Shown here: positions 1 through 64,000 of the stretch, one piece after another
Layout: the number at the start of each line of letters is the position of its first letter
How positions within the stretch are numbered: position 1 is the stretch's first letter
Source of the DNA: Mycobacteriales bacterium
GTDB lineage: Bacteria; Actinomycetota; Actinomycetes; Mycobacteriales; SCTD01
DNA length: 64,000 nucleotides
Assembly: GCA_035540755.1 (NCBI GenBank)
Contig: DATLGD010000223.1
Location: 152 to 64,151, forward strand
Reading direction: 5' to 3'
Translations under genes and position numbers: made by a program
The notes under the pieces: generated by a model
The model's input: the letters and a program-made list of their open reading frames with translations, nothing else
What the model was told of the DNA's origin: nothing
Database searches by the model: none

Positions 1-1939
1 CCTGGCTGATGCCGGCCTCCACCGACACCCGCGCCTGGACGTCGGGCGGCAGCACGGTGCGCTGGTAGGCCTCCTCCTGGCGCCGGAACCACTCGACGCA
101 CGGCATCGAGACCACGCGGGTGCCGATGCCCTCGGCCTCGAGCAGCTCGCGGGCGGCCACGGCGATCTGCACCTCCGAGCCGGTGGCGAGGAGCAGGACC
201 TGCGGCGAGCCGCTGGCGGCGTCGAGCAGCACGTAGCCGCCCTTGGCCACGCCCTCGACGTCACCGACGACGTCGCGGTCGAAGACGGGGACGTTCTGCC
301 GGGTGAGGCAGATCCCGGCCGGCCGGTCGGTGCTCTCGAGGACGGTGCGCCAGGCCACCGTGGTCTCGTTGGCGTCGGCCGGGCGGACGACGTCGAGCCC
401 GGGGATCGCCCGGAGCGCTGCCAGGTGCTCGACCGGCTGGTGTGTCGGACCGTCCTCGCCCAGGCCGATCGAGTCGTGCGTCCAGACGTAGGTGACCGGC
501 AGGCCCATCAGCGCCGCCAGGCGGACGGCCGGTCGCATGTAGTCGCTGAAGACGAGGAACGTGCCGCCGTAGACGCGCAGGCCGCCGTGCAGCGCGATGC
601 CGTTCATCGTCGAGCCCATCGCGTGCTCGCGGATGCCGAAGTGGATGGTGCGCCCGTAGGGGTTCGCGCCCTCGAGCCGGTTGTCGGCCGGCAGGAAGCT
701 GTCGGCGCCCTTCATGGTGGTGTTGTTGCTGCCGGCCAGGTCGGCCGAGCCGCCCCACAGCTCGGGCAGCACGTCCCGGAGCGAGGTGAGCACCTCGCCG
801 GACGCCTTGCGGGTCGCGACGCCCTTGTCGTCGGCTTCGAAGCTCGGCAGCGCGTCGGCCCACCCGGCCGGCAGCTTCCGCTCGCCGAGCCGGTCGTGGA
901 GAGCCGCCCGCTCCGGGTTCGCCTCGCGCCAGGCGGCGTAGCGCTCCTGCCACTGCGCGTGCAGGTCACGGCCGCGCTGCACGACTGCTCGGGCGTGCTC
1001 GAGCACGTCGGCAGGCACCGCGAAGGTCTCCGACGGGTCCAGCCCGAGCAGCTCCTTGGTGGCGGCGACCTCCTCGGCCCCGAGGGCGGAGCCGTGCGCC
1101 GCCTCGGTGCCGCGGGCGTTCGGCGCCGGCCAGGCGATGACCGACCTCATCGCGATGAACGAGGGCCGGCTGCGCTCGTTCCGCGCCGCCACCAGCGCGG
1201 CGTGCAGCGCCTCGACGTCCTCGGCGTCGTCGACCCGCTGGACGTGCCAGCCGTAGGCCTCGTAGCGCGCCACGACGTCCTCGCCGGTGAAGGCGGTGGC
1301 GGTGTCGCCCTCGATGGAGATCTCGTTGTCGTCCCAGAGCAGGACGAGGTTGCCGAGCTGCTGGTGCCCGGCCAGCGAGCTGGCCTCGGCACTGACGCCC
1401 TCCTGCAGGTCGCCGTCGGAGGCGATCACCCAGATCGTGTGGTCGAACAGGCTCTCGCCGGGCGCAGGGCCAGGGTCGAGCAGGCCGCGCTCGCGGCGGG
1501 CGGCCATCGCCATGCCGACGGCGTTCGCGACGCCCTGGCCGAGCGGGCCGGTGGTGGTCTCGACGCCGGGGGTGTGGTCGACCTCGGGGTGGCCGGGGGT
1601 CAGTGAGCCCCACTGCCGCAGGTGGGCGAGGTCCTCGAGGGTGAGGCCGTAGCCCGACAGGTAGAGCTGGGTGTAGAGCGTGATGCTGGAGTGCCCGCAC
1701 GAGAGCACGAAGCGGTCGCGGCCGGTCCAGCGGGGGGCGGTGGGGTCGTGCCGCAGCAGGCGGTTGAACAGCAGGAAGGCAGCCGGGGCCAGGCTCATGG
1801 CGGTGCCGGGGTGACCGGACCCGGCGGCCTCCACCGAGTCCATGGCGAGGGCCCGGCAGATGTCGACGGTGCGGCGGTCGAGGTCGCTCCAGTCGAGGCT
1901 CGTGCCCTGCGGCGTCTCGGCGGTGCTCGCGCTGGTCAT
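1..1939 (-). CDS. tkt: transketolase, N-terminal ~646 codons (3' end lies beyond base 1)
   Basis: Absent from the ORF track because the frame is open at the window edge. Hand translation from ATG 1939 gives [66 protein letters not shown], the thiamine-diphosphate-binding SGHPG N-terminus of transketolases. Confidence 0.9.
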
Positions 1940-2087
1940 CCGGTCTCTCGCCTTCCTCGCTGCTGGTGCGGCCGCGGTCCGACGCGGTCCGCGGGCCGAC
2001 CCTAGTGGCAGCCCCTACCCCGGTCGCCGGCGCGGACACGGCCGGGGTGGGCGGGCCCCGCGCCGTCGCGTCGGTAGAGTCATCGAG

Positions 2088-3080
2088 GTGACGACGCTCG
2101 CGGACGACGCTGCGACGCCAGCCGTCCGGGGGGTCCCGGCCGCCGGCTCGGCCGCGGCCCAGGAACCGGCCGTCGCGACGCGTCCAGCCGCCGGCCGGGC
2201 GGGCCGGGCCCGTGCCACGGTGGCCGCGTACGTCGCGCTGACCAAGCCCCGGATCATCGAGCTGCTGCTGGTCACGACGGTCCCGGCGATGGTCCTGGCC
2301 GCGCAGGGGATGCCCCCGCTCGGCCTGGTGCTCGCCACGCTCGTCGGCGGCTCGCTCGCCGCGGGGAGCGCGAACGCCCTCAACTGCTGGTACGACCGCG
2401 ACATCGACGTCGTCATGCACCGCACGGAGGGTCGGCCCCTCGCGCGCGACGCCGTGTCGCCGCGCGGCGCCGTCGTCTTCGGTCTCGTGCTCGGCGCGCT
2501 GTCGGTGGCCCTGCTCGGCGTCACCACCAACGCGCTGTCGGCGCTGCTCGCGCTCGCCGCGATCGCCTTCTACGTGGTCGTCTACACCGCGCTGCTCAAG
2601 CGGCGCACCTCCCAGAACATCGTGTGGGGCGGAGCCGCCGGCTGCATGCCGGTGCTCATCGGCTGGTCGGCGGTCACCGGCACGGTGTCGTGGGCGGCCG
2701 TGGTGCTGTTCCTGGTCGTCTTCTTCTGGACGCCGCCGCACTTCTGGGCGCTCGCCATGCGCTTCCGCGACGACTACGCCGCCGCCGACGTCCCGATGCT
2801 GCCGGTGGTCGCGACTCCCGCCGTGGTGGCGTCCCGGATCGTGGCCTACTCCTGGGCGATGGTCGGCACCAGCCTGCTGCTCGTGTGGCCGCTGGCCGTC
2901 TCCGGTGCGCTGTACACGGTGGTGGCCGCCGGCGTCGGCGCGGTGTTCCTGCGCGAGGCGCACCTGCTGCAGAGCCGGGTGCGCCGCGGCGTCGCCGCGG
3001 CCCCGATGCGGTTGTTCCACTGGTCCATCACCTACCTGGCGCTGCTGTTCCTCGCCGTCGCGCTCGACCAGTTCGTCTGA
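2088..3080 (+). CDS. ctaB: protoheme IX farnesyltransferase (heme O synthase)
   Basis: Tail of ORF 1842..3080 with an in-frame GTG at 2088. Multi-TM UbiA-family sequence ([49 protein letters not shown]). Divergent from tkt. Confidence 0.9.
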
Positions 3081-3082
3081 GC

Positions 3083-3946
3083 GTGCGCCCGGCCGTCACT
3101 CCGCGGGTGGCGCTGGCCACCTGCCGGGAGCTGCCCGACCTCCACGAGGACGACGCACTGCTCGTCCCGGCCCTCGCCTCGGCCGGCGTGGCCGCCGTGC
3201 CCGCCGTCTGGGACGACCCCGCGGTCGACTGGGCCGCCTTCGACCTGGTGGTGGTGCGCGACACCTGGGACTACGTGCCGCGGCGCGAGCAGTTCCTCGA
3301 CTGGGCCCGCTCGGTGCCGCGACTGGAGAACCCTGCCGCCGTGCTCGCCTGGAACACCGACAAGCGCTACCTGCGCGACCTCGCCGCCGCCGGCGTGCCG
3401 GTCGTCCCCACGACGTGGGTGGAGCCGGGCGACGGCTACGCGCCGCCGGACGGCGAGCACGTCGTCAAGCCGGCGGTGTCGGCCGGGGCGCGGGACACCG
3501 CCCGGTACGCGCCGGGGGAGGACTCCTCCGCACACGTCCGGGACCTGCTCGGGGCCGGGCGCACCGTCATGGTGCAGCCGTACCTGGCCGCCGTCGACAC
3601 CGACGGCGAGACGGCGGTGCTCTCCCTCGGCGGCGTGCACAGCCACGCCGCCCGCAAGGGGCCGGTGCTCGTGCCCGAGCTCGACGACCCCGACGACGTC
3701 GCCATCACGCCGCGCACGGCGTCGGCCGCGCAGCGAGCGGTGGCCGACGCCGCCCTGGCCGCGGTGCCGTTCGCCGGTCCGCTGCTGTACAGCCGGGCCG
3801 ACGTCGTGCCCGGCCCCGACGGTGGCCCGCTGCTGATCGAGCTCGAGCTCACCGAGCCGTCGCTGTTCCTCGCGGCCGACCCGGGCGCTGCCGACCGGTT
3901 CGCGGCGGTGATCGCCGAGCGGGTGGTCAGGCCGGCTGCGCGCTGA
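3083..3946 (+). CDS. ATP-grasp domain protein (RimK-like ligase fold)
   Basis: Tail of ORF 2624..3946 with an in-frame GTG at 3083, 2 nt after the ctaB stop. Motifs VVKPAVSAGARDT, VMVQPYL and LLIELELTEPSLF resemble ATP-grasp ligases. Substrate unknown. Confidence 0.6.
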   Translation: MRPAVTPRVALATCRELPDLHEDDALLVPALASAGVAAVPAVWDDPAVDWAAFDLVVVRDTWDYVPRREQFLDWARSVPRLENPAAVLAWNTDKRYLRDLAAAGVPVVPTTWVEPGDGYAPPDGEHVVKPAVSAGARDTARYAPGEDSSAHVRDLLGAGRTVMVQPYLAAVDTDGETAVLSLGGVHSHAARKGPVLVPELDDPDDVAITPRTASAAQRAVADAALAAVPFAGPLLYSRADVVPGPDGGPLLIELELTEPSLFLAADPGAADRFAAVIAERVVRPAAR

Positions 3947-4880
3947 GCCGCTCGTGCTCGCGGGAGTCCGGCGGCCCCGGCGGGCGTCCCCGGTCGCGGG
4001 TGAACAGCACGACCCGGACGGCGGCGACGAGCGTCAGGCACGCGCCGACCAGGTGCAGGCCGACGAGCAGGACCGGCAGCCCGGTGAAGTACTGCAGGTA
4101 GCCGACGGCCCCCTGAGCGAGCTCGATCACGAGCAGCACCCCGACGGCCCGCACGAGCCGCTGGTCGGCCCGCATCGCCCGCAGCCCGACGTAGAGGGCG
4201 ACGGTGAGCCCGACCAGCAGCATCACCGAGTCGGCGTGCAGCTGCGACACCGTGGCCGGGTCCAGGCCGGTCCGGCCGGCCGCCGGGTCGCCGGAGTGCG
4301 GTCCGGACCCGGTCACGACGGTGCCGAGCACCAGCGTGACGGCCGTGACGGCCAGCAGCCCCTGGGTCAGCCCGCGCATGGCCGGCGGCACCACGAGCCG
4401 GGGCGGGAGGTCGCCCTCGCCGGCGCGGCGGTGCAGCACCACGGCCAGCGCGATGAGCACCATCGACAGCAGGAAGTGGCCCATGACGGTCCACGGGTTC
4501 AGCCCGGTGAGCACGGTGATCCCGCCGAGCACCGCCTGCGCCGGGATGCCGAGGAAGCCCAGCAGAGCGAGCAGCCGCATGTCCGGCCGGACCGGCCGCT
4601 GCCGCCACACCGCAACGAGCACCGCGAGCACGACCGCGCCGAGCACGAAGGTCAGCAGCCGGTTGCCGAACTCGATGACGCCGTGCACGGCGTACTCCGC
4701 GGTCGGAATGTAGCTGGTCTCGGTGCAGCGCGGCCAGGTCGGGCAGCCGAGTCCCGAGGCGGTCAGCCGGACGGCGCCGCCGGTGACGACGATCGCGCTG
4801 TTCGCGACGATGCTCGCCAGCGCCAGTCGCCGGACCGTCGTCGGGGACGGGCGGCGGGTGAGGCGGGCGAGCACGGGCAC
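3927..4880 (-). CDS. ctaA: heme A synthase (COX15/CtaA family)
   Basis: ORF 3927..4880. Polytopic membrane protein with the CPTWPRC motif and paired His-bearing helices (HGVIEFGNR, MGHFLLS, HADSV, GLHLVGA). Confidence 0.85.
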   Translation of the reverse strand: MPVLARLTRRPSPTTVRRLALASIVANSAIVVTGGAVRLTASGLGCPTWPRCTETSYIPTAEYAVHGVIEFGNRLLTFVLGAVVLAVLVAVWRQRPVRPDMRLLALLGFLGIPAQAVLGGITVLTGLNPWTVMGHFLLSMVLIALAVVLHRRAGEGDLPPRLVVPPAMRGLTQGLLAVTAVTLVLGTVVTGSGPHSGDPAAGRTGLDPATVSQLHADSVMLLVGLTVALYVGLRAMRADQRLVRAVGVLLVIELAQGAVGYLQYFTGLPVLLVGLHLVGACLTLVAAVRVVLFTRDRGRPPGPPDSREHERLSAQPA

Positions 4881-4884
4881 CAGC

Positions 4885-5424
4885 CTACGGTCGCGCCGGG
4901 CGTCCGGCCGCCTCGACGTCGTCGTAGACGAGGACGTCGGCGTCCCGCCGCGCTCCGGTTGTCGGCCGGTGCGGGCTGACGCGGCCCGGCATCAGGTGCT
5001 GCACCTCGACGCCGTGCAGCAGCACCAGCGCGTCGGCCACGAGCCGGCGGTGGCAGCGCCACCAGACCGTCTCGCTGCACAGGAACGCGGTCGGCGCGGC
5101 GACGCCGTCGGCGAGCAGGTCGGCGAGCGCCGCCTGCGCCGCCTCGGTGCGCAGGTGGCCGGCGTACCCGCGGAAGGAGGCGTTCTGCCACACCACGTCC
5201 GGGCTGGCGGGCGCCGGCCGCCGGAATCCGCCGAGCCGCGGCTCCCAGCGGTAGGCCACCCCGGCGGCGGGCAGCCACTGCTCGAGCCGGTCGCGCCCGA
5301 GGTGCGGGTGCCGCCGGCTGCCTGGGGCCGTGCGGATGTCCACCAGGCGGCGCACCTCGCCGAGCCCGAGGCGCTCGAGGAGCTCGTCCTCGCTCGCGGT
5401 GCCGTGGCCCACGCTGAACATCAC
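4885..5424 (-). CDS. DUF488 family protein
   Basis: ORF 4885..5424. The pattern FSVGHGT...LVDIR...FLCSE..WWRCHRRLVAD is characteristic of DUF488. Its start overlaps the stop of the upstream response regulator by 4 nt. Confidence 0.7.
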   Translation of the reverse strand: MMFSVGHGTASEDELLERLGLGEVRRLVDIRTAPGSRRHPHLGRDRLEQWLPAAGVAYRWEPRLGGFRRPAPASPDVVWQNASFRGYAGHLRTEAAQAALADLLADGVAAPTAFLCSETVWWRCHRRLVADALVLLHGVEVQHLMPGRVSPHRPTTGARRDADVLVYDDVEAAGRPARP

Positions 5425-6068
5425 AGCGCGGCGTGCAGCCCGGCCTCACGGGCCTTGACGATGGCCTGGGCGCGGTCCTCGACCTGCAGCTTCGCGAAGA
5501 TGCTCGAGACGTGGTTGCGCACCGTCTTGTCCGACAGGAACAGCCGTCGGGCGATCTCCCCGTTGCTGGCGCCAGCCGCCACCAGGCCGAGCACCTCGCG
5601 CTCCCGGTCCGACAGCGCAGGGAAGGGGCGGGCCGCCGCGGCGCCGGCACCGGAGAAGAAGGCCCGCACGCGGCGCGCGACGGTGCTGCCGTACACGGCG
5701 TCGCCGGCGGCCACGCCGCTCACCGCGCGCACGATCTCCTCCTGGCCGGCTCCCTTGAGCAGGTAGCCGAGCGCCCCTGCGCGCAGGGCGGCGAAGACCG
5801 TGTCGTCGTCCTCGACCATCGTGAGCACGAGGACCGCGGCGTCCGGCCACGCCTGCAGCAGGCGCCGGGTGGCCTCGACGCCGTTGAGCCGCGGCATCTG
5901 CAGGTCCATGAGCACGACGTTCGGACGGTGCTCGAGGACGGCGGCGACCGCCTCCTCGCCGTCGGCGGCCTCAGCGACGACGTCGACACCGGCCCCGTCG
6001 AGCAGCATGCGGAGCCCGGCCCGGAAGGCGGGGTGGTCGTCGGCCACGACGACCCGGATGCGGCTCAC
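5421..6068 (-). CDS. NarL/LuxR-family response regulator
   Basis: C-terminal 215 aa of ORF 5421..7790, from GTG 6068. Receiver domain (RVVVADDH, VVLMDLQMP, LVLTMVEDD, GYLLKG) plus a LuxR HTH (LSDREREVLGLVAAGASNGEIARRLFLSDKTVRNHVSSIFAKL). Confidence 0.9.
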   Translation of the reverse strand: MSRIRVVVADDHPAFRAGLRMLLDGAGVDVVAEAADGEEAVAAVLEHRPNVVLMDLQMPRLNGVEATRRLLQAWPDAAVLVLTMVEDDDTVFAALRAGALGYLLKGAGQEEIVRAVSGVAAGDAVYGSTVARRVRAFFSGAGAAAARPFPALSDREREVLGLVAAGASNGEIARRLFLSDKTVRNHVSSIFAKLQVEDRAQAIVKAREAGLHAAL

Positions 6069-8113
6069 GAGCCCTCCCGCTGCGCAGGCGCGACCGGCAG
6101 CGGGAGCTGCGCCCGCACCACGGTGCCGCCCGCGGGCCCGGCGCCGACGGCCACGCTGCCGCCGACCTCGGCGGCCCGCTCCCGCATCGAGGCGAGCCCG
6201 ACGCCCGGCCGGCGGTCGCGCCGCAGCCCGCAGCCCTCGTCCGAGACGGTGACCGTGAGGAGATCGGCCGTCCGGTGCAGCTGGAGGTGGGCGCGGCCGG
6301 TGCCCGCGTGCCGGGCCACGTTGGTGAGCGCCTCGGAGGCGATCCGGTAGGCGGCGACCTCGACGGCGGCCGGGAGCCCGTCCACGTCCCCGGAGGCGTC
6401 GACCAACAGCTCGAGGCCACCCGCGGCGGGCCCGGTGCTGCAGAGCGCGCCGAGCAGCCCGAGGTCGTCGAGCGCGGGCGGGCGCAGGCCCTGCACGAGG
6501 GTCCGGACGTCGGCGACCGCGCGCCGCGCCTCTTCCACGGCCAGCTCGAGCGCGGCGCCGGCGCGGGAGGGGTCGCTGCCGAGCGCCTGTCGTGCGGTGT
6601 CGACCGTCATGACGACCGCGGCCAGCTGGGGGCCCAGGCCGTCGTGCAGGTCGCGCCGCAGGCGCCGACGCTCCTCCTCGGCCGCGGCCACGGCCCGCTC
6701 CCGGCCGGCCTCGACGTCTCTGGTCAGGCGCAGGGCGGCGGCCACCGCGGCGACCGGACCGGCGAGGTCGGCGAGCAGCCGCTCGTCCGTGCGGTCGAGC
6801 CGGTCGGCCCGGCCACGCGGTGCGACGCGCAGCCGCCCGACCGGCGTCCCGTGCCAGACGAGCGGGACGTCGACGACCGGTGCTGCCGTTCCGGCCACCG
6901 CCCGGGCCAGGCTTCCGTCGGGCAGGGCCACCTCGGCCGCCACCCCGGGCAGCCGCAGCGAGACGGCGACCGCCTGCACGACCTGCTCCAGGGCGTCCTG
7001 CGGCGACCGCGCGGCCCGGACCGCCGCCTCGACCCCGGTCAGCAGCCGGTAGGGGTCGGCACGCTCGCCGTAGAGCAGGCGGTCGACCGCGCGCTGGAGG
7101 CGCATCCGCGCCGGGTGGAAGGCGACCGCGACGGCGGCGGCTCCGGCGAACGCCGCCGGCCCGCCGCCCAGGTCGACGGCGCTGCCGACCCAGGCGACCA
7201 CGCCCACGTACAGCACCAGCCCGCCGGTCAGCAGCCCGGCGGCGACGACGGTGCGGGAGACGAGGACGTCGACGTCGTAGAGCCGGTACCGCAGCACCGC
7301 GACGAGCACCGCGGCCGGCACGAGCAGGGTCGCGACCGACGTCACTGCGGGAGGAGCGAAGAACGAGCAGAGACCGGCGACGAGCACCGCCCACCCGAAC
7401 AGAGCCAGCTGGCGCCGCTCGACCGGGGTGCCGCGGCGGACCCTGACGACGACGGCGCCGACGGCCGCCGAGGCCAGCAGCGGGAAGGCGACGGCCAGCA
7501 GCGGCAGCAGCACGGGGTAGGCCGGCTCGAGCAGGGTCGTCCCCAGGGGGTTGCGCATCCCGTCGATGCTGTCGACCTCGGGGTGCAGCGCGAGGACGAC
7601 GGACACCGCGGCCGGCAGCACGACGGCTGCGGCGACGACGGGGCGCCAGCGCCGCGAGGGCGGCCGTCCGTCCGGGAACAGCAGCGGCAGGACGAGCACG
7701 AACGGCAGGAAGCCCCAGACCCACGTCCACGCGCTCAGCCAGGCCGTGACGGCCCCGAGGGCACCGGGCTCTCCGTCCGCGGAGCTCCACACCGCCACGG
7801 CGCGCGCTCCGGCGAAGGTGCAGGCCGCGGCGCCGACGCCGAGCAGCAGCCAGCCCATGCGCCGCGACGCGGCGCGCCGGCTGAGAAGGGCTCCGACCAG
7901 GCAGAGGGCCGGTCCGACGACGGGCTCAGGGGTGTCGAACCAGGTCGTGCGCGCTCCGGCCGGGGTGTCGAGATGGGCAGCGAGGCCGGCCACGACGCAG
8001 GTGACGGCGAGCGCCGCGACGGCCGGGCCGAGCGCGCGGCCGAGCCGGCCCGTCGGGGCGACGGGCCGGCCGGGGTCCGCGACGCGGTCGGCCGCGTCCA
8101 GCACGGTGCTCAT
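6065..8113 (-). CDS. sensor histidine kinase (HisKA_3/DesK-NarX type) with a large polytopic N-terminal domain
   Basis: ORF 6065..8113. About 400 aa of predicted TM helices, then an H-box (RRDLHDGLGPQLAAV) and HATPase motifs (EALTNVARHA, DEGCG, GVGLASMRERA). 4-nt overlap with the regulator gene. Confidence 0.85.
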   Translation of the reverse strand: MSTVLDAADRVADPGRPVAPTGRLGRALGPAVAALAVTCVVAGLAAHLDTPAGARTTWFDTPEPVVGPALCLVGALLSRRAASRRMGWLLLGVGAAACTFAGARAVAVWSSADGEPGALGAVTAWLSAWTWVWGFLPFVLVLPLLFPDGRPPSRRWRPVVAAAVVLPAAVSVVLALHPEVDSIDGMRNPLGTTLLEPAYPVLLPLLAVAFPLLASAAVGAVVVRVRRGTPVERRQLALFGWAVLVAGLCSFFAPPAVTSVATLLVPAAVLVAVLRYRLYDVDVLVSRTVVAAGLLTGGLVLYVGVVAWVGSAVDLGGGPAAFAGAAAVAVAFHPARMRLQRAVDRLLYGERADPYRLLTGVEAAVRAARSPQDALEQVVQAVAVSLRLPGVAAEVALPDGSLARAVAGTAAPVVDVPLVWHGTPVGRLRVAPRGRADRLDRTDERLLADLAGPVAAVAAALRLTRDVEAGRERAVAAAEEERRRLRRDLHDGLGPQLAAVVMTVDTARQALGSDPSRAGAALELAVEEARRAVADVRTLVQGLRPPALDDLGLLGALCSTGPAAGGLELLVDASGDVDGLPAAVEVAAYRIASEALTNVARHAGTGRAHLQLHRTADLLTVTVSDEGCGLRRDRRPGVGLASMRERAAEVGGSVAVGAGPAGGTVVRAQLPLPVAPAQREGS

Positions 8114-8147
8114 GGCGCCCTGACGCTACGAGGACGCGGGTCGCCGG

Positions 8148-8846
8148 TCAGCCGTTCGCCCACTCCCGGTCCGTGCGGCGCGCCACGACCGCGGCGGCGC
8201 CGAGGCAGGCGGCCACCCACAGCGGGTGCGGGTCGATGCCGCCGGTGCGGCCGTCGGCGAGGAAGTCCAGGACCAGGAAGGCGACCAGGGCCACGGGAAC
8301 CCAGCGCGGCACGGCCCGCGAGCGCCACAGGCCGACGCTGAGGACGAGCACGCCGCCGAACAGCCCCAGCAGGAACGACAGGACCAGGCTCACCCCGATC
8401 GGGCTGCTCTCGACCGTGGTGAGCACGGCGGCGACGGTCGTCGGGGCCTCGCCGGCCTTCACCGCCGCGAGCTCGATGACCGACGGCACGTGGATGGCGA
8501 GGAAGCCGAAGCAGCCGACGAGGGTGAGCGCCGCCCCGGCCGCGGCCAGCCGCGGGCAGGCCGGTCGCACGAGGTGGGCGAGTGCCTGGAAGGCCAGCAG
8601 CATGAGCGGGATCGCGACGATGCCCGCGGCCAGGGCCAGCGTGAGCGGCAGCTCCGCGGCGGCGATGTCGGCGGCCCGTTCCTCGGGCGTCCCGTTCGGG
8701 TCGAGGTAGCGGCGAGCCACGATGGACTCGGCGGAGTTGAGCACCGGCCCGAGGACGAGCGCGGTGACGGCGAGCCGGCGGCCGAGCACGGGGCCGGTGG
8801 TCACGGCGGCGGCAGGAGCGGCGGGGGGAGCGGTGAGCGCGGTCAT
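8148..8846 (-). CDS. hypothetical integral membrane protein (about 6 TM)
   Basis: ORF 8148..8846. Hydrophobic helices throughout. Ends 34 nt upstream of the kinase gene on the same strand. No family recognised. Confidence 0.5.
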   Translation of the reverse strand: MTALTAPPAAPAAAVTTGPVLGRRLAVTALVLGPVLNSAESIVARRYLDPNGTPEERAADIAAAELPLTLALAAGIVAIPLMLLAFQALAHLVRPACPRLAAAGAALTLVGCFGFLAIHVPSVIELAAVKAGEAPTTVAAVLTTVESSPIGVSLVLSFLLGLFGGVLVLSVGLWRSRAVPRWVPVALVAFLVLDFLADGRTGGIDPHPLWVAACLGAAAVVARRTDREWANG

Positions 8847-8930
8847 CGGGTCCTCCGGGAGGTCGCGGGCCGGGCGCCCGCGGAACGCCCCGACCGTGCC
8901 GCGCCCGGTGTCCCGGAGGGCAGGGAGCGC

Positions 8931-8951
8931 GGTCCCGACCTGGCCGGGACC
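8931..8951 (-). terminator. candidate stem-loop terminator after the ABC-2 permease
   Basis: GGTCCCG (8931-8937) pairs perfectly with CGGGACC (8945-8951) around a 7-nt loop. It sits 12 nt downstream of the permease stop. No U-tract. Confidence 0.3.
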
Positions 8952-8963
8952 GGCTGTCGGGCG

Positions 8964-9752
8964 CTACTCCCAGCGGAAGCAGCGCGCCGCGAGGGTGAGG
9001 CCGCCGACCGCCCAGACGAGCAGCACGACCGTCTCGCGCACCGGCAGCAGCGCCCCGGCCTCGAGCACCTCGCGCAGACCGCCGGACAGCGCTGCGGTCG
9101 GCAGGAGCGACAGCACGCCTTCGGCCGGCCCGAACGCCGACACCGGGAACACCACCCCGCCGAGCACCAGCAGGACCAGCCAGACCAGGTTCGCGGCGGC
9201 GAGCGCGGTGAGGCCGCGAAGCGTGCCGCCGAGCAGCAGCCCGAGGCCGCTGAAGGCGGCGGTGCCGAGCGCCACCAGCACGAGGAACCCGAGCACCGAG
9301 CCGCGCGGCGTCCAGCCGAGGGCGAGTCCGACGCCGCCGATCAGCGTCAGCTGCAGCACCTCGACCACGAGCACGGCGAGCGTCTTGGCGCCCAGCAGCA
9401 CCGAGCGGGGGAGCGGGGTGGCCCCGAGCCGCTTGAGCACGCCGTACTGACGCTCGAAGCCGACTGCGATCGCCTGCCCGGTGAACGCTGCCGACATCAC
9501 GGCCAGCGCCATGAGGCCGGGCACGAAGAAGTCGGCCCGCTCGCCGCGCGTGGTGGCGTCGTCGACGGACACGAAGGGCACCAGCACGAGGACGGCGAGC
9601 AGTCCCAGCGGGATGACCAGGTTCAGCAGCACCTGCTCGCCGTTGCGCAGCAGCAGCGTCAGCTCGGCGCGGGCCTGCGCGACGAGCATCCGCGAGCGGG
9701 GAGCTGCCGCGGGATCGGGGGCCAGGGTTCCCGGCGTCCAGGCGGTGCTCAT
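8964..9752 (-). CDS. ABC-2 type transporter permease
   Basis: In ORF 8964..9932 from ATG 9752 (MSTAWTPG...). Six hydrophobic segments. ATGA overlap with the upstream ATPase stop. Confidence 0.75.
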   Translation of the reverse strand: MSTAWTPGTLAPDPAAAPRSRMLVAQARAELTLLLRNGEQVLLNLVIPLGLLAVLVLVPFVSVDDATTRGERADFFVPGLMALAVMSAAFTGQAIAVGFERQYGVLKRLGATPLPRSVLLGAKTLAVLVVEVLQLTLIGGVGLALGWTPRGSVLGFLVLVALGTAAFSGLGLLLGGTLRGLTALAAANLVWLVLLVLGGVVFPVSAFGPAEGVLSLLPTAALSGGLREVLEAGALLPVRETVVLLVWAVGGLTLAARCFRWE

Positions 9753-10678
9753 GCCCGCAGCGCCTTGCCGGTGAGGTCGAGGAAGACGTCCTCGAGCGTG
9801 CGCGTCTCGACCCGCAGGTCGTCGGCGTAGACGCCGTTGGTGGCGCACCAGGCCGTGACCGCGGCGAGCAGCTGCGGGTCGACCGGCCCCTCGACCAGGT
9901 ACTGCCCGGCCGGGGACTCCTTGGCCAGGCACCCCTCGGGCAGCGCCGACAGGAGCTGCTCGAGGTCGAGCCCCGGCTTCGCCCGGAAGCGCAGCTGTCC
10001 GGCGGCGCCGTGCCGGGTCAGCTCGGCGACGGTGCCCTGCGCCACGAGGCGCCCCGCGTCGAGGACGACGACGTCGTCGGCGAGGCGCTCGGCCTCGTCC
10101 ATGAGGTGCGTGGTGAGCACGACCGTGACGCCGTCGGCGCGCAGCGCCTCGACGAGCTCCCAGGTGGCGCGCCGCGCCTGCGGGTCGAGCCCGGCGGTCG
10201 GCTCGTCGAGGAAGACCAGCTCGGGCCGCCCGACCACGGCCATCGCGAGGGAGAGCCGCTGCTGCTGGCCGCCGGACAGCCGCCGGCAGGCGGTGCGCTC
10301 GACCTCGAGCAGCCCGAGCCGCTCGAGCAGCATCCCGGGCTCGAGCGGGCGGGCCGAGAAGGAGGCCACCAGGCGCAGCGCCTCGCCGCAGCGCAGCCCT
10401 GGGTAGGTGCCGCCGGCCTGCGGCATCACCCCGACCCGGGCGCGCAGCGACTGCGTGCGCGGCGGCAGGCCGAGCACCCGCACGGTGCCGGCGTCGGGCT
10501 CGCGGAAGCCCTCGCAGATCTCGACAGTGGTCGTCTTGCCGGCGCCGTTCGGACCGAGCACGGCGAGCACGCGACCGCGGCGGGCGGCCAGCGAGAGCCC
10601 GTCGACAGCGGTGCGGGCGCCGCCGGGCGTCCGGTAGCGCTTGACCAGGCCGTCGACCTCCAGGGCGAGGTCGGTCAC
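9749..10678 (-). CDS. ABC transporter ATP-binding protein
   Basis: In ORF 9749..10786 from GTG 10678 (VTDLALEVDGLVKRY). Walker A GPNGAGKTT, signature LSGGQQQRL, Walker B LVFLDEPTAGLD. Confidence 0.9.
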   Translation of the reverse strand: MTDLALEVDGLVKRYRTPGGARTAVDGLSLAARRGRVLAVLGPNGAGKTTTVEICEGFREPDAGTVRVLGLPPRTQSLRARVGVMPQAGGTYPGLRCGEALRLVASFSARPLEPGMLLERLGLLEVERTACRRLSGGQQQRLSLAMAVVGRPELVFLDEPTAGLDPQARRATWELVEALRADGVTVVLTTHLMDEAERLADDVVVLDAGRLVAQGTVAELTRHGAAGQLRFRAKPGLDLEQLLSALPEGCLAKESPAGQYLVEGPVDPQLLAAVTAWCATNGVYADDLRVETRTLEDVFLDLTGKALRA

Positions 10679-10791
10679 GGCCCCCAGCCTACGGGCGCGC
10701 GCGACGGGACGCCGCCGGGTGAGGGTGCCCTGCGTGCGGCAGGTCACGCCCTGGCCCCCCGGGCCCGGTTCGACCTCCGGATGCATTTACG

Positions 10792-10805
10792 CAACACTGG
10801 TGTTG
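10792..10805. promoter_or_regulatory. candidate SufR operator, perfect inverted repeat CAACAC-TG-GTGTTG (CAAC-N6-GTTG)
   Basis: Read directly at 10792-10805, in the divergent region between the ABC ATPase gene and sufR. It matches the CAAC-N6-GTTG inverted repeat I recall being reported for SufR repressors. Confidence 0.55.
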
Positions 10806-11527
10806 TGGATTACGTGGATGCGACGACGACGAAGGCGCCCAGCGCCGACGCGCGCACCCGTGACCGCGTCCGTGACCTGCTCCTCGAGCTCGGCCCCTCC
10901 ACCGCCGCGGTCCTGGGCGAGCGGCTGGGCTTGTCGGTGCCCGGCGTCCGGCGCCACCTCGACGCCCTCGTGGCCGCCGGCACGGTCACGGCGACCGAGC
11001 CGCGCCGGCACGCCGTCCGCGGCCGGGGGCGACCCGCCCGCCGGTTCGCCCTGACCGACGCCGGTCACGCCGCCGGGCCCTCGGCCTACGACGACCTCGC
11101 CGCCAGCGCCCTGCGCTTCCTCGCCGAGGCGGCGGGGGAGGGCTCCGTGGAGCAGTTCGCCGCCGCCCGGGCGGGCGAGATCGAGCGCCGCTACCGCGAC
11201 CGGGTCGGCACCGTCGCCACCGCCGACCGGCCGGCCGCCCTGGCGGAGGCGCTGACCGACGACGGGTACGCCGCGACCGTCGAGGCCTCGTCCGGACCCG
11301 GCCCCGCCGGCGTGCAGCTGTGCCAGCACCACTGCCCGGTGCAGCACGTGGCCGAGCAGTTCCCGCAGCTGTGCGAGGCCGAGACCGCCGCGCTCGGCAG
11401 GCTGCTCGGCACCCACGTCCAGCGGCTCGCCACGATCGCTCACGGCGACGGCGTCTGCACCCTGCACGTGCCGCCCGCCGCCTCCAGCACAGCCTCCAGC
11501 ACCGACGACGTGAGGACCTCCCCATGA
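10805..11527 (+). CDS. sufR: SufR-type transcriptional regulator of the suf operon (start uncertain: 10781, 10805 or 10814)
   Basis: Tail of ORF 10010..11527. Winged-helix region ([38 protein letters not shown]) and a C-terminal Cys cluster (CQHHCPV...LCEAE...GDGVC). ATGA overlap with sufB. Confidence 0.8.
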
Positions 11528-12939
11528 CCACCGCTCAGACCGCAGTCGACGCGATCGGCATCGGCGGCTACGAGTTCGGCTGGGCCGACTCCGACGTCGC
11601 GGGCGCCGCTGCCAAGCGAGGCCTGAACGAGGACGTCGTCCGCGACATCTCGGCCAAGAAGAGCGAGCCCGAGTGGATGCTCGCGATGCGCCTCAAGGGC
11701 CTGAAGCTGTTCGAGAAGAAGCCCATGCCGACCTGGGGGTCGGACCTGTCGGGCATCGACTTCGACAACATCAAGTACTTCGTGCGCACCTCGGAGAAGC
11801 AGGCGACCTCCTGGGAGGAGCTGCCCGAGGACATCAAGAACACCTACGACAAGCTCGGCATCCCGGAGGCCGAGAAGCAGCGCCTGGTCGCCGGCGTCGC
11901 GGCGCAGTACGAGTCCGAGGTCGTCTACCACTCGATCCGGCAGGACCTCGAGGAGAAGGGCGTCCTGTTCCTCGACACCGACACCGCGCTGAAGGAGCAC
12001 CCGGACCTGTTCCGCGAGTACTTCGGCTCGGTCATCCCGGTGGGCGACAACAAGTTCGCCGCGCTGAACACCGCGGTGTGGTCCGGCGGGTCGTTCATCT
12101 ACGTGCCGCCGGGAGTGAAGGTCGACATCCCGCTGCAGGCCTACTTCCGCATCAACACCGAGAACATGGGTCAGTTCGAGCGGACGCTGATCATCGCCGA
12201 CGAGGGCTCCTCGGTGCACTACGTCGAGGGCTGCACCGCGCCGATCTACAGCTCGGACAGCCTGCACTCGGCGGTCGTCGAGATCATCGTCAAGAAGGAC
12301 GCGCACGTCCGGTACACGACCATCCAGAACTGGTCGAACAACGTCTACAACCTGGTCACCAAGCGCACCGCCGTGCACGAGGGCGGCCGGATGGAGTGGG
12401 TCGACGGCAACATCGGCTCCAAGGTCACCATGAAGTACCCGGCCTGCTACCTGCTCGGCGAGCGGGCCGTCGGCGAGACGCTGTCGATCGCCTTCGCCGG
12501 CGAGGGCCAGCACCAGGACGCCGGCGCGAAGATGGTGCACGCCGCGCCGAACACGACGAGCAACATCGTCAGCAAGTCCGTCGCCCGTGGTGGCGGCCGC
12601 ACCTCCTATCGCGGCCTGGTGCAGGTGCAGGAGGGAGCCACCGGCTCGAGGAGCAGCGTCGTCTGCGACGCGCTGCTGGTCGACACCATCAGCCGGTCCG
12701 ACACCTACCCCTACGTCGACGTCCGCGAGGACGACGTGTCCCTGGGCCACGAGGCCACGGTGAGCAAGGTCGGGGAGGATCAGCTCTTCTACCTCATGAG
12801 CCGCGGCCTGTCCGAGGAGGAGGCCATGGCGATGGTCGTGCGCGGCTTCGTCGAGCCGATCGCCAAGGAGCTCCCGATGGAGTACGCGCTCGAGCTCAAC
12901 CGCCTCATCGAGCTGCAGATGGAGGGTTCCGTTGGCTAG
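11524..12939 (+). CDS. sufB: Fe-S cluster assembly scaffold SufB (no intein)
   Basis: From ATG 11524 in ORF 11320..12939. Highly conserved SufB sequence ([42 protein letters not shown]). 471 aa, so it lacks the mycobacterial intein. Confidence 0.95.
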
Positions 12940-14188
12940 CTCGTCGTCGATGGCCGACGCGCTCTCGACCGAGCGCGCGGCCCTGAAGGAGACCGGCGGC
13001 ATCACCGACGGCTCCGTGGCCGTCGGCGTGAAGCCCTCGACGCCGCGCCAGCCGGCGGACGTCCGCCCGGAGCGCACCCGCTCCTTCGACGTCGAGGCGT
13101 TCCCGGTGCCCACCGGCCGCGAGGAGGAGTGGCGCTTCACGCCGCTCGACCGCTTCCGCGTGCTGCTCGACGGCGCGCCGTCGGACGCCCACCTCGACGT
13201 CGTCGCCGACCTGCCGGCCGGTGTCGAGCTCGTCACCGTCGACGCCGACGACCCGCTGCGCGGCGAGCTGCCGCTGCCGATCGACCGGCTCGCCGCGCTC
13301 GCCCTGGCCCGCTCGAGCGGCTCGCTGGTCCTGCGGGTGCCGAAGGGCGCCGAGGTCGACACGCCCGTCGTGCTCACGCTGAACGGCACCCGCGGCGACG
13401 ACGTCGTCTGGGCCTCGATCGTGCTCGACGTCGCCGAGCAGGCCCGCGTCACGGTCGTGCTCGAGCACACTGGCAGCGCGCGGTACGCCGCCGCCGTCAG
13501 CGTGCTCGTCGGCGACGGCGCCGCCCTCGACCTCGTGCAGGTCAACGGCTGGGACGACGACGCCGTGCACGGTACGCACGTCGCGACCCGGCTCGGCCGC
13601 GACGCCCGCCTGCGCTCGACGTCGGTCACCTACGGCGGCTCGCTCGTGCGCGTGCACGAGACGGTCGACTACGCCGCGCCCGGCGGCGACGCCGAGCTGC
13701 GCGGCGTCGCGCTCGCCACCGACGGCCAGCACCTCGAGCACCGCCTGCTCGTCGACCACAGCGCTCCGCACTGCCGCAGCCGCGTCACCTACAAGAACGC
13801 CCTGCAGGGCGACGCCGCGCACACCGTCTGGGTCGGCGACGTCCTCATCCGGGCCGGCGCCAACGGCACCGACACCTACGAGCTCAACCGCAACCTGCTG
13901 CTCACGCCCGAGGCGCGGGCCGACTCGGTGCCGAACCTCGAGATCGAGACCGGTGAGATCGCCGGCGCCGGCCATGCCAGCGCCACCGGCCGGTTCGACG
14001 ACGAGCAGCTGTTCTACCTGCAGTCGCGCGGCATCCCGGCCGCGGTCGCGCGCCGCATGGTCGTGCGCGGCTTCTTCGCCGAGGTCGTCGAGCAGATCGG
14101 TGTCCCGGAGCTCGAGGAGCGCCTCATGGCGGAGGTCGAGCGCGAGCTCGCCCGGACCCTGTCGGCCGGGGCGGAGGCGCAGCAGTGA
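12932..14188 (+). CDS. sufD: Fe-S cluster assembly protein SufD
   Basis: ORF 12932..14188. TTG start 5 nt after GGAGGG. SufD-like beta-helix repeats and C-terminal [14 protein letters not shown]. Confidence 0.9.
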
Positions 14189-14499
14189 GCGAGCGCGTCG
14201 CGTCCCTGTCCGACCTCGCCGACGACACCGCCGTCCGCGTCAAGGTCGGCGGCACCCCGGTGTGCCTGGCCAGGAGCGGCGGCGAGGTGTTCGCCGTCCA
14301 CGACGTGTGCTCGCACGCCGATGTCGCGCTGTCCGAGGGCGACGTCGAGGACGGCACCGTCGAGTGCTGGCTGCACGGCTCGCGCTTCGACCTGCGTACC
14401 GGCGCACCCACCGGACTGCCGGCCACCAAGCCCGTGGCCACCTACCCCGTGACGATCGAGGGCGACGACGTCCTCGTAGATGTGGAGAGCCCTTCATGA
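14185..14499 (+). CDS. Rieske [2Fe-2S] ferredoxin-like protein embedded in the suf operon
   Basis: ORF 14185..14499. Rieske ligand motifs CSH (VCSHADV) and CWLHG (ECWLHGSRF). GTGA overlap with sufD and ATGA overlap with sufC. Confidence 0.8.
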
Positions 14500-15329
14500 C
14501 CACGCCCACGAATCGCGCCGGCGGCGCTGAGCTCAGCATCCGCGGCCTCGAGGTCAGCGTCGAGGACAAGCAGATCCTGACCGGCGTCGACCTCACCGTC
14601 CGCTCCGGCGAGACGCACGCGATCATGGGTCCGAACGGCTCCGGCAAGTCGACGCTGGCGTACGCCGTCGCGGGGCACCCCAAGTACGAGGTCACCGGCG
14701 GCAGCATCACTCTCGACGGCGAGGACGTCCTCGAGATGAGCGTCGACGAGCGCGCCCGCGCCGGCCTGTTCCTCGCCATGCAGTACCCGGTCGAGGTGCC
14801 CGGCGTGAGCGTCTCCAACTTCCTGCGCAGTGCCGCCACCGCCGTCCGCGGCGAGGCGCCCAAGCTGCGGCTGTGGGTCAAGGAGCAGAAGGAGGCCATG
14901 GCCCGCCTCGAGATGGACCCCGCCTTCGCCGAGCGCAACGTCAACGAGGGCTTCTCCGGCGGTGAGAAGAAGCGGCACGAGATCCTCCAGCTCGAGCTGC
15001 TCCAGCCGAAGATCGCCGTCCTCGACGAGACCGACTCCGGCCTCGACGTCGACGCGCTGCGCGTCGTGTCCGAAGGCGTGAACCGGGTTCGCGCGACCGG
15101 CGACACCGGTGTCCTGCTCATCACCCACTACACCCGGATCCTGCGCTACATCGAGCCCGACTTCGTGCACGTCTTCGTCAAGGGACGGATCGCCGAGCAG
15201 GGCGGCAAGGAGCTCGCCGACGAGCTCGAGGCCCACGGTTACGCCAAGTACGGCGCCGACGCCGCGGCCCCCGCCGGCCGCCAGCTGCCCACCGGCCCCG
15301 TCCTCCCCGGAGCCGTGACCCCCGCATGA
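14496..15329 (+). CDS. sufC: Fe-S cluster assembly ATPase SufC
   Basis: From ATG 14496 in ORF 13953..15329. Walker [10 protein letters not shown], signature FSGGEKKR, Walker [12 protein letters not shown]. Confidence 0.95.
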
Positions 15330-16609
15330 CGACTGTGGCCCCCGGAGCCCTCGCGGTCGAGCCCTTCGACGTCGAGGCGGTCCGCCGCGACTTCCCGGTG
15401 CTCGCGCGCGAGGTCAACGGGCGGCCGCTGGTCTACCTCGACAACGCCTCCAGCTCGCACAAGCCGGTGCAGGTGCTCGACGCCGAGCGCGCCTTCGTCG
15501 AGCAGCACTACAGCAACGTGCACCGTGGCGTGCACACGCTGTCGCAGGAGGCCACCGACGCCTACGAGGCGGCCCGCGCCACCCTCGCGCGCTTCATCGG
15601 CGCACCGGACCCGCGCGGCGTCGTGTTCACCAAGAACGTCACCGAGGCCGTGAACCTGGTCGCCTACTCGATGGGCAACGCCGCGGCCGGGTCGCGCTTC
15701 GCCCTCGGCCCCGGCGACGAGATCTGCGTCACCGAGATGGAGCACCACTCCAACCTCGTGCCGTGGCAGATGCTCTGCGAGCGCACCGGCGCCACCCTGC
15801 GCTGGCTCCCGCTCACCGACGACGGCCGGCTCGACCTCACCGAGCTCGACTCGCTGGTGAACGAGCGGACCAGGGTGCTGGCGTTCGTGCACCAGAGCAA
15901 CATCCTCGGCACGGTCAACCCCGTCGACGTGCTGGTGGCCCGGGCGCGAGAGGTCGGTGCGCTGGTCTTCCTCGACGCCGCGCAGTCGGTGCCCAACCTG
16001 CCGTTCGACGTCACGCAGATCGGCGCAGACTTCGTCGGCTTCACCGGGCACAAGCTGCTCGGGCCCTCCGGCGTCGGCGTGCTCTGGGCCCGGCCCGAGC
16101 TGCTCGACCAGATGCCGCCGTTCCTCGGCGGCGGCTCGATGATCGAGGTGGTCTCGATGGGCGGCTCCACCTACGCCCCGGCCCCCGAGCGGTTCGAGGC
16201 GGGCACCCCGGTCATCAGCCAGGCCGTCGCGCTGGCCGCGGCGTGCGACTACCTCACCACCGTGGGCCTGGACCGGATCGCACTGCACGAGGCCTCCCTG
16301 ACGCACCGCCTGCTCGAGGGGCTGCGCGGCGTGCGCGGCGTGCGCGTCGTCGGGCCGGACTCGCTCGAGTCCCGCGGCTCGGCGGTCAGCTTCGTCGTCG
16401 ACGGCGTGCACCCGCACGACGTCGGCCAGTCGCTCGACGACCTCGGCATCGCCGTCCGGGTCGGCCACCACTGCGCCGCGCCGGTCTGCAAGCGCTACGG
16501 CGTGCCGGCGACGGCCCGCGCGTCGAGCTACCTCTACAACACGCACGCCGAGATCGACGCGCTCGTCGAGGGCCTCGAGCAGGTCAAGAGCTTCTGGGGC
16601 GCTGGATGA
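15326..16609 (+). CDS. sufS: cysteine desulfurase SufS/Csd (class V aminotransferase)
   Basis: ORF 15326..16609. PLP-lysine region [11 protein letters not shown], catalytic-loop [15 protein letters not shown]-terminus. Confidence 0.9.
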
Positions 16610-17076
16610 GCGAGTCCATGTACCAGGAGATCATCCTCGACCACTACCGCAACCCGCACCACAGGGGCCTGCGGGGCGACCTCGGCGACCCCGGCGTCGT
16701 CGAGGTGCACCACGTCAACCCGACCTGCGGCGACGAGGTGACGCTGCGGGTGAAGCTGGCCGACGGAACGGTGGAGGACGTCTCCTACGACGGCGCCGGG
16801 TGCTCGATCAGCCAGGCGTCGACGTCGGTCATGACCGATCTCGTCATCGGACAGCCGGTCGACGTGGGCCTGGCGAAGTCCGAGGCGTTCCTCGCGCTCA
16901 TGCAGAGCCGCGGGACGGTCGAGCCGGACGAGGACGTGCTCGAGGACGGCATCGCCTTCGCGGGGGTATCGCGGTACCCGGCGCGCGTCAAGTGCGCGCT
17001 GCTCGGGTGGATGGCGTGGAAAGACGCCGTCGCGCAGGCGACGGCGCAGGCAGCACAGCCGGAGGAGACCCGATGA
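16606..17076 (+). CDS. sufU: SufU/NifU-like sulfur acceptor
   Basis: From ATG 16606 ([19 protein letters not shown]). Conserved NPTCGD, GCSISQAS and RVKCALL motifs. ATGA overlap with sufS. Confidence 0.9.
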   Translation: MSESMYQEIILDHYRNPHHRGLRGDLGDPGVVEVHHVNPTCGDEVTLRVKLADGTVEDVSYDGAGCSISQASTSVMTDLVIGQPVDVGLAKSEAFLALMQSRGTVEPDEDVLEDGIAFAGVSRYPARVKCALLGWMAWKDAVAQATAQAAQPEETR

Positions 17077-17444
17077 CCGACAGCACCGAGCCCCCCGCGC
17101 CCAAGGTGCTCGACACGCCCACCGCCGGCAGCACGCTGCCGAGCGAGGACGACGTCGTCGAGGCGATGAAGGACGTCGTCGACCCCGAGCTCGGCATCAA
17201 CGTCGTCGACCTCGGCCTGGTGTACGGCGCGCACGTGAATGCCGACCGCACCGTGACGCTGGACATGACGCTGACCTCGGCGGCGTGCCCGCTCACCGAC
17301 GTCATCGAGGACCAGACCCGGACAGCGCTCGGCCCCTGGGTCGACGACGTGCACATCAACTGGGTGTGGATGCCGCCATGGGGCCCGGACAAGATCACCG
17401 ATGACGGCCGCGACCAGCTGAGGGCGCTCGGCTTCAACGTCTGA
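17073..17444 (+). CDS. sufT: DUF59/SufT-like Fe-S assembly protein
   Basis: From ATG 17073. VVDPELGINVVDLGLVY and LTSAACPL are DUF59 hallmarks. ATGA overlap with sufU. Confidence 0.8.
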   Translation: MTDSTEPPAPKVLDTPTAGSTLPSEDDVVEAMKDVVDPELGINVVDLGLVYGAHVNADRTVTLDMTLTSAACPLTDVIEDQTRTALGPWVDDVHINWVWMPPWGPDKITDDGRDQLRALGFNV

Positions 17445-17481
17445 CGGAGACGACCGGTCGGTCAGGGGGCACCATCTGACG

Positions 17482-19221
17482 GTGGCCCCCGCGACCGATC
17501 CGCCCGTGCCCGTGCCCGAGCCCGTGCCCGGGCTGGTCGTCGGCCCGCTGCTGCGGTACGCCGACCGCACGACAGCGACCGTCTGGGTCGAGACGTCCGG
17601 GCCGGCGGAGATGCAGGTGCACGGGCGGTCGACCCGCACCTTCGAGGTCGAGGGTCACCACTACGGCTACCTCGTCGTCGACGAGCTCGAGCCCGGGACG
17701 GACGTGCCGTACGACGTCCGCCTCGACGGCGTGCGCGTCTGGCCCCGGGACGACGACCCGCGCCCCGCGCCCCGGCTGCGCACGCTGCCGGACGGCGAGC
17801 CGGTCGACATCGTCTTCGGCAGCTGCCGCGCCGACCGGCCACACGAGGACCCGTGGACGCGCACGGTCGACGAGCACCCGGACGGCGTCGGCGTCGACGC
17901 GCTGCAGGCGCTCGCGCTGGCGCTGCAGGCGGGCGAGCGGGCGCTGCCGGACCTGCTGCTGATGCTCGGCGACCAGGTGTACGCCGACGAGGGCGTGTCG
18001 CCGCTGGTGCGGGAGAAGCAGGTCGAGCGGCGCGGCGACAGCGCGCCCCGGGGCGAGGTCGCCGACTTCGAGGAGTACACCTGGCTGTACCGCGACTCGT
18101 GGACCGACCCGGAGGTGCGGTGGCTGCTGGCCACCGTGCCGTCAGCGATGATCTTCGACGACCACGACGTGCGCGACGACTGGAACACCTCCGCGGCCTG
18201 GCGGGCCGAGATGGCGCGCACGCCGTGGTGGCGGCCGCGGATCACCGGCGCGTACATGTCGTATTGGCTCTACCAGCACCTGGGGAACCTGCCGCCGGAG
18301 CGGGTCCGGGCCGAGGGCGTCCTCGACGCCCTCCACGACGAGGGCGGTCCGGCGCTGCGCCGGTACGCCGAGCTGGCCGACGACGAGGTCGACGGCGGCA
18401 CGCTCGTGCGCTGGAGCTACGGGCGAGACCTCGGCGTCGCCCGCCTGGTCGTGGTCGACACGCGCTCCGGCCGCGTCCTCGACGAGCGGCGGCGGGCGAT
18501 GCTCAGCGACGACGAGTGGGAGCTCGTCGAGGGGTTCCTGTGCGGCGACGTCCCGCACCTGATCGTGGCGAGCAGCCTCCCGCTGGTGCTGGAGCGCTCC
18601 CTGCACGACCTCGAGCGGTGGGACGGCGCCCTGACCGGTGGCGCCTGGGGCCGGCGGTTCGCCCGGCTCGGGGAGCGGATCCGCCAGGGTGCGGACCTCG
18701 AGCACTGGGCGGCGTTCCCGGCCAGCTTCGACCGGCTGACCCGCCGGCTCGGCGAGGTCGCATCGGGGCGGCGCGGGTCCGCTCCGTCGACGGTGCTCGT
18801 GCTCTCCGGCGACGTGCACCACTCCTACGTGGCCCCGCTGCGCTTCCCCTCCCTGCCGCAGGTGCGCAGCAGCGTCGTCCAGGTCGTGAGCTCACCGCTG
18901 CGCAACGCGCTGCCACGCGCCGTCGCGCGCGGGTTCGCGGCGGCCGCGTCCCGGCCGGCGGCCGTCGTCGGCCGGCTGCTGGCGCGCAGCGTGCGACTGC
19001 CGCCCCCGGAGGTGGAGTGGGACCTCACCACCGGACCGCTGACCGGCAACGGGCTCGGTGCGCTGAGCCTGAGCGGCCGGGAGGCGCGGCTGACGCTGCA
19101 GTCAGCCGTCATGGACAGCGGCGGTCCCCGGCTCGTCGAGGTGCACCGGGAGACCTTCGGCGCAGGAGGGTCAGGGGCCGGTCTGCCTGCTTCCGAGCGG
19201 ATGCCATCCTGTCCGGCATGA
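17482..19221 (+). CDS. PhoD-like phosphatase / metallophosphoesterase-superfamily protein
   Basis: ORF 17482..19221. FGSCR, LGDQVYADE, FDDHDVRDDWN and LSGDVHHSY resemble the PhoD-like metallophosphatase motif series. Assignment by motif only. Confidence 0.6.
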   Translation: MAPATDPPVPVPEPVPGLVVGPLLRYADRTTATVWVETSGPAEMQVHGRSTRTFEVEGHHYGYLVVDELEPGTDVPYDVRLDGVRVWPRDDDPRPAPRLRTLPDGEPVDIVFGSCRADRPHEDPWTRTVDEHPDGVGVDALQALALALQAGERALPDLLLMLGDQVYADEGVSPLVREKQVERRGDSAPRGEVADFEEYTWLYRDSWTDPEVRWLLATVPSAMIFDDHDVRDDWNTSAAWRAEMARTPWWRPRITGAYMSYWLYQHLGNLPPERVRAEGVLDALHDEGGPALRRYAELADDEVDGGTLVRWSYGRDLGVARLVVVDTRSGRVLDERRRAMLSDDEWELVEGFLCGDVPHLIVASSLPLVLERSLHDLERWDGALTGGAWGRRFARLGERIRQGADLEHWAAFPASFDRLTRRLGEVASGRRGSAPSTVLVLSGDVHHSYVAPLRFPSLPQVRSSVVQVVSSPLRNALPRAVARGFAAAASRPAAVVGRLLARSVRLPPPEVEWDLTTGPLTGNGLGALSLSGREARLTLQSAVMDSGGPRLVEVHRETFGAGGSGAGLPASERMPSCPA

Positions 19222-20963
19222 GCGTGTCATGGGCTTGTCGCGCGGCGCACTACGACGTGCTGGTGGTCGGCAGCGGCTTCGGCGGGAGCGTCAGCGCCCT
19301 CCGGCTGACCGAGAAGGGCTACCGCGTCGGCGTCCTCGAGGCCGGCCGGCGCTACGAGGACGCCGACTTCCCGAAGACCTCGTGGGACCTCCGGAAGTTC
19401 GTGTGGGCGCCGAAGCTCGGGCTCAAGGGCATCCAGCGCATCCACGTGCTCCCGGACATCGTCGTGCTCGGCGGCGCCGGCGTCGGCGGGGGCTCGCTGA
19501 ACTACGCCAACACCCTCTACGAGCCGAAGCGCGACAACTTCTACCGCGACCGGCAGTGGGCGCACATCACCGACTGGCGCTCGGAGCTGGCGCCGTTCTA
19601 CGACCAGGCCAAGCGGATGCTCGGCGTGGTCACCAACCCGACGATGACGGCGTCCGACGAGGTCATGAAGAAGGTCGCCGACGAGATGGGAGTGGGCCAC
19701 ACGTTCGCCATGACGCCGGTCGGCGTGTTCTTCGGGCGCGACGGGCGCAAGGAACCCGGCGTCGAGGTCGAGGACCCGTACTTCGGCGGCGCCGGCCCGG
19801 CGCGCCGTGGCTGCCTCGAGGTCGGCGAGTGCATGACCGGCTGCCGCCACGGCGCCAAGAACACCCTGGTGAAGAACTACCTGCACCTGGCCGAGAAGGC
19901 CGGCGCCGTCGTGCACCCGGAGCGGACCGTGACGCGCGTGCGGCCCCTGGCCGGGGGCGGGTACGCCGTCGACACGGTCAAGACCGGCGCGTGGCAGGCG
20001 GCGCCGACCCTCCGCACGTTCACCGCCGACCAGGTCGTCATGGCCGCCGGCACCTGGGGCACCCAGCAGCTGCTGCACCGGATGAAGGCCGGCGGCGTGC
20101 TGCCCGGCCTGTCCGAGCGGCTCGGCGTGCTCACCCGCACCAACTCCGAGGCGCTCGGCGGAGCGACGACCAAGTGGCGGCACCGCAATCAGGTCGACTT
20201 CACCCGCGGCGTCGCCATCACCTCCTCCATCCACCCCGACGAGCTGACCCACATCGAGCCGGTCCGCTACGGCAAGGGCTCCAACGCGATGGGCCTGCTG
20301 TCGACCGTCGCCACGAGGGGCGGCGGGAGCGTGCCGCGGTGGCGGACCTGGCTGCGGGAGGCGGCCAAGCACCCAGGGCAGGCGCTGTCGCTGTACGGCG
20401 GCATCAACCGGTGGTCCGAGCGCACGATCATCGGCCTGGTCATGCAGGTGCAGGACAACTCGCTGACGCTGTACCCGAAGCGCACCCGGCTCGGCCGGAT
20501 CCGGGTCACCTCCCGTCAGGGTCACGGCCTGCCTAACCCGACGTGGATCCCGGCCGCGCACGAGGCGATGGCTCGCATGGCGAAGCACATCGACGGCTTC
20601 CCCGGCAACAGCGTCGGCGAGATCTTCGACATCCCGATGACCGCCCACTTCCTCGGCGGCTGCGCCATCGGCGACTCGCCGCGCAGCGGCGTCGTCGACG
20701 CCTACCACCGTGCCTACGGGCATGAGGGGCTGCACATCGTGGACGGGTCCGCCATCTCCGCGAACCTCGGTGTCAACCCGTCGCTGACCATCACCGCCCA
20801 GGCGGAGCGGGCGATGTCGCTGTGGCCGAACAAGGGCGAGGACGACCCGCGACCCCCGCTCGGTGCGCAGTACCAGCGCCTCGAGCCGGTGCCGCCGCAG
20901 GCGCCGGTCGTCCCGGCGGCCGCACCGGGCGCCCTGCGGCTGCCCGTGGTGGCGGTGACCTGA
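19218..20963 (+). CDS. GMC-family FAD oxidoreductase (cholesterol oxidase-like)
   Basis: From ATG 19218 in ORF 17853..20963. Dinucleotide fold YDVLVVGSGFGGSVSALRL, C-terminal GLHIVDGSAISANLGVNPSLTI. ATGA overlap with the preceding gene. Confidence 0.8.
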   Translation: MSVSWACRAAHYDVLVVGSGFGGSVSALRLTEKGYRVGVLEAGRRYEDADFPKTSWDLRKFVWAPKLGLKGIQRIHVLPDIVVLGGAGVGGGSLNYANTLYEPKRDNFYRDRQWAHITDWRSELAPFYDQAKRMLGVVTNPTMTASDEVMKKVADEMGVGHTFAMTPVGVFFGRDGRKEPGVEVEDPYFGGAGPARRGCLEVGECMTGCRHGAKNTLVKNYLHLAEKAGAVVHPERTVTRVRPLAGGGYAVDTVKTGAWQAAPTLRTFTADQVVMAAGTWGTQQLLHRMKAGGVLPGLSERLGVLTRTNSEALGGATTKWRHRNQVDFTRGVAITSSIHPDELTHIEPVRYGKGSNAMGLLSTVATRGGGSVPRWRTWLREAAKHPGQALSLYGGINRWSERTIIGLVMQVQDNSLTLYPKRTRLGRIRVTSRQGHGLPNPTWIPAAHEAMARMAKHIDGFPGNSVGEIFDIPMTAHFLGGCAIGDSPRSGVVDAYHRAYGHEGLHIVDGSAISANLGVNPSLTITAQAERAMSLWPNKGEDDPRPPLGAQYQRLEPVPPQAPVVPAAAPGALRLPVVAVT

Positions 20964-21074
20964 GCTCGGCGGCGTACCCTGTAGCCGTGCTTCTGACGAC
21001 CACGTGAGCCGACACGCCTGGCTTCCTGCACGAAGCCGTCCCGCCGTGTCCGCCCTGTCGCCCGAGGAGCCTCG

Positions 21075-22663
<1,589 letters not shown>

Positions 22664-22667
<4 letters not shown>

Positions 22668-23572
22668 GCGTCGGCACGTCCCGGTCCACGACGGCAGCGG
22701 CGAAGGGCTCCCCGGTCGAGCGCGTGCCGGCGCCGGTGCTGGTGCTGGCCGCCGTGGCGTCGGTGCAGACCGGCAGCGCCGTCGCCCGCACCCTGTTCGA
22801 CGCCCTCGGCTCCAACGGGGTGGTGCTGCTGCGCCTCGGCCTGTCGAGCCTGCTCCTGCTCGCCGTGCTGCGGCCGAGGTTCTGGCGCTGGTCGCGGGCC
22901 TCCCTCGGCGCCGCGGCGCTGCTCGGTGTCGCCATGGCCGGCATGAACACGGTCTTCTACCTGTCCATCCGCACCGTGCCGCTCGGGATCGCCGTCACCG
23001 TGGAGTTCCTCGGCCCGCTGCTGCTCGCCCTCGTCCAGACCCGCCGCTGGCGCGACCTCGCCTGGGCGCTCCTGGCGGCTGCCGGTGTCGTCCTGCTCGG
23101 CTTCGACCGCGACGGCGCGCCGCTGGCCGGCCTCGCCCTCGCCTTCCTCGCCGGCCTGTGCTGGGCGGGCTACATCCTGGCCAGTGCCAGGGTCGGCGCA
23201 CTGCTGCCCGGCACCGGCGGGCTCGCCGTGGCGCTGCTGGTGTCGACGGTGCTCGTGCTGCCGCTCGGCGCGCCCGGCGCGGTCGGGCTGGTCGACCGTC
23301 CCGAGCTGCTCCTGGCCGCGCTGGCCGTGGCCGTCCTGTCGTCGGTGCTGCCGTACAGCTTCGAGCTCGCGGCCCTGCGGCGGATCCCGACCCGGGTGTT
23401 CGGGGTGCTCATGTCGCTGCAGCCGGCGGCGGCGGCCGTGGCGGGCCTGCTGGTGCTCGGCCAGCGGCTCGGCGTGCGCGAGGTGGTCGCACTGGTGCTC
23501 GTCAGCCTGGCCAGCGCCGGCGTCACCCTCAGCCGGCGTGAGGGCAGGGCACCGGTCCAGCCGCTCGAGTGA
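22664..23572 (+). CDS. EamA/DMT-family transporter (RhtA-like)
   Basis: ORF 22664..23572. Ten hydrophobic segments arranged as two EamA repeats. GTGA overlap with the ABC-F stop. Confidence 0.8.
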
Positions 23573-23588
23573 CCTGAGCGGCCAGGGA

Positions 23589-24272
23589 TCAGCCGTGCCG
23601 CGACGCCACCTCGGCGCGCAGCGCGGCCAGCTCGTCCCGCAGCTGCTGGACCTCGCGGGCCAGGCTCTCGACCGAGGGCGGTGGCGGCCCGGTGACGGCG
23701 GGTTCGGGCGACTGCGCCTCGGTGGCTGGGTGCGCGTCGTCGCCGGGCGTGGTCGGGACGGGCGGGCCGCTGCCGCCGGCGGGCACCTCGACGAGCAGCT
23801 CGGCGAAGCGGTCCTCCCGCCGACCTGGCAGCCGGGCCACCCTGGTGACCAGGGGCGGCTCGCGCTCGACCAGCAGCCGCAAGACGTCCTCGACCTCCTC
23901 CACGCCGCCGAACGGGTGCATCCGCTCGGTGCGGGTGCGCAGCTCGGCCGCGGTCTGCGGCCCCCGCAGCAGCAGGACGGCCAGCACCGCGACCTCGGCG
24001 GGGGACAGGCCGAGGGCGGCCGGCAGCTCGTGCTGGTGCTTGTCGCTGCGCTCGCCGCTGCGGTGCACGGTGCGCAGCAGGCCCTGCTCGCGCAGGTTGC
24101 GCACCGCGACGCGCACGGTCGTCAGGTCGTAGCACACCACCGGATCCCGGCTGGTCGTCTGGTTGCAGGCAGCGATGAGCGCGTTGTCGGTGAGCGGGTA
24201 CTGCTGCGGCGTCGTCAGCTGCTTCTCGACGAGGCAGCCGAGCACGCGGCCCTCTTCCGGTGTCAGCTCCAC
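23589..24272 (-). CDS. DUF480 (YceH-like) protein
   Basis: ORF 23589..24272. N-terminus LTPEEGRVLGCLVEKQLTTPQQYPLTDNALIAACNQTTSRDPV is the conserved YceH/DUF480 signature. Confidence 0.7.
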   Translation of the reverse strand: MELTPEEGRVLGCLVEKQLTTPQQYPLTDNALIAACNQTTSRDPVVCYDLTTVRVAVRNLREQGLLRTVHRSGERSDKHQHELPAALGLSPAEVAVLAVLLLRGPQTAAELRTRTERMHPFGGVEEVEDVLRLLVEREPPLVTRVARLPGRREDRFAELLVEVPAGGSGPPVPTTPGDDAHPATEAQSPEPAVTGPPPPSVESLAREVQQLRDELAALRAEVASRHG

Positions 24273-24290
24273 GACGGGAGCGTAGGGGCG

Positions 24291-25316
24291 TCAGCGGGGG
24301 AAGACGACGACCGGCCCGCGGACGCCGACCTTGACCGACGCGCCCTGCGGCGGCAGCGGGAACCCGGGGGTGCGGGCCATGGCGACGGCCCCGCCCGGCA
24401 GCTGCAGGTGCAGCAGCGCGTCGTGCCCGAAGAAGACGCGGTCGGCGACGGTGGCCTCCACGCACGGCAGGTCGATCGGGTCGATCTCGAGCTGCTCCGG
24501 ACGCACCACCACCGACACGGGTCCCGTGGCGGGGGACGACGGCACGAGCTGGCCGAGAGGCGAGCTGACCGAGCCGGCCGACGCCGAGCCCTGCAGCACC
24601 ACGACCTCGCCGACGAAGGTGGCGACACCCAGGTCGACCGGGCGGGCGTACACCGACTCCGGATCACCGGCCTGCACCACCTGCCCGTCCCGCACGACGG
24701 CGACGACATCGGCCACCGACAGCGCCTCCTGCTGGTCGTGGGTGACCAGCACCGCCGACGCGCCCGCGGCGTGCAGCGACGCCCGCACCTCGGCACGGAC
24801 CTGCGCGCGCAGGCCGGCGTCGAGCGCGCTGAACGGCTCGTCGAGCAGGACCAGCGAGGGCTCCGGAGCCAGCGCCCGCGCCACCGCCACCCGCTGCTGC
24901 TGGCCACCGGAGAGCTCGTGCGGCATCCGGCCGCCCAGGCCGGCCAGGCCGACCAGCTCCAGCACCTCGTCGACCCGCCTCCCGCGCCGGCCGGTCCGCG
25001 GCAGCCCGAAGCCGACGTTGTCCTGCACCGACAGGTGCGGGAACAGCGCCCCCTCCTGCGGGACGACGGCGACCCGGCGGCGTTCCGGGGGGGTGCACCG
25101 GCCGGGTCCGTCCACGACGTTGCCCGCCACCTCGACCGAGCCGGCGTCGGCGCGCTCGAACCCGGCGACGATGCGCAGCAGGGTGGTCTTGCCGCAGCCG
25201 GAGGGCCCGAGCAGGGCCACCAGCCGGGCCGTCGGCACCTCGAGGTCGAGGCCGCGCAGGACCGGCGCGTCGAAGGACTTCTCGACACCTCTCACGCGCA
25301 GCGCGAGATCGCTCAC
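24291..25316 (-). CDS. ABC importer ATP-binding protein (Fe3+/FbpC-like)
   Basis: From GTG 25316 in ORF 24291..26060. GPSGCGKTT, LSGGQQQRVAVARAL, LLDEPFSALD, plus a C-terminal TOBE-like domain. Confidence 0.85.
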   Translation of the reverse strand: MSDLALRVRGVEKSFDAPVLRGLDLEVPTARLVALLGPSGCGKTTLLRIVAGFERADAGSVEVAGNVVDGPGRCTPPERRRVAVVPQEGALFPHLSVQDNVGFGLPRTGRRGRRVDEVLELVGLAGLGGRMPHELSGGQQQRVAVARALAPEPSLVLLDEPFSALDAGLRAQVRAEVRASLHAAGASAVLVTHDQQEALSVADVVAVVRDGQVVQAGDPESVYARPVDLGVATFVGEVVVLQGSASAGSVSSPLGQLVPSSPATGPVSVVVRPEQLEIDPIDLPCVEATVADRVFFGHDALLHLQLPGGAVAMARTPGFPLPPQGASVKVGVRGPVVVFPR

Positions 25317-26926
25317 CGGTCGCTCCCTCGGGACAGGGCGCCGCTGCGCACGCCGACCAGCCAGGTCGGCACGGCGGAGAGCAGCACCAGCAGTGCAGCG
25401 TAGGGCGCGGCGCGGGAGTAGGCCGCGACGCCGGTCTCGGTCCAGAGCCGGGTGGCGAGGGTCTCGGTGCCCAGCGGACGCAGGAGCAGGGTGGCCGGCA
25501 GCTCCTTCATGCAGGTGAGGAACACCAGTGCCGCGCCGGCGCCGATCCCGGGCATGGCCAGCGGCAGTGTGACCCGCCGCAGCACCGCCAGCGGGCGTGA
25601 GCCGGCGGCGCGCGCCACCTCCTCCAGCGACGGCGGTGACTGCGCGGCCGAGGCGTGCACGGCGCCCACCGCCAGCGGCAGGAACAGCACCACGTAGGCC
25701 AGCACGAGCACGGGGGTCCGCTGGTACAGCGGCGCCGCCCACCGCACCGAGAGGAACACCAGGGCCAGCGCGACGACGATGCCGGGCAGGGCGTGGCCGA
25801 CGTAGGAGGCCCGCTCGAGCAGCATCGGCAGCCGGCCGCTGCGCCGGGCCGCCAGCACGCCGACCGGGATGGCGAGCAGCGTGGTGGCGACCGCGCCGAG
25901 CGCTGCCACGGTCAGCGACGTGCCGGCGGCCTGCAGCAGCGGCACGGTCGGGAACGCGCTCGTCGCCCCGACGGCGCTCCAGTAGACCAGCGCCGCAGCG
26001 GGCACGCCGAGGGCGAGCGCGGCGGCGCCGCCGACGGCGGCGAAGGCCGGCCACCTCCACCGGCCGAGCGGGGCGACGATCGGCACCCGTGCGCCGCCGG
26101 CCCCGACCCGGGCGTACTGCGCCCGGCCCCGGGTGCGGCTCTCGAGCCAGACCAGCACCACCGTCACCGCCACGAGCAGCAGCCCGAGCACCGCGGCCGG
26201 CGTCCGGTCGAAGGAGGACTGGTAGGAGGTGTAGATGACCCGGGTGAAGGCGTCGAACCGCATGATCGACACCGCGCCGAAGTCGGACAGCACGTAGAGG
26301 GCCACGATGAGGCCGCCCGCAGCGAGCGCCGGCCGGAGCTGCGGCAGGGTCACCCGTCGGAAGGCCTGCCAGGACGACAGGCCCAGCGACCGGGCCACTT
26401 CCTCACCGGCCGGGTCGAGCCGGCGCAGCGACGCGGCGACAGGCAGCAGCACGTAGGGGTAGGAGCAGGCGGTCAGGACGATCGCCGCGCCCCAGAAGCC
26501 GGCGAGGCCGGGCCACAGCGACAGCCAGGCGAAGGCCGCGACGTAGGTCGGGACGGCCAGCGGCAGGGCGACCACGACGGCCCACACCCGACGGCCGGGC
26601 AGGTCGCTGCGCACGCTCAGCCAGGCGAGCGCGACCCCGACCGCCAGGCAGGCCGCGGTGACGACGGCGGCCAGCCCGAGGCTGCGCAGCAGCAGGCGGG
26701 CGGTCCGCTCGCGCCACAGCACCTCTGCGACGACGTCGAGCCCGTTCTCCGTGGCCCGGACGACCAGGTACACCAGCGGCAGCAGGGCGATGGCCGCCGT
26801 CAGGCAGGCCGGGACGACCAGCAGCAGGGAGGGGCGGGCGCTGCGCCGCCGGGCCGGGACAGGCCGGAGCCCCTGGAGGACGGGATCGTCCGCCAGGGGC
26901 GTCGGCAGCGGGGGAGCGGTGCTCAG
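25313..26926 (-). CDS. two-domain ABC importer permease (FbpB-like); start codon unresolved
   Basis: Lower part of ORF 25313..27919. Twelve hydrophobic segments with two EAA-like loops (EEVARSLGLSSWQAFRRVTLPQL, EEVARAAGSRPLAVLRRVTLPL). No ATG/GTG/TTG lies upstream of TM1 near the SBP stop (see findings). Confidence 0.75.
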   Translation of the reverse strand: MSTAPPLPTPLADDPVLQGLRPVPARRRSARPSLLLVVPACLTAAIALLPLVYLVVRATENGLDVVAEVLWRERTARLLLRSLGLAAVVTAACLAVGVALAWLSVRSDLPGRRVWAVVVALPLAVPTYVAAFAWLSLWPGLAGFWGAAIVLTACSYPYVLLPVAASLRRLDPAGEEVARSLGLSSWQAFRRVTLPQLRPALAAGGLIVALYVLSDFGAVSIMRFDAFTRVIYTSYQSSFDRTPAAVLGLLLVAVTVVLVWLESRTRGRAQYARVGAGGARVPIVAPLGRWRWPAFAAVGGAAALALGVPAAALVYWSAVGATSAFPTVPLLQAAGTSLTVAALGAVATTLLAIPVGVLAARRSGRLPMLLERASYVGHALPGIVVALALVFLSVRWAAPLYQRTPVLVLAYVVLFLPLAVGAVHASAAQSPPSLEEVARAAGSRPLAVLRRVTLPLAMPGIGAGAALVFLTCMKELPATLLLRPLGTETLATRLWTETGVAAYSRAAPYAALLVLLSAVPTWLVGVRSGALSRGSDR

Positions 26927-28011
26927 GTCAGCCCGACCTCGTCCAGCAGGCGCAGGGTCTCGTCGAGGGTGTCGAGGTCGCTGAGGTCGACATCGGGCGC
27001 GTCGACGGACTCCAGGGAGGGCAGGCCGGGCACGTCTGCCTCGACGCCGTCGATGAGCGGGAACTCCTTGGTCTCCTCGGCGAAGTAGGTCTGGCCCTCC
27101 TCCGAGAGCAGGAAGTCGACGAAGGCGGCCGTGCGGTCGTCGGCGTTGCCGGGCAGGACGCCGACGCCGGCGACGTTGACCAGCGAGCCGATGTCGCCGC
27201 CCGGGAAGAAGTGGTTGCGGGCGTTCAGCGCCTCGAGGCCGCCCTCGGTCTCGGCCGCCTTCTCGTACAGGTAGTAGTGGTTGACCAGGCCCATCGGCAC
27301 CTGGCCGTCGTTCACCGCGTCGACGATGAGGCCGTTGCGCTCGTAGGCCTGCGGGTCGTTGGCCGCGAAGCCCTCGAGCCACTCGCGGGTGCGCTCCTCG
27401 CCCGCCGTGACCCGCATGCCGGTGACGAACGACTGGAACGAGGCGTTGGTCGGGGCGAACGCCACCCGACCGCGGTACTCGGGCTCGGTGAGGTCGAAGA
27501 CGCTCTGCGGCAGGTCGGCCTCGGCGACGAGGTCGCGGTTGTAGACGAGCACACGGGCGCGGCCGGACACGCCGACCCAGCTGCCCTCGGCGGACCGGTA
27601 CTGCGCGGGCACCCGGTCGAGGACGGCGTCGTCGAGCGGCTCGAGCAGGTCGGCGTTCTGCAGCGCCCCGAGCGCGCCGGCGTCCTGGGACAGGAAGACG
27701 TCGGCCGGGGTGCGCTCGCCCTCCTCGAGCAGCTGGGCGGCCAGCTCGGCGCTGCCGCCGTAGCGGGCGGTGACCTCGATGCCGGTGGCCTCGGTGAACT
27801 GCTCCAGCAGCGGCGCGACGAGGTTCTCGTTGCGGCCGCTGTAGACGACGAGCGGGCCGGCGTCGCTCGCGGTGTCCTCGGTCGGTGCGGCAGTGGCGCC
27901 GGTGTCGTCGCCGCCGCACGCGGCGAGGGTCACGAGCAGGCCTGCGGCCGCGGCGGCGGCGATCAGCCGCTGCGGCAGGCGACGGGACAGGCGGAGGGGC
28001 GGACGGTGCAC
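26923..28011 (-). CDS. lipoprotein, Fe(III)-type ABC substrate-binding protein (FbpA/AfuA-like)
   Basis: In ORF 26923..28107 from GTG 28011 (GGAGA 6 nt upstream). Signal peptide and lipobox LTLAAC. VVYSGRNENLVAPLLEQFTEATGIEV is typical of the iron(III)-binding family. Confidence 0.8.
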   Translation of the reverse strand: MHRPPLRLSRRLPQRLIAAAAAAGLLVTLAACGGDDTGATAAPTEDTASDAGPLVVYSGRNENLVAPLLEQFTEATGIEVTARYGGSAELAAQLLEEGERTPADVFLSQDAGALGALQNADLLEPLDDAVLDRVPAQYRSAEGSWVGVSGRARVLVYNRDLVAEADLPQSVFDLTEPEYRGRVAFAPTNASFQSFVTGMRVTAGEERTREWLEGFAANDPQAYERNGLIVDAVNDGQVPMGLVNHYYLYEKAAETEGGLEALNARNHFFPGGDIGSLVNVAGVGVLPGNADDRTAAFVDFLLSEEGQTYFAEETKEFPLIDGVEADVPGLPSLESVDAPDVDLSDLDTLDETLRLLDEVGLT

Positions 28012-28274
28012 GGGGTCTCCAGCAGAGCGAGGGACCGGACGGTCCCCGGGTAAGGGCAACCTCACCTCATTCCCGCCCTTCAAGGCAAGTGATGTGAGAC
28101 AGAGCACCTCGGCGCGGGCCGATGCGGTCCTCGCCGCGGTGGCGGCCGCGGGGGTTTCCCGCGATCATGAGGGGATACGAAGCGGACGTCCCGGTCATCA
28201 CTCTTGACGGACGCCGCCGGGTGATGAGCACGCCAGACCGGAAGCACTCCAGACCGTACGAAGAGGGGCACGCT

Positions 28275-28484
28275 GTGGCAGAGCTGAAGAAGGGTTCCCG
28301 GGTCACCGGCGACGACCGCACGGCCCTCGCGGCCGACCTCAAGAAGCGGTACGAGAAGGGCGAGAGCATCCGCCTGCTGGCCGAGTCCTCGGGGCGCTCC
28401 TACGGCTTCGTGCACCGCATCCTCTCGGAGTCGGGCACCACGCTGCGCGGCCGGGGCGGAGCCACCCGCAAGAAGACCTCCTGA
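28275..28484 (+). CDS. small helix-turn-helix DNA-binding protein (69 aa; possible Rv1473A counterpart, locus tag from memory)
   Basis: Tail of ORF 28122..28484 from GTG 28275 (GAGGGG 7 nt upstream). AELKKGSRVTGDDRTALAADLKKRYEKGESIRLLAESSGRSYGFVHRILSESGTTLRGRGG resembles a small HTH protein common in actinobacteria. Confidence 0.7.
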   Translation: MAELKKGSRVTGDDRTALAADLKKRYEKGESIRLLAESSGRSYGFVHRILSESGTTLRGRGGATRKKTS

Positions 28485-28574
28485 CCGTCCTCCCGGGGGT
28501 CGCGGGCAGGGGCTCAGCCTGACGGTGCGAGGCTGGAGACGGCCAGCGTGCGCAGCGACAGGGAGATCTCGGCA

Positions 28575-29729
28575 GTGGACCTCACGCTCAGCGAGGAGCA
28601 GGACGCCTTCCGCAAGGCGGTCAGGGAGTGGGTGGACGACGTCGTCGTCCCGCGAGCGCTTCAGAACGACCGCGAGGAGCGCTTCCCGCAGGAGGCGTTC
28701 GAGGGGCTGAAGCAGAACGGCTTCCTCGGCCTGTCGATCCCCGAGGAGTACGGCGGCGGCGGCGCCGATCCGGTCTCCTACGCCCTGATGATCGAGGAGC
28801 TCGGCCGGGGCGACGCCAACGTGCGCTCGATCGTGTCGGTCTCGCTCGGCCTGGTCGCCGGGACGATCGCCCGGATGGGCACCGAGGACCAGAAGCAGCA
28901 GTGGCTGCCGCGGATGGCCACCGGCGAGGTCGTCGCCTGCTTCGGCCTCACCGAGCCCGACCACGGCAGCGACGCCGGCAACCTGACCGGCACCGCCGTG
29001 AAGCAGGACGACGGCTCGTACGTCCTGAACACCCGCAAGATCTTCATCACCAACGGCACCATCGCGCAGCTCGCCCTGGTCATGGCCCGCACCGGCGGCG
29101 AGGGCAGCCGCGGCGTCAGCGCCTTCCTCGTCCCGACCGACGCGCCCGGCTTCACGGCCAACCAGATCCACGGCAAGCTCGGGCTGCGCTCCTGCGACAC
29201 CGCCGAGCTGGTCCTCGACGACGTCCGCGTCGGGCCGGAGGCGCTGCTCGGCGGGGTCGAGGGCACCGGCATCAAGGCCGCGCTGTCGGCGCTCGGCGAC
29301 GGCCGCATGTCGATCGCCGCGTCCTGCACCGGCATCATCCAGGCCTGCCTGGACTCGATGGTCGAGTACACGACCCAGCGCGAGCAGTTCGGCAAGAAGA
29401 TCGCCGCCCACCAGCTGGTGCAGGAGCTGCTCGCCGACACCGCGGTGCTGCTCGACGCCTCGCGGCTGATGTACCTGCGCGCGGCCGACCTCAAGGCCCG
29501 CGGCGAGGACTACGCGCTGGCCTCGTCCAAGGCCAAGCTGTTCGCCACCGAGGCGTCGGTCACCGCGGCGAACAACTGCGTGCAGGCCTACGGCGGCTAC
29601 GGCTACATCGACGAGTACCCGGCCGGGAAGTACCTGCGCGACGCCAGGGTTACCACGCTGTACGAGGGAACCAGCCAGGTGCAGAAGCTCATCATCGGGC
29701 GGGCCCTCACCGGCATCTCGGCGTTCTAG
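28575..29729 (+). CDS. acyl-CoA dehydrogenase
   Basis: In ORF 28548..29729. GTG 28575 gives the usual N-terminus VDLTLSEEQ. Motifs CFGLTEPDHGSDA, TNG, QAYGGYGY and the catalytic-base region YEGTSQVQ. Confidence 0.9.
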   Translation: MDLTLSEEQDAFRKAVREWVDDVVVPRALQNDREERFPQEAFEGLKQNGFLGLSIPEEYGGGGADPVSYALMIEELGRGDANVRSIVSVSLGLVAGTIARMGTEDQKQQWLPRMATGEVVACFGLTEPDHGSDAGNLTGTAVKQDDGSYVLNTRKIFITNGTIAQLALVMARTGGEGSRGVSAFLVPTDAPGFTANQIHGKLGLRSCDTAELVLDDVRVGPEALLGGVEGTGIKAALSALGDGRMSIAASCTGIIQACLDSMVEYTTQREQFGKKIAAHQLVQELLADTAVLLDASRLMYLRAADLKARGEDYALASSKAKLFATEASVTAANNCVQAYGGYGYIDEYPAGKYLRDARVTTLYEGTSQVQKLIIGRALTGISAF

Positions 29730-29766
29730 GAGCCCCTCCTCGCGCCGGCCGCGAGGAGGGGACCGC

Positions 29767-31677
29767 ATGGACGTCGCGCAGATGTCGATGATGCGCTCGT
29801 TCCGCCGCGACCCGACCGTGGCCGCGACCAAGCTCGCTCCCGGCACCGCGCGCCGCATCATCCGCTTCGCCGCGCCGTACCGTCGCGAGCTCACGGTGTT
29901 CGTCGGGCTGGTCGTGCTCGCCGCCCTGGCCGGGGTGCTCAACCCGCTCATCTTCAAGAAGATCATCGACGACGGCATCGGCACCGTCCCGGGCGAGGGA
30001 CGGCCCGGCCTGGTGATCGCGCTGGCGGGGCTGGTCGCCGGCCTGGCCGTTCTCGAGGCGGTGCTGTCGCTGTTCAACCGCTGGTACAGCGCGCGCATCG
30101 GCGAGGGCCTGATCTACGACATGCGCTCGCAGGTGTACGCCCACATCCAGCGCATGCCGCTGGCCTTCTTCACCCGCACGCAGACCGGCGCGCTCATCAG
30201 CCGCCTCAACAACGACGTCCTGGGTGCGCAGCAGGCCTTCACCGGCACGCTGTCCGGCGTCGTCAGCAACGTCATCGGCGTCGTGCTGACGCTCGTCGCG
30301 ATGCTCTACCTGTCCTGGCAGATCACCCTGCTGTCGCTGGTGCTGCTGCCGGTGTTCGTCGTGCCCGCCAAGCTCATCGGCGCGCGGCTGCAGGCGCTGA
30401 CCCGCGAGAGCTACGCCATCAACGCCGAGATGAACAACACGATGACCGAGCGCTTCAACGTGTCCGGTGCGCTGCTCGTCAAGCTCTTCGGCCGGCCCGA
30501 CGCCGAGGAGGCCGCCTTCCGCGAGCGGGCCGGCCGGGTGCGCGACATCGGCGTCACCACGGCCATGTACGGCCGGGTCTTCTTCGCCTCCCTCACCCTG
30601 GTCGCGGCGCTCGCGACGGCCATGGTCTACGGCGTCGGGGGCGTGCTGGCCGCGAACGGCGAGCTGGCCATCGGCACCGTCGTGGCGCTGGCCGCCTATC
30701 TCACCCGGCTGTACGGGCCGCTCACCGCGCTGTCGAACGTGCGCGTCGACGTCATGACGGCGCTGGTCTCGTTCGAGCGGGTCTTCGAGGTGCTCGACCT
30801 CGAGCCGATGGTCGCCGAGAAGGACGGCGCCGTGGAGCTCCCGCGCACCGCCACCTCGCTCGAGTTCGACGACGTGCACTTCCGCTACCCGACCGCCGAC
30901 GAGGTGTCGCTGGCCTCACTCGAGTCGGTCGCCGTGCTCGACACGACGCCGACCGTGCCGGTGCTGAAGGGCGTCTCCTTCCGTGCCGAGGCCGGACAGC
31001 TCGTGGCGCTGGTCGGCCCGTCCGGCGCCGGCAAGACGACCATCAGCCAGCTCGTCACGCGCATGTACGACGTGCAGCGGGGGGCGGTCCGGCTCGGCGG
31101 CGTCGACGTGCGCGACGCCAGCCTGCAGTCGCTGCGCGACGCCGTCGGCGTCGTCACCCAGGACGCGCACATGTTCCACGACACGATCCGCAGCAACCTG
31201 CTCTACGCCCGGCCCGACGCCGACGAGGCCGACCTCTGGGCGGCGCTCGACGCCGCCCACGTCGGTGGCCTGGTGCGCTCCCTGCAGGACGGGCTCGACA
31301 CCGTCGTGGGCGACCGCGGGTACCGGCTGTCCGGCGGCGAGAAGCAGCGCATGGCTCTCGCACGTCTGCTGCTCAAGGCACCGGGCGTCGTCGTCCTCGA
31401 CGAGGCGACGGCTCACCTCGACAGCGAGTCCGAAGCGGCCGTGCAGCGCGCGCTGTCGACGGCGCTGCAGGGACGCACGTCGCTGGTCATCGCGCACCGG
31501 CTGTCGACGGTGCGCGACGCCGACCAGATCCTCGTGGTGGACGACGGGCACATCGTCGAGAGCGGCCGGCACGACGAGCTGCTCGCCCGCCGCGGCCTCT
31601 ACACCGAGCTGTACCGCACCCAGTTCGCGCGGCAGGCCGACGAGGACCCCGACGAGGTGGCCGCCGCGGTGCCGTGA
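29767..31677 (+). CDS. ABC exporter, fused TMD-NBD half transporter (MsbA/MdlB-like)
   Basis: ORF 29767..31677. Six TM segments, then GPSGAGKTT, LSGGEKQRMALARLL, VVLDEATAHLD. Confidence 0.9.
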   Translation: MDVAQMSMMRSFRRDPTVAATKLAPGTARRIIRFAAPYRRELTVFVGLVVLAALAGVLNPLIFKKIIDDGIGTVPGEGRPGLVIALAGLVAGLAVLEAVLSLFNRWYSARIGEGLIYDMRSQVYAHIQRMPLAFFTRTQTGALISRLNNDVLGAQQAFTGTLSGVVSNVIGVVLTLVAMLYLSWQITLLSLVLLPVFVVPAKLIGARLQALTRESYAINAEMNNTMTERFNVSGALLVKLFGRPDAEEAAFRERAGRVRDIGVTTAMYGRVFFASLTLVAALATAMVYGVGGVLAANGELAIGTVVALAAYLTRLYGPLTALSNVRVDVMTALVSFERVFEVLDLEPMVAEKDGAVELPRTATSLEFDDVHFRYPTADEVSLASLESVAVLDTTPTVPVLKGVSFRAEAGQLVALVGPSGAGKTTISQLVTRMYDVQRGAVRLGGVDVRDASLQSLRDAVGVVTQDAHMFHDTIRSNLLYARPDADEADLWAALDAAHVGGLVRSLQDGLDTVVGDRGYRLSGGEKQRMALARLLLKAPGVVVLDEATAHLDSESEAAVQRALSTALQGRTSLVIAHRLSTVRDADQILVVDDGHIVESGRHDELLARRGLYTELYRTQFARQADEDPDEVAAAVP

Positions 31678-31686
31678 CCGCAGGGC

Positions 31687-31881
31687 TCAGCCGGCGCCGC
31701 CGGCGTTCTCCCCGTGCGTGCCGCCCAGCGTGCTGTCGTCGGTGAACTGGTCGGGGTCGCTGGTGGCCGGGACGTCGCCGCCCGCGCCGTCCTCGACGTC
31801 CAGGCCGGCGGCGCCGACGTCGGTGCCCTCTCCCAGGTCGTGCGCGGTTCCCTCGGAGGCGTCGCCCTGCGGTGTGCTCAT
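31687..31881 (-). CDS. small acidic Gly/Asp-rich protein (64 aa), hypothetical
   Basis: ATG 31881 with GGAG 7 nt upstream. Translates to MSTPQGDASEGTAHDLGEGTDVGAAGLDVEDGAGGDVPATSDPDQFTDDSTLGGTHGENAGGAG. G/C at almost every third codon position. No homologue recognised. Confidence 0.4.
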   Translation of the reverse strand: MSTPQGDASEGTAHDLGEGTDVGAAGLDVEDGAGGDVPATSDPDQFTDDSTLGGTHGENAGGAG

Positions 31882-31912
31882 GCCGGTGCTCCTACCCCGT
31901 GCACGCCGTCCG

Positions 31913-32989
31913 TCACGGCACGACGAGCGTGCGGGCGCCCTGCCCCCGCTCCATGGCCTCGAAGGCCCCGGCGATGCCGTCGAGCCCGACCGTCTCGCCG
32001 ACCAGCGCGCCGAGGTCCAGCCGCCCGGCCGCCGCGTGCTCGAGCACCGTCGGGATGTCGATGGAGGGGTCGGTCGACCCGTAGACCGACGCCTGCAGGA
32101 CCCGGGCGAAGTGGAACAGCTCGAGCGCACTGAAGGTGACCTGCTGCTCCTTGCTGCCGATGCCGAGGACGGTCGTCACGCCCCCGCGCCGGGTCGACGA
32201 CCAGCAGGCGCGGATGGTGTCCGCGAGGCCCACGCAGTCGAAGGCGTGGTCGACGCCGCGCCGCTCGGTGAGGGCGCGGACCTGCTTGGGCAGCTCGCCG
32301 CCTGCCTCGAGGGCGTCGGTGGCGCCCATGCTCCGGGCGAGCTCGAGCTTGTCGGGGGACCGGTCGGCCACCAGGATCTGACCGGCGCCGGCCAGCCGGG
32401 CGCCCTGCACCACCGACAGCCCCACCCCGCCGAGCCCGACGACGAGCACGGACTGGCCGGCCCGCACCCGCGCGGTCTTGAGCACCGCGCCGACGCCGGT
32501 CATGACCGCGCAGCCCACCAGCGCGGCGTGCTCCAGCGGCACGGCGTCCGGAACCGGCAGCACCGCCCGCTCGGACACGACGGTCTCCTCGGCGAACCCG
32601 CCGGTCGACAGCCCCGGGTGCACCGGCTCGCCGTCGACGGTCGCATACGGCTTCGCCGCGGCGTCCGAGGAGTGGGCGCACAGCCACGGCTCGCCCTCGG
32701 CGCAGAACCAGCACGCGCCGCACGGCGGCGCCCAGCACAGCACCACCCGGTCCCCTGGACGGATGCGGGTCACACCGTCGCCGACCGAGACGACGGTGCC
32801 GGCGCTCTCGTGGCCGAGGACCACCGGCATCGCCTGCCGCAGCGTGCCCTTGGCCAGCGACAGGTCGCTGTGGCAGACGCCGGTAGCCGCGATGCGCACC
32901 CGCACCTGTCCCGGTCCCGGTTCCGGCAGGTCGAGCTCCGCGAGGCGCAGGGCCTCGCCCGGGGCGGACAGGACGGCGGCGCGGACCAC
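31913..32989 (-). CDS. zinc-dependent alcohol dehydrogenase (MDR family)
   Basis: From GTG 32989 (GAGGAG upstream) in ORF 31913..33190. GVCHSDL, GHESAG, structural-Zn Cys cluster CGACWFCAEGEPWLC, NAD fold VVGLGGVG. Confidence 0.85.
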   Translation of the reverse strand: MVRAAVLSAPGEALRLAELDLPEPGPGQVRVRIAATGVCHSDLSLAKGTLRQAMPVVLGHESAGTVVSVGDGVTRIRPGDRVVLCWAPPCGACWFCAEGEPWLCAHSSDAAAKPYATVDGEPVHPGLSTGGFAEETVVSERAVLPVPDAVPLEHAALVGCAVMTGVGAVLKTARVRAGQSVLVVGLGGVGLSVVQGARLAGAGQILVADRSPDKLELARSMGATDALEAGGELPKQVRALTERRGVDHAFDCVGLADTIRACWSSTRRGGVTTVLGIGSKEQQVTFSALELFHFARVLQASVYGSTDPSIDIPTVLEHAAAGRLDLGALVGETVGLDGIAGAFEAMERGQGARTLVVP

Positions 32990-33174
32990 GGAACTCCTCG
33001 GCAGGGCTGGACGCTGGCTGGGACCGGTCGCGACCCTAACCGCGGCGCCGGGGCGCCCTCCGCGCGGGCGGGGTGTCCAGCGGTGGACGCGTCGCGCACC
33101 CCGCGGGTAGATTCGCCTTCCGGTTGAGCCAGCAGCCGCCGTTCCGCGTCCCGGACTCCAAGGACAGGCTGACG

Positions 33175-33810
33175 ATGACGACCTCGCCACGTCGTGGACC
33201 CCTGCCCGGTCTGCGCACCGAAGCAGAGCTGGCCCGCATGCAGCTCGACGCCCTGGACCGCTGGAACCGCGCCCGCCGGACGGCCGAGGACGCCTCCCGC
33301 CCGGGCCGCCCCTCCCGCGAGATGCGGATGGACCTCTCCCGGCGCCTCGAGGTGCTGCGCGCGCAGCACGAGGCGATCGTGGCCCGTGCGGACCGACACC
33401 TCGAGGACAGCGTCCACCTGCTGGGCCGCAGGGCCCCCTGCCGCGCGGTCCTGGTGCACCGCAACGAGTGGTTCACCGGCAAGGTCGCCGACGCGCTGTC
33501 GGCAAGGGGGGTGCAGGTGGTCGCCGCGCTCGACAACGGCGCGGAGGCGGTCGGCGTCGTCGTGGCCGAGCAGCCGGACCTGCTGCTGGTCGAGGAGACC
33601 CTGCCGATGCTGCCCGGCGAGGAGGTGGTGCGCGAGGCGCGCCGGTACGCGCCGACCACGCTCATCGGTGCGCAGGTCGACTACCAGGACCGCATCCCGG
33701 CGCTGCTCGACGCCGGCGCGCTCACGGCGTTCACCCGGCGGGTGCCCCCGGCCGACGTCGCGCAGGGCCTGCTCGAGCTGCTCGGGACCCGGGCCGCGGC
33801 GCCGGCCTGA
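33175..33810 (+). CDS. receiver-like (pseudo-receiver) domain protein with an N-terminal helical region
   Basis: From ATG 33175 in ORF 33073..33810. The C-terminal ~120 aa follow the CheY-like beta-alpha pattern (AVLVHRNEW...PDLLLVEETLPMLPG...TTLIGAQ...AFTRR). The acidic pocket and the phospho-acceptor Asp are substituted. Confidence 0.6.
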   Translation: MTTSPRRGPLPGLRTEAELARMQLDALDRWNRARRTAEDASRPGRPSREMRMDLSRRLEVLRAQHEAIVARADRHLEDSVHLLGRRAPCRAVLVHRNEWFTGKVADALSARGVQVVAALDNGAEAVGVVVAEQPDLLLVEETLPMLPGEEVVREARRYAPTTLIGAQVDYQDRIPALLDAGALTAFTRRVPPADVAQGLLELLGTRAAAPA

Positions 33811-33901
33811 CATCCGGCTCGGCCCACGGGCGCCGGTCCGGGGAGTGCGGGGCGGCACGACCGGGCAGGAGCGATGCCACCGGCTGACCCGAGGAGCGAG
33901 C

Positions 33902-34045
33902 ATGACCCAGCCCGACCCGTCCGACGGCTTCGACGCGCGGGAAGGCAGCGGAGACCCCGCGACCGACCCCGCCGCACTCGGCGAGCAGCAGCACGCGGAG
34001 CCCGACGGCGACGGCGGCGCGCCACAGGACCCGGCCGAGGGCTGA
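33902..34045 (+). CDS. small acidic protein (47 aa), hypothetical
   Basis: ATG 33902 preceded by GAGGAG. Translates to MTQPDPSDGFDAREGSGDPATDPAALGEQQHAEPDGDGGAPQDPAEG. High GC3. Confidence 0.35.
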   Translation: MTQPDPSDGFDAREGSGDPATDPAALGEQQHAEPDGDGGAPQDPAEG

Positions 34046-34074
34046 GCTCTCGACGGCGACGCGAGGAGACCGCG

Positions 34075-35616
34075 GTGAAGGTGCCGTTCACGACCGCCGA
34101 CTTCCTCGACCGCGCGCGGCAGGTCTACCCGCAGCGCAGCGGCGTCGTCGACGAGCCGGGGAAGCACCAGGACGGCGGGCTCGGCACGCTCAGCTACGCG
34201 CAGCTGGCCGCGCGCGCCGCCGGCATCGCCGCCGGGCTCGACGTCCTCGGCCTCGCTCGCGGCGACCGGGTGGCCGTCGTCAGCCACAACAGCGCGCGGC
34301 TGCTCGAGCTGTTCTTCGGCGTCACCGCCTGGGGGCGGGTGCTCGTGCCGGTGAACTTCCGGCTCTCGCGCGACGAGGTCGCCTACATCGTCGAGCACAG
34401 CGGCGCGCGGGTGCTGCTCGTCGACCCCGAGCTCGACGACGCGCTGGCCGACGTCCCGGCCGAGCACCGGCTCGTGCTCGGCACGGGCTCCGACGCGGCG
34501 CTCGTGCGGACGGGCTCCGCGCCGGCGCCCTGGGAGGAGCCGGACGAGGACGCCACGGCGACGATCAACTACACCAGCGGAACCACCGCCCGGCCGAAGG
34601 GCGTGCAGATCACCCACCGCAACCTCTGGGTGAACGGCGTGACCTTCGCTCTGCACGTCGGCGCGAGCGACCGCGACGTCTACCTGCACACGCTGCCGAT
34701 GTTCCACGCCAACGGCTGGGGGATGCCGTTCGGGCTGACCGGCCTCGGCGTCCCGCAGGTCGTCCAGCGCAAGATCGACGGCATCGAGATCCTGCGCCGG
34801 GTCGAGCGGTACGGCGTCACCCTGATGTGCGCGGCGCCGGCCGTCGTCACCTCCGTGCTCGAGGCCGCCCAGGCCTGGGACCGGCCGGTGCCCGGTCGCG
34901 GCCGCACCCGCATCGTCGTGGCCGGGGCGCCGCCGCCCAGCCGGACGATCCAGCGGGTCGAGGAGGAGCTGGGCTGGGAGTTCCTGCAGATCTACGGACT
35001 CACCGAGACCTCCCCGCTGCTCACGGTGAACCGGCGCCGCGCGGAGGAGGACGAGCTGCCGGTCGAGGAGCGGGCCCGGCGGCTCGGCCGGGCAGGGGCC
35101 CCCGCGCTCGGGACCCGGATCCGCATCTCGGAGTCCGGCGAGGTCCTCGCCCGCGGCAACACCGTGCTCGAGGGCTACTGGCAGCAGCCCGAGGCCACGG
35201 CCGACGCGCTCGAGGGCGGCTGGTTCCGCACCGGCGACGGCGGCACGCTCGACGACGAGGGCTACCTGAGCATCCGCGACCGCAAGAAGGACGTGATCAT
35301 CAGCGGCGGCGAGAACGTCTCGTCGATCGAGGTGGAGGACTGCCTGTTCTCCCACCCGGCCGTCGCCGAGGTGGCGGTGATCGGGGTCCCGAGCCAGAAG
35401 TGGGGCGAGACGATCAAGGCGCTGGTCGTCCTGGCCGACGGCGCCTCGGCCGACGAGCAGGAGCTCATCGCGCACTGCAAGGCGCGGCTGGCCGGCTACA
35501 AGGCGCCGACGTCGGTGGAGCTCCGGGAGGCGATCCCGCGCACGGCGACCGGCAAGGTGCAGAAGTTCAAGCTGCGCGAGCAGTACTGGCAGGGGCACGA
35601 CCGCCAGGTGAACTAG
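34075..35616 (+). CDS. acyl-CoA synthetase / AMP-dependent ligase
   Basis: From GTG 34075 (GAGGAG upstream) in ORF 33874..35616. AMP-binding motifs YTSGTTARPKGV, YGLTE, TGD, DRKKDVIISGGENV and the C-terminal GK. Confidence 0.9.
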   Translation: MKVPFTTADFLDRARQVYPQRSGVVDEPGKHQDGGLGTLSYAQLAARAAGIAAGLDVLGLARGDRVAVVSHNSARLLELFFGVTAWGRVLVPVNFRLSRDEVAYIVEHSGARVLLVDPELDDALADVPAEHRLVLGTGSDAALVRTGSAPAPWEEPDEDATATINYTSGTTARPKGVQITHRNLWVNGVTFALHVGASDRDVYLHTLPMFHANGWGMPFGLTGLGVPQVVQRKIDGIEILRRVERYGVTLMCAAPAVVTSVLEAAQAWDRPVPGRGRTRIVVAGAPPPSRTIQRVEEELGWEFLQIYGLTETSPLLTVNRRRAEEDELPVEERARRLGRAGAPALGTRIRISESGEVLARGNTVLEGYWQQPEATADALEGGWFRTGDGGTLDDEGYLSIRDRKKDVIISGGENVSSIEVEDCLFSHPAVAEVAVIGVPSQKWGETIKALVVLADGASADEQELIAHCKARLAGYKAPTSVELREAIPRTATGKVQKFKLREQYWQGHDRQVN

Positions 35617-35655
35617 CGGCGCGTGAGGCGCCGCCGCACGGGGCAGGTGGCCGGC

Positions 35656-35967
35656 ATGACCTCACCGGAGCCGAAGGACAGCACGACCACCACCGAGGGG
35701 GCGGCCCCCGCGAGCGCAGCGGACGCCGCCGCCGGCGTCCGCGGCGGCAGCCCCGACCGCATGGACGCCGCGCCCGGCTCGGGCGGCCTGGCCGGCGCCG
35801 GGGCCGACGGCGAGACCGGCGCACGCGAGCAGCTGCGCAAGGACCTCGACGAGCGGCCCTCGGATGCCGGCACCGAGGAGGGCGGGGACCTCGAGCAGGC
35901 CGCGGCGATCGGCGAGACCGACGACCCGCAGGGCGGCAGCCTGCAGCCGGGCGGCGCCGGCGCCTGA
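35656..35967 (+). CDS. small acidic low-complexity protein (103 aa), hypothetical
   Basis: ATG 35656 in ORF 35623..35967. MTSPEPKDSTTTTEGAAP...EQLRKDLDERPSDAGTEEGGDLEQAAAIGETDDPQGG. Confidence 0.4.
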   Translation: MTSPEPKDSTTTTEGAAPASAADAAAGVRGGSPDRMDAAPGSGGLAGAGADGETGAREQLRKDLDERPSDAGTEEGGDLEQAAAIGETDDPQGGSLQPGGAGA

Positions 35968-36040
35968 CCCCGGCAGGCGGCCGCGCGCCACGCCGGGCCG
36001 GCTGCGGGCCGCACGGCGCGCGGCGTGCCATCGTCGGCGC

Positions 36041-36757
36041 GTGCGGGTCGCGACGGTGGAGGGACTCACCCCCGACGGGATGACGCTCGTCCTGCGGCTG
36101 CCGGGCGACGGGGACGGCGCGGACGGTGAGCGCATCGAGGTGCCGGTGGCCGACGTCCGCCGGGCCCAGCGGGCCGCGCCCACCCTCCCGCTCGGCGGCG
36201 GGCCCAGCCCGCGCGAGGTCCAGCAGCGCATCCGCAGGGGTGAGACGGCCGAGGACATCGCCCGGGGCTGCGGACTGCCGGTGGCCGACATCGCCCGCTA
36301 CGAGGGGCCGGTGCTCGGCGAGCGCGCCCACCAGGCCGCGCTCGCCCGGGCCGTCGAGGTCGACGGTCGCCGGGTCGAGGACCTCGTCGTCGAGCACCTG
36401 GCCCGCACCGCCGGGACCGACACGCCGGTGGTCTGGGACAGCCGGCAGACCGACCCGCACCGCTGGGAGGTGCACGCCACCGCCGGCCAGGCCTCGGTGC
36501 TGCTCGCCTTCGACCCCCGCGCCGTCCGCGTCGACCCGGTCGACCAGGCGGCCCGGCAGGCGTTCGGGCTCGCCCCGCCACCTCCGGACGCGCTCGAGGA
36601 CGTGCTGCGCCCGGTGCGCCGCGCTCCGCGCCCGCCCGCCGAGCGGGCCGCGGCTGCGTCATCGCCCCGACGCGGGCGGGCGCAGGTGCCGCTGTGGGAC
36701 GAGATCGGCGCCGAGGTCTCCGGGAGGCCTTCGGCCGCCGACGACGGAGCGGGCTGA
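36041..36757 (+). CDS. sepH: DUF3071 / SepH-like cell-division protein
   Basis: From GTG 36041 in ORF 35864..36757. SPREVQQRIRRGETAEDIARGCGLPVADIARYEGPVLGERA closely parallels the DUF3071 HTH core of Streptomyces SepH as I remember it. Confidence 0.7.
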   Translation: MRVATVEGLTPDGMTLVLRLPGDGDGADGERIEVPVADVRRAQRAAPTLPLGGGPSPREVQQRIRRGETAEDIARGCGLPVADIARYEGPVLGERAHQAALARAVEVDGRRVEDLVVEHLARTAGTDTPVVWDSRQTDPHRWEVHATAGQASVLLAFDPRAVRVDPVDQAARQAFGLAPPPPDALEDVLRPVRRAPRPPAERAAAASSPRRGRAQVPLWDEIGAEVSGRPSAADDGAG

Positions 36758-36778
36758 CCGTCGACCTACGATCCACCC

Positions 36779-37510
36779 ATGTCCCTCGGTGCCCGCCTCT
36801 CCGCGATCTTCGGCCGCCGACGCGGCGACGACGACCCGATCGCCGAGCTGGACGCCTCCTACGCCCAGCAGTCGGCCCTGCTGCAGCAGAGCCGGCGCGG
36901 CGTCGCCGACGTCGTCACGGCCCGCAAGCGCGTCGAGCTGCAGGTGCGCTCGCTCGAGCAGAAGGCCGCCCGGCTCGAGTCCGAGGCGCGCGAGGCGCTG
37001 CACGCCGATCGGGAGGACGCCGCCCGCGAGCTGCTGGTGCGCCGCGCCGGGCTGCTGCAGCAGGCAGGGGCGCTGCAGCCCGACCTCGACCGCCTGCAGG
37101 ACCAGGAGGGCCGGCTGCAGGAGTCGGTGCAGCGGCTGGAGGTCAAGGTCGAGGCCTTCCGCACCCAGAAGGAGACCGTGAAGGCGGGCTACAGCGCCGC
37201 CGAGGCGCACAGCAGGATCGGGGCGGCCTACGCCGGCATCTCCGAGGAGAGCGCCGACGTCGGGCTCGCGCTCGAGCGCGCCCGGGCGCGCACCGAGCAG
37301 ATGCAGGCCCGCGCCGACGCCGCCGACTCGCTCGCCGCCGCCGACAGCGGCGCGCTGCCCTGGGAGTCGGCCGGCGAGAGCGCCGAGCGCCGGCTGGCCG
37401 CCCTGCAGGCCGGCGACGGGGTGGAGGCCGAGCTGGCCAGGCTGCGCGGCGCGGGTGGCCGACTGCGCGGACCCGGCGCGGCGGGCCCCGACGCGGAGGC
37501 GGCCCGGTGA
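36779..37510 (+). CDS. pspA: PspA/IM30 family protein
   Basis: ORF 36779..37510. Long heptad-rich coiled coil (AELDASYAQQSALLQQSRRGVADVVTARKRVELQVRSLEQKAARLESEAREAL). Confidence 0.85.
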   Translation: MSLGARLSAIFGRRRGDDDPIAELDASYAQQSALLQQSRRGVADVVTARKRVELQVRSLEQKAARLESEAREALHADREDAARELLVRRAGLLQQAGALQPDLDRLQDQEGRLQESVQRLEVKVEAFRTQKETVKAGYSAAEAHSRIGAAYAGISEESADVGLALERARARTEQMQARADAADSLAAADSGALPWESAGESAERRLAALQAGDGVEAELARLRGAGGRLRGPGAAGPDAEAAR

Positions 37511-37797
37511 TCGTGCGCATCCTCACCGAGGGCCAGGTCGACCTGCCGGACGCCCTGCTCGACGAGCTCAACGTCCTCGACGCCGCGGCCGAGCAGGCCG
37601 TCGACGCCGGCGACGAGGCCGCGTTCTCCGCCGCCCTGGGACGACTGCTCGACCGGGTCCGCACCGGAGGCCGGCGACTGGCCGACGACGTCCTGGTGCC
37701 GTCCGACCTCGTGCTGCCCCCGCCGGACGCCACCATCGACGACGTGCGGCACCTGTTCGACACCGCCTCCGGCGCCGACGGGCTGGTGCCCGGATGA
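37507..37797 (+). CDS. PspA-associated small acidic protein (probable PspAA family)
   Basis: GTG 37507 overlaps the pspA stop (GTGA). VIVRILTEGQVDLPDALLDELNVLDAAAEQAVDAGDEAAF...LVPSDLVLPPPDATIDDVRHLF...GLVPG matches my recollection of PspAA proteins. Confidence 0.6.
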   Translation: MIVRILTEGQVDLPDALLDELNVLDAAAEQAVDAGDEAAFSAALGRLLDRVRTGGRRLADDVLVPSDLVLPPPDATIDDVRHLFDTASGADGLVPG

Positions 37798-38690
37798 GCC
37801 GGCGCGGGCGGTTCGCCCCGGACCGGCAGCTGAGCACCCGCATGGTGCTCGTCGTCTTCGCCCTCGGCCTGCTCTACGTGGTCGCGATCGCCGGGCTCAT
37901 CGCCTACGGGCTCAACCCGCTGCTCGTGCTGCTGGTCGCCGGCGGCTTCTTCGCCTTCCAGTACTTCGGCAGCGAGTCCATGGCGCTGCGCGCGCTCGGC
38001 GCACGCGAGGTGTCACCGCAGGAGGAGCCGGCGCTGCACGGCGTCGTCGACCGGCTGTGCGCGCTGTCCGACACCCCGAAGCCGAGGGTGGCGGTGGCCC
38101 ACAGCGACGTGCCGAACGCCTTCGCCACCGGCCGAAGCCCCGACCGCGCCGTCGTCTGCGTCACGACCGGGCTGATGCGGCGGCTCGAGCCGGACGAGCT
38201 CGAGGGCGTGCTCGCTCACGAGATGTCGCACGTCGCGCACCGCGACGTGGCGGTGATGACCGTGGCGTCGTTCCTCGGCGTGCTGGCCGGGCTCGTCGCG
38301 CGGTTCTCGATGCGGGCGATGTTCTACACCCGGGGTCGGCGCGACTCCCGCACCATCCCGATGTTCCTCGCGGTCGTGGTGGTGTCGGCGGTCGTCTACG
38401 GCATCAGCTTCCTGCTCATCCGGGCGCTGTCGCGCTACCGCGAGCTGTCGGCCGACCGCACGGCCGCGCTGCTCACCGGGCGGCCGTCGTCGCTGGCCTC
38501 GGCGCTCACCAAGGTGAGCGGCGAGATGGCCCGGGTGCCGACCGAGGACCTGCGGGAGGCCGAGCCGTTCAACGCCTTCTTCTTCGCCCCCGCGCTCGCC
38601 GCCGGGTTCAGCTTCTCCTCGCTGTTCGCCACGCACCCGCCGCTGGAGCGGCGGCTGGCCCAGCTGTCGCGCATGTCCGGCCAGCTGTGA
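37794..38690 (+). CDS. htpX: M48-family zinc metalloprotease HtpX
   Basis: ATG 37794 (ATGA overlap). Two N-terminal TMs, HEMSH zinc motif (GVLAHEMSHVAHRD), two further TMs, ELSADR. Confidence 0.9.
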   Translation: MSRRGRFAPDRQLSTRMVLVVFALGLLYVVAIAGLIAYGLNPLLVLLVAGGFFAFQYFGSESMALRALGAREVSPQEEPALHGVVDRLCALSDTPKPRVAVAHSDVPNAFATGRSPDRAVVCVTTGLMRRLEPDELEGVLAHEMSHVAHRDVAVMTVASFLGVLAGLVARFSMRAMFYTRGRRDSRTIPMFLAVVVVSAVVYGISFLLIRALSRYRELSADRTAALLTGRPSSLASALTKVSGEMARVPTEDLREAEPFNAFFFAPALAAGFSFSSLFATHPPLERRLAQLSRMSGQL

Positions 38691-38697
38691 GGGACTG

Positions 38698-39288
38698 ATG
38701 GGCTGGCTCGACGCGCTGCTCGGCCGCAGCTCGCCGGTCGCGCCCGACCTCGACGCCCTGTTCGCGCTGCCGTCGGCGGCCGTGACGCTCGAGGCCGCCA
38801 CCGGCCTGCAGCCGACCGGCACCGGCGCCGTCTGCGTCAAGCCGGCCGAGGGCCCGGCGTTCGCCAGGGCGCACGAGGAGGCGCTCGCCCTGCTGCGCCT
38901 CGACGACGCCGCGCACGTGGACGAGCTGCGCGACTCCTTCGGCTTCCTGTGGAGCACGGTCCGGACCGCGCCGGACCGGCTCGCCGACGTCGTCACGGCC
39001 CTGCACGGGGCGAACACCAGCTACGGGTCGGCCGGCTTCGGGCCGAGCCTGCTGTGCTCCGGAGTCGGCTTCGCCGGCGACGTCGAGGGCCGGCCGCGCA
39101 CCGTCGGGCTGGTGTACCTGTACAAGCGCGGGACCTTCTACCCCTTCGCCCCGGTCGGACCGCAGCAGCGCGACACTGCCCTCGAGCTGCAGCTGCGCGG
39201 CACCCTCGCCGCCGACCTGCCCGTCGAGACCGAGCTGCAGCGCTGGTTCGCCGTGTGGGACGCGCCCTTCCTCAGCCCCGAAGGCTGA
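38698..39288 (+). CDS. PspA-associated protein (possible PspAB family), 196 aa
   Basis: ORF 38698..39288, 7 nt after htpX. MGWLDALLGRSSPVAPDLDALFALPSAAVTLEAATGL... resembles the PspAB N-terminus from memory. Needs an HMM check. Confidence 0.5.
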   Translation: MGWLDALLGRSSPVAPDLDALFALPSAAVTLEAATGLQPTGTGAVCVKPAEGPAFARAHEEALALLRLDDAAHVDELRDSFGFLWSTVRTAPDRLADVVTALHGANTSYGSAGFGPSLLCSGVGFAGDVEGRPRTVGLVYLYKRGTFYPFAPVGPQQRDTALELQLRGTLAADLPVETELQRWFAVWDAPFLSPEG

Positions 39289-40657
39289 TCCAGGCCAGGT
39301 AGACCCGACGGCCGCTGGCTGTGCCCGTCGCCTCGATGACGAAGGTGCCGGTGATCTCGGTGCCGTCCTTGCGCAGGACCGGGAGGTCGAGCTCCACGCC
39401 GAGGACGTGCGCCTCGCCGGTCGACAGGTGCCGGGTGAACCCGGCGACGTGCGCCTCCCGGAACCGAGGCGGCACCAGCGTGACCACGCGGCGCCCGACG
39501 AGCTCATCCGGGGCGTAGCCGAGGGCGTCGGCCAGCGGTCGGCTGACGGCGAGGATGCGGTTGGCGTCGTCGGCGGCCACGGCGCCGCGGTCGGTGTCAC
39601 GCACGGTGCTCTCGTCCCAGCCGACGTCGAGCGGCGCACCGCCGTCGTGCACCAGGTCGGTGAACCGCTCGTGGTCGGCGCCGGCCCACGCCGCCGGAGC
39701 TCCACCGGACAGCTGGCTGATGACCTGTGTGCAGGCCCAGTCGCGCACGGCCACCACCTCGGGCAGGCCGGGGCGCACCAGCAGCGCGTCGGCGACGGCC
39801 AGCCGCTCGGCGGCGTCGAGCACGTCCTGCAGCGCCCCGAACGCCGGTGCCGAGCCGGGCGGCACGTCGAGCTCGAGGTCGAGCGAGGCGGGCACCTCCG
39901 GCAGTGGCGCGGGGTGGCCGTCCGGCAGGGGCAGGCGCTGGTGCCCCTGCGACCGGGCGTGCGCGACCGTTGCTTCGAGCGCGGTGTTGACGATGGCGCG
40001 GGCGGCGTCGGCCTGGGCCAGGTCGGCGTCATCCACCGGGCAGTCGAGGTGCTCGGCCCGGTAGAGGGCCAGCTCGCGGAGCACGGCGTCGTGGTGCTGC
40101 CGGGCGGCCAGCCACAGGGTCGGCGGCATGCCGCGCAGCACCACCCGAGCCAGGTCCGCCGGCGGCGCGACCGGAAGTGCGGACCCGTCCTCCGGCAGGT
40201 CCCAGCCGCCCTCGTCCCACCCCCCGTCGCCCCACTGGGCGAGCAGGTCGTCCTCGGAGCCCTCGTCCGGCCGTCTGCCCAGGCAGAACCACACCACTTT
40301 GCCGTCGGCGCCCAGCGGGGTGACGCCGTGCGCGTCGGTGACCGCCTCGACCAGCGCCATGCCGCGGCCGGTGGTGGCCTGGTCGTCGTACTCCCGCTGC
40401 CGGGGCAGGGCCGGGTTGCGGTCGCGGACCTCCACCCGGACGTGGTCGTCCGCGAGCCGCACTGTGAGGTCGAAGCCGGTGTGGGCGTGCAGCACGACGT
40501 TCGTGACGACCTCGCTGATCGCCAGCTCGGCGGGCTCCACCCAGGCGTCCCACCCGGCGTCGAGGAGCAGGCTGCGCACGAAGCGGCGGGCCTCGCGCGC
40601 GCTGAGGCTCGCCGGGTCGAACGCGCGGGTGCGCTCGAGCACCGCGTCGTCGGGCAC
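39272..40657 (-). CDS. RsbW-like HATPase (anti-sigma-type Ser kinase fold) fused to a C-terminal PAS domain
   Basis: From GTG 40657 (GGAGG upstream) in ORF 39272..40744. N-terminal ELAISEVVTNVVLHAH...VRDRNP...GRGMALVEAV, then a central domain of about 170 aa of unknown type, then a C-terminal PAS-like fold (ANRILAVSRPLADALGYAPDELVGR...LRKDGTEI). Confidence 0.7.
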   Translation of the reverse strand: MPDDAVLERTRAFDPASLSAREARRFVRSLLLDAGWDAWVEPAELAISEVVTNVVLHAHTGFDLTVRLADDHVRVEVRDRNPALPRQREYDDQATTGRGMALVEAVTDAHGVTPLGADGKVVWFCLGRRPDEGSEDDLLAQWGDGGWDEGGWDLPEDGSALPVAPPADLARVVLRGMPPTLWLAARQHHDAVLRELALYRAEHLDCPVDDADLAQADAARAIVNTALEATVAHARSQGHQRLPLPDGHPAPLPEVPASLDLELDVPPGSAPAFGALQDVLDAAERLAVADALLVRPGLPEVVAVRDWACTQVISQLSGGAPAAWAGADHERFTDLVHDGGAPLDVGWDESTVRDTDRGAVAADDANRILAVSRPLADALGYAPDELVGRRVVTLVPPRFREAHVAGFTRHLSTGEAHVLGVELDLPVLRKDGTEITGTFVIEATGTASGRRVYLAWISLRG

Positions 40658-40757
40658 TGGGCCTCCGCAGGTGGAGCAGTCGGTCCGGCGGGTCCTACCC
40701 GGTGCGAGCGCCCGGGAACCGCCGGGGCACGCCGGTCGGTACACCTAGGGTGACCCG

Positions 40758-42287
40758 GTGCCCCGTGCCCTCGACCCCGCCTTCCGGGCCTTGCCCCTCG
40801 ACGCCTGCAGCGACGCCGCCCTGCAGGCCGCCCGCGACGTCGGGGCCACCCACGCCGACGTGCGCATCGAGCGGCACCTGGGTCAGGACCTGTCGCTGCG
40901 CGACGGGGCGCTCGAGAGCCGGCACGACGCCGTCTCCGCCGGGCTGGCCGTGCGGGTGGTGGTCGACGGCACGTGGGGGTTCGCCAGCAGCAGCACCGTG
41001 TCGGAGCAGGAGGCGGTCCGGCTCGCCCGGCAGGCCGTGCAGGTGGCTCGGACGGCCCGGCCGCTGAACGCCGAGCCGGTCGAGCTGGCCGACGAGCCGG
41101 TGCACGCCGGCGAGGTCTGGCTGTCGGCCTACGACGTCGACCCCTTCGACGTGCCGGTCGCCGACAAGACGGAGCTCCTCGGCGGCTGGAGCCGCGACCT
41201 GCTCGCCTCCCCGGACGTGCAGCACGTCGACGCGGTCCTGCAGCAGGTGCTCGAGTGCAAGCACTACGCCGACAGCGCCGGCACCCGCACGAGGCAGCAG
41301 CGGGTGCGCGTGCAGCCCCGCGTGACGGCGACCCACGTCGGAGCCGACGGGCGCTTCGAGACCATGCGCACCAACGCGCCGCCGGCCGGGCGCGGCTGGG
41401 AGTATCTGACCGGCACCGGCTGGGACTGGGAGGCCGAGCTGGCCCGGCTCCCCGAGCGGCTGGCCGGGAAGGCGGCGGCCCGCAGCGTCGAGCCGGGCCG
41501 CTACGACCTGGTGCTGGACCCCACCAACCTGTGGCTGACCATCCACGAGTCGGTGGGCCACGCCACCGAGCTCGACCGGGCGCTCGGCTACGAGGCGGCC
41601 TACGCCGGCACGTCCTTCGCCACGCTCGACCGGCTGGGGTCGCTGCGCTACGGCTCGGCCCTCATGCACGTCACCGGCGACCGCACGGCGCCGCACGGCC
41701 TGTCCACGGTGGGGTTCGACGACGAGGGCGTGGCCGCGCAGTCCTGGGACCTGGTCCGCGACGGCGTGCTCGTCGGCTACCAGCTCGACCGTCGGATGGC
41801 CCGGCAGAACGCCGCGGCGCTGGGCACCGCCCCGGCGTCCGCCCGCTCCAACGGCTGCGCGTTCGCGGACTCGCCGTCGCACGTGCCGCTGCAGCGGATG
41901 CCGAACGTGTCGCTGCAGCCCGACCCCGACGGGCCCGGCACCGAGGCGCTGATCGCCGGGGTGGAGCGCGGCATCTACGTCGTCGGGGACAAGAGCTGGT
42001 CGATCGACATGCAGCGCTACAACTTCCAGTTCACCGGCCAGCGGTTCTACGAGATCCGCAGCGGGCGGCTGGTCGGTCAGCTGCGCGACGTCGCCTACCA
42101 GGCCACGACCACGGACTTCTGGGGTTCGCTGGACGCCCTCGGCGGCCCCTCGACGTACCTGCTCGGCGGGGCGTTCAACTGCGGCAAGGGCCAGCCCGGC
42201 CAGATCGCGCCCGTCTCCCACGGCTGCCCCGCGGCGCTGTTCCGCGGAGTGTCGGTGCTCAACACCACCGCGGAGGCGGGCCGATGA
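40758..42287 (+). CDS. tldD: TldD-family metalloprotease
   Basis: ORF 40758..42287. The HESVGHATELD motif matches the TldD HExxxH zinc site. C-terminal GGAFNCGKGQPGQ. Confidence 0.85.
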   Translation: MPRALDPAFRALPLDACSDAALQAARDVGATHADVRIERHLGQDLSLRDGALESRHDAVSAGLAVRVVVDGTWGFASSSTVSEQEAVRLARQAVQVARTARPLNAEPVELADEPVHAGEVWLSAYDVDPFDVPVADKTELLGGWSRDLLASPDVQHVDAVLQQVLECKHYADSAGTRTRQQRVRVQPRVTATHVGADGRFETMRTNAPPAGRGWEYLTGTGWDWEAELARLPERLAGKAAARSVEPGRYDLVLDPTNLWLTIHESVGHATELDRALGYEAAYAGTSFATLDRLGSLRYGSALMHVTGDRTAPHGLSTVGFDDEGVAAQSWDLVRDGVLVGYQLDRRMARQNAAALGTAPASARSNGCAFADSPSHVPLQRMPNVSLQPDPDGPGTEALIAGVERGIYVVGDKSWSIDMQRYNFQFTGQRFYEIRSGRLVGQLRDVAYQATTTDFWGSLDALGGPSTYLLGGAFNCGKGQPGQIAPVSHGCPAALFRGVSVLNTTAEAGR

Positions 42288-43639
42288 GCGCGGACGTCGT
42301 CGAGCAGGCTCTGGCCCTGTCCCGGGCGGACGGCTGCCTCGTCATCGTCCGCGAGACCCGCCGGGTCGACCTGCGCTGGGCCGGCAACAGCCTCACCACC
42401 AACGGCGCGGACGCCAGCCGGTCGGTGACCGTCATCAGCGTCGTCGGCGAGGCCGTCGGCGTCCGCAGCGCCAGCGGCTTGGACGACGTCGAGTCCCTGG
42501 TGCGGTCGAGCGAGGACGCCGCGCGCGAGGCGCAGCCGGCCGAGGACGCCGGCCCGCTCGTGGAGGGCGGGGCCGACGCCGACTTCGAGGCGCCCGCGCC
42601 GCCGGTGGCGCCGGACGTGCTGAGCACGTTCGCCGCCGACCTCGGCGACCGGTTCGGTGCGGCTCGCGGCGACGGCCTCCGCCTCTACGGCTACGCCACG
42701 CACGACGTCACGACGACCTGGCTGGGCTCCTCGACCGGGCTGCGCCGCCGGCACAGCGCCCCGACCGGCTACGTCGAGCTCACCGGCAAGGACGGCCGGC
42801 CGGGCGGCTCCTCGTGGGTCGGGCAGTCGACCCGCGACTGGCTCGACGTCGACGTCGACGGCCTCGACGCCGAGCTGCGCCGCCGGCTCGCGTGGGGCGC
42901 GCGGACGGTCGATCTGCCGGGCGGTCGCTACGAGACGCTCCTCCCGCCGAGCGCCGTGGCCGATCTCATGATCTCGGCGTACTGGCGGATGTCGGGTCGC
43001 GACGCCGCCGAGGGCCGCAGCGTCTTCAGCCGGGCCGGCGGGCGCACGAGGGTCGGCGAGCGGCTCGGTCCGGCGGGGCTGCGGGTCTGGAGCGATCCCC
43101 GCGACCCGCTGCTCGTCACCACGCCGTTCGCGGTGACGACGTCGTCGTCGTCGGTGACGAGCGTCTTCGACAACGGTCTGGACCTGCCGGCCACCGACTG
43201 GGTGCGCGACGGCGAGCTCGTCGCACTGCTCGAGACGCGGGCGACGGCGCGCGGCCGCAGCGCCCCGGTGACGCCGTACGTGCACAACCTGGCCATGGAC
43301 GCCGGCGGCACCGCGACCACCGACGAGATGGTCGCGGGCACCGATCGCGGCCTGCTGCTGACCTGCCTGTGGTACATCCGCGAGGTCGACCCGCAGACGC
43401 TGCTGGTCACCGGGCTCACCCGCGACGGCGTCTACCTCGTCGAGGGCGGGGAGGTGGTCGGCGCGGTGAACAACTTCCGCTTCAACGACAGCCCGGTGGA
43501 CCTGCTGTCCCGGGTCACCGAGGTGGGGCGCAGCGAGCGCGCGCTGCCGCGCGAGATGAGCGACTACTTCACCTGGAGCCGGATGCCCACCCTGCGCGTG
43601 CCGGACTTCCACATGAGCTCGGTGAGCCAGGCCAGCTGA
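42284..43639 (+). CDS. TldD/PmbA-family protein (PmbA/TldE-like partner)
   Basis: ATG 42284 (ATGA overlap with tldD) in ORF 40973..43639. It has the family C-terminus (GLLLTCLWYIREVDPQTLLVTGLTRDGVYLVEGGEVVGAVNNFRFNDSP) but no HExxxH, as expected for the non-catalytic partner. Confidence 0.8.
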   Translation: MSADVVEQALALSRADGCLVIVRETRRVDLRWAGNSLTTNGADASRSVTVISVVGEAVGVRSASGLDDVESLVRSSEDAAREAQPAEDAGPLVEGGADADFEAPAPPVAPDVLSTFAADLGDRFGAARGDGLRLYGYATHDVTTTWLGSSTGLRRRHSAPTGYVELTGKDGRPGGSSWVGQSTRDWLDVDVDGLDAELRRRLAWGARTVDLPGGRYETLLPPSAVADLMISAYWRMSGRDAAEGRSVFSRAGGRTRVGERLGPAGLRVWSDPRDPLLVTTPFAVTTSSSSVTSVFDNGLDLPATDWVRDGELVALLETRATARGRSAPVTPYVHNLAMDAGGTATTDEMVAGTDRGLLLTCLWYIREVDPQTLLVTGLTRDGVYLVEGGEVVGAVNNFRFNDSPVDLLSRVTEVGRSERALPREMSDYFTWSRMPTLRVPDFHMSSVSQAS

Positions 43640-43648
43640 GGGCTCGGG

Positions 43649-44410
43649 TCAGCGCGGCGCCATCCGGATCGCGCCGTCGAGGCGGATGACCTCGCCGTTG
43701 AGCATCGGGTTCTCGCAGATGTGGCGCACGAGCGCCGCGTACTCCGCCGGGTCGCCCAGCCGCGAGGGCATCGGCACCTGAGCGGCCAGCGACTGCCGGG
43801 CCGGCTCCGGCAGCCCCTGCAGCATCGGGGTGTCGAACAGCCCGGGTGCGATCGTCATGACGCGGATGAGCTTGTCGGCGAGGTCGCGGGCGGCCGGAAG
43901 GGTCAGGCCGACCACCCCGCCCTTGCTGGCGCTGTAGGCGGCCTGGCCGATCTGGCCGTCGAACGCAGCGGCGGACGCGGTGTTGACGACCACACCCCGC
44001 TCGCCGTCGACCGGCTCGGTCTGCGCCATCGCCGCGGCGGCGAGCCGCAGGACGTTGAAGGTGCCGATCAGGTTGACCCGCACGACGGTCGAGAACGCCT
44101 CGAGCGGCAGCGGGCCGTTCTTGCCGAGCACCCGCCCGGGGGTGCCGACGCCTGCGCAGCTGACCGCCACCCGCAGCGGACCGCGTCGGCTCGCGGCCTC
44201 GACGGCGGCCTGCACGGAGGCCTCGTCGGTGACGTCGGTGGGCACGAACAGCGCGTCGCCGCCGAGCCCGGCCGCGGCGGCCTCGCCACGCCCGCCCGGC
44301 AGGTCGAGCAGTACCACGGAGGCGCCGGCTCCGGCCAGCTCCCTGGCGGTGGCGAGGCCGAGGCCGCTGGCCCCGCCTGTGACGACGGCGACGGCGCCGG
44401 CCAGCTGCAT
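43649..44410 (-). CDS. SDR-family 3-hydroxyacyl-CoA dehydrogenase-like oxidoreductase
   Basis: ORF 43649..44410. TGGASGLG cofactor motif, catalytic YSASK, HSD10-like tail [13 protein letters not shown]. Confidence 0.9.
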
Positions 44411-44441
44411 GATGCGTGCACTCCCTCAGGACAGTTCCGAT

Positions 44442-44479
44442 CCGGAAATCAACAGCACCCTGGTGCTGTTGATTTCCGG
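44442..44479. repeat. 38-bp palindrome with perfect 18-bp arms
   Basis: CCGGAAATCAACAGCACC-CT-GGTGCTGTTGATTTCCGG. All 18 arm positions were checked base by base. Locally AT-rich. It lies between the stop of the YdbT-like gene (44497) and the start of the SDR gene (44410). Confidence 0.85.
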
Positions 44480-44496
44480 GCGATGTCCGCAGGACG

Positions 44497-45840
44497 CTAC
44501 CGGGAGCGGGCGGCCCGGGCGCGCGCGGTGAGCTCGGCGAGCAGCCGCCGCGCCTCGTCGCTGTCGCGGTGCCAGGCGATCGCCCCGGGCAGCCGGCGAC
44601 CGGCGGTGTCGCAGTGCACGCTGGCCAGGCGCAGCCGCCGCTGCAGCGGCCCCTGCCGGAGCCGCAGGCTCTGCACCTTGGCCAGCGGGACGACGTCCAT
44701 GGTGGTGGTGACGAAGCCGAACGTCGTGACCACGTGCCGGTCGTCGAGCCCGACGCGCAGCCGGCGGAACCACAGCGGCGAGCGGAGCCGTGCACGCGGC
44801 GGCGGCGGGACCGCCGGCTGCGGCAGCGACCCGCTGAGCACCCGCGCGACGAGCGCGACCGCGAGCTCCTTGGGCGCGACCGGCAGCAGGGCGCTGGTGC
44901 TCATCTGCTCCTCACCCCCTCCAGCCGCGTAGCCGGCCACGTCGACCTCGACCCGCACCCAGCCGAACGGCCGCCACAGCAGCGGCTCGCGCACCCGGAC
45001 GACCTGCACCCGCCCGGCCGGGATGGTGGCGCTGCGGGTCTCGAGCAGGCCGTGCCGGATCTTCAGGCCGTCGACGGACTCCGAGACCCGGAAGCCGTAC
45101 TCGGTGAGGACCCGCCGCACCACCGTCGTGACGACGCCGAAGGCCACCGGCAGCACGGTGAAGGCGACGACGCCGAACGCGCGCGGGTCGACCGCGGCCG
45201 TGACGACGACGGCGACGAGGAGGAACCCGGTCGTCCAGACCGGCGCCCCGAGCAGGTTCGACCAGAGCAGCGGCCCGGGCGGCACGGCCACCAGCAGCAG
45301 CTCCGGCGGCGCTGCCGCCGTGGGCCCCCCGGCGGGGACGGCGGCGCCCCGGCGGCCGGCCGACAGCTCGAGCAGGCGCATGCGCAGCGCGAGGGCGTCG
45401 GCCTCGGACAGGTAGGACAGCGGAGCCTCGGTCTGACCGCCGCCGGCCACCTCGAGCCGCAGCTCGGCCAGGCCGAGGATCCGGGCGAACAGCGGGCGCA
45501 CGACGTCGACCGACTGCAGCCGCGCCAGCGGCACCCGGCGCTGGCGCTTCGTCAGCACGCCGCTGTCGACCTGCAGCTCGGTGTCGGTGAGCCGGTAGCG
45601 CATCGCCCGCCAGGTGACGTAGGCGAAGGCGGCCACGAGCGGCACGGCGACGGCGATCACGCCCAGCCCGAGCAGGGCCGACTCGGCCCGCAGCCCCTGC
45701 TGGCCGAGCACGACCACCAGCACCAGGCCGAACCGGCCGCCGCGCAGGAGCGGCGTCAGCGGGTGCAGGCGGTGCCAGCCGTCGGCGTCAGCAGGCGGGG
45801 CGGCAGGCACGCGAGCGGCGGGCGGCGGCCCGGCGCTCAC
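44497..45840 (-). CDS. membrane protein with repeated bacterial PH (bPH_2) domains, YdbT-like
   Basis: ORF 44497..45840. GTG start after GGAGGGGGAG. Repeated TM-hairpin plus PH modules (YRLTDTELQVDSGVLTKRQRRVPLARLQSVDV...). Confidence 0.7.
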   Translation of the reverse strand: MSAGPPPAARVPAAPPADADGWHRLHPLTPLLRGGRFGLVLVVVLGQQGLRAESALLGLGVIAVAVPLVAAFAYVTWRAMRYRLTDTELQVDSGVLTKRQRRVPLARLQSVDVVRPLFARILGLAELRLEVAGGGQTEAPLSYLSEADALALRMRLLELSAGRRGAAVPAGGPTAAAPPELLLVAVPPGPLLWSNLLGAPVWTTGFLLVAVVVTAAVDPRAFGVVAFTVLPVAFGVVTTVVRRVLTEYGFRVSESVDGLKIRHGLLETRSATIPAGRVQVVRVREPLLWRPFGWVRVEVDVAGYAAGGGEEQMSTSALLPVAPKELAVALVARVLSGSLPQPAVPPPPRARLRSPLWFRRLRVGLDDRHVVTTFGFVTTTMDVVPLAKVQSLRLRQGPLQRRLRLASVHCDTAGRRLPGAIAWHRDSDEARRLLAELTARARAARSR

Positions 45841-45915
45841 CGCTCCCCCTCCGCTCGCTGCGCAGGCGGCCGGTGCGCCCGCTCCTTCGTCACGGGCACC
45901 GACCGCGTGCTGCGC

Positions 45916-46428
45916 TCACAGGCCGGCCTGACGGGCCTCGCCGAGGGCGGCGAGCCGGTCGCGCAGGCGAGTGGCCTCGTCCGCCCGGAGGCCAGGCACG
46001 TAGGCGTCGGTCGCGGCGGCGGCGGTGTGCAGGGTGACCGTCGCCAGCCCGTAGCGCCGGGCGAGGGGTCCGGCGACGACGTCGACGTACTGCATCCGGC
46101 CGTAGGGCACGACCGAGAGCCGGCGCACGAGCACCCCGCGCCGCACCAGCAGGTCGTCCTCGCGCTCGTAGTAGCCCCAGGCGCGGGTGCGCCGCTCGAC
46201 TGCGAGCAGGAGCATGCCGAGCAGGCCCAGGCCGACGGCCAGCACCGCGAGCGCCGTCGTCGGGTCGCTGAGGGCAGCCGCGACCGCGGTCGCGGTGAGC
46301 ACCAGAGCGCCGACGAGGACGAGCGTGACCGTGCGGCGCAGCCGCAGCAGCGCAGGGTCGGGACGCAGCCAGGCGTCCTCCGCCGGCTCGACGGGCGTCG
46401 GCTGCCCAGGCGGGTGCGGGTGCGCCAC
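45916..46428 (-). CDS. membrane protein with a single bPH_2 domain, YdbS-like
   Basis: Last 170 aa of ORF 45916..47613 from GTG 46428. TM hairpin, then YYEREDDLLVRRGVLVRRLSVVPYGRMQYVDV. Confidence 0.7.
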   Translation of the reverse strand: MAHPHPPGQPTPVEPAEDAWLRPDPALLRLRRTVTLVLVGALVLTATAVAAALSDPTTALAVLAVGLGLLGMLLLAVERRTRAWGYYEREDDLLVRRGVLVRRLSVVPYGRMQYVDVVAGPLARRYGLATVTLHTAAAATDAYVPGLRADEATRLRDRLAALGEARQAGL

Positions 46429-46436
46429 CGGCGGGC

Positions 46437-47597
46437 TCAGCCGCCGTCGGCGGCGTCGGCCACCGCCGCCTGGGGAGCCGCGGCCGCCGATGCCGTCGGC
46501 AGGCGCGGCGGACCGCCGGACACGACGAACACGGCGGTGCCGGTGGGAACCATGTCGTAGAGCGCCTCGACGTCGGGCATCCGCATGCGCACGCAGCCCT
46601 TGCTCACCGAGAAGCCGATGCTGGCGGGCGCCGGGGTGCCGTGGATGCGGATGTTCGGCATGCCCAGGTTGAGCGCGCGGGTGCCGAGCGGGTTGCCCGG
46701 CCCGGGACCGATCCGCGCCGGCATGCTCTTGGCCCAGTCGCTGCCCGGGTTCACCCAGGTCGGCAGGTGGCGCTTGAGCGTGACGCTGGTGCGGCCGAGC
46801 GGCGTGCTGTGCCCGGGCGCACCGGTGGCGACGTCGAAGGTGCGCACCAGGCGCTTGCCCTTGTAGACCTCGAGGACGTTGCGGCCGGTGCGGACCACGA
46901 GCACGGTGTCGAAGGCCTCTTCGGTCACCTGTGGCTCGACCGGGATCAGCGGCACCTCGCGGCCGGTGCCGTCCTCGAGCCCGGCCAGAAGGGCCTCGAC
47001 CACCGCGGCCCGGTCGACGGCCTGTCCCGCCGTGCTGGGCGTCCACGTCGGGGAGCCGCCCGCGAGCGCGACGGCGGCGTCGACCGCCGGCCGGTCCAGG
47101 TCTGCCGCGAGCTGCTCGGCGAGCGCCTCGACCGGCTCGCGGGACGGCTCGGTGACGTCGACGTCCAGCTCGAGGACGGTGGCCTCGCCCGTGACGCGCT
47201 GCCAGGCCCGGCTCGTCCAGGAGCCCTCGGCGCTGCGGCGCAGGGCGGCGTCGACGACCGCCTCGGTGTCGTCGACGACGCCGAGCTCGCGCGGCGTCAC
47301 CTGCACGGTCCGGTCGGCGACGGTGACTGATGAGGGGCGGTCGACATCGCGCTGGACGACGGCGCGCACGGCGTCGACCGCCGCGCCGCGGGTCAGCCCG
47401 CCGACCTCGACCCCGGCGATCGACGTGCCCGCCGGCAGCCGGTCGCGCAGGGCGACGTCCTGGCGGTAGGCGGCGTAGCCCACGCCGGGCACGGCCAGCA
47501 GCGACAGGGCGGTGCTGACGGCGAGGCCGACGGCGAGCGGACGGGGGACACGAGGCACGGGCGCGGCTCCGGAGCTGCGGGACGGGACGTCCAGCAC
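46437..47597 (-). CDS. L,D-transpeptidase (YkuD domain) with an N-terminal membrane anchor
   Basis: From GTG 47597 in ORF 46437..47771. Catalytic region IRIHGTPAPASIGFSVSKGCVRM (His...SxGC motif). Confidence 0.85.
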   Translation of the reverse strand: MLDVPSRSSGAAPVPRVPRPLAVGLAVSTALSLLAVPGVGYAAYRQDVALRDRLPAGTSIAGVEVGGLTRGAAVDAVRAVVQRDVDRPSSVTVADRTVQVTPRELGVVDDTEAVVDAALRRSAEGSWTSRAWQRVTGEATVLELDVDVTEPSREPVEALAEQLAADLDRPAVDAAVALAGGSPTWTPSTAGQAVDRAAVVEALLAGLEDGTGREVPLIPVEPQVTEEAFDTVLVVRTGRNVLEVYKGKRLVRTFDVATGAPGHSTPLGRTSVTLKRHLPTWVNPGSDWAKSMPARIGPGPGNPLGTRALNLGMPNIRIHGTPAPASIGFSVSKGCVRMRMPDVEALYDMVPTGTAVFVVSGGPPRLPTASAAAAPQAAVADAADGG

Positions 47598-47664
47598 AGG
47601 TCCGGACGGGCACCCCCTGACGCTCGGGCGGTCGCGGGGCCGTGCGCAGACTACCGTCGCAGGT

Positions 47665-48069
47665 GTGCAGGACGCCCCTTCCGACCCGGTTCCGACCGCC
47701 TGGTGGCGGGACCGGACCCGGCGCAACCGGGTGGCGCTGGTGGCCTTCGCCTCGATCGCGCTGCTCGGCATCCTCTACCCGGCGGTGACCAACCGGCTGC
47801 TGGGCGGTGACCGCCGCGTCCTCGTCGTGACGATGGAGCAGGACGCCGGGCAGTCCGACCGCGAGGCGCTCAAGGTCCGGTGCGGCGGGCTGCCGAGCGT
47901 CACGGTGGTGCCCGACCGCGGCAACCCGGATCCGCGCGTGCAGGGCCGCTTCCCCGTGCGCTTCGGCATCGCCGGTGCGTCCACGGCCGAGGAGGCCGCG
48001 CTCACCGAGTGCGTGAACGGCGCTGCCGGCGTGCGCGGCTTCCTGGTGCAGCGCGGCGACACCGGGTAG
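47665..48069 (+). CDS. hypothetical membrane-anchored protein (134 aa)
   Basis: GTG 47665 in ORF 47512..48069. One TM (VALVAFASIALLGILYPAV) and a soluble domain containing two Cys. No family recognised. Confidence 0.4.
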   Translation: MQDAPSDPVPTAWWRDRTRRNRVALVAFASIALLGILYPAVTNRLLGGDRRVLVVTMEQDAGQSDREALKVRCGGLPSVTVVPDRGNPDPRVQGRFPVRFGIAGASTAEEAALTECVNGAAGVRGFLVQRGDTG

Positions 48070-48079
48070 CGCAGGCAGG

Positions 48080-48904
48080 TCACGGCCGCAGGCGGTCGGC
48101 CCTGGTGTAGACGTTCATCGACGCCCCGCGCAGGAAGCCGATCAGGGTCATCCCGGCCTCGTCGGCCAGGTCGACGGCCAGCGAGCTCGGCGCGCTGACG
48201 GCCGCGAGCACCGGGATGCCGGCCATCCACGCCTTCTGCGCCAGCTCGAACGAGGCGCGGCCGCTGACCAGCAGCACCGTCTCCCGCAGCGGCAGGAGGC
48301 CCTCCCGCAGGGCCCACCCGACGACCTTGTCGACGGCGTTGTGCCGGCCGACGTCCTCGCGCAGGCACAGCAGCTCGCCGTTCGGGTCGAACAGGCCGGC
48401 GCCGTGCAGGCCGCCGGTGCGGTCGAAGACCCGTTGCGCCTCGCGCAGCCGGTCCGGCAGTGCGGCCAGCACCGCGCGGTCGACCGTGACGGGGTCGTCG
48501 GCCACCGGCCACCGGGCGGTCGTGCGCACGGCGTCCAGGCTCGCCTTGCCGCACACGCCGCAGCTGGAGGTCGTGTAGAACGCCCGCTCGACCGAGGGGT
48601 CCGGAGCCGGCACCTCCGGCGCGAGCGCGACGTCGAGGACGTTGTAGGTGTTGGCGCCGTCCGAGGTGGCTCCCGCGCAGTAGCGCTGCGCCGCGACGTG
48701 CTCCGCGGCGCTCACCACCCCCTCGCTGACGAGGAAGCCCGCCGCGAGGTCCATGTCGCTGCCCGGGGTGCGCATGGTCACCGCCAGCGGCCGGCCGCCG
48801 ACCCGGATCTCCAGCGGTTCCTCGACGACGAGGGTGTCGGGACGCTCGACGTCGATGTCGCCGCCCAGGCGCAGCACGCGGCGTCGCGTCGTCGTCCGTC
48901 CCAC
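48080..48904 (-). CDS. fdhD: formate dehydrogenase accessory sulfurtransferase FdhD
   Basis: Last 274 aa of ORF 48080..49312 from GTG 48904 ([13 protein letters not shown]...). SSCGVCGK active-site loop and [11 protein letters not shown] motif. Confidence 0.85.
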
Positions 48905-49013
48905 GGGCAGAGCGTTGCACTTCGGGTCGGCGCACGGCGGGTCGGGTGGTGCGCGTGACGAGGGGTGGGGGAGGGTAGGGCCGCGGCACGCCGGCACGGG
49001 ACGAGGAGCGCGC

Positions 49014-52000
49014 ATGGGTCTGAAGGACACCTTCCTGGGGTGGCCCGTCCTGCGGCAGCTCACCGGCGACGACCCGCTCGGCCGCGGCACTGCCGTGCAG
49101 TCCGCGCGCTCGGCGTCGCTGCAGCCGCGCACCGCGACCGCCGACCGGGTGGTGCGGAGCGTGTGCCCGTACTGCGCCGTCGGCTGCGGGCAGAAGGTGT
49201 TCGTCAAGGACGAGAAGGTCGTGCAGATCGAGGGCGACCCCGACTCCCCGGTCTCCCGCGGCCGGCTGTGCCCCAAGGGCGCGGCCAGCGAGCAGTTCGT
49301 CAACGGCGCCAAGCGCGTGACGACCGTGCGCTACCGGCGTCCCGGCGGCACCGACTGGGAGGACCTCGACCTCGACACGGCGATGGAGATGATCGCCGAC
49401 CGCGTCGTCGAGACCCGCGCCCGCACCTGGCAGGACGTCGACGACCAGGGCCGCAAGGTCCGCCGCACCCTCGGGTTCGCCTCGCTCGGCGGGGCGACGC
49501 TGGACAACGAGGAGAACTACCTCATCAAGAAGCTGTTCACGGCGATGGGGGCGATCCAGGTCGAGAACCAGGCCCGGATATGACACAGCGCCACCGTCCC
49601 CAGTCTGGGGGCCTCCTTCGGTCGTGGCGGCGCCACGAACTTCCTGCAGGACCTGCAGCACAGCGACTGCATCGTCATCCAGGGCTCGAACATGGCCGAG
49701 TGCCACCCGGTCGGCTTCCAGTGGGTGCTCGAGGCCAAGGCGCGCGGTGCGAAGGTCATCCACATCGACCCGCGCTTCACCCGCACGTCGGCGCTGGCTG
49801 ACAGCCACGTCCCGCTGCGCGCCGGCAGCGACATCGCCTTCCTCGGCGGCGTCATCAACCACATCCTGTCGACGGAGTCGTACTTCCGCGAGTACGTCGT
49901 GGCGTACACCAACGCGGCGACGATCGTCGGCGAGGACTTCCAGGACACCGAGGACCTCGACGGGCTGTTCTCCGGCTACGACCCCGAGACCGCCACGTAC
50001 GACACCGAGAGCTGGGGCTACCAGCACTCGCCGGGCGGTCCGGCCGACGCGCAGGAGAACGACGACGAGAGCGCCCTGTCCGAGCGGAAGCGCGCGGCGG
50101 GTCACGAGCTCGGCGGCCACGGCGCGACGCTCGAGGGCTACGACGTCGAGCGCGACGAGACGCTCCAGCACCCGCGCTGCGTCTTCCAGGTGCTCAAGCG
50201 GCACTACGCCCGCTACACCCCGGAGGTCGTGGAGGAGGTCTGCGGCGTGCCGCAGCACCTGTTCCGCGAGGTGTGCGAGGCGGTCGTGGCCAACAGCGGC
50301 CGCGAGCGCACGACGGCGTGGGTCTACTCGGTCGGCTGGACCCACCACTCCACCGGTGTGCAGTACATCCGCGGGTCGGCGATTATCCAGCTGCTGCTCG
50401 GCAACATGGGCCGTCCAGGCGGCGGCATCCTGGCGCTGCGCGGGCACGCGAGCATCCAGGGCTCGACCGACATCCCGACCCTCTACAACATCTTGCCGGG
50501 CTACCTGCCGATGCCCAAAGCGGGGGAGCACGACGACTTCGGGGACTACCTCGAGGCGATCCACGAGCCGGGGCAGAAGGGCTTCTGGGCCAACGCCGAC
50601 GCCTACGTCGTCAGCCTGCTCAAGGCCTACTGGGGAGAGGCGGCGACACCGGACAACGGCTTCTGCTTCGACTACCTGCCGAGGCTGACCGGCGACCACG
50701 GCACCTACCGCACCGTGATGGACATGGTCGACGGCAAGGTCGAGGGCTACTTCCTCGTCGGGCAGAACCCGGCCGTCGGCTCCGCGCACGGGAAGCTGCA
50801 GCGGCTCGGCATGGCGAACCTGAAGTGGCTCGTCGTGCGCGACGTGAACATGATCGAGTCGGCGACGTTCTGGAAGGACGGGCCGGAGATCGCGACCGGC
50901 GAGCTGCGCACCGAGGACATCGACACCGAGGTGTTCTTCCTCCCGGCCGCCACGCACGTGGAGAAGGCCGGCACGTTCACGCAGACGCAGCGGATGCTGC
51001 AGTGGCGGCACAAGGCGATCGACCCACCGGGTGACTGCCGGCCCGAGCTGGACTTCTACTACAAGCTCGGCGTCCTGGTGCGCGAGCGGCTCGCCGGGTC
51101 GACGCTCGAGCGCGACCGGCCGGTGCTCGACCTCGCCTGGGACTACCCGGTCGACGAGCACGGCGAGCCCGACGCCGAGTCGGTGCTGGCCGAGATCAAC
51201 GGCCGGTTCCTGACCGGACCCCGCGCGGGCCAGCCGCTCGACGGCTTTACCGACATGCGCGCCGACGGCTCCACCGACGGCGGCTGCTGGATCTACAGCG
51301 GCGTCTACAAGGACGGCGTCAACCAGTCGGCGCGACGCAAGCCGCACACCGAGCAGGACTGGGTCGCGAACGAGTGGGGTTGGGCCTGGCCGATGGACCG
51401 GCGCACCCTCTACAACCGCGCCTCGGCAGACCCGGACGGCAGGCCGTGGAGCGAGCGCAAGGCCTACGTCTGGTGGGACGAGGAGCAGCAGCGCTGGACC
51501 GGGCACGACGTGCCGGACTTCATCGCCGACCGGCCGCCGTCCTACCGGCCGGGGGAGGGGGCAACCGGCGTCGACGCACTGGCCGGTGACGACCCGTTCG
51601 TCATGCAGGGCGACGGCAAGGGCTGGCTGTTCGCCTCGACGGGTCTGCTCGACGGGCCGCTGCCGGCCCACTACGAGCCGCACGAGTCGCCGGTCGTCAA
51701 CCCGCTGTACGCCCAGCAGGGGAACCCCACGCGGCAGGTGTTCCGGCGCGAGGACAACCCGTCGAACCCCTCGGCCACCGAGCGGGGCGGCGACGTCTTC
51801 CCGTACGTCTTCACCACCTACCGGCTCACCGAGCACCACACCGCCGGCGGCATGAGCCGGTGGGTGCCGTACCTGTCCGAGCTGCAGCCGGAGTTCTTCT
51901 GCGAGGTCTCGCCGGAGCTCGCCCGCGAACGCGGTCTCGAGCACCTCGGCTGGGCGACCATCACGACCGCGCGCACCGCCATCGAGGCGCGGGTGCTGGT

Positions 52001-52316
52001 CACCGACCGCATGGTGCCGCTGCACGTCGGCGGCAAGGTGATCCACCAGATCGGGTTGCCGTACCACTGGGGTGTCGGGGACGACGCCGTCGTCAGTGGC
52101 GACTCGGCGAACGACCTGTTCGGCCTGGCGCTCGACCCGAACGTGCACATCCAGGAGAGCAAGGTGGCCAGCTGCGACATCACGCCGGGACGCCGGCCGA
52201 CCGGCCCCGCTCTGCTCCGGCATGTCGAGCGGTACCGCGACCGCGCCGGCATCACGACGGCCACCGGCAACTTCCGCAGCGACGCCGAGCCCCGACCCGC
52301 AGGAGAAGCCCGATGA
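49014..52316 (+). CDS. fdhA: formate dehydrogenase catalytic subunit (Mo/W-bisPGD), selenocysteine-containing; TGA 49581-49583 read as Sec
   Basis: ORFs 48753..49583 and 49692..52316 are in the same frame (starts both divisible by 3). ATG 49014 follows GAGGAG. Motifs: CPYCAVGCG 4Fe-4S motif; read-through gives [28 protein letters not shown], which parallels the Sec site of E. coli FdnG; [10 protein letters not shown]. Confidence 0.9.
49584..49633 (+). promoter_or_regulatory. candidate bacterial SECIS stem-loop immediately 3' of the Sec TGA
   Basis: Inner hairpin GTCCCCA-GTC-TGGGGGC (49596-49612) starts 12 nt after the TGA. An outer helix pairs GCGCC (49588-49592) with GGCGC (49629-49633). 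The apical sequence CAGUCUG resembles the fdhF CAGGUCUG loop. Confidence 0.5.
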
Positions 52317-53338
52317 GCAGCAGCAACAGCCTGTTCGGGCCCCTCGACCCGGCGCCCGACGCGGGCTGGACCGAGGCGCCGCCGCGCAAGGGGTTCTTCA
52401 CCGACACCTCCATCTGCATCGGCTGCAAGGCCTGCGAGGTGGCGTGCAAGGAGTGGAACGCCGTCCCGGACGACGGCATGCAGCTGCTCGGCTCCTCCTA
52501 CGACAACACCGGTGCCCTCGGCGCGAGCACCTGGCGGCACGTCGCCTTCATCGAGCAGCCGAAGCCGCTCGGGGCGCAGGAGCCGGGCATGGCCGGCACC
52601 GCCGCCGGCCCGCCCGCGACCGACGTGCTGAACCGGACCGCGGAGAGCGCGCTGGCCGGCGACCGGAGCAAGCTCGGCACCGACAGCACGGCCGTCGACC
52701 TCGGCATGCCGGGCACGCAGCTGCCCGGCGAGGCCGATGGCGCGCAGCGCAGCGAGTTCCGCTGGCTGATGGCCTCCGACGTCTGCAAGCACTGCACGCA
52801 CGCAGGCTGCCTGGACGTCTGCCCGACGGGGGCGCTGTTCCGCACCGAGTTCGGCACGGTCGTGGTGCAGGACGACATCTGCAACGGCTGCGGCTACTGC
52901 GTGGCCGCATGCCCCTTCGGCGTCATCGACCGGCGGGTGGGGGACAAGGGCGTCACCAAGAACGCCGGCATCGCGCAGAAGTGCACGCTCTGCTACGACC
53001 GGCTCGGCGACGGGCTGCAGCCGGCCTGCTCGAAAGCATGCCCGACCACCAGCATCCAGTTCGGCGACCTCGACGAGCTTCAGGAGCGCGCGCAGAGGCG
53101 GGTCGAGCAGCTGCACGAGGCAGGCGTCACGTCGGCCCGGCTGTACGGCGAGGACGAGAACGACGGCGTCGGGGGCGTGGGGGCGTTCTTCCTGCTGCTC
53201 GACGAGCCGGAGGTCTACGGGCTGCCGCCGGACCCGGTCGTCACGACCAAGGACCTGCCGGCCATGTGGCGGCAGGCCGGGCTCGCCGCCCTGACGATGC
53301 TCGCCGGCGCCGTCGCGGTGTTCGGGGTGCGCCGGTGA
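52313..53338 (+). CDS. formate dehydrogenase Fe-S (4x[4Fe-4S]) subunit with a C-terminal TM anchor
   Basis: ATG 52313 (ATGA overlap with fdhA). Cys clusters CIGCKACEVAC, CKHCTHAGCLDVCP, CNGCGYCVAACP, CTLCYDR...CSKACP. C-terminal helix AGLAALTMLAGAVAVFGV. Confidence 0.9.
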   Translation: MSSSNSLFGPLDPAPDAGWTEAPPRKGFFTDTSICIGCKACEVACKEWNAVPDDGMQLLGSSYDNTGALGASTWRHVAFIEQPKPLGAQEPGMAGTAAGPPATDVLNRTAESALAGDRSKLGTDSTAVDLGMPGTQLPGEADGAQRSEFRWLMASDVCKHCTHAGCLDVCPTGALFRTEFGTVVVQDDICNGCGYCVAACPFGVIDRRVGDKGVTKNAGIAQKCTLCYDRLGDGLQPACSKACPTTSIQFGDLDELQERAQRRVEQLHEAGVTSARLYGEDENDGVGGVGAFFLLLDEPEVYGLPPDPVVTTKDLPAMWRQAGLAALTMLAGAVAVFGVRR

Positions 53339-54450
53339 CGGCGACCTCCCCGCGCGACCCGGTCGGCACGCCGAGCACCGGGCCGGAGGCTTCCGCGGTC
53401 CCCGGTTCCGCGGGTCGGCACAAGGACAAGGGCAAGGGCAAGGGCAGGGGTGGGCGCGGCGACAAGAACGCGGTCGTGCCGCCGGCGGAGTTCACCTCGT
53501 ACTACGGGCGCCCCGTCGTCAAGGCCTCGCCGTGGGAGCACGACATCCCCGCCTACCTGTTCCTGGGCGGCGTGGCCGCCGGCTCGTCACTGCTGGCCGC
53601 CGGGGCCGACCTGACCGGCCGACCGGCGCTGCGCCGGACCGGTCGGCTGGCGTCGCTGGTGGGTCTGACGCTGAGCATGCTGGCGCTGGTCAAGGACCTC
53701 GGTCGCCCCGAGCGCTTCCACCACATGCTGCGCGTGGTGAAGCCGACGTCGCCGATGTCGGTGGGCACCTGGCTGCTGACGCTCTACGGCCCGTTCGCCG
53801 GGCTCGCCGCCGCCGGGGAGCTGCGCGGGCTGCTGCCGAGGCGACTGCGCGACGGCGTGGCCGGCCGGCTGCTCGGCGCCTCTGCCCGCCCGGCGGGGCT
53901 GACAGCCGCCGTCGTCGCGCCCACGATCGCGTCCTACACCGCCGTGCTGCTGTCCGACACCGCCACGCCCACCTGGCACGACGCGCACCGGCACCTGCCG
54001 TTCGTGTTCGTCGGCTCGGCCGCGGCCGCCTCCGGCGGGCTCGGGATGATCGGTGCGCCGGTCCACGAGGCCGGGCCGGCCCGGCGCCTGGCCATCGGCG
54101 GTGCGCTGCTCGAGCTGGCCGTCGAGCGCAGGATGGAGCAGGCGATGGGGCTGACCGCCGAGCCGCTCCACCAGGGGCACGCAGGACAGCTCATGCGGGC
54201 CAGCAAGGTGCTCACCGCCGCCGGCGCGGCCGGGGCGCTGCTGCTCGGCGGACGCAGCCGCACCGCGGCCGCGGTGTCCGGCGCGGCGCTGATGGCCGGA
54301 TCCGCCTGCCTGCGCTTCGGGTTCTTCGACGCGGGGCAGGACAGCGCCCGCGACCCCAAGTACACCGTCGTCCCGCAGCGCGAGCGCCTCGAGCGCGGCG
54401 AGGCGGTCCGGCACGGGGGTTCCCGCCCGTCCGCCGAACCCGAGAGGTAG
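53335..54450 (+). CDS. NrfD/PsrC-like polytopic membrane subunit
   Basis: GTG 53335 (GTGA overlap with fdhB). After a basic low-complexity N-terminus come about 8 TM segments (WEHDIPAYLFLGGVAAGSSLLAA...) typical of NrfD-family quinone-interacting subunits. The exact start is uncertain. Confidence 0.75.
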   Translation: MTATSPRDPVGTPSTGPEASAVPGSAGRHKDKGKGKGRGGRGDKNAVVPPAEFTSYYGRPVVKASPWEHDIPAYLFLGGVAAGSSLLAAGADLTGRPALRRTGRLASLVGLTLSMLALVKDLGRPERFHHMLRVVKPTSPMSVGTWLLTLYGPFAGLAAAGELRGLLPRRLRDGVAGRLLGASARPAGLTAAVVAPTIASYTAVLLSDTATPTWHDAHRHLPFVFVGSAAAASGGLGMIGAPVHEAGPARRLAIGGALLELAVERRMEQAMGLTAEPLHQGHAGQLMRASKVLTAAGAAGALLLGGRSRTAAAVSGAALMAGSACLRFGFFDAGQDSARDPKYTVVPQRERLERGEAVRHGGSRPSAEPER

Positions 54451-54453
54451 CCG

Positions 54454-55878
54454 ATGTCCCTGGTCTCCTTCCTGGACCGTGAGCACTCCGTCGCTCCCGC
54501 CGGGTACAGCCGATGGCTGGTGCCGCCGGCGGCGCTGGCCATCCACCTGTCGATCGGCCAGGTCTACGCGCTGAGCGTCTTCAAGACCCCGCTGGTCGAG
54601 CGGTTCGAGACCAGCGAGACAGCGATCGCCATCGTGTTCTCGATCGCGATCGTGATGCTGGGGCTGTCCGCCGCCTTCGGCGGGACGTGGATGGAGCGCA
54701 ACGGTCCGCGCAAGGCCATGGCCCTGTCGGCGGTCTGCTTCGTCACGGGGCTGCTGGTCGGCGGCCTCGGGATCGCCACCGGCCAGCTGTGGCTGCTCTA
54801 CCTGGGTTACGGGGTCATCGGCGGCATCGGGCTCGGGTTGGGCTACATCTCGCCGGTCTCGACGCTCATCAAGTGGTTCCCCGACCGTCCCGGACTCGCG
54901 ACCGGGCTGGCCATCATGGGCTTCGGCGGCGGCGCGTTCATCGCCTCCAACCTGTCGAACGAGCTGCTCGGCGCCTACACCTCGCTGCCGGCGGACGCCG
55001 TGCCGACCGACGCGGTGGCGCCGGCCTTCTTCACCCTGGCGCTGATCTACGCGCTGTTCATGACCTTCGGCGTGCTCACCGTGCGCGTCCCGCGCGACGG
55101 CTGGAAGCCCGAGGGGTACGAGCCCAAGGCCGACAGCGGCGGGCTGCGCACCACCGCGCACGTGGCCGCGAGCGAGTCCATCAAGACCCCGCAGTTCTGG
55201 CTGCTCTGGACGATCCTGTTCTGCAACGTCACCGCCGGCATCGGCATCATCGAGCAGGCCTCGCCGATGATCCGGGACTTCTTCCCGGACGACGTCAGCC
55301 CGGCCGCGGCGGCCGGCTTCGTCGGACTGCTGTCGCTGGCCAACATGGCCGGGCGCATCGTCTGGTCGTCGACGTCCGACGCCATCGGCCGCAAGCCGAC
55401 CTACATGCTCTACACCGGCGTCGGAGCCGTCGCGTTCTTCTTCCTGGCCACGGCGGGCGACACCAGCGTCCTGCTGTTCGTGGTGCTGGCGGCGGTCATC
55501 CTGAGCTTCTACGGCGGTGGCTTCGCGACGATCCCCGCCTACCTCAAGGACCTGTTCGGCACCTTCCAGGTGGGTGCCATCCACGGCCGGCTGCTGACGG
55601 CCTGGTCCGCCGCCGGCGTCGCGGGTCCGCTCATCGTCAACGGCATCATCGAGCGCCAGCGCGACGCCGGGGTCGAGGGGGCGGCGACCTACCGGCCGGC
55701 GCTGCTGGTGATGGTCGGCCTGCTCAGCATCGGCTTCGTGGCGAACCTGCTCGTGCGCCGGGTGGCCGACAGGCACCACGCCAGCGCCGACGTCCTGGGC
55801 ACCTATCCGGGCGTCACCAGCCAGCAGACCACCGGATCCGCGAAGACGGCCCCGAGCGCCTCAGGAGGCACCCGATGA
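54454..55878 (+). CDS. MFS transporter, oxalate/formate antiporter (OFA) family
   Basis: ORF 54454..55878. Twelve TMs. N-terminal RWLVPPAALAIHLSIGQVYALSVF and LGYGVIGGIGLGLGYISPVSTLIKWFPDRPGLATG are OFA-family signatures. Confidence 0.85.
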   Translation: MSLVSFLDREHSVAPAGYSRWLVPPAALAIHLSIGQVYALSVFKTPLVERFETSETAIAIVFSIAIVMLGLSAAFGGTWMERNGPRKAMALSAVCFVTGLLVGGLGIATGQLWLLYLGYGVIGGIGLGLGYISPVSTLIKWFPDRPGLATGLAIMGFGGGAFIASNLSNELLGAYTSLPADAVPTDAVAPAFFTLALIYALFMTFGVLTVRVPRDGWKPEGYEPKADSGGLRTTAHVAASESIKTPQFWLLWTILFCNVTAGIGIIEQASPMIRDFFPDDVSPAAAAGFVGLLSLANMAGRIVWSSTSDAIGRKPTYMLYTGVGAVAFFFLATAGDTSVLLFVVLAAVILSFYGGGFATIPAYLKDLFGTFQVGAIHGRLLTAWSAAGVAGPLIVNGIIERQRDAGVEGAATYRPALLVMVGLLSIGFVANLLVRRVADRHHASADVLGTYPGVTSQQTTGSAKTAPSASGGTR

Positions 55879-55997
55879 GCGAGCAGTACAGCGGCGTCAA
55901 GGCGCGCCTGGTCGGAGCGTGGCTGTTCGTGGGCATCCCGCTCGCCTACGGCATCGTGCAGACCGTCCGCCGGGCCGCCGCCCTGTTCACCGGCTAG
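55875..55997 (+). CDS. 40-aa single-TM microprotein translationally coupled to the OFA transporter
   Basis: ATG 55875 (ATGA overlap), AGGAGG 7 nt upstream. MSEQYSGVKARLVGAWLFVGIPLAYGIVQTVRRAAALFTG. Confidence 0.5.
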   Translation: MSEQYSGVKARLVGAWLFVGIPLAYGIVQTVRRAAALFTG

Positions 55998-56977
55998 CGG
56001 ACCTCGACCACCGCGTCGCGCCGGGCGACCACCTCGCCGACGATCGGTGCGCCCGGCACCTCGCCGACGACGAGCAGGCCACCGCTGGTCTGCGCGTCGG
56101 CGAGCAGCAGCAGCTCGTCCTCCTCGACGGATGCCGACAGGTGCGGGCGCACCCAGTCGAGGTTGCGCCGGGTGCCGCCGCTGACGTAGCCGTCGGCCAG
56201 CGAGCTGCGCGCACCGTCGAGGTAGGGCACGGCGGCGGCGTCGACGACGGCCGTGGTGCCGCTGGCGCGCATCATCTTGAACAGGTGCCCGAGCAGGCCG
56301 AAGCCGGTGACGTCGGTGGCCGCGCGTGCCCCGCTCTCCACCGCAGCCCGGGCGGCGTCGCGGTTCAGGCGCGTCATGCACTCGACCGCGTGCTCGAACC
56401 GCTCGCCGGTCGCCTTGTGCCGGTTGTTGAGCACGCCGACGCCGAGCGGCTTGGTGAGGCTGAGCGGCCGGCCCGGCTCGGCGGCGTCGTTGCGCAGCAG
56501 CGCGCCCGGGTCGACGACCCCGGTGACCGCCATGCCGTACGTCGGCTCGGGCCCGTCGACGCTGTGGCCGCCGGCGACCGGGCAGGCGGCCTGCCGGGCG
56601 ACGTCGGCGCCGCCGCGCAGCACCTCGCCGAGCAGCTCGGCCGGCAGCAGCTCGCGCGGCCAGGCGACCAGGTTGATGGCGACGACCGGCCGGCCGCCCA
56701 TCGCGTACACGTCCGACAGCGCATTGGCCGCCGCGATGCGACCCCAGTCGTAGGCGTCGTCGACCACCGGGGTGAAGAAGTCGGCCGTGCTGACGACGGC
56801 GGTGCGGGCGTCGAGGCGCACGACGGCGGCGTCGTCGCCGTCGTCGAGCCCGACGAGCAGGTCCGGTCCCGCGGCACCGGTCAGCCCGCGCACGGCGTCC
56901 TCGAGCTCACCCGGCGGGATCTTGCAGGCGCAGCCGCCGCCCTTCGCCAGCTGGGTCAGCCGAAGCGTCGTCGTCAC
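55994..56977 (-). CDS. selD: selenide, water dikinase (selenophosphate synthetase), Cys form
   Basis: ORF 55994..56977 (GTG start). Glycine-rich N-terminal loop LAKGGGCACKIPP, then DDAAV and the AIR-synthase-like fold. No in-frame TGA. Confidence 0.9.
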   Translation of the reverse strand: MTTTLRLTQLAKGGGCACKIPPGELEDAVRGLTGAAGPDLLVGLDDGDDAAVVRLDARTAVVSTADFFTPVVDDAYDWGRIAAANALSDVYAMGGRPVVAINLVAWPRELLPAELLGEVLRGGADVARQAACPVAGGHSVDGPEPTYGMAVTGVVDPGALLRNDAAEPGRPLSLTKPLGVGVLNNRHKATGERFEHAVECMTRLNRDAARAAVESGARAATDVTGFGLLGHLFKMMRASGTTAVVDAAAVPYLDGARSSLADGYVSGGTRRNLDWVRPHLSASVEEDELLLLADAQTSGGLLVVGEVPGAPIVGEVVARRDAVVEVR

Positions 56978-57075
56978 CTGCGAGAGGCTAGGTCAGCCGG
57001 TGAGCGCGCGCTCGCGCTAGAGCGCTGGGGCCTCCGCCACCACGGTCGGGACGTCGAGGTGGGTGTTGCCCGTCG

Positions 57076-57558
57076 TCAGGTGCCGGCGCGGTACTGGGCC
57101 AGCAGGCGCTCGGCCTCGTCGGCGCCGGACTGCTCGACGAGGACCTCGTACCGGGCCGCGGCCAGGCCCTTGGTGGAGCTGAAGTCGCGCCGACCGCCGG
57201 TGGCCCGGTGAGCGGCGAACCCGAGCGCGGCGCCGAAGGCGGCGCCGAACAACAGCCCGTACAGGGCCAGTCCGAGCAGGGCCGTGCCGGACTCGGCGAA
57301 CAGGCCGACGAACAGGCCGAGGAGCAGCCCGAACCAGCTCATCGAGGCGGCGCCCGCGAGCGCCGCCTTGCCGGTCGTCAGGCGCCCGGTGACCTGCTCG
57401 ACGAGGCGCAGGTCCGCGCCGACGATGGTCACCGTCTCGACCGGGAAGCCGTGGTCGGACAGGTGGTCGACGACGGCCTGCGCCTGCTCGTACTGGGGCC
57501 AGGAGCCGAGCGCGTGCCGGCCCACCGGAAGGGGGCGGGGTGTGCCTGGTGTGGTCAT
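57076..57558 (-). CDS. membrane protein with an N-terminal general-stress-protein-17M (YflT)-like domain
   Basis: ORF 57076..57558. SWPQYEQAQAVVDHLSDHGFPVETVTIVGADL, then two glycine-zipper TM helices. Lies between selO and selD on the same strand. Confidence 0.6.
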   Translation of the reverse strand: MTTPGTPRPLPVGRHALGSWPQYEQAQAVVDHLSDHGFPVETVTIVGADLRLVEQVTGRLTTGKAALAGAASMSWFGLLLGLFVGLFAESGTALLGLALYGLLFGAAFGAALGFAAHRATGGRRDFSSTKGLAAARYEVLVEQSGADEAERLLAQYRAGT

Positions 57559-57628
57559 GGCCTCGGCCTACCCGGCTGGGCGGCCGGGCAGCCGGCTCGT
57601 CTGCGTGACGTCGCCGACGTCGATCCGG

Positions 57629-59089
57629 TCAGGTCCCGCAGAAGGTCCGGTAGGAGCTGTCCTCGGGGCCGGGTGCGGCGTAGCGCTCCAGGCCCGGGCG
57701 CTCGTCGAACGGGGCGGTGACCGCTGTGAGCAGCCGCTGGAGCGGGTCCAGGTCGCCGGCGGTGCCGGCGTCGAGGGCCTCCTCGACGAGGTGGTTGCGC
57801 GGGATGTAGACCGGGTTCACGCGGTCCATCGCCGCTCCGTCGGGCGCGAGGGCCTGCCAGCGCTGCAGCCAGGCGTCGACCGCCGCGAGGTCGAGCACGA
57901 GGCCGCGCGCCGGCTCGGTGTCGCCGCGGGCGGCCTGCCCCAGCGCCCGGAAGAACGAGGTCAGGTCGACGTGGTTGGCCTGCAGCAGGGCCAGCAGCTC
58001 CTCGACGAGCGGGCGGACGACGTCGTCGTCGTCGCCGTCGGTCAGCCCGAGCTTGCGGCGCATGCCGGCCGTCCAGGCGGCGCTGTACTGCGGCCGGTAG
58101 CCGCCGAGCGACTCGACGGCGAGGGCGATGGCCTGCTCCTCGTCGTCGTGCAGCAGCGGCAGCATCGCCTCCACCAGCCTGGCCAGGTTCCACTCGGCGA
58201 CGACCGGCTGGTTGCCGTAGGCGTACCGGCCGCCGGTGTCGATCGAGCTGAACACCCGGGCCGGGTCGAAGGCGTCGAGGAAGGCGCAGGGGCCGTAGTC
58301 GATGGTCTCGCCGGAGATCGTGGTGTTGTCGGTGTTCATGACCCCGTGGACGAAGCCGACGAGCATCCACTGCGCCACCAGAGACGCCTGCGCGGTGACG
58401 ACCGCCTCGAACAGGGCGCGGTAGGGCTGCTCGGCGTCGGCGGCCTCGGGATGGTGCCGGGCGATGGCGTGGTCGGCCAGCCGGCGCAGCAGCGCGACGT
58501 CGCCGGTCGCGCGGGCGTACTGGAAGGTGCCCACGCGCAGGTGGCTGCTCGCGACCCGGGCGAGCACCGCTCCGGGCAGCGGCGTCTCGCGCCGCACCGT
58601 GCGGCCGGTGCCGACGACGGCCAGGGCCCGGGTGGTCGGGATCCCGAGCGCGTGCATCGCCTCGGCGACGACGTGCTCGCGCAGCATCGGACCGACCGCG
58701 GCCAGGCCGTCGCCGCCACGGGCGAAGGGGGTGCGCCCGCTGCCCTTGAGGTGCAGGTCGCGCGGTCGACCGTCCTGGCAGGCGAACTCGCCGAGCAGCA
58801 GCGCCCGACCGTCACCGAGTCGCGGGTTGAAGCCGCCGAACTGGTGCCCGGCGTACGCCTGCGCCACCGGTGTGGCGCCGTCGAGCACCAGCGTCCCGAC
58901 CAGGAAGCGCAGCCCCTCGGAGGTGCGCAGCCAGTCGGGGTCCAGGCCGAGCTCGACGGCCAGCGGCTCGTTCAGCACCAGCAGCCGCGGATCCGGCGCG
59001 TCCTCGGCCTGCCAGCGCACCGCCAGCTCGGGCAGCTCGCGGGCGAAGCGGTCGTCGAGCAGCGTGCGGGGCACGGCGGGGACGTTCAT
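57629..59089 (-). CDS. selO: SelO/YdiU-family protein adenylyltransferase (AMPylase), Cys form
   Basis: In ORF 57629..59122. ATG 59089 preferred, GTG 59122 possible. [61 protein letters not shown]-terminus ...YRTFCGT. Confidence 0.9.
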
Positions 59090-59167
59090 CGTCCGACGGT
59101 ACGTGCCGGCCGGTTGTGGCACCCTGCACGTCGGTCACGGACGAGCGCTCGGTGCGGTCGTGGTCGA

Positions 59168-59260
59168 GGAGGCGTACGCGTGCCTGGTGGCCGTCCCGGT
59201 CTTCAAAACCGGTGTGGGCGAGGATCTCGTCCAGGTGGGTTCGATCCCCATCCGCCTCCG
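59168..59260 (+). tRNA. selC: tRNA-Sec (anticodon UCA)
   Basis: Hand fold: acceptor GGAGGCG/CGCCTCC (7 bp); 6-bp D-stem with one bulge and a UGGU loop; anticodon arm CCGGU-CUUCAAA-ACCGG; long variable arm GGGCGAG-GAU-CUCGUCC; T-arm GGUGGG-UUCGAUC-CCCAUC (6 bp); discriminator G. The acceptor plus T helix totals 13 bp. CCA is not encoded. Confidence 0.9.
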
Positions 59261-59349
59261 CCGACGAGTTGCCGTCCGGGCCGGTTCCGCCGCCCTCGGC
59301 GCGGGCAGACCGTCGCCGACGCGCACGACCGACGACGCGAGGAGACACC

Positions 59350-59514
59350 GTGGGGCTGCTGGGCGGGATGATCAAGGCCGGCGTGGCCAAGAAGGTCTAC
59401 GACGAGGCGCGCAAGCCGCACAACCAGGCGAAGATCAAGCAGATGCTGTCGAAGGCGACGGGCAAGGGGTCGGGCGGGACAGGCAGCAGCGGCCCGGGCG
59501 CCGGGCAGCCCTGA
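59350..59514 (+). CDS. small Lys-rich protein (54 aa), hypothetical
   Basis: GTG 59350 with GAGGAG 6 nt upstream. VGLLGGMIKAGVAKKVYDEARKPHNQAKIKQMLSKATGKGSGGTGSSGPGAGQP. A Lys-rich composition with high GC3 is unlikely for a shadow frame. Confidence 0.35.
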   Translation: MGLLGGMIKAGVAKKVYDEARKPHNQAKIKQMLSKATGKGSGGTGSSGPGAGQP

Positions 59515-59535
59515 GCGCACGGTCGGCCGGCAGTC

Positions 59536-59781
59536 TCACCGGGGGCCGGCCTGCCGGCGCAGCGACTCCTGTCCGGCGGCCACGGCTCCGCGCAGCCGGC
59601 TCAGGCGCTCCGCCCGGTCGCGGCGGGCGGCCGCGTCGTCCGGCGGGGGGAGCGCGGTCAGCCGCTCGGCGAGGGCATGGGCGTGCAGGACCACGACGGC
59701 GGTGCGCTGCACGCCGACCTCGACGTCGCCCGCCGCGTCTTCCAAGGGTGAGGACGGACGGCGGCGCTGCGATCGGTCCAT
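59536..59781 (-). CDS. hypothetical protein (81 aa)
   Basis: Last 81 codons of ORF 59536..62106 from ATG 59781, with GGAGG 5 nt upstream. No family recognised. Confidence 0.35.
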   Translation of the reverse strand: MDRSQRRRPSSPLEDAAGDVEVGVQRTAVVVLHAHALAERLTALPPPDDAAARRDRAERLSRLRGAVAAGQESLRRQAGPR

Positions 59782-59943
59782 GACACCTCCTGCCGGCCCA
59801 GGGTCAGGTGCGCCGATCAGCGCAGTGCACCACGCCCGGACGCCGGTCGAGGACACGAGCTGGTCACGACTGGGCGGTGCGGGATCGAGCTGGCGCTGCG
59901 CCGCCCGGCTGCTCCGCAGCCGGTCCGACGTAGGGTCCGAGAC

Positions 59944-61257
59944 GTGACAGCGGTCGAGCCGGACCGGCGACGCGCGGTGCCGCGCACCGACGCCGTGCTC
60001 GCCGACCCGCGCCTGGCGCGGGCCGCCGAGCGGCTCGGACGCGAGCGGGTGAAGCGAGCCGTCCGCGAGGCTCAGGACGCCGTCCGCACGGGCCGGCTGG
60101 CGCCCGACCAGGTGGCCGACGCCGCCGTCGCCGCTCTGCCGCCCCGCACCACGACGCTGCGGCCGGTGCTGAACGCCACCGGCGTGGTCGTGCACACCAA
60201 CCTCGGCCGGGCGCCGCTGTCGGCCGCGGCCGTCGAGGCGCTGCAGACCGCCGCCGGCAACGTCGACGTCGAGTACCACGTCGCCACCGGCCAGCGGGCG
60301 CGGCGCGGTCGGGGCGCGCTCGCCGCCCTGCACGCCGCCGTCCCCGACGCCGAGGCGGTGCACGTGGTCAACAACGGGGCGGCCGCCCTCGTGCTCGCGA
60401 CCACGGCGCTCGCCGCCGGCCGCGAGGTGGTGGTCAGCCGCGGCGAGATGGTCGAGATCGGCGACGGCTTCCGGCTCCCGGACCTCATCGCGTCCACCGG
60501 CGCCCGCCTGCGCGAGGTCGGCACCACCAACCGCACCACAGTGAGCGACTACGCCGACGCCGTGGGCCCGGACACCGGCTGCGTGCTCAAGGTGCACCCC
60601 AGCAACTTCCGGGTGGCCGGCTTCACCGGCGCTGTGGACGTCGCCGAGCTCGCCGGGCTCGACGTTCCCGTCGTCGTCGACATCGGCAGCGGCCTGCTCG
60701 CGCCGCACCCGCTGCTGCCCGACGAGCCGGACGCGCGGACGGCGCTGCGCGGCGGGGCCGAGGTCGTCACCGCGAGCGGCGACAAGCTGCTCGGCGGTCC
60801 GCAGGCCGGGCTGCTCCTCGGTCGCGCGGGCGTCGTCGAGCGGCTGCGCCGGCACCCGCTCGCGCGCGCCCTGCGGGTCGACAAGCTGACGCTGGCTGCG
60901 CTCGAGGCGACGATCGACGGACCGCCCACGCCGGTGCGCCTGGCGCTCGACGCCGACCCTGCCGGGCTGCGCGCGCGGGCGGACGCGCTCGCCGCCGACG
61001 TCGGGGGCGACGTCGTCCCGAGCGACGGCGCGGTCGGAGGCGGCGGGGCACCCGGCCTGCTCCTGCCCGGCTGGGCGGTGGCCCTCCCGGAGGACCGTGC
61101 TCCCGACGCCTGGGCGCTCGCGCTGCGCACCGGCGAGCCCTGCGTGGTCGGGCGGGTCGAGCGCGGCCGGTGCCTGCTCGACCTGCGCTGCATCGCCCCG
61201 GCCGACGACGCGTCGGTCGCGGCGGCCGTCACCGCCGCCGCCGGCGCGGCGGGGTAG
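59944..61257 (+). CDS. selA: L-seryl-tRNA(Sec) selenium transferase
   Basis: ORF 59944..61257 (GTG start). LRPVLNATGVVVHTNLGRAPL, VVNNGAAALVL, PLP-lysine region ASGDKLLGGPQAG. Confidence 0.9.
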   Translation: MTAVEPDRRRAVPRTDAVLADPRLARAAERLGRERVKRAVREAQDAVRTGRLAPDQVADAAVAALPPRTTTLRPVLNATGVVVHTNLGRAPLSAAAVEALQTAAGNVDVEYHVATGQRARRGRGALAALHAAVPDAEAVHVVNNGAAALVLATTALAAGREVVVSRGEMVEIGDGFRLPDLIASTGARLREVGTTNRTTVSDYADAVGPDTGCVLKVHPSNFRVAGFTGAVDVAELAGLDVPVVVDIGSGLLAPHPLLPDEPDARTALRGGAEVVTASGDKLLGGPQAGLLLGRAGVVERLRRHPLARALRVDKLTLAALEATIDGPPTPVRLALDADPAGLRARADALAADVGGDVVPSDGAVGGGGAPGLLLPGWAVALPEDRAPDAWALALRTGEPCVVGRVERGRCLLDLRCIAPADDASVAAAVTAAAGAAG

Positions 61258-61260
61258 CGC

Positions 61261-63048
61261 GTGCACGTCGTCGCGACCGCCGGGCACGTCGACCACGGCA
61301 AGTCCACGCTGGTGCGCGGGCTGACCGGCACCGAGCCGGACCGCTGGGCCGAGGAGCGGCGCCGCGGCATGACCATCGACCTCGGCTACGCCTGGACCGA
61401 GCTGCCGAGCGGTGAGCAGGTCGCGTTCGTCGACGTCCCCGGCCACGCCCGCTTCGTCGGCAACATGCTCGCCGGGCTCGGGCCCGCGCCGGCCGTGCTG
61501 TTCGTCGTCGCCGCCGACGAGGGCTGGCGCCGGCAGTCCGGCGAGCACCTCGCCGCCGTCGACGCGCTCGGCCTGTCGGCGGGTCTGCTGGCGGTGACCC
61601 GCAGCGACCTCGCCGACCCCGCCCCCGCGATCGAGGAGGCGAGGGAGCACCTGTCCCGCAGCAGCCTCGGCGACGTCGAGGCGGTCGCGGTGTCGGGTCA
61701 GACCGGCGCCGGACTGGACGTGCTGCGCGCCGCCCTCGACCGGCTGGTCGCCCGGCTCCCGGTGCCCGACACCGTCGGGCCGGTCCGGCTGTGGGTCGAC
61801 CGCGCCTTCACCGTGCGCGGTGCCGGCACGGTGGTCACCGGCACCCTGGGCGCCGGTGCGCTCGCCGTCGGCGACGAGCTCGAGCTGCGCGGGCGCCGGG
61901 TGCGGGTGCGCGGCCTGCAGTCGCTCGAGCAGCCCCGGGAGCGGATGGGTGCGGTGGCGCGCGTGGCGGTGGCGCTGCGCGGCGTCGAGCGCGCCGACGT
62001 CGGCCGCGGGGACGCCCTGCTCGCCCCGGGACGGTGGCGGGCCGCTTCGACGCTCGACGTGCGGCTCCGGCCCGCGGGCACCCTGCCCGAGCGGCTGGTG
62101 CTGCACGTCGGCACGGCGGCGGTGCCGGTGCGGCTGCGGCCGCTGCGCGACGACCTCGCGCGGCTGCAGCTCAGCACTGCGCTGCCGCTGCGGGCCGGCG
62201 ACCGCGCCCTGCTACGCGACCCGGCGGCGCAAGAGGTGGCCGCGGGCGTCACGGTCCTGGACGCCGACCCGCCGGACCTCCGTCGGCGCGGGTCGGCCCG
62301 CGAGCGCGCTGCCGTGCTCGCCGGGACGACCGGCCCGCCGGACGGGATCGCGGAGGTGGAGCGCCGAGGCGCGGTGCGCCGCGCCGACCTCGAGGCGCTG
62401 GGCGTGCCGGTCCCCGACGGCGGGCGCAGTGCCGGCGGCTGGCTGGTCAGCGAGCAGCGGTGGCAGGTCTGGCGGGCCGAGCTGCGCCGGGTCGTCGAGC
62501 AGCACGACGCCGTGGCGCCGCTGGACCGGGGGCTGCCGCACGACGCCGCACGGCGCGCCGCCGGCATCCCCGACCTCGCCGTGCTCGCTGCGGTGGCCGG
62601 GGACGCCGAGCTCGTCGACGAGGCGGGCCGGCTGCGCAGCACGCAGGAGCTCGGCCTGGGGTCGGCCGAGCCCGGGGTCCGGGCGCTGGAGGAGCGGCTG
62701 ACCGCCGGCCCCTTCGCCGCACCGGAGCGGCCGGACCTCGACGCGCTCGGCCTCGACGTCCGCGCGGTCGCCGCCGCCGCCGCCGCCGGCCGGCTGCTGC
62801 GGCTGCGCGCCTCCGACGGCGGCGACGTCGTGCTGCTGCCCGACGCGCCGGCGCGGGCGATGCGCGAGCTCGCCCGGCTGCCCCAGCCGTTCTCGCTCAG
62901 CGCCGCCCGCCAGGCCCTCGGCACGACGCGGCGGGTGGCCGTCCCGCTGCTCGAGCACCTCGACGCGCGCGGCTGGACCCGCCGGGTCGACAGCTCCGCG
63001 CGCGAGGTGGTGCGCGGCGGGAGTGCGGCGTCGGGCCCGCCCCGATAG
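61261..63048 (+). CDS. selB: selenocysteine-specific translation elongation factor
   Basis: ORF 61261..63048 (GTG start, 3 nt after selA). G domain [21 protein letters not shown]-terminal winged-helix extension. Confidence 0.9.
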
Positions 63049-63080
63049 CGTGCGCGTCCCCGCACCCGAGGAGGACCGCC

Positions 63081-64000
63081 GTGCCCCAGTCCGTCCGTGG
63101 AGTCGTCGCCCGAGGCAAGGGCCAGCCGGTGACGGTGGAGACCGTCGTCGTGCCCGACCCGGGGCCGGGTGAGGCGGTGGTCGCGGTGCAGGCATGCGGG
63201 GTCTGCCACACCGACCTGCACTACCGCGAAGGCGGCATCAACGACGAGTTCCCGTTCCTGCTCGGGCACGAGGCGGCCGGGATCGTCGAGTCCGTCGGCG
63301 AGGGCGTCGCCGAGGTGGCGCCGGGCGACTTCGTCATCCTCAACTGGCGAGCGGTCTGCGGCCGGTGCCGCGCCTGCAGCCGCGGCGACCACCACCGCTG
63401 CTTCAACACCTTCAACGCCGTGCAGAAGATGACGCTCGAGGACGGCACCGAGCTCTCGCCTGCCCTCGGCATCGGCGCCTTCGCCGACAAGACGCTGGTC
63501 GCGGCCGGGCAGTGCACGAAGGTCGACCCGGCCGCCGACCCTGCCGCGGCCGGACTCATCGGCTGCGGCGTCATGGCCGGCTGGGGTGCTGCGGTCAACA
63601 CCGCGCCGGTCCGCAAGGGCCAGTCCGTCGCCGTCATCGGCTGCGGCGGCGTGGGCGACGCCGCGATCGCCGGCGCGCTGTTCGCCGGCGCACGGCAGGT
63701 CCTCGCCGTCGACATGGACGACCGCAAGCTGCAGTGGGCCCGGGAGTTCGGCGCCACCGACACGGTGAACGCGAAGACCGAGGACGTCGTCGCGCGGCTC
63801 AAGGAGCTGACCGGCGGCTTCGGGCCGGACGTCGTCATCGAGGCGGTCGGCCGGCCCGAGACCTACCGGCAGGCGTTCGAGGCCCGCGACCTCGCCGGCA
63901 CCGTCGTGCTGGTCGGCGTGCCGACGCCGGACATGACCGTCGAGCTCCCGCTGATCGAGGTGTTCGGCCGCGGCGGCGCGCTGAAGTCGTCCTGGTACGG
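63081..64000 (+). CDS. mscR: S-(hydroxymethyl)mycothiol dehydrogenase (class III ADH, MscR-like), 3' end beyond the window
   Basis: Not in the ORF track (open at the edge). GTG 63081 after [75 protein letters not shown] closely matches the mycobacterial enzyme as I recall it. Confidence 0.85.

Follow-up and report, generated by a model that had tools for sequence, protein, structure and literature searches.

An operon in which PspA is followed by PspAA, a TM+metallopeptidase+TM protein and PspAB has been predicted previously and described as two dyads (Ravi et al. 2024, mSystems, PMC11237479). Published examples of this four-gene order are Thermobifida fusca Tfu_1009 and Frankia Franean1_2534, and in Moorella the order is peptidase-PspAB-PspA-PspAA (PMC11237479). 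Psp proteins have independently been seen to associate with a peptidase in Firmicutes and in Archaea, and the PspAB domain was discovered through pspA neighbourhoods, after which it was named (PMC11237479). A further arrangement, typified by Streptomyces coelicolor SCO2168, places PspA and PspAA ahead of a histidine kinase and a response regulator (PMC11237479).

The locus described here lies in a window of 64,000 nucleotides (the whole stretch of DNA that was analysed) from a Mycobacteriales MAG. Its gene order and domain content are identical to those of the operon of Ravi et al., within the same phylum and with no essential difference; a SHOCT-like third gene is absent here, and in this clade pspA appears to be leaderless and adjoins sepH. 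The PspA-PspAA dyad is common to this locus and the SCO2168 type, but in the latter a two-component system takes the place of HtpX-PspAB next to it, and htpX-pspAB stands alone in Streptomyces loci. With Escherichia coli pspF/pspABCDE the locus shares a PspA/IM30 membrane-stress effector, whereas PspB, PspC and PspF are missing and the partners are PspAA, HtpX and PspAB. The Mycobacterium tuberculosis operon clgR-pspA-rv2743c-rv2742c likewise comes from an actinobacterium and joins PspA to partners specific to its lineage, although its set differs, as the present locus lacks ClgR, PspM and PspN.

We consider it probable (roughly 0.85) that these genes constitute a standard four-gene Psp-type envelope-stress operon of Actinomycetota, composed of two conserved dyads whose members act as proposed below. 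The locus is an ordinary copy of a known operon, with its architecture, partner families and names already present in the literature, Pfam and NCBI. It is therefore nothing new in kind, and it represents a widespread stress module that is biochemically untouched. The coordinates of its features are collected in Table 1.

Table 1. Features of the pspA-pspAA-htpX-pspAB locus and its immediate neighbours, in window coordinates.
Feature	Position	Strand	Remarks
SepH-like DUF3071 gene	36041-36757	+	GTG start, TGA stop; 238 aa
Candidate -10 hexamer TACGAT	36767-36772	+	6 nt before pspA ATG
pspA (PspA/IM30 family)	36779-37510	+	243 aa; Pfam PspA_IM30
pspA/pspAA GTGA overlap	37507-37510	+	pspAA GTG start and pspA TGA stop; read from sequence
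pspAA	37507-37797	+	96 aa; Pfam PF22743
pspAA/htpX ATGA overlap	37794-37797	+	htpX ATG start and pspAA TGA stop; read from sequence
htpX, M48 zinc metalloprotease	37794-38690	+	298 aa; NCBIfam NF002669
htpX/pspAB junction	38689-38697	+	GAGGG, Shine-Dalgarno-like, overlaps htpX stop; read from sequence
pspAB	38698-39288	+	196 aa; Pfam PF22742
HATPase_c_2 and PAS gene, convergent	39272-40744	-	Pfam; shares 17 nt with pspAB 3′ end

From pspA to pspAB the successive junctions measure -4, -4 and +7 nt, leaving no room for internal terminators. A GGAGG sequence (37495-37499) is located 7 nt upstream of the pspAA start, and GAGGG occurs just upstream of the pspAB start, where the 7-nt gap reads gggactg. 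This organization implies that the four genes are probably carried on one mRNA and that their translation is coupled. The block is closed by the convergent minus-strand gene. A scan of positions 35400-39600 for intrinsic terminators and consensus sigma-70 promoters yielded 0 sites, a result that is uninformative at 75% G+C because shuffled sequences also yield about 0, and no Rfam family reached its gathering threshold between positions 35000 and 40000. The initial annotation had given the gene coordinates, lengths, overlaps and 7-nt gap correctly in every detail, and had rightly placed the end of a DUF3071/SepH-like gene 21 nt upstream of pspA (gap 36758-36778).

The division of the unit into two pairs is apparent from a sample of 90 related loci (labelled L), all from Actinomycetota and similar to the query. 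All 90 loci have htpX directly ahead of pspAB, and the spacing between the two genes has a median of 4 nt in the 85 loci measured. A pspA-pspAA pair resides in the same cluster in 68 of these loci, and 20 loci, nearly all from Streptomyces, carry htpX-pspAB with neither pspA nor pspAA within 5 kb. Thus, the pspA-pspAA-htpX-pspAB unit consists of two dyads. The four-nucleotide pspA/pspAA overlap is invariant (69 of 69 loci, window included). The ATGA overlap of pspAA and htpX is kept in the closest relatives (L081-L086), and elsewhere the spacing ranges from -4 to 460 nt. Because this middle junction is loose in many lineages and the dyads are also found apart, PspA and the protease are paired only facultatively.

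The initial annotation had proposed this pairing of a membrane-remodelling protein with a membrane quality-control protease as a functional module. The proposal is supported by the junctions and the protein families, but the idea is not new, as Ravi et al. 2024 had already described this gene order. Its description of the molecular roles of PspAA and PspAB as uncharacterised was fair, as a search of a literature library for experiments on either protein, or for an actinobacterial link between HtpX and PspA, returned comparative-genomics papers only, among which the study that defined PspAA and PspAB was alone in describing them.

PspA scores 84.2 bits against Pfam PspA_IM30 (cut-off 33.9), with residues 35-224 aligned. 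The same protein falls far below the cut-offs of the equivalog models for E. coli-type PspA (TIGR02977, 43 bits versus 242.95) and LiaH (NF045984, 26 bits versus 380). By these scores it is best classified as a member of the PspA/IM30 family only, and not as an orthologue of the well-studied E. coli PspA or Bacillus subtilis LiaH.

Sequence conservation upstream of pspA suggests a promoter specific to this gene. A hexamer of the form TA(C/G)GAT, positioned 6-7 nt before the ATG, is kept in six of seven close relatives (L081/L082, L083, L084, L085 and L086) while the flanking sequence diverges, and the seventh (L089) has TAGGCT at this position. In L081 and L082 the hexamer is retained although the gene upstream of pspA is on the opposite strand. 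No Shine-Dalgarno sequence precedes the pspA ATG here or in the seven close relatives carrying the -10-like hexamer, whereas in 58 loci of more remote relationship a GAAGGGGA-type Shine-Dalgarno sequence is found instead. The conserved hexamer and the missing Shine-Dalgarno sequence together suggest that pspA in this clade is transcribed from a promoter of its own into a leaderless mRNA, where the -10 assignment derives solely from conservation among close relatives.

The initial annotation had likened the 96-aa and 196-aa proteins to PspAA and PspAB, and profile searches place both in these families over essentially their full lengths. PspAA matches PF22743 with 109.8 bits (cut-off 27, E = 7.9e-32), its residues 1-96 covering profile positions 1-92 of 92, and PspAB matches PF22742 with 206.8 bits (cut-off 27, E = 3.5e-61), its residues 1-191 covering positions 1-189 of 189. 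NCBI names the homologues of the latter 'PspA-associated protein PspAB', and the query matches at least 6,343 clusters of PspAB formed at 90% identity. Both proteins are acidic in isoelectric point (4.05 for PspAA and 4.69 for PspAB) and lack a TM segment; PspAA is predicted to be cytoplasmic and PspAB to be soluble.

The pspAA start codon is backed by an invariant MIVRI N terminus among homologues. Residues R4, D25 and R52 are invariant in an alignment of 38 PspAA sequences; Ravi et al. 2024 refer to an R and a D in PspAA with the residues unspecified. The AlphaFold2 (AF2) model of PspAA (pLDDT 84.8) has four short strands (residues 2-5, 9-12, 56-58 and 68-70) and three helices (15-33, 37-54 and 77-87). 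When this model was compared with the Protein Data Bank (PDB) using Foldseek, the best E value was 1.8 and only helical hairpins were matched, and a profile search against PDB sequences gave nothing below E = 0.1.

For PspAB, the AF2 model reaches a pLDDT of 90.2 and a pTM of 0.86. Its best Foldseek match in the PDB (E = 0.011, query TM-score at most 0.39) is among partial matches to ferredoxin-like or BMC-like sub-domains only; its best match in BFVD (E = 0.0018, TM-score 0.30) is no usable analogue, and the profile search against PDB sequences again gave nothing below E = 0.1. Thus, neither of the two confident models matches a solved fold. Invariant residues H103, C120, D79 and E51 prompted a reading of PspAB as an enzyme. 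K143, R144, R158 and D159 are likewise invariant, as is an N-terminal helix (GxLDALLGR), and the protein ends in a tail reading RWFPVWGAPGL.

The third protein of the unit matches the NCBIfam equivalog NF002669 (432.2 bits versus a cut-off of 341) and Pfam Peptidase_M48 (E = 1.9e-35). Its zinc motif HEMSH occupies residues 142-146 and is followed downstream by YRELSAD, which includes the Glu ligand, and the HtpX homologue fragment in PDB entry 3cqb matches it at E = 2.7e-14. Four strong hydrophobic segments (18-36, 40-58, 151-169 and 191-209) form a 2+2 TM layout; a fifth (261-279) is barely over threshold. E. coli HtpX is a Cpx-induced M48 membrane protease that acts alongside FtsH in the quality control of membrane proteins. 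The two proteins have the M48 HEXXH motif and the 2+2 layout in common, and membrane-protein quality control is presumed for both. However, the present HtpX is of the PRK02391 type by its best NCBIfam match (432 bits), and scores 130 bits against the E. coli-type model PRK05457, whose cut-off is 245. An obligate downstream pspAB partner gene is a feature of this HtpX, and we know of no such gene downstream of E. coli htpX.

Our proposed mechanism assigns one task to each protein, and the roles given to PspAA and PspAB are read throughout from gene order. PspA, an ESCRT-III-like IM30 protein, would bind and seal damaged membrane. PspAA, whose translation would always depend on re-initiation where pspA ends, may serve as a cytoplasmic binding partner that controls the assembly or targeting of PspA. 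HtpX would clear misfolded membrane proteins through an active site expected to face the cytoplasm, and PspAB may be the cytoplasmic partner of HtpX proteins of this subfamily, as a regulator or an adaptor, and not of PspA. Transcription of the operon in this clade would begin at its own promoter, marked by TACGAT 6 nt before the ATG, and would yield a leaderless pspA mRNA. A bolder version can be offered tentatively, with the odds somewhat against it. PspAB would be devoted to a distinct HtpX subfamily of the PRK02391 type, serving it in the cytoplasm as regulator or substrate adaptor, would have a fold absent from all solved structures and would be no partner of PspA; PspAA would be a general regulator of PspA assembly where PspB, PspC and PspF are absent. 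The operon would then join two self-sufficient machines of two proteins apiece, both having their own control subunit.

The way in which PspAB was discovered and named invites a different reading, in which it acts on PspA, perhaps as a further regulator of that protein, and HtpX is merely an effector expressed alongside and not directly connected with PspAB. Such a role would also suit the 68 loci in which pspA is in the same cluster. However, pspAB always directly follows htpX at the short spacing described above, 20 loci retain this pair without pspA or pspAA (in L019, for example, an ABC transporter gene is upstream), and even in Moorella PspAB comes after the peptidase and not after PspA. 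We therefore regard an action of PspAB on PspA as unlikely, as the comparative data point PspAB toward HtpX and PspAA, encoded directly downstream of pspA, toward PspA. Four-nucleotide gene overlaps are common in bacterial genomes, and so the tight spacing might reflect nothing but incidental packing in a compact, high-GC genome, with the four genes forming no functional module. This is scarcely credible given that gene order and junctions are kept in many actinomycete families, at PspAB identities as low as about 52%, even as the flanks vary, for instance in L084-L090, where the four-gene block is intact despite differing flanks. The independent occurrence of the association in Firmicutes and Archaea argues in the same direction.

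The remaining alternative extends the operon to five genes, in which SepH would tie regulation of the Z ring to septal membrane repair and quality control. The upstream gene shares the strand of pspA and ends just 21 nt before it, and no terminator was found in the uninformative scan. Direct sepH-pspA adjacency recurs with gaps of 20 nt in L083 and 9 nt in L086, and the protein carries the SepH hallmarks. Yet 86 of the 90 related loci have no DUF3071 gene upstream of pspA. Among the four that do (L081, L082, L083 and L086), the closest relatives L081 and L082 (81% PspAB identity) have a minus-strand SpoIIE gene between the DUF3071 gene and pspA, and the upstream genes in L084, L085 and L087-L090 are unrelated. 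Moreover, the -10-like hexamer kept just ahead of the pspA ATG suggests that transcription of pspA starts independently. All four DUF3071-bearing loci keep a small upstream ORF, and an AMP-binding gene is kept in the three whose flanks are long enough (L081, L083 and L086); this co-retention is a signature of plain local synteny. SepH is thus a separate gene, nearby through local synteny only and outside the conserved unit. A functional link to SepH is not expected and the five-gene reading is most improbable, while the 21-nt spacing makes read-through from sepH into pspA possible in this genome.

Known SepH proteins have an N-terminal DUF3071 domain with a helix-turn-helix (HTH), a C-terminal K/R patch and a conserved motif of about ten residues (Ramos-Leon et al. 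2021, eLife, PMC7968930). The protein encoded here has the same three features, but at 238 aa it is shorter than the 344-aa protein of Streptomyces venezuelae and has a much shorter linker. Residues 1-147 match Pfam DUF3071 (E = 4e-25), and the NCBIfam SepH model NF040712 gives 75.3 bits (cut-off 40) with only profile positions 55-154 of 351 matched. In an alignment with SepH proteins of 342-398 aa the HTH region is conserved, and the C-terminal basic patch RRGR and following AQVPLWDEIG align with GRSSMPSWDEIVFG of those proteins. The start codon agrees with a database protein of 238 aa that is 100% identical and with the N terminus MRxxxVEGLTPDG of homologues, and the protein belongs to a clade of 225-250-aa members. 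It is a putative division protein SepH and a predicted FtsZ binder; this assignment covers the 64-kb window of the MAG, and a second DUF3071 paralogue elsewhere is possible.

A -1 frameshift producing a PspA-PspAA fusion was considered and rejected, as no slippery heptamer precedes the pspA stop (G GCC CGG TGA). The pspAA gene is in the -1 frame relative to pspA, and natural PspA-PspAA fusions exist. At the other end of the block, the 17-nt overlap between pspAB and the convergent HATPase_c_2 and PAS gene is also present in L081, L082 and L083, and the convergent gene is missing in L086.

The pspA-pspAA-htpX-pspAB block is a typical copy of a known four-gene system. The gene coordinates, GTGA and ATGA overlaps, 7-nt gap and 21-nt sepH spacing proposed in the initial annotation are all borne out by the sequence (table), and the family names it suggested hold as well. 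Specifically, an HMM search against Pfam places the 96-aa protein in PspAA (PF22743, E = 7.9e-32, 109.8 bits against a cut-off of 27) and the 196-aa protein in PspAB (PF22742, E = 3.5e-61, 206.8 bits), both above cut-off over the full profile. Exact protein matches are VM433_14945 (PspAA) and VM433_14955 (PspAB), and the PspAA start codon is backed by an MIVRI N terminus in all PspAA relatives. PspAA is acidic (pI 4.05), and PspAB is soluble (pI 4.69), lacks a hydrophobic segment and matches at least 6,343 clusters at 90% identity (E ≤ 1e-5). The htpX product matches Peptidase_M48 (Pfam, E = 1.9e-35) and the HtpX equivalog NF002669 (NCBIfam, 432 bits against a cut-off of 341), with HEMSH at residues 142–146 and four strong hydrophobic segments. 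The pspA product matches PspA_IM30 (Pfam, 84 bits) and falls far under the NCBIfam equivalog cut-offs of E. coli PspA and LiaH; judged by sequence, it is a family member only.

Features of the psp block and its flanks (window positions)
Feature	Position	Strand	Basis or remark
ORF with weak receiver-domain match	33073–33810	+	Response_reg 24 bits, under Pfam cut-off 30.2; upstream of the next gene
Acyl-CoA synthetase-like gene	34111–35616		
Small ORF, 114 aa, acidic, Ala/Gly-rich	35623–35967	+	between AMP-binding gene and sepH
DUF3071 (SepH-like) gene, 238 aa	GTG 36041 to TGA 36757	+	sequence
Gap, DUF3071 gene to pspA	21 nt	+	sequence
pspA, 243 aa	36779–37510	+	sequence
pspAA, 96 aa	37507–37797	+	GTG start within GTGA overlap with pspA stop, 37507–37510
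htpX	37794–38690	+	ATG start within ATGA overlap with pspAA stop, 37794–37797
Gap, htpX to pspAB	7 nt	+	sequence; GAGGG ahead of gap
pspAB, 196 aa	38698–39288	+	sequence
HATPase_c_2 + PAS gene	39272–40744	-	Pfam domains; convergent with pspAB, overlaps last 17 nt of block
TldD/PmbA metalloprotease pair	40758–42287 and 42284–43639	+	downstream of block; start/stop codons overlap

Both families were defined by Ravi et al. 2024 (mSystems, PMC11237479), in which PspA->PspAA->TM(s)+Metallopeptidase+TM(s)->PspAB, the order seen in the window, is tabulated for Thermobifida fusca Tfu_1009 and Frankia Franean1_2534, along with a permuted order in Moorella and PspA->PspAA->HK->RR at S. coelicolor SCO2168. 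The product names PspAA and PspAB are already in NCBI use. A literature search found no experimental work on either protein, and this comparative-genomics study was the sole describing paper found. The system is already known at that level, and the remaining biology, the function of PspAA and PspAB, is not particular to the window's locus.

Conservation was assessed in 80 Actinomycetota genome loci and 10 loci of closer relatives (L081–L090), with genes located by tblastn. In all 90, htpX directly precedes pspAB, at a median gap of 4 nt (85 loci measured), and pspA and pspAA were found in 68. Of the 22 loci without them, two are truncated where the contig stops; in the remaining 20 (19 Streptomyces, 1 Actinacidiphila), htpX-pspAB stands with neither pspA nor pspAA in the preceding 5 kb. 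At one of these (L019), the gene ahead of htpX encodes an ABC transporter. Where pspA meets pspAA, the two genes overlap by 4 nt in 69 of 69 loci, window included (63 of 63 in the main set plus L085–L090), the A of the pspA TGA coming from the invariant Ile2 codon of PspAA. Between pspAA and htpX, the spacing is close in the nearest relatives and reaches 460 nt elsewhere. The unit thus consists of two dyads, pspA-pspAA and htpX-pspAB, often though not always joined. Family membership, translational-coupling geometry and the conservation of these two pairings are established, and the initial annotation's reading of the block is supported. At the overlap, pspAA is read in the -1 frame with respect to pspA, and a single-base change would thus yield a PspA-PspAA fusion; such fusions are reported in some Actinobacteria and Chloroflexi.

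What is established for PspA/IM30 and for HtpX of E. coli suggests that the operon co-produces a membrane-sealing PspA polymer and a protease that, with its active site facing the cytoplasm, would clear damaged membrane proteins. From gene order alone, PspAA would be a control subunit that binds PspA, and PspAB a control or adaptor subunit that binds HtpX. The chief alternative for PspAB, action on PspA, is disfavoured because 20 loci have pspAB without pspA nearby. PspAB tracks HtpX, not PspA, and for the same reason its name, ‘PspA-associated’, may be misleading.

Confident AlphaFold2 models built with homologue alignments give PspAB a mixed alpha/beta fold with a short conserved N-terminal helix (pLDDT 90.2, pTM 0.86) and PspAA three helices and two beta-hairpin-like strand pairs (pLDDT 84.8), the PspAA model agreeing with the published family description (PMC11237479). 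Neither model has a significant structural match in PDB or BFVD, and neither protein has a significant match among PDB sequences (none below E 0.1). Invariant PspAB residues are D5, G9, R10, E51, D79, H103, C120, K143, R144, R158, D159, W183 and W187. PspAA has a conserved DGL(I/V)PG tail (37780–37794), predicted to be disordered, and PspAB a conserved C-terminal RWFPVWGAPGL tail (39240–39275). Either tail could serve as a docking peptide.

The DUF3071/SepH-like gene does adjoin pspA, as first annotated. Its product matches DUF3071 (Pfam, E = 4e-25) and scores 75 against a cut-off of 40 for the NCBIfam SepH model, the match being limited to the DUF3071 core; a 238-aa protein with 100% identity backs its start. 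The window protein also carries the hallmarks that Ramos-Leon et al. 2021 (PMC7968930) reported for SepH, namely DUF3071 with an HTH region, the basic patch RRGR and a conserved C-terminal motif. The C-terminal AQVPLWDEIG aligns with GRSSMPSWDEIVFG of 342–398-aa SepH proteins, and the window protein falls in a clade of compact 225–250-aa proteins.

A five-gene operon including sepH is nevertheless disfavoured. The sepH-pspA adjacency is restricted to a narrow clade (gaps of 20 nt in L083 and 9 nt in L086); in the closest relatives, L081/L082 (PspAB 81% identical), the two are separated by a SpoIIE gene on the minus strand, and no SepH-like gene lies upstream of pspA in L084, L085, L087–L090 or any of the 80 genome loci. 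Wherever sepH is retained, so is the small upstream ORF, and loci with enough flanking sequence keep the AMP-binding gene too. The nearness of sepH looks like plain local synteny, which counters the five-gene operon, as does a conserved -10-like element before pspA. No Shine-Dalgarno sequence precedes the pspA ATG in the window; TACGAT (36767–36772) lies 6 nt upstream. TA(C/G)GAT recurs at the same distance in L081/L082 and L083–L086, and TAGGCT in L089, while flanking bases diverge; the L086 hexamer contains the stop codon TAG of sepH. In 58 more distant loci, a GAAGGGGA-type ribosome-binding site stands ahead of pspA instead. In leaderless actinobacterial transcripts, the -10 hexamer ends roughly 7 nt before the start. 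The hexamer spacing fits this pattern and suggests a separate promoter for pspA in the window's clade. Read-through from sepH is possible in the window because the 21-nt gap is too short for a terminator. A scan of 35400–39600 for E. coli-type promoters and terminators returned no sites, which is uninformative at the window's G+C content of about 75%, as shuffles also gave about 0; an Rfam search of 35000–40000 returned no RNA family.

The minus-strand gene convergent with pspAB encodes a 490-aa protein that combines an RsbW-like HATPase_c_2 domain with PAS at the C terminus; its 17-nt overlap recurs in L081/L082/L083, and L086 lacks the gene. The SpoIIE (PP2C) phosphatase gene of L081/L082 lies just upstream of pspA, and partner-switching signalling genes thus flank the block in the clade. 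The 114-aa ORF has no Pfam match and gives tblastn matches in L081, L082, L083 and L086 (E = 3e-33 to 4e-11); this is probably a genuine small gene that has been conserved. An extra gene (208–224 aa, no Pfam match) stands between this ORF and the DUF3071 gene in L081 (495–1169) and L083 (2220–2846); the window lacks it and has just 73 nt between the ORF and the DUF3071 gene. In L081, L083 and L086, too, the TldD/PmbA pair follows the psp block.

Follow-up and report, generated by a model that had tools for sequence, protein, structure and literature searches.

A linked selenocysteine-decoding and formate dehydrogenase gene cluster in an actinobacterium of 74.6% G+C

Gene content of the locus

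Within the window (the whole 64-kb stretch of DNA that was analysed), profile searches of positions 48080–64000 identified fdhD, fdhA, fdhB, an NrfD-like fdhC, an MFS transporter, selD, tRNA-Sec, selA, selB, and the start of mscR (Table 1). The gene identities pass curated cut-offs and no assignment was contradicted. All of the genes named in an initial annotation of this DNA were recovered at about the same positions, and four further genes that it had not listed were added: one for the 40-aa small subunit of the MFS transporter, one with a YflT domain, and two small ORFs that lie between tRNA-Sec and selA. Neighbouring genes overlap or nearly abut from fdhA through fdhB, fdhC, and the MFS transporter to its small subunit, and likewise from selA through selB to mscR, runs of genes that may each correspond to an operon.

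SelD is the Cys form (GGGCACK motif) and not a selenoprotein itself, while SelB carries the Pfam domains GTP_EFTU, Beta-barrel_SelB, and SelB-wing_3. The gap from tRNA-Sec to selA spans 680 bp, and a family search returned no match for either of the ORFs inside it. The gene fdhD, the start of which was picked from the sequence, is divergent from fdhA, and its orthologue in the closest well-flanked relative is 80% identical and holds the same divergent position. The mycothiol-dependent formaldehyde dehydrogenase gene (mscR) does directly follow selB, as initially described, starting 32 nt past it. On a 99.8%-identical contig the full product has 361 aa (TIGR03451, 665.6 bits), and mscR is followed there by a gene for a 209-aa MBL-fold hydrolase with a 4-nt overlap.

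Table 1. Features of the locus, with positions in the window and the supporting evidence
Feature	Position	Strand	Evidence
fdhD, sulfurtransferase/maturation factor for formate dehydrogenase	48080-48904	-	Pfam PF02634 FdhD-NarQ, 240.2 bits
fdhA, Sec-containing catalytic subunit of membrane-bound formate dehydrogenase	49014-52316	+	NCBIfam NF041513 formate_DH_Act
UGA selenocysteine codon, residue 190	49581-49583	+	single in-frame TGA, motif QARI-U-HSATV
SECIS upper hairpin GUCCCCA-GUC-UGGGGGC	49596-49612	+	starts 12 nt after UGA
fdhB, four-cluster iron-sulfur subunit, C-terminal hydrophobic helix	52313-53338	+	Pfam Fer4_11 and related 4Fe-4S domains
fdhC, NrfD-family integral membrane (quinone-side) subunit	53335-54450	+	Pfam NrfD 65.5 bits, NrfD_2 42 bits
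MFS transporter, oxalate/formate-monocarboxylate clade	54454-55878	+	NF049980 SfMCT
MFS transporter small subunit, 40 aa	55875-55997	+	NF047966 MFS_OXA_tail_dom, 59.2 bits (cut-off 24)
selD, selenophosphate synthetase	55994-56977	-	TIGR00476, 388.8 bits
YflT-domain general-stress protein gene	57076-57558	-	Pfam PF11181, 76.7 bits
selO/ydiU	57629-59122	-	Pfam SelO 359.8 bits; NF000658 YdiU family 508.4 bits
selC, tRNA-Sec, anticodon UCA	59168-59262	+	ARAGORN (TCA); Rfam RF01852 71.9 bits (gathering score 47)
54-aa ORF, tRNA-Sec/selA spacer	59350-59514	+	GAGGAG upstream; GC3 0.96; called on near-identical contigs
81-aa antisense ORF, doubtful gene, tRNA-Sec/selA spacer	59536-59781	-	GC3 0.90; lowest codon score of the block; called on one contig
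selA, selenocysteine synthase	59944-61257	+	TIGR00474 413.2 bits (cut-off 267.9); Pfam SelA 320.3 bits and Se-cys_synth_N
selB, Sec-specific elongation factor, C-terminal winged-helix (SECIS-binding) domain	61261-63048	+	TIGR00475 272.2 bits (cut-off 242.25)
mscR, S-(hydroxymethyl)mycothiol dehydrogenase	~63081-64000, cut by window end	+	TIGR03451 556.5 bits, truncated (cut-off 512.9)

The formate dehydrogenase and its selenocysteine codon

The fdhA gene comprises 1100 codons with the UGA counted in, and its product scores 342.7 bits before and 1611.7 bits after the TGA against NF041513 (cut-off 1400). The homologous codon is TGA in all 54 related loci with a readable fdhA. A scan for TGA-interrupted ORFs, covering these 64 kb, returned fdhA as the sole true case, in agreement with the initial view of FdhA as the only selenoprotein visible in the window; candidates at 28482 and 24293 were rejected, both being ordinary gene boundaries. 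Downstream of the codon, 98.6% of cells in the SECIS hairpin are paired across 52 distinct sequences, compared to 28–69% in slid controls, and two synonymous wobble positions show a compensatory C-G/U-A change. The Rfam SECIS_3 model gives an alignment that starts at the UGA and scores 25.1 bits, under its gathering score of 63, and the stability of the single-sequence fold did not exceed that of shuffles (z = 0.45).

Were the TGA a genuine stop codon or a lesion in a pseudogene, the sel genes would be relics, a reading that could draw on automatic gene callers, which break fdhA into products of 189 and 874 aa, and on the in-frame loss of 17 aa from the SelD core on some contigs of the same population, which might indicate decay in part of it. 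However, the TGA occupies the catalytic Sec position in every one of the relatives, both halves of fdhA have full-length family scores and coding-type GC3, covariation accompanies the conservation of the hairpin, and every sel gene is intact and scores above its equivalog cut-off, observations that together make such a lesion extremely improbable.

The start of fdhB overlaps the fdhA stop by 4 nt and the start of fdhC overlaps the fdhB stop by 4 nt, and fdhC adjoins fdhB in relatives too. FdhB scores 171 bits against TIGR01582 FDH-beta, below its cut-off, and a sequence search for FdhC found no solved structural relative. The nearest solved structures to FdhA are those of E. coli FDH-N (FdnGHI, 1KQF) and Desulfovibrio FdhAB (1H0H, 6SDR), with which it has in common a homologous catalytic subunit (584–599 bits past the Sec), the Sec-His motif, an Fe4S4 site at the N-terminus (CxxCxxxC), and a beta subunit that contains four clusters and has a C-terminal helix. 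Unlike these enzymes, FdhA lacks a Tat leader and FdhB contains a low-complexity insert of ~65 residues, and unlike E. coli FDH-N, the membrane partner is an NrfD-family protein and not the dihaem cytochrome b FdnI. The conserved FdhA N-terminus (WPVxRQL...GRG) contains neither an RRxFLK motif nor a run of hydrophobic residues, and 50-odd relatives are likewise without a leader. Since no twin-arginine motif or hydrophobic leader is recognisable on FdhA or its relatives, the catalytic site is predicted, on the basis of that absence, to face the cytoplasm.

The adjoining transporter had been assigned to the oxalate/formate family, which holds for the clade but not for the subfamily, as the TIGR00890 OFA (oxalate/formate subfamily) model gave 187.7 against a cut-off of 374.85, while the best score, 338 against a cut-off of 320, came from NF049980 SfMCT (an L-lactate MFS model) and indicates an SfMCT-type monocarboxylate carrier. 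In keeping with the SfMCT/OxlT clade, the transporter matches 6G9X (SfMCT, 115 bits) and 8HPJ (OxlT, 72.8 bits) and is accompanied by an NF047966 'MFS transporter small subunit', the start of which overlaps the MFS stop (ATGA) in a translationally coupled arrangement; the small-subunit gene is also called on a near-identical contig. The best-scoring model is that of a lactate carrier. From the operon context, formate or some other small carboxylate is the suggested substrate, and formate is the main import substrate of neither characterised relative.

In the proposed mechanism, SelD would produce selenophosphate and SelB would bring Sec-tRNA-Sec to the ribosome upon binding, through the winged-helix domain at its C-terminus, to the 17-nt hairpin located 12 nt past UGA-190 in the fdhA mRNA. 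Sec-190 would serve as a ligand of the FdhA Mo/W-bis-MGD centre, a cofactor that FdhD would mature, and electrons from the oxidation of formate by FdhA would pass through the FdhB iron-sulfur clusters and the NrfD-type FdhC, probably to menaquinone. A cytoplasmic FdhA would fit the import of formate or a related carboxylate by the co-operonic MFS carrier and small subunit and, in this lineage, would also fit intracellular formate from the adjacent mscR/MBL-hydrolase formaldehyde pathway.

Conservation of the block and its lineage-specific insertions

In a comparison of related genomes that covered 50 well-flanked actinobacterial loci, 32 had tRNA-Sec, selA, selB, and fdhABC all no more than 10 kb from selD. 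The order selB<selA<tRNA-Sec<>selD...fdhCBA recurs in Mycobacterium, Actinoplanes, Pedococcus, Arthrobacter, Brevibacterium, Nocardioides, Gordonia, Saccharopolyspora, and many MAGs. The block had been described as compact, whereas its length of 14.0 kb exceeds the median of 11.3 kb. Further, the extension of a 'C1 island' as far as mscR is specific to this lineage, with no MscR orthologue near selD elsewhere among 80 related loci and the MscR matches that do occur near selD only 27–38% identical.

Between selD and tRNA-Sec, selO and yflT are lineage-specific insertions. SelO is a Cys-containing protein adenylyltransferase, and it owes its name to the eukaryotic selenoprotein rather than to a part in making Sec. 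The protein encoded here is of the YdiU type and is not counted as Sec machinery, in which it had been included. It is conceivable that the two genes work in the selenium system of this organism, for example with SelO co-transcribed with selD and modifying or regulating Sec-pathway proteins, as selO, yflT, and selD share a strand and are separated by no more than 70 and 98 nt, fill a position where relatives have just ~50–150 bp, and are arranged in the same way on several independent metagenome contigs of this population. Such a role is nonetheless very unlikely: a search of the 80 related sel loci gave no match to SelO or YflT, the same junction in other lineages holds unrelated genes (DUF222-HNH, PEP-utilising enzyme, metal hydrolase, phosphoesterase), and SelO, YdiU, and 'selo' are absent from a comparative-genomic screen for selenium-linked genes (PMC5322559).

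Shared history and relation to known clusters

The distance matrices of SelD, SelA, SelB, and FdhA are correlated (Mantel r 0.74–0.83, p 0.0005), and the FdhA tree and the SelB tree both divide Mycobacterium into the same two widely separated clades; these are neighbour-joining trees without bootstrap support. The four proteins have one common history, with FdhA and SelB conflicting with taxonomy in like manner. These correlated distances and the shared incongruence, together with the matching literature (PMC1794560, PMC5029168, PMC13449736), bear out the expectation that the Sec/FDH trait is inherited as a unit.

There is no sign that the block arrived recently in this genome. A horizontally inserted mobile unit, possibly with tRNA-Sec as its attachment site, would be in line with a trait that is patchy and has moved among actinobacterial lineages (PMC5029168 Table 2; PMC13449736; the two Mycobacterium clades), with junctions on both sides of tRNA-Sec that are variable and hold multi-kb inserts in about a quarter of relatives, and with flanking L,D-transpeptidase and MscR genes that are not conserved beside the cluster in relatives. 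A recently acquired island is very unlikely, however, as block GC3 (0.946–0.979) matches that of the flanks (0.957 ± 0.019), codon scores are inside the flank range, and no integrase, transposase, or phage family match was found among the Pfam-scanned proteins of the block or flanks. Additionally, core housekeeping genes occupy the left flank (ctaB, ctaA, sufBD, sufS), the 3' end of tRNA-Sec has no repeat elsewhere in the window, and where other genomes have inserts at these junctions, the genes carried are ordinary and unrelated, with no integrase in the inserts sampled. The FdhA of the window groups with Frankiales/Nakamurella/Jatrophihabitans, which also provide the best SelD matches, a pattern that vertical descent would predict.

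The closest known system is the mycobacterial cluster, in which selC directly precedes selA-selB on the same strand, selD is divergent, and a Sec FDH with a SECIS right after the UGA is nearby; a hypothetical gene separates selC and selA in some species, a single selenoprotein is predicted, and the trait occurs in ~40% of genomes with both gain and loss inferred (Behra et al. 2026, RNA Biol, PMC13449736). The locus described here shares the selC/selA-selB layout, the divergent selD, and the nearby Sec FDH, and the mycobacterial loci in the compared set have the same order with proteins 64–70% identical. It differs in having selO and yflT between selD and selC, 680 bp with two small ORFs between selC and selA, the MFS carrier and small subunit appended to fdhABC, and mscR after selB. 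That enzyme was named FDH-O (PMC13449736), whereas the membrane subunit here and in relatives is NrfD-type and not the E. coli FDH-N/O cytochrome b, and the alpha subunit has no leader.

Beyond the actinobacteria, Alpha- and Betaproteobacteria and Pseudomonadales have a selA-selB-selC operon near fdhA, their only selenoprotein, and it has been proposed that Sec decoding is transferable only when the sel genes and the client move together (Zhang 2006, Romero 2005, Peng 2016; PMC1794560, PMC1273633, PMC5029168). Transfers of the Sec trait within Actinobacteria have been reported from Microlunatus to Arthrobacter and from Nakamurella to Arthrobacter (Peng et al. 2016, PMC5029168). The proteobacterial operon resembles the present locus in the clustering of decoding genes with fdhA but belongs to another phylum and has another gene order, and the selD of Pseudomonadales evolves separately with ybbB, whereas actinobacterial selD is a cluster member with a shared history.

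With a probability of roughly 90%, the locus is a standard actinobacterial selenocysteine-plus-formate-dehydrogenase cluster in the core chromosome of an uncultured organism that resembles Frankiales/Jatrophihabitans. The clustering and transfer of Sec/FDH genes have already been published (Zhang 2006, Peng 2016, Behra 2026: PMC1794560, PMC5029168, PMC13449736), and in this respect the locus is ordinary. From the earlier interpretation, the linkage and co-inheritance remain, while selO as a part, the C1 extension, the compactness, and the island character in this genome do not. Synteny and phylogeny agree that the Sec machinery lies beside its apparent client, fdhA, as a conserved, co-inherited unit. 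Neither the sel genes nor a UGA/SECIS client is of use without the other, and their linkage therefore permits inheritance, loss, or transfer of the trait in one piece.

Gene inventory and selenocysteine decoding

The genes of the sel-fdh cluster were chosen from many overlapping open reading frames (ORFs) by GC3 frame bias and family matches, in a window with a G+C content of 74.6%. With minor corrections, the inventory in the initial annotation was correct: all of the Sec-pathway proteins score above the curated NCBIfam equivalog cut-offs and the two halves of FdhA together span NF041513 (formate_DH_Act; profile positions 3–185 and 187–1066 of 1067; 342.7 and 1611.7 bits, cut-off 1400). A micro-gene overlooked in that inventory, encoding the small subunit of the MFS transporter, shares an ATGA overlap with the MFS stop codon and overlaps the selD stop codon at its 3' end. 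The genes from fdhA to the small subunit are tightly coupled, with 4-nt overlaps or a 3-nt gap, and selA, selB and mscR, the gene for S-(hydroxymethyl)mycothiol dehydrogenase, are separated by gaps of 3 nt and 32 nt. The two ORFs in the 680-bp spacer between tRNA-Sec and selA have no family match and no counterpart in relatives; hypothetical genes between selC and selA have been described in some mycobacteria (Behra et al. 2026, PMC13449736). Consensus searches for promoters and terminators across the block, uninformative at 75% G+C, returned nothing above chance.

Features of the sel-fdh cluster and its right-hand neighbour, in window positions
Feature	Position	Strand	Basis or remark
fdhD	48080-48904	-	family match
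fdhA	49014-52316	+	single in-frame TGA 49581-49583; NF041513
fdhB	52313-53338	+	family match
fdhC, NrfD family	53335-54450	+	family match
MFS transporter	54454-55878	+	NF049980
MFS transporter small subunit, 40 aa	55875-55997	+	NF047966, 59.2 bits (cut-off 24)
selD	55994-56977	-	TIGR00476
YflT-domain gene	57076-57558	-	family match
selO/ydiU	57629-59122	-	family match
tRNA-Sec (selC)	59168-59262	+	ARAGORN, Rfam RF01852
Small ORF, 54 aa	59350-59514	+	Lys-rich, Gly/Ser tail, good RBS
Small ORF, 81 aa, antisense	59536-59781	-	sequence
selA	59944-61257	+	TIGR00474
selB	61261-63048	+	TIGR00475, Pfam SelB-wing_3
mscR, first 306 codons	63081 to window end	+	TIGR03451

The components by which the bacterial Sec-decoding trait is recognized, a tRNA-Sec, intact SelA, SelB and SelD, and a gene with a UGA codon and a SECIS element, are all found in the cluster. 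The tRNA, which has a UCA anticodon and the long-arm architecture, was identified by ARAGORN as tRNA-SeC (tca) of 95 nt and scores 71.9 bits against Rfam RF01852 (gathering score 47), while SelA (TIGR00474, 413.2 bits, cut-off 267.9), SelB (TIGR00475, 272.2 bits, cut-off 242.25, with the SECIS-binding winged helix of Pfam SelB-wing_3) and SelD (TIGR00476, 388.8 bits, cut-off 125) all pass their models. The GGGCACK loop of SelD has Cys in place of Sec. The SelA/SelB/SelC/SelD set is thus complete with one predicted UGA/SECIS client, fdhA. Two further in-frame TGAs with coding-like sequence on either side, at 28482 and 24293, were considered as selenoprotein candidates but mark ordinary gene boundaries, the Pfam matches of the downstream proteins starting at residues 15 and 3, respectively. 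FdhA stands as the only predicted selenoprotein in the 64-kb window, as originally proposed.

Within the population to which the window belongs, two independent metagenome assemblies (ENA ERZ27256757 and Logan SRR8438992; contigs L082/L086 and L087) share a 17-aa in-frame deletion in the conserved core of SelD (window 56646-56696, codons ~97–113), where QQL stands in place of PVVAINLVAWPRELLPAEL. The core is full-length in the window and in ENA ERZ27256763, and the deletion may be genuine and inactivating or may have arisen in assembly.

The TGA of fdhA lies in the context QARI-U-HSATV, the catalytic Sec-His position of FDH-N-type enzymes, and the solved structures closest to FdhA are 1H0H, 1KQF and 6SDR. 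In 80 sel loci retrieved by a SelD search of GTDB representative genomes, the homologous fdhA codon is TGA in all 54 loci in which it could be read. Positioned 12 nt 3' of the UGA is a 17-nt hairpin (GUCCCCA-GUC-UGGGGGC) with a 7-bp stem and the loop GUC, in which standard pairs occupy 98.6% of pair cells across 52 distinct sequences; sliding the 3' arm by 1–3 columns as a control lowered pairing to 28–69%, and none of 500 shuffles attained the observed values. The third base pair of the stem is C-G in 28 sequences and U-A in 18, and it joins the wobble base of a Val codon to that of a Gly codon, such that the coupling is unexplained by protein coding. The element has the features of a SECIS, specifically a stem-loop placed a short, constant distance 3' of the UGA, a G/U apical loop and pairing under selection. 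A search of Rfam at the gathering threshold reported no match for this SECIS (RF01989 SECIS_3 covers the segment from the UGA up to and including the loop at 25.1 bits, gathering score 63, E 0.002 in a 401-nt search) and the energy of a single-sequence fold of the region was no better than that of shuffles, so the assignment is based on comparison across genomes and not on thermodynamics or the Rfam threshold. As a by-product, the comparison yielded 55 aligned SECIS hairpins of actinobacterial fdhA genes, in which synonymous sites covary.

The formate dehydrogenase, the neighbouring carrier and the proposed formaldehyde link

The predicted formate dehydrogenase (FDH) has three subunits with an NrfD-type anchor. 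FdhA scores 803 against the FDH-N alpha model TIGR01553 (cut-off 814.2), and the enzyme differs from FDH-N/O of E. coli (FdnGHI/FdoGHI) in that its third subunit belongs to the NrfD family instead of being a cytochrome b gamma subunit and, unlike FdnG/FdoG, FdhA and its homologues lack the RRxFLK motif and a hydrophobic leader. The N-termini of FdhA and ~50 homologues (loci L004–L079) instead share a conserved hydrophilic sequence, WPVxRQLtG.D.LGRG (window 49014-49170), with no twin-arginine motif or hydrophobic core, from which it follows that the catalytic dimer probably stays on the cytoplasmic face. There it would be held to the membrane by the C-terminal helix of FdhB together with FdhC and would pass electrons on to menaquinone. 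The label 'FDH-O' is used loosely in the literature for this FDH family, which has no export leader and an NrfD-type anchor. FdhB scores 171 against the FDH-beta model TIGR01582 (cut-off 334.7) and contains an Ala/Gly/Pro-rich low-complexity insert of ~65 residues (residues ~75–140) after the first ferredoxin-like cluster motif.

The MFS carrier encoded in the same operon had been assigned to the oxalate/formate family, an assignment that is not upheld, as it falls short of the OFA-family cut-offs (TIGR00890, 187.7 against 374.85; TIGR04259, 133.3 against 335) and passes the SfMCT model NF049980 (338 against 320). The best model is the SfMCT lactate transporter, not OxlT, and a carboxylate such as formate is a presumed substrate. 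Both a co-operonic carboxylate importer and an adjoining internal source of formate would fit a cytoplasm-facing FDH.

The MFS and YflT proteins of the window occur verbatim on metagenome contigs, and an exact-sequence look-up of SelB returned no match. One 60.4-kb contig, k141_293447 of ENA ERZ27256763, matches the window at 99.8% identity over 19.5 kb and extends beyond its right end. On this contig mscR is complete (361 aa) and overlaps by 4 nt the next gene, which encodes a 209-aa MBL-fold hydrolase, the partner usually proposed for hydrolysis of S-formylmycothiol to formate; against TIGR03451 (cut-off 512.9) MscR scores 556.5 bits when cut at the window end and 665.6 at full length. The proposed link to one-carbon metabolism holds in part: a route from formaldehyde through formate to CO2 is biochemically sensible here, but the arrangement is a local juxtaposition and not a conserved module, as judged from mscR across the 80 loci. 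It is improbable that the Sec system of this lineage is wired into stress and C1-detoxification transcription. In such a scheme, transcription of selA-selB would continue into mscR and the gene for the MBL-fold hydrolase (formaldehyde to formate), selD would depend on a stress operon with selO and yflT, and formaldehyde or oxidative stress would induce the Sec-FDH as well. The basis for such wiring is the spacing and orientation of the genes (gaps of 32 nt and 70/98 nt), and the selO-yflT-selD and selB-mscR arrangement is seen only in the population of the window.

Layout and neighbours across Actinobacteria

The order selB<selA<tRNA-Sec<>selD...fdhC<fdhB<fdhA, sometimes followed by fdhD, is common among relatives, including Mycobacterium, Mycolicibacter, Gordonia, Actinoplanes, Plantactinospora, Pedococcus, Terrabacter, Knoellia, Arthrobacter, Brevibacterium, Nocardioides, Saccharopolyspora, Nakamurella, Jatrophihabitans and many MAGs, and the layout in the window is the normal actinobacterial one. 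For 50 well-flanked loci (at least 8 kb on either side of selD, scored within 10-kb flanks), tRNA-Sec, selA, selB and fdhABC all occur within the flanks in 32, and most of the others are incomplete only because insertions displace a component beyond this range. An orphan selD occurs in two of the 50, both Pseudonocardiaceae MAGs (L039 and L046) with no tRNA-Sec, selA, selB or fdhA within 10 kb of selD, consistent with the 'orphan SelD' actinobacteria of Peng et al. (2016, PMC5029168). The span from selB to fdhA is 14.0 kb in the window compared to a median of 11.3 kb, making the block looser than typical, contrary to its earlier description as compact.

Several features are peculiar to the lineage of the window, namely selO and yflT, the two spacer ORFs and mscR after selB. 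The junction between selD and tRNA-Sec, occupied by selO and yflT in the window, is usually ~50–150 bp in relatives. No orthologue of SelO, YflT or MscR was found near selD in the 80 loci; SelO had no matches as a conserved sel neighbour, and candidates for mscR as a general neighbour were only distant ADH paralogues (27–38% identity). Both selO and mscR were accordingly left out of the conserved unit. SelO is a Cys-containing AMPylating pseudokinase that takes its name from a eukaryotic selenoprotein, and annotators should bear in mind not to list it with the selenium or decoding machinery.

Both junctions beside tRNA-Sec are recurrent sites of 1–8 kb insertions with unrelated genes, between tRNA-Sec and selA (L006, L009, L010, L024, L027, L043, L049, L056 and others) and between selD and tRNA-Sec (L025, L028, L045, L048 and L059). 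The 20 inserted genes sampled include those for MFS, GGDEF, BTAD regulator, methyltransferase, COX1, SSF symporter, DUF222-HNH, PEP-utilising enzyme, APH and aldehyde:ferredoxin oxidoreductase proteins. With unrelated ordinary genes as inserts, no integrases among the 20, and the 3' end of the tRNA unrepeated in the window, tRNA-Sec was rejected as an integration hot-spot. In a Frankiales MAG (L009, 8214-10001), a gene for a tungsten-type aldehyde:ferredoxin oxidoreductase (AFOR_N and AFOR_C, 199 and 328 bits) lies on the same strand as selD and ends directly upstream of it.

Chromosomal setting and inheritance of the cluster

The suggestion that the cluster is an island in this genome is not borne out. 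Compared to 26 flanking genes, the block lies within the flank range for both GC3 (0.946–0.979 against 0.957 ± 0.019) and a CAI-like score of codon usage (0.72–0.81 against 0.777 ± 0.051). No integrase or transposase families were detected among the Pfam-scanned proteins of the block and its flanks, and the window contains a single copy of the last 24 nt of tRNA-Sec. The left flank encodes heme O and heme A synthases, sufB, sufD, sufS, an ABC-F protein and an acyl-CoA dehydrogenase, and the conserved housekeeping stretch within it (1842-16609; ctaB-like UbiA prenyltransferase, COX15/CtaA, sufB, sufD and a SufS-like class-V aminotransferase) places the sel-fdh block in the core chromosome. FdhA of the window groups with Frankiales, Nakamurella and Jatrophihabitans, which also provide the best SelD matches, with SelD identity of at most ~84% for the relatives retrieved outside the window's own population. 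The block is either ancestral to the lineage or an old, fully ameliorated acquisition.

Co-inheritance was assessed in 38 genomes with all four of SelD, SelA, SelB and FdhA. Rank correlations of identity to the window were weak (rho 0.09–0.65), and full pairwise Kimura distance matrices were used in their place, for which Mantel r was 0.74–0.83 (p = 0.0005 for every pair). Mycobacterium forms two distant clades in neighbour-joining trees of both FdhA and SelB, the first adjoining Nocardioides and Micromonosporales with the order fdhCBA-selBA-selC-selD and the second adjoining Gordonia and Arthrobacter with fdhCBA on the other side of selD; these match the two mycobacterial clusters of Behra et al. 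(PMC13449736). The conflict with taxonomy that FdhA and SelB share is predicted by co-transfer of the entire block and, in trees without bootstrap, is supportive but not conclusive.

The argument for linkage of the Sec machinery to its client and for inheritance as a unit, as the initial annotation proposed, holds phylum-wide. The idea is correct and already in print. Sec decoding has been argued to be transferable only where clustered sel genes are accompanied by a client (Zhang et al. 2006, PMC1794560), Sec-trait transfers within Actinobacteria have been listed (Peng et al. 2016, PMC5029168), and exactly this synteny occurs in ~40% of 244 mycobacterial genomes, where the cluster serves a single selenoprotein, FDH, and both gain and loss have been inferred (Behra et al. 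2026, PMC13449736). The window adds little beyond one more case, from an uncultured high-G+C actinobacterium, and exemplifies the published rule that bacteria with a single selenoprotein hold the Sec machinery beside fdhA and that the trait travels or vanishes as a unit.

Follow-up and report, generated by a model that had tools for sequence, protein, structure and literature searches.

Does the in-frame TGA at 49581..49583 end one gene, or is it an internal codon of a longer one? Within the window analysed here (the whole stretch of 64,000 nucleotides), we estimate a probability of about 95% that one gene spans 49014-52316 and encodes the catalytic alpha subunit of a formate dehydrogenase (FDH) of the molybdenum/tungsten bis-pyranopterin type, with UGA at codon 190 decoded as selenocysteine (Sec).

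49014..52316, + strand: fdhA, formate dehydrogenase alpha subunit, 1100 residues including Sec190 (translation, NF041513, TIGR01553, PDB, Pfam)
49581..49583, + strand: UGA selenocysteine codon, codon 190, next base C (translation, PDB alignment, related loci)

Translation of 49014-52316 yielded 1101 codons, with codon 190 as the sole internal stop and the terminal stop at 52314-52316. The initial annotation had joined two ORFs of the same frame, 48753..49583 and 49692..52316, into a read-through protein of about 1100 aa, and this holds: both are present in the ORF list, the peptide cited around the TGA matches the translation exactly, and 1100 codons run from the ATG at 49014 with only the TGA at 49581-49583 interrupting them. 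This ATG is the real fdhA start, preceded by GGAG and with the NCBIfam profile match beginning at residue 7, and what ORF 48753..49583 contains 5′ of it is noncoding sequence antisense to fdhD. The truncation anticipated from a standard gene caller is found on a 99.8% identical ENA contig of metagenome origin, reached via a selD look-up (34 mismatches in 18 kb), on which products of 189 aa and 874 aa are called; searching for the exact sequence of the 874-aa fragment returned no match. Third-codon positions are ~95% G/C across 14 genes sampled in the window. Two other same-frame, high-GC3 ORF pairs (33040-33810/33811-35616 and 28098-28484/28485-29729) were considered as hidden selenoproteins and rejected, both being unrelated neighbouring genes.

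Comparison with known families places the TGA at the catalytic position. The read-through protein matched NF041513 ("formate_DH_Act"), an NCBIfam "exception" model for actinobacterial formate dehydrogenase, over its full length (1982.2 bits, cutoff 1400; residues 7-1076 on model positions 3-1066/1067), and exceeded the cutoff of TIGR01553 (967 bits, cutoff 814.2). Pfam PF04879, PF00384 and PF01568, covering molybdopterin and dinucleotide-binding domains, all scored above gathering, and the [4Fe-4S] cysteines C51/C54/C58/C86 form a CxxCxxxC...C motif. In the PDB, FdhA matched 1h0h_A (E 1.5e-216) and 1kqf_A (E 5.8e-207), and both alignments pair the Sec, His and Arg residues. A parallel with the catalytic Sec of E. 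coli FdnG had been proposed, and the TGA indeed falls on the "x" of QARVxHGPTV in 1kqf_A, as well as on the "x" (Sec) column of QARIxHSATV in D. gigas FDH (1h0h_A). The catalytic His191 directly follows Sec190, and Arg476 aligns with FdnG R446.

We compared 80 related loci, drawn from at least 595 matches in Actinomycetota and Dormibacterota, for a total of 81 loci with that of the window. The best genome match to FdhA was to Frankiales MAGs, with its first 337 residues 84% identical. The Sec column is an in-frame stop in 80/80 relatives (TGA in 73, TAG in 7) and Cys in none, with the residues on both sides conserved as ENQAR[IV]*HS and an invariant C as the +4 base after UGA. Because the stop lies at the same column in every relative, the TGA is not a chance event. 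Conserved coding sequence follows the stop in all of them. The arrangement named in advance as refuting a selenocysteine codon, two separate genes in close relatives, was seen in none. Geodermatophilaceae relatives have changed to TAG at this column, and their tRNA-Sec anticodon is reported to have changed along with the codon (PMC5330540). No tRNA-Sec(CUA) was found within the 6-kb flanks of the seven TAG-bearing loci, and the link between TAG and the anticodon in that family is taken from the literature (PMC5330540).

Directly downstream of the TGA, the RNA forms a conserved hairpin.

49596..49612, + strand: SECIS apical hairpin, 7 bp, G16 to C32 with the U of UGA as position 1, 15 nt past TGA (fold, RNAalifold, covariation, Rfam)

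Its loop is G23-U24-C25 (49603-49605), 19 nt past UGA, and the centroid of the single-sequence fold has an energy of -11.2 kcal/mol. Against shuffled sequences, the folding energy of the single sequence was no better (z = 0.15 to 0.69), and comparative evidence was therefore used instead, since in coding sequence of 75% GC a SECIS is not distinguishable from background by its stability. RNAalifold on the 81 sequences independently predicted the apical hairpin, with covariation. The hairpin is kept in 81/81 loci, and Val/Gly wobble positions within it show compensatory changes; 99.2% of cells are paired, compared with 27-63% in slid registers. Pair 18/30 occurs as CG, UA, UG, GU and GC with 0 mismatches and 32 double-sided changes, and the observed covariation was reached in 0 of 500 shuffles. 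U24, a third-codon position, is T in 81/81 loci, against an A/T background of 7.6% at third positions in these genomes of 65-75% GC. The MFE fold of the window's own sequence also contains an extended lower stem (8-15 with 46-53), which was rejected as not conserved: it is 78.6% paired across relatives, and three of its pairs are broken in ~40-55% of sequences. The Infernal check suggested with the initial annotation was borne out in part: a permissive search of 161 bases placed SECIS_3 on 49578-49639 in the register of the predicted hairpin (25.1 bits, E 7.9e-4), though below the gathering score of 63, and at Rfam gathering thresholds no SECIS was matched, tRNA-Sec being the only match. Criteria of the bSECISearch type, which Zhang and Gladyshev reportedly set out in 2005, ask for a stem-loop just 3′ of the UGA, an apical loop ~16-37 nt downstream and a G starting the loop; the 7-bp stem G16-C32 with loop G23-U24-C25 fits this description. 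We read the hairpin at 49596-49612 as the SECIS, with SelB as its predicted ligand.

The genes for Sec decoding, which had been placed within 14 kb, are all present within 13.5 kb, above curated cutoffs.

55994..56977, - strand: selD, selenide, water dikinase, Cys-type GGGCACK (TIGR00476 388.8 bits, cutoff 125)
59168..59262, + strand: selC, tRNA-Sec with anticodon UCA (ARAGORN; Rfam RF01852 71.9 bits, gathering 47, full length)
59944..61257, + strand: selA, selenocysteine synthase (TIGR00474 413.2 bits, cutoff 267.9)
61261..63048, + strand: selB, Sec-specific elongation factor (TIGR00475 272.2 bits, cutoff 242.25)

SelB carries the C-terminal winged-helix SECIS-binding domain, with Pfam PF09107 (SelB-wing_3) at residues 537-577 together with PF25461.

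Two other readings of the TGA have to be weighed against this evidence. Were it a true stop, the locus would be a pseudogene or two separately expressed genes, one for a 189-aa Fe-S domain protein and one for an 874-aa molybdopterin protein; exactly these two products are called automatically on the near-identical contig, and UGA is the usual stop in high-GC actinobacteria (PMC13449736). Yet the 36 codons from the TGA to the next ATG (49584-49691) would then be noncoding, although the 19 of them covered by the alignment (49584-49640), which include the catalytic His, are conserved in 81 loci. A true stop is also at odds with the covariation of the SECIS hairpin, the complete sel set adjoining fdhA and the end-to-end match to a curated full-length model, while retention of the stop in 80/80 relatives argues against a decaying pseudogene. 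We consider termination at this codon extremely improbable.

A near-cognate tRNA (Cys or Trp) might instead account for most of the read-through, for instance when selenium is limiting, giving a sulfur-containing or inactive enzyme. Low-level misreading of UGA is a general phenomenon, and the fdhA sequence itself lends this reading no support. Against it, the genes for a dedicated tRNA-Sec(UCA), SelA, SelB with its SECIS-binding domain and SelD all lie close to fdhA. Moreover, no relative has switched to Cys though one base change would suffice, which points to selection for Sec itself, and the joint change of codon and tRNA-Sec anticodon in Geodermatophilaceae makes sense only with dedicated decoding. 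We thus regard near-cognate reading as very unlikely, and selenocysteine at codon 190 as the preferred interpretation.

How this selenocysteine would be inserted and used can be outlined by inference from the E. coli system. SelD would supply selenophosphate, with which SelA would convert Ser-tRNA-Sec (selC, UCA) to Sec-tRNA-Sec. SelB-GTP carrying Sec-tRNA-Sec would bind the hairpin (loop G23-U24) through its C-terminal winged-helix domain and place Sec in the ribosomal A site, competing there with RF2. In the folded enzyme, Sec190 would ligate the Mo/W centre next to His191 and Arg476, the cofactor being sulfurated, presumably, by FdhD. The reading frame, the identity of the Sec column, the family assignment, the conserved and covarying hairpin and the four sel genes are observed directly; we infer actual selenium insertion at codon 190, as we do the metal, the quinone partner and whether formate is oxidized inside or outside the membrane. 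The genes around fdhA are as follows.

48080..48877, - strand: fdhD, accessory sulfurtransferase, divergent from fdhA (NF001943 396.8 bits, cutoff 269; 265 aa called on the near-identical contig)
52313..53338, + strand: fdhB, four-cluster ferredoxin-type beta subunit (Pfam Fer4_11 and related families; gene call on the near-identical contig)
53335..54450, + strand: NrfD/PsrC-type integral membrane subunit (Pfam PF03916, 1.6e-18, and PF14589; gene call)
54454-55878, + strand: MFS transporter, oxalate/formate-lactate family (NF049980 338 bits, cutoff 320; TIGR00890 subthreshold; gene call)
55875-55997, + strand: 40-aa "MFS transporter small subunit" (NF047966 59.2 bits, cutoff 24; gene call)

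The fdhB start overlaps the fdhA stop (ATGA), and the hydrophobic C-terminus of FdhB reads as a membrane helix. FdhB scored 171 bits against TIGR01582, under its cutoff of 334.7, and an FdnI-type cytochrome b is absent as third gene, that gene being of the NrfD/PsrC type (PF03916, PF14589); for these two reasons the complex is not a strict FdnGHI orthologue. The NrfD/PsrC-type subunit is presumed to be the quinone-reducing anchor in place of FdnI cytochrome b, and electrons from formate would pass from the FdhA [4Fe-4S] cluster through four FdhB clusters to this membrane subunit, which would hand them to the quinone pool.

The N-terminus of FdhA is degenerate, polar and Tat-like. Inspection of this sequence for a twin-arginine signal found no RR and no hydrophobic core, Pfam TAT_signal gave no match at E ≤ 1, and an RRxFL-like string is present in only 6/78 relatives. 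As a weaker possibility, by analogy with NarG, an enzyme with such a degenerate Tat-like leader may face the cytoplasm.

The codons preceding the UGA are also unusual.

49575..49580, + strand: 5′ context codons CGG-ATA, Arg188-Ile189 (codon counts)

Of the 152 codons for Ile that were sampled in the window, ATA189 is the only ATA. Across the 81 loci, codon -1 is ATT in 57, ATA in 20, GTT in 3 and ATC in 1, i.e., of the rare A/U-ending type in 80/81, while Ile elsewhere in fdhA is ATC in 1582 cases (94%), ATT in 69 and ATA in 29; codon -2 is CGT in 44/81 loci. Such A/U-ending codons could make termination by RF2 less effective or cause the ribosome to pause, letting SelB engage the SECIS. It is conceivable, if rather doubtful, that selection maintains them as part of the recoding signal, and that this is particular to Actinomycetota and Dormibacterota of high GC. 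If true, the role of the 5′ codons would exceed the classical model of a UGA plus downstream hairpin. A literature search on the role of the codon preceding UGA found nothing relevant.

The fdhA locus itself is a textbook, already known case, its family being covered by NCBIfam NF041513 and by published literature; FdhA is the most widespread bacterial selenoprotein and is usually clustered with sel genes (PMC1794560). In practice, a single selenoprotein annotation carrying a translational exception at codon 190 should replace the 189-aa and 874-aa calls; left unmerged, they would cause the formate-oxidising capacity and selenium requirement of the organism to be overlooked. Gene callers that take selenoproteins into account could also be checked on this locus, as a clean positive control from a very high-GC genome.

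Among known systems, the closest likeness is to the actinobacterial Sec-containing membrane-bound FDHs, whose members include the enzymes of Mycobacterium marinum (PMC13449736) and Rhodococcus equi 103S (alpha/beta/NrfD; PMC13332983). In Actinomycetospora chiangmaiensis, FDH1 (FdhA1 1078 aa) is encoded by the same kind of cluster, formate removal is selenium-dependent, and FdhA1 has been seen by proteomics (PMC7176365). The likeness extends to length (1064-1089 aa reported, 1100 here), the in-frame UGA with downstream SECIS, the alpha/beta/NrfD-type gene order, the proximity of selA-selB and selC, and the polar, degenerate Tat-like N-terminus, for which signal predictions conflict in the R. 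equi homologue (PMC13332983). There is no difference of substance; here, an OFA/lactate-type MFS gene and its small subunit lie between the FDH genes and selD.

E. coli FdnGHI (1KQF) and FdoGHI are homologous to the present enzyme end to end in the alpha subunit, with Sec196/His197/Arg446 corresponding to Sec190/His191/Arg476, and FdnGHI shares the C-terminal membrane helix of beta. In contrast to FdnGHI, FdhA here lacks a hydrophobic h-region, reads KDTFLGWP in the place of RRxFLK and carries an insertion of ~35 residues at 343-377, FdhB has a long insertion, and the membrane subunit is of the NrfD type rather than the FdnI dihaem cytochrome b. The SECIS of E. coli fdhF has its G23-U24 loop at the same distance from UGA as the hairpin described here. 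The Rfam SECIS_3 (RF01989) consensus, ...CcAGUCUgG..., aligns base-for-base with CCAGUCUGG of this locus, and in both fdhF and SECIS_3 the hairpin begins right after UGA, as it does here. Unlike in these models, U17 is wobble-paired (U-G or U-A) and not bulged, the loop has 3 nt (5 if A22-U26 opens), and the lower stem is poorly conserved; the base preceding UGA is A/U, whereas it is C in the SECIS_3 consensus. By sequence, the best structural relatives are the periplasmic W/Mo-FDHs (FdhAB) of Desulfovibrio/Megalodesulfovibrio (1H0H, 6SDR), identical around Sec (QARIxHSATV). Those enzymes, however, are heterodimers, soluble in the periplasm, that carry a Tat signal and lack a membrane subunit, whereas the locus described here encodes both a beta subunit anchored in the membrane and a subunit of the NrfD type.

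Translated from the ATG at 49014, which is preceded by GGAG, fdhA comprises 1101 codons with a single internal stop, TGA 49581-49583 at codon 190, and a terminal stop at 52314-52316. As described in the initial annotation, the ORF list holds two ORFs in this frame, 48753..49583 (+) and 49692..52316 (+), the first ending at that TGA, and the peptide proposed around the TGA matches the translation exactly. The portion of the first ORF that precedes 49014 overlaps fdhD in antisense orientation and is non-coding, and the family profile match begins at FdhA residue 7. The window has a GC content of 74.6%, with G/C at 96% of fdhA third-codon positions.

Features around fdhA (49014-52316, plus strand), in window coordinates
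48080-48877, minus strand: fdhD, divergent
52313-53338: fdhB, overlapping the fdhA stop
53335-54450: NrfD/PsrC-type membrane protein
54454-55878: MFS transporter, oxalate/formate-lactate family
ending at 55997, plus strand: 40-aa 'MFS transporter small subunit' (NF047966), after the MFS transporter
55994-56977, minus strand: selD
59168-59262, plus strand: tRNA-Sec gene (selC), anticodon UCA
59944-61257, plus strand: selA
61261-63048, plus strand: selB

When searched with Cys in place of residue 190, the read-through protein matched the formate dehydrogenases (FDHs) of D. gigas (1h0h_A, E 1.5e-216) and E. coli (FdnG, 1kqf_A, E 5.8e-207) over the whole length. Position 190 aligned opposite the selenocysteine (Sec, 'x') of both (QARIxHSATV and QARVxHGPTV, respectively), in line with the proposed Sec-coding TGA. 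It is directly followed by His191, while Arg476 aligned with FdnG Arg446, and four Fe-S cysteines (C51/C54/C58/C86) and the three expected Pfam domains were found. The 'exception'-type NCBIfam model NF041513 ('formate_DH_Act') matched end-to-end at 1982 bits (cutoff 1400), so this FdhA family is already curated; the TIGR01553 cutoff was also passed. Residues 343-377, a low-complexity insertion when compared with the E. coli and Desulfovibrio enzymes, form the gap between two HMMER stretches.

Downstream of the stop, a 7-bp hairpin was predicted at G16-C32 (49596-49612; numbered from the U of UGA), whose loop, G23-U24-C25, places G23-U24 in the register of the essential G23/U24 in the E. coli fdhF selenocysteine insertion sequence (SECIS). 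Since single-sequence folding stability (z = 0.15-0.69) is on its own uninformative here, we gathered 80 relatives of the locus, out of at least 595 matches in GTDB species genomes of Actinomycetota and Dormibacterota, and aligned them with the window over 60 nt from the stop codon onward. RNAalifold recovered exactly this hairpin, with 99.2% of hairpin cells paired vs. 27-63% in slid registers, and the observed covariation was reached by 0 of 500 shuffles. Pair 18/30, which joins the wobble positions of Val and Gly codons, showed no mismatches (CG 31, UA 23, UG 11, GU 8, GC 1). U24, at the wobble position of codon +7 (AGT or GGT), is T in 81 of 81 loci, whereas A/T is found at only 7.6% of the third positions of the gene around it; AGT represents 5 of 347 Ser codons sampled in the window. 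Rfam SECIS_3 matched in the same register but scored 25.1, well below its gathering score of 63, and the longer lower stem was not conserved across the aligned loci.

Codon usage is also unusual 5' of the UGA. In the window, the second of the two codons before it (49575-49580) is ATA, the sole ATA among 152 Ile codons sampled from 14 window genes. Across the 81 loci, codon -1 is ATT (57), ATA (20), GTT (3), or ATC (1), compared to 94% ATC for Ile elsewhere in fdhA, and codon -2 (Arg) is CGT in 44. A/U directly 5' of the UGA is thus conserved even though these genomes are 65-75% GC, and differs from the C of the SECIS_3 consensus; no explanation for these rare A/U-ending codons was found in the literature searched.

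An interrupted frame could also correspond to a decaying pseudogene or to a pair of independent genes, and automatic calling does split it: a near-identical ENA metagenome contig (34 differing bases in 18 kb) is annotated with 189-aa and 874-aa products, the truncation anticipated from the sequence. Among the relatives, an in-frame stop occupies the Sec column in 80 of 80 (73 TGA, 7 TAG), Cys in none, and ENQAR[IV]*HS and the next ~20 codons are conserved. This pattern across the relatives rules out both a decaying pseudogene and two independent genes.

TAG replaces TGA, with the same SECIS hairpin, in seven Geodermatophilaceae loci (L052, L053, L054, L055, L062, L071, and L078) from Modestobacter, Geodermatophilus, Blastococcus, and Klenkia. 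This matches a known recoding in which UAG specifies Sec and is read by tRNA-Sec(CUA) (Mukai et al. 2016, as cited in PMC5330540). No tRNA-Sec(CUA) gene lies within the flanks retrieved for these seven loci.

All four Sec-decoding genes reported near fdhA (selA, selB, selC, and selD) were recovered past curated thresholds, and SelB includes a C-terminal winged-helix SECIS-binding domain. Between selD and selC lies a gene (57629-59122, minus strand) for a YdiU/SelO-family protein, a bacterial homologue of selenoprotein O with a Cys-type C-terminus (...FCGT), which ends ~45 bp from the divergent tRNA-Sec gene. Mycobacterial selC is reported to lie immediately upstream of selA; here, the ~680-bp selC-selA gap contains a 54-aa small ORF (MIKAGVAKKVYDEARKPHNQAKIKQMLSKATGKGSGG..., 59350-59514, plus strand), which is annotated as a gene in the near-identical contig but gave no Pfam match.

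The encoded complex is most likely a formate:quinone oxidoreductase, membrane-bound and composed of alpha, beta, and NrfD-type subunits. Strictly speaking, it is no FdnGHI orthologue, because the FDH gene cluster encodes no cytochrome b subunit, FdhB (a ferredoxin with multiple clusters and a hydrophobic helix at its C-terminus) falls below the TIGR01582 cutoff due to a long unaligned stretch, and no canonical Tat signal was found on FdhA. That stretch, FdhB residues ~60-140, is likewise a low-complexity insertion by comparison with the FDHs of E. coli and Desulfovibrio. The FdhA N-terminus (residues 1-49, 49014-49160) has a degenerate twin-arginine (Tat) appearance, with LRRTFLSWPV in some relatives, and lacks a hydrophobic core, recalling the vestigial leader of cytoplasmic NarG. 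With such a leader, FdhA may face either side of the membrane; predictors disagree for the R. equi homologue (PMC13332983). The MFS transporter and its small subunit (54454-55997) directly adjoin the FDH genes with stop/start overlap, a position suggesting substrate import or export tied to formate metabolism.

Taken together, the initial annotation is correct in every checkable respect, and the locus is an ordinary case of something already known and curated. No bacterial selenoprotein is more common than FdhA, whose gene typically sits in a cluster with sel genes (PMC1794560). Sec machinery occurs in ~40% of 244 Mycobacterium genomes, in which FDH is likewise split by automatic annotation into two in-frame genes around the SECIS (PMC13449736), and an alpha/beta/NrfD complex has been modelled for Rhodococcus equi, including discussion of a short polar Tat-like leader (PMC13332983). 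A cluster of the same type in Actinomycetospora chiangmaiensis encodes a 1078-aa FdhA1, beta and gamma subunits, a permease, selA, and selB; there, FdhA1 was seen by proteomics and selenium is needed for formate removal (PMC7176365).

Follow-up and report, generated by a model that had tools for sequence, protein, structure and literature searches.

We analyzed a 64,000-nt stretch of a Mycobacteriales genome (the window) in which a gene for a SelO homologue lies between genes for selenocysteine (Sec) utilization. Profile searches, ARAGORN, Rfam and a check of the coordinates upheld the gene calls, gaps and orientations of the initial annotation for selD, the YflT-domain gene, selO and tRNA-Sec. 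The first three lie on the minus strand, named here by ascending coordinate, and the tRNA-Sec gene (selC) diverges on the plus strand, a layout that we confirmed to the base. The gaps are 98 nt between selD and the YflT-domain gene (56978-57075), 70 nt between the latter and selO (57559-57628), and 78 nt between selO and tRNA-Sec (59090-59167). The selD-selC interval, which contains selO and yflT, spans 2.19 kb. A complete Sec island surrounds this insert and comprises fdhD, a Sec-containing fdhA, fdhB, fdhC, a gene for an MFS transporter, selD and selC-selA-selB. The features are as follows.

49014..52316, plus strand: fdhA, formate dehydrogenase alpha subunit (from translation; in-frame TGA at 49581-49583, QARI-U-HSATV)
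52313-53338, plus strand: fdhB (4Fe-4S; Pfam annotation of the identical gene on conspecific contig L168, mapped back)
53335-54450, plus strand: fdhC, NrfD-like membrane subunit (Pfam annotation of the identical L168 gene, mapped back)
54454-55878, plus strand: MFS transporter, oxalate/formate or lactate type (NF049980, 338 bits; TIGR00890, 187.7 bits)
55875-55997, plus strand: membrane ORF of 40 aa (called in L168, L176, L178 and L180)
55994..56977, minus strand: selD, selenide-water dikinase, Cys type (GGGCACK), GTG start (TIGR00476, 388.8 bits, cut-off 125)
57076..57558, minus strand: YflT-domain (general stress protein 17M-like) small membrane protein, 160 aa (PF11181)
57629..59089, minus strand: selO/ydiU, predicted protein adenylyltransferase, 486 aa (PF02696, NF000658)
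59168..59262, plus strand: selC, tRNA-Sec, anticodon TCA (ARAGORN; Rfam RF01852)
59263..59943, no strand: tRNA-Sec–selA spacer, 681 nt, with two small ORFs inside
59350-59514, plus strand: small ORF in this spacer, 54 aa (gene calls on conspecific contigs L168 and L169)
59536-59781, minus strand: small ORF in this spacer, 81 aa (gene calls on L168 and L169)
59944..61257, plus strand: selA, L-seryl-tRNA(Sec) selenium transferase, GTG start (TIGR00474, 413.2 bits)
61261..63048, plus strand: selB, Sec-specific elongation factor (TIGR00475, 272.2 bits; PF09107, PF25461)

The tRNA-Sec gene matches the RF01852 covariance model over its full length with 71.9 bits (cut-off 47), and ARAGORN reads its anticodon as tca. 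The selenoprotein served by the island is fdhA. Public gene calls on L168 break this gene into a PF04879 piece and a PF00384/PF01568 piece. The sequence after the fdhA TGA folded no better than shuffled sequence when we looked for a SECIS hairpin (z = -0.16). The ATG of the 40-aa membrane ORF overlaps the stop of the MFS transporter gene, and its 3' end overlaps the selD stop. In some relatives (e.g., L085), selA begins about 30 nt past tRNA-Sec.

The window stems from a metagenome-assembled genome, so we considered a chimeric contig in which a selO-yflT fragment had been fused to a sel locus. An exact-sequence look-up of the window's own SelO returned no record; the YflT protein led us to conspecific contigs instead. 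Five of them (L168-L172, from ENA ERZ27256763 and ERZ27256757, JGI 3300028104 and 3300028041, and Logan SRR8438992) carry the same layout with identical junctions in separate samples and assemblies, at 99.7-99.9% DNA identity to the window. Finding the layout five times independently shows that it is a genuine genomic arrangement. The insert is also placed precisely within an otherwise collinear island, and GC3 is uniform (0.95-0.96) across selO, yflT and selD. We give an assembly artefact a negligible probability. The same samples also point to a candidate selD allele with a 51-nt deletion.

The SelO and YflT-domain proteins

Bacterial SelO takes its name from a selenoprotein, but we know of no role for it in selenium metabolism. 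The protein in the window matches PF02696 with 359.8 bits (cut-off 22.8) over residues 32-467 and the NCBIfam YdiU family NF000658 with 508.4 bits (cut-off 431). It aligns over its full length to P. syringae SelO 6EAC (E = 1.5e-101), and in this alignment the HLKGxGRTP and HGVMNTDN...DYGP motifs are identical. The lysine of HLKG is presumably the beta3 lysine and the aspartate of DYG/DFG the metal-binding residue. This assignment draws in part on published structures (PMC12409994). Judged by its sequence, the protein is a conventional SelO/YdiU member in which no catalytic motif is missing and whose C-terminal Cys is shared across the family. By homology, it would be a kinase-fold enzyme that moves AMP (or UMP) from a nucleotide triphosphate onto Ser, Thr or Tyr residues of client proteins as part of redox and stress homeostasis; a redox role of SelO has been published (PMC12409994).

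The C-terminus reads ...RTFCGT and is followed by the stop codon TGA at 57629-57631. The translation thus has a Cys third from the end, as the initial annotation had it. That annotation was also right in placing Sec at this position in mammalian SELENOO, as human SELENOO ends in CVTUSS> (PMC3281104). Nor does the Cys set this locus apart: T[FY]CGT> is invariant in 80/80 homologues, and Cxx> is the commoner published C-terminal state of the family (PMC3281104). The FCGT end is already published and is not new.

The YflT-domain protein matches PF11181 with 76.7 bits (cut-off 26.2) over residues 18-83, and a Gly/Ala/Leu-rich hydrophobic stretch can be read at residues ~64-117. Homologues with 82-86% identity occur in many actinobacterial metagenomes. 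The only one of this set whose context we examined (P0123, 85%) lies in an unrelated locus and adjoins a mechanosensitive-channel gene. A 4.16-Mb contig of a relative encodes homologues of both YflT (85%) and SelO (80%), about 2.1 Mb apart and in loci unrelated to sel genes. We rejected YflT as a travelling partner of SelO, given that a homologue was found in only one of ~88 SelO loci (L162), where it has 50% identity and lies 2.5 kb upstream of SelO with other genes between.

SelO and selD neighbourhoods in other organisms

We compared the locus with the genomic contexts of SelO and SelD elsewhere. We examined 80 genome loci with the closest homologues of SelO (identity 51-81%), most of them including flanks of 10 kb. 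They come from many taxa and contain no SelD, SelA, true SelB, YflT or tRNA-Sec. The same sel genes are missing from eight further SelO contexts (80-82% identity), no two of which are alike. Overall, selD, selA, selB or tRNA-Sec lay near SelO in 0/88 loci of other organisms. We also searched for synteny between the window, using all of its high-GC3 ORFs, and the SelO loci of relatives. This candidate was dropped: there is no shared context, since only ABC-transporter ATPase paralogues matched.

The reverse comparison gave the same picture. No SelO and no YflT were present in 80 metagenome loci whose SelD has 72-84% identity, and neither was found near SelD in any of 85 loci of relatives (0/85), for which the firm denominator is ~58 loci with a fully visible selD-selC interval, since short contigs make up many of them. 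Neither set shows selO enriched beside sel genes, as a selenium link would imply. In a published census (PMC10364804 supplement), the SelA domain has 12 listings among SelO neighbourhoods (fraction 0.0003), whose total we back-calculated as ~39,000. By our own rough estimate, this is no more than chance. Selenium genes are absent from the published COG neighbourhood analysis of SelO, and a systematic context survey of selenium genes never names SelO, YdiU or UPF0061 in its text (PMC5322559). Recurrent co-localization of selO with sel genes in independent lineages did not occur.

These data bear on a general, ancient link between SelO and selenium utilization, of which the locus would be a surviving trace. 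The name and the Sec/Cys C-terminal position are common to SelO and eukaryotic SELENOO, and a rhodanese gene adjoins SelO in one relative (L162), all of which would fit such a link. SelO neighbourhoods, however, differ even at 80-82% identity and none includes sel genes, SelA is no more frequent beside SelO than roughly expected by chance, and the systematic surveys of selenium gene context did not find SelO. The lack of enrichment largely refutes an ancient link, and we regard it as extremely unlikely.

The interval between selD and tRNA-Sec varies among relatives. It could be measured in the 55 SelD loci that include tRNA-Sec; in 44/55 the tRNA gene is divergent and ≤200 nt from selD, and the remaining 11/55 hold 0.4-9.8 kb of heterogeneous cargo. 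The closest SelD relatives carry the fdh/selD flank of the window, which is fully visible only in L178/9, and their slots contain genes of other kinds: a PAS-GGDEF-EAL protein, KaiB and a KaiC-like protein in L176 (89%), an ECF sigma factor, two methyltransferases and DsrE in L178/9 (86%), a nitroreductase-like protein in L180 (87%), and AOR, MobA, SDR, CysQ, CysNC and CysD in L083 (82%). A few slots have sulfur- or selenium-flavoured occupants (DsrE in L178, CysDN/CysQ in L083), and for this reason functional neutrality of the slot may not hold in all lineages. We found no integrase or transposase within the selD-selC interval of the window, and the repeats flanking the selO-yflT insert were only weak, GC-rich ones at chance level.

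Promoter-like elements and the operon question

Promoter-like hexamers precede several genes of the locus. A TACCGT hexamer lies 6 nt upstream of the selO ATG at 59089; because it would serve as a -10 element, this ATG is a likelier start than the upstream GTG at 59122, and the selO mRNA is probably leaderless. TAGCCT lies 7 nt upstream of the selD GTG (56977), a leaderless-type promoter by sequence, and TAGGGT lies 7 nt upstream of the selA GTG. The background frequency of TANNNT in the window is 0.0002 per position, and relatives have the motif 6-7 nt before the start in 74/80 selD loci and 56/76 selO loci. The -10 of selD in the window matches that of selD in relatives, including those with tRNA-Sec as the immediate neighbour. 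No Shine-Dalgarno sequence precedes selD.

Of 55 relatives, 46 have a TANNNT hexamer 6-8 nt ahead of the mature tRNA-Sec 5' end; at this distance it is absent from the window, L176 and L178. We rejected the selO insertion as the cause of this loss, as L176 and L178 lack the hexamer with different cargo. TGGCAC...TGCA upstream of tRNA-Sec was discarded as a sigma-54 site because, on our reading, its GG-GC spacing is wrong.

The arrangement invites the question of whether selO, yflT and selD are transcribed together. Like the members of an operon, they lie on one strand at short distances (70 and 98 nt), but an operon would also have no internal promoter ahead of its downstream genes, and here the putative promoter TAGCCT precedes selD. 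A consensus scan for sigma-70 promoters and terminators found nothing, an outcome that for sigma-70 follows from the poor fit of the TTGACA/TATAAT model to a 75% GC genome. Compared with shuffled sequence, folding was slightly better for the selO-yflT spacer (z = -2.0) but not for the yflT-selD spacer (z = -0.16). Read-through from selO into selD is possible because the genes are co-oriented, the gaps are short and the scan showed no intrinsic terminator. The leaderless-type -10 elements that selD and selO each keep argue against an obligatory selO-yflT-selD operon, and the conserved one directly before selD makes a selO-yflT-selD transcript less likely. We suggest that selO would be transcribed independently from its own leaderless-type promoter, that yflT may share that transcript, and that selD would retain the promoter type seen in its relatives.

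These considerations also weigh on a species-specific recruitment, in which the Sec island captured selO and yflT, co-expresses them with selD, and uses the stress protein or redox control by AMPylation to guard or regulate selenophosphate synthesis or formate dehydrogenase (FDH) maturation. The co-orientation, the short gaps, the lack of a terminator in the scan, the fixed state of the arrangement across different samples of the species (five contigs) and the published redox role of SelO (PMC12409994) are consistent with it. We nevertheless consider it unlikely. The arrangement does not recur in 88 SelO or 85 SelD loci, and the slot of the nearest relatives holds unrelated cargo. With a leaderless-type -10 of its own and no Shine-Dalgarno sequence, selD would be translated poorly from within a longer transcript. 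Among the full texts searched, only 5 papers mention YdiU as well as selenium, and the latter appears no more than once or twice in each of them.

Interpretation and comparison with known systems

We conclude with considerable confidence that selO-yflT is a lineage-specific insertion or relocation into the selD–tRNA-Sec interval of an otherwise canonical actinobacterial Sec island. The juxtaposition is real but lineage-specific, it involves known genes, and the evidence does not support a functional selenium link. The initial annotation had left open whether the linkage was coincidence or a hint of a redox or AMPylation tie to selenium handling. Coincidence is the favoured half of that alternative, and the functional hint found no backing in the 88 SelO and 85 SelD loci. 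As the arrangement is confined to one species and slot cargo differs per lineage, it provides no real evidence for SelO in selenium metabolism, and the position of SelO beside sel genes would reflect plasticity of the interval.

A local adaptive coupling between SelO and the Sec island is conceivable, because SelO acts in redox homeostasis and both Sec enzymes and selenide are oxygen-sensitive. In its specific form, SelO (with YflT) would have been recruited in this one species and co-regulated with selD, and kinase-fold AMPylation would, during oxidative stress, regulate or safeguard the synthesis of selenophosphate or the maturation of FDH; we hold this to be very unlikely. Such a recruitment, if true, would link a bacterial SelO to selenium physiologically for the first time. 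In practice, the case advises caution: these actinobacteria have a hypervariable slot between selD and selC, so a location beside sel genes, when seen in one genome only, does not count as evidence of function. Annotators may find use in the catalogue of variable slot cargo and in the consistent leaderless-type promoters predicted for selD, selO and selA, along with the TANNNT element of tRNA-Sec.

We compared the locus with known systems. The canonical actinobacterial Sec island described in mycobacteria (PMC13449736) has the same gene set, orientations and adjacent Sec-containing fdhA as the window. The window differs in its selD-selC interval, which is 2.19 kb with selO and yflT compared with ≤200 nt in 44/55 relatives, and in its 681-nt selC-selA spacer with two small ORFs; a hypothetical gene between selC and selA is known from some mycobacterial species (PMC13449736). 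The selenium-linked accessory genes YedE, YedF/SirA-DsrE, LysR_Se and DUF3343 were found by genomic context (PMC5322559) and, like selO here, adjoin selD or other selenium genes. Those genes, however, recur beside selenium genes across many phyla, with YedE restricted to selenium-using organisms, whereas the selO-selD pairing occurs in one species only. As a protein, the SelO of the window shares its motifs, its length of ~486 aa and the T[FY]CGT> end with P. syringae SelO (6EAC) and E. coli/Salmonella YdiU (6K20, 6III). It scores below two narrow NCBIfam equivalog cut-offs (395.8 vs 850 and 353.3 vs 900), as expected for a protein from a different phylum. Compared with known SelO/YdiU proteins, its chromosomal position alone is unusual.

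Gene order in the Sec island

The initial annotation placed selO and yflT between selD and tRNA-Sec (selC). We confirmed this placement, and its coordinates for the four genes were exact on re-check. The window is actinobacterial (74.6% GC), and all genes at the locus are ordinary members of known families:

48080-48877, - strand: fdhD, upstream part of the island
49014-52316, + strand: fdhA, selenoprotein, in-frame TGA at 49581-49583 in a typical QARI-U-HSATV context
upstream part of the island: fdhB and NrfD-like fdhC
54454-55878: oxalate/formate-type MFS transporter, upstream part of the island
55875-55997, + strand: hydrophobic membrane ORF, 40 aa, translationally coupled
55994-56977, - strand: selD, Cys type (GGGCACK); TIGR00476, 388.8 bits (cut-off 125)
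57076-57558, - strand: YflT-domain protein, 160 aa; PF11181 as N-terminal domain, 76.7 bits
57629-59089, - strand: SelO; PF02696, 359.8 bits; YdiU family NF000658, 508.4 bits (cut-off 431)
59168-59262, + strand: tRNA-Sec; ARAGORN; Rfam RF01852, 71.9 bits (cut-off 47)
59350-59514, + strand: small ORF, 54 aa, Lys-rich with a Gly/Ser tail
59536-59781, - strand: small ORF, 81 aa
59944-61257, + strand: selA, downstream of tRNA-Sec
61261-63048, + strand: selB, downstream of selA

The gaps are 98 nt (selD-yflT), 70 nt (yflT-selO) and 78 nt (selO-tRNA-Sec). The C-terminal half of the YflT-domain protein is hydrophobic and Gly-rich.

An assembly artefact could create such an adjacency. Seven contigs encode a YflT protein identical to that of the window. 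We retrieved five of them (L168-L172), from separate samples and assemblies, and each matches the window at 99.7-99.9% identity. All five have the window's order of selA, tRNA-Sec, selO, yflT, selD and MFS transporter, which excludes a chimeric assembly. GC3 is uniform across selD, yflT and selO (0.95-0.96), and no flanking repeats or mobile-element genes marking a selO-yflT insert were found at the interval.

Three of these conspecific contigs (L170, L171 and L172, from three different samples) carry an in-frame 51-nt deletion in selD (window 56640-56690, codons 97-113). It takes out PVVAINLVAWPRELLPA, a well-conserved strand of the SelD AIRS N-domain; a short GGCCGGC repeat flanks the deletion. 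It may represent a probably inactive selD allele that circulates in the population; alternatively, the assemblies may have collapsed recurrently at this repeat.

Public gene calls on L168 divide fdhA into two products (189 and 874 aa), the usual mis-annotation of a selenoprotein. In a simple folding test the hairpin 3' of the fdhA TGA was no better than shuffled sequence (z = -0.16). The 40-aa ORF shares an ATGA with the MFS gene, its start codon overlapping the MFS stop behind an AGGAGG, and at its other end it overlaps the convergent selD stop. Since ORFs of 40-46 aa are called at the equivalent position in L168 and in three loci of close SelD relatives (L176, L178 and L180), the 40-aa product is probably a small, conserved partner of the MFS transporter. 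The 681-nt tRNA-Sec-selA spacer holds the 54-aa and 81-aa ORFs; in some relatives (e.g., L085) only ~30 nt separate tRNA-Sec from the selA start, and some mycobacteria have a hypothetical gene between selC and selA (PMC13449736).

Genomic contexts of SelO and SelD in other genomes

The initial annotation left open whether the adjacency is coincidence or a hint of a redox or AMPylation link to selenium handling. Scanning one genome per species, we collected the 80 loci whose SelO is closest to that of the window (51-81% identity; flanks mostly 10 kb), from Actinomycetota, Proteobacteria, Firmicutes, Nitrospinota and other groups. None of the 80 contained SelD, SelA, true SelB, YflT, the MFS transporter, FdhA or tRNA-Sec, also at relaxed thresholds. 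Eight more metagenomic or genomic SelO contexts (L161-L167 and L175; 80-82% identity), read through their Pfam annotations, had no sel genes and all differed from one another. Of the window's genes, only ABC-transporter ATPases had matches near SelO elsewhere; we rejected these as shared synteny, since they are paralogues.

In one relative, a single 4.16-Mb contig has a YflT homologue (85%) adjoining a mechanosensitive-channel gene and, ~2.1 Mb from it, a SelO homologue (80%) next to an NmrA-like gene, so SelO and YflT are not a travelling pair. Among ~88 SelO loci in all, only L162 has a YflT paralogue nearby (50% identity, within 2.5 kb). There (947-6521; SelO 81% identity) the neighbours are the YflT paralogue, RNase H, a SpoIIE/PP2C phosphatase, DUF2238 and a rhodanese.

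Published censuses agree. In the whole-database SelO analysis of ProFaNA, the SelA domain occurs 12 times, a fraction of 0.0003 (PMC10364804), from which we back-calculated ~39,000 neighbourhoods; the tool is typically run with 5 kb each way. The same database holds about 30,000 SelA domains, and the SelO neighbourhoods contain AIRS domains 83-89 times and YflT 6 times (PMC10364804). By our rough estimate, any one gene of a 4-5 Mb genome would fall inside a 10-kb window in 0.2-0.25% of cases; the 12 SelA cases thus do not exceed chance. ABC transporters, msrB, btuE and histidine kinases were the over-represented neighbours in the original study of SelO context, which reported no selenium genes (PMC3281104). 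SelO, YdiU and UPF0061 are absent from the text of a survey of Se-gene context (PMC5322559), and in the library that we searched just five papers contain both YdiU and selenium, the latter named once or twice in each. Because selO is not enriched near sel genes in the sampled loci or the censuses, the suggested functional link is unsupported, and a general SelO-selenium connection is essentially excluded.

The SelD-centred sample comprised 80 metagenome loci (SelD 72-84% identity); tblastn and phmmer against all six-frame ORFs detected SelO or YflT in none of them. The full selD-selC interval is visible in the 55 loci with tRNA-Sec. For 44 of these, tRNA-Sec lies ≤200 nt from the selD start, divergent and followed by selA-selB, the order described in mycobacteria (PMC13449736). 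The other 11 have 0.4-9.8 kb of other DNA in between, and 15 further loci show 0.45-10 kb upstream of selD without a match to tRNA-Sec. Intervening genes are heterogeneous (FHA-domain, aldolase-like, short-chain dehydrogenases, PEP-utilising enzyme, metal-dependent hydrolase, DUF-type and membrane proteins). The interval is occupied as follows in loci of the closest SelD relatives:

L176, 4658-9185 (SelD 89%): PAS-GGDEF-EAL, KaiB, KaiC-like ATPase
L178/L179, L178 5400-8457 (SelD 86%): ECF sigma factor, two methyltransferases, DsrE-like protein
L180, 933-2308 (SelD 87%): nitroreductase-like protein
L083, 1-10000, ~10 kb (SelD 82%): aldehyde:ferredoxin oxidoreductase, MobA-like, SDR, CysQ, CysNC, CysD
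other loci of the clade, beyond these nearest relatives, with a variable interval: L086, L108, L112, L130, L146, L156

L178/L179, whose assembly accessions are numbered close to those of the conspecific contigs, share both flanks with the window (fdhD-fdhABC-MFS-small ORF-selD and selA-selB-DUF8129), and L083 has the same MFS and fdh flank. Since each nearest relative carries different cargo, this clade of actinobacteria has a hypervariable slot between selD and tRNA-Sec, with selO-yflT one of many occupants. The placement of selO-yflT by sel genes is very probably lineage-specific and functionally incidental: a gene for a standard SelO AMPylase and one for a stress protein would have ended up in a slot of the Sec island that is prone to recombination.

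Some occupants have a sulfur or selenium flavour (DsrE-like in L178; CysD, CysNC, CysQ, aldehyde:ferredoxin oxidoreductase and MobA in L083).

Transcription signals

A generic sigma-70 and terminator scan of the locus gave no match. In the window, both strands together contain the actinobacterial -10 hexamer TANNNT just 25 times (0.0002 per position), including these cases, each within the stretch given:

56978-56991: TAGCCT, 7 nt before the selD GTG
59090-59102: TACCGT, 6 nt before the selO ATG at 59089
59927-59943: TAGGGT, 7 nt before the selA GTG

TANNNT 6-7 nt before start codons is, as judged from sequence, the signature of leaderless mRNAs; relatives have the same architecture at selD (74 of 80 loci) and at selO (56 of 76 loci). 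The position of TACCGT also favours the ATG at 59089 as the start of SelO. Upstream of yflT, GAGG lies directly before the gene and TANNNT is absent, so yflT may share a transcript with selO. selD lacks a Shine-Dalgarno sequence, and its internal translation on a selO-yflT read-through RNA would therefore be inefficient. Compared with shuffled sequence, the 70-nt selO-yflT spacer folds slightly better (z = -2.0); the 98-nt yflT-selD spacer does not. From the promoter-like elements and the missing selD Shine-Dalgarno, selO(-yflT) and selD are most likely separately transcribed units. Read-through into selD is conceivable, and species-specific co-regulation of selO and yflT with selD is a slim possibility.

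Upstream of tRNA-Sec, 46 of 55 relatives have TANNNT 6-8 nt before the mature 5' end, which would place the transcription start at that end or next to it. The hexamer is absent upstream in the window (59108-59167), L176 (4658-4757) and L178 (5400-5499), which have in common a TGTGGCAC-N2-3-TGCAC motif ~45 nt upstream of tRNA-Sec.

SelO protein and its C-terminus

The initial annotation placed Sec in mammalian SELENOO where the window SelO has Cys, and rightly: human SELENOO ends CVTUSS>, and a Cxx> ending is reported to be the commoner state of the family (PMC3281104). The C-terminal Cys is already published. The T[FY]CGT> ending is invariant in 80 of 80 SelO homologues from several phyla; the motif is uninformative about this particular locus. 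Because the Cys codon is TGC and the gene closes with an ordinary stop, the window SelO is not a selenoprotein. It aligns over its full length to P. syringae SelO (6EAC; E = 1.5e-101) and likewise to E. coli/Salmonella YdiU, and the HLKGx-type and DYGP motifs are kept between it and the known SelO/YdiU proteins.
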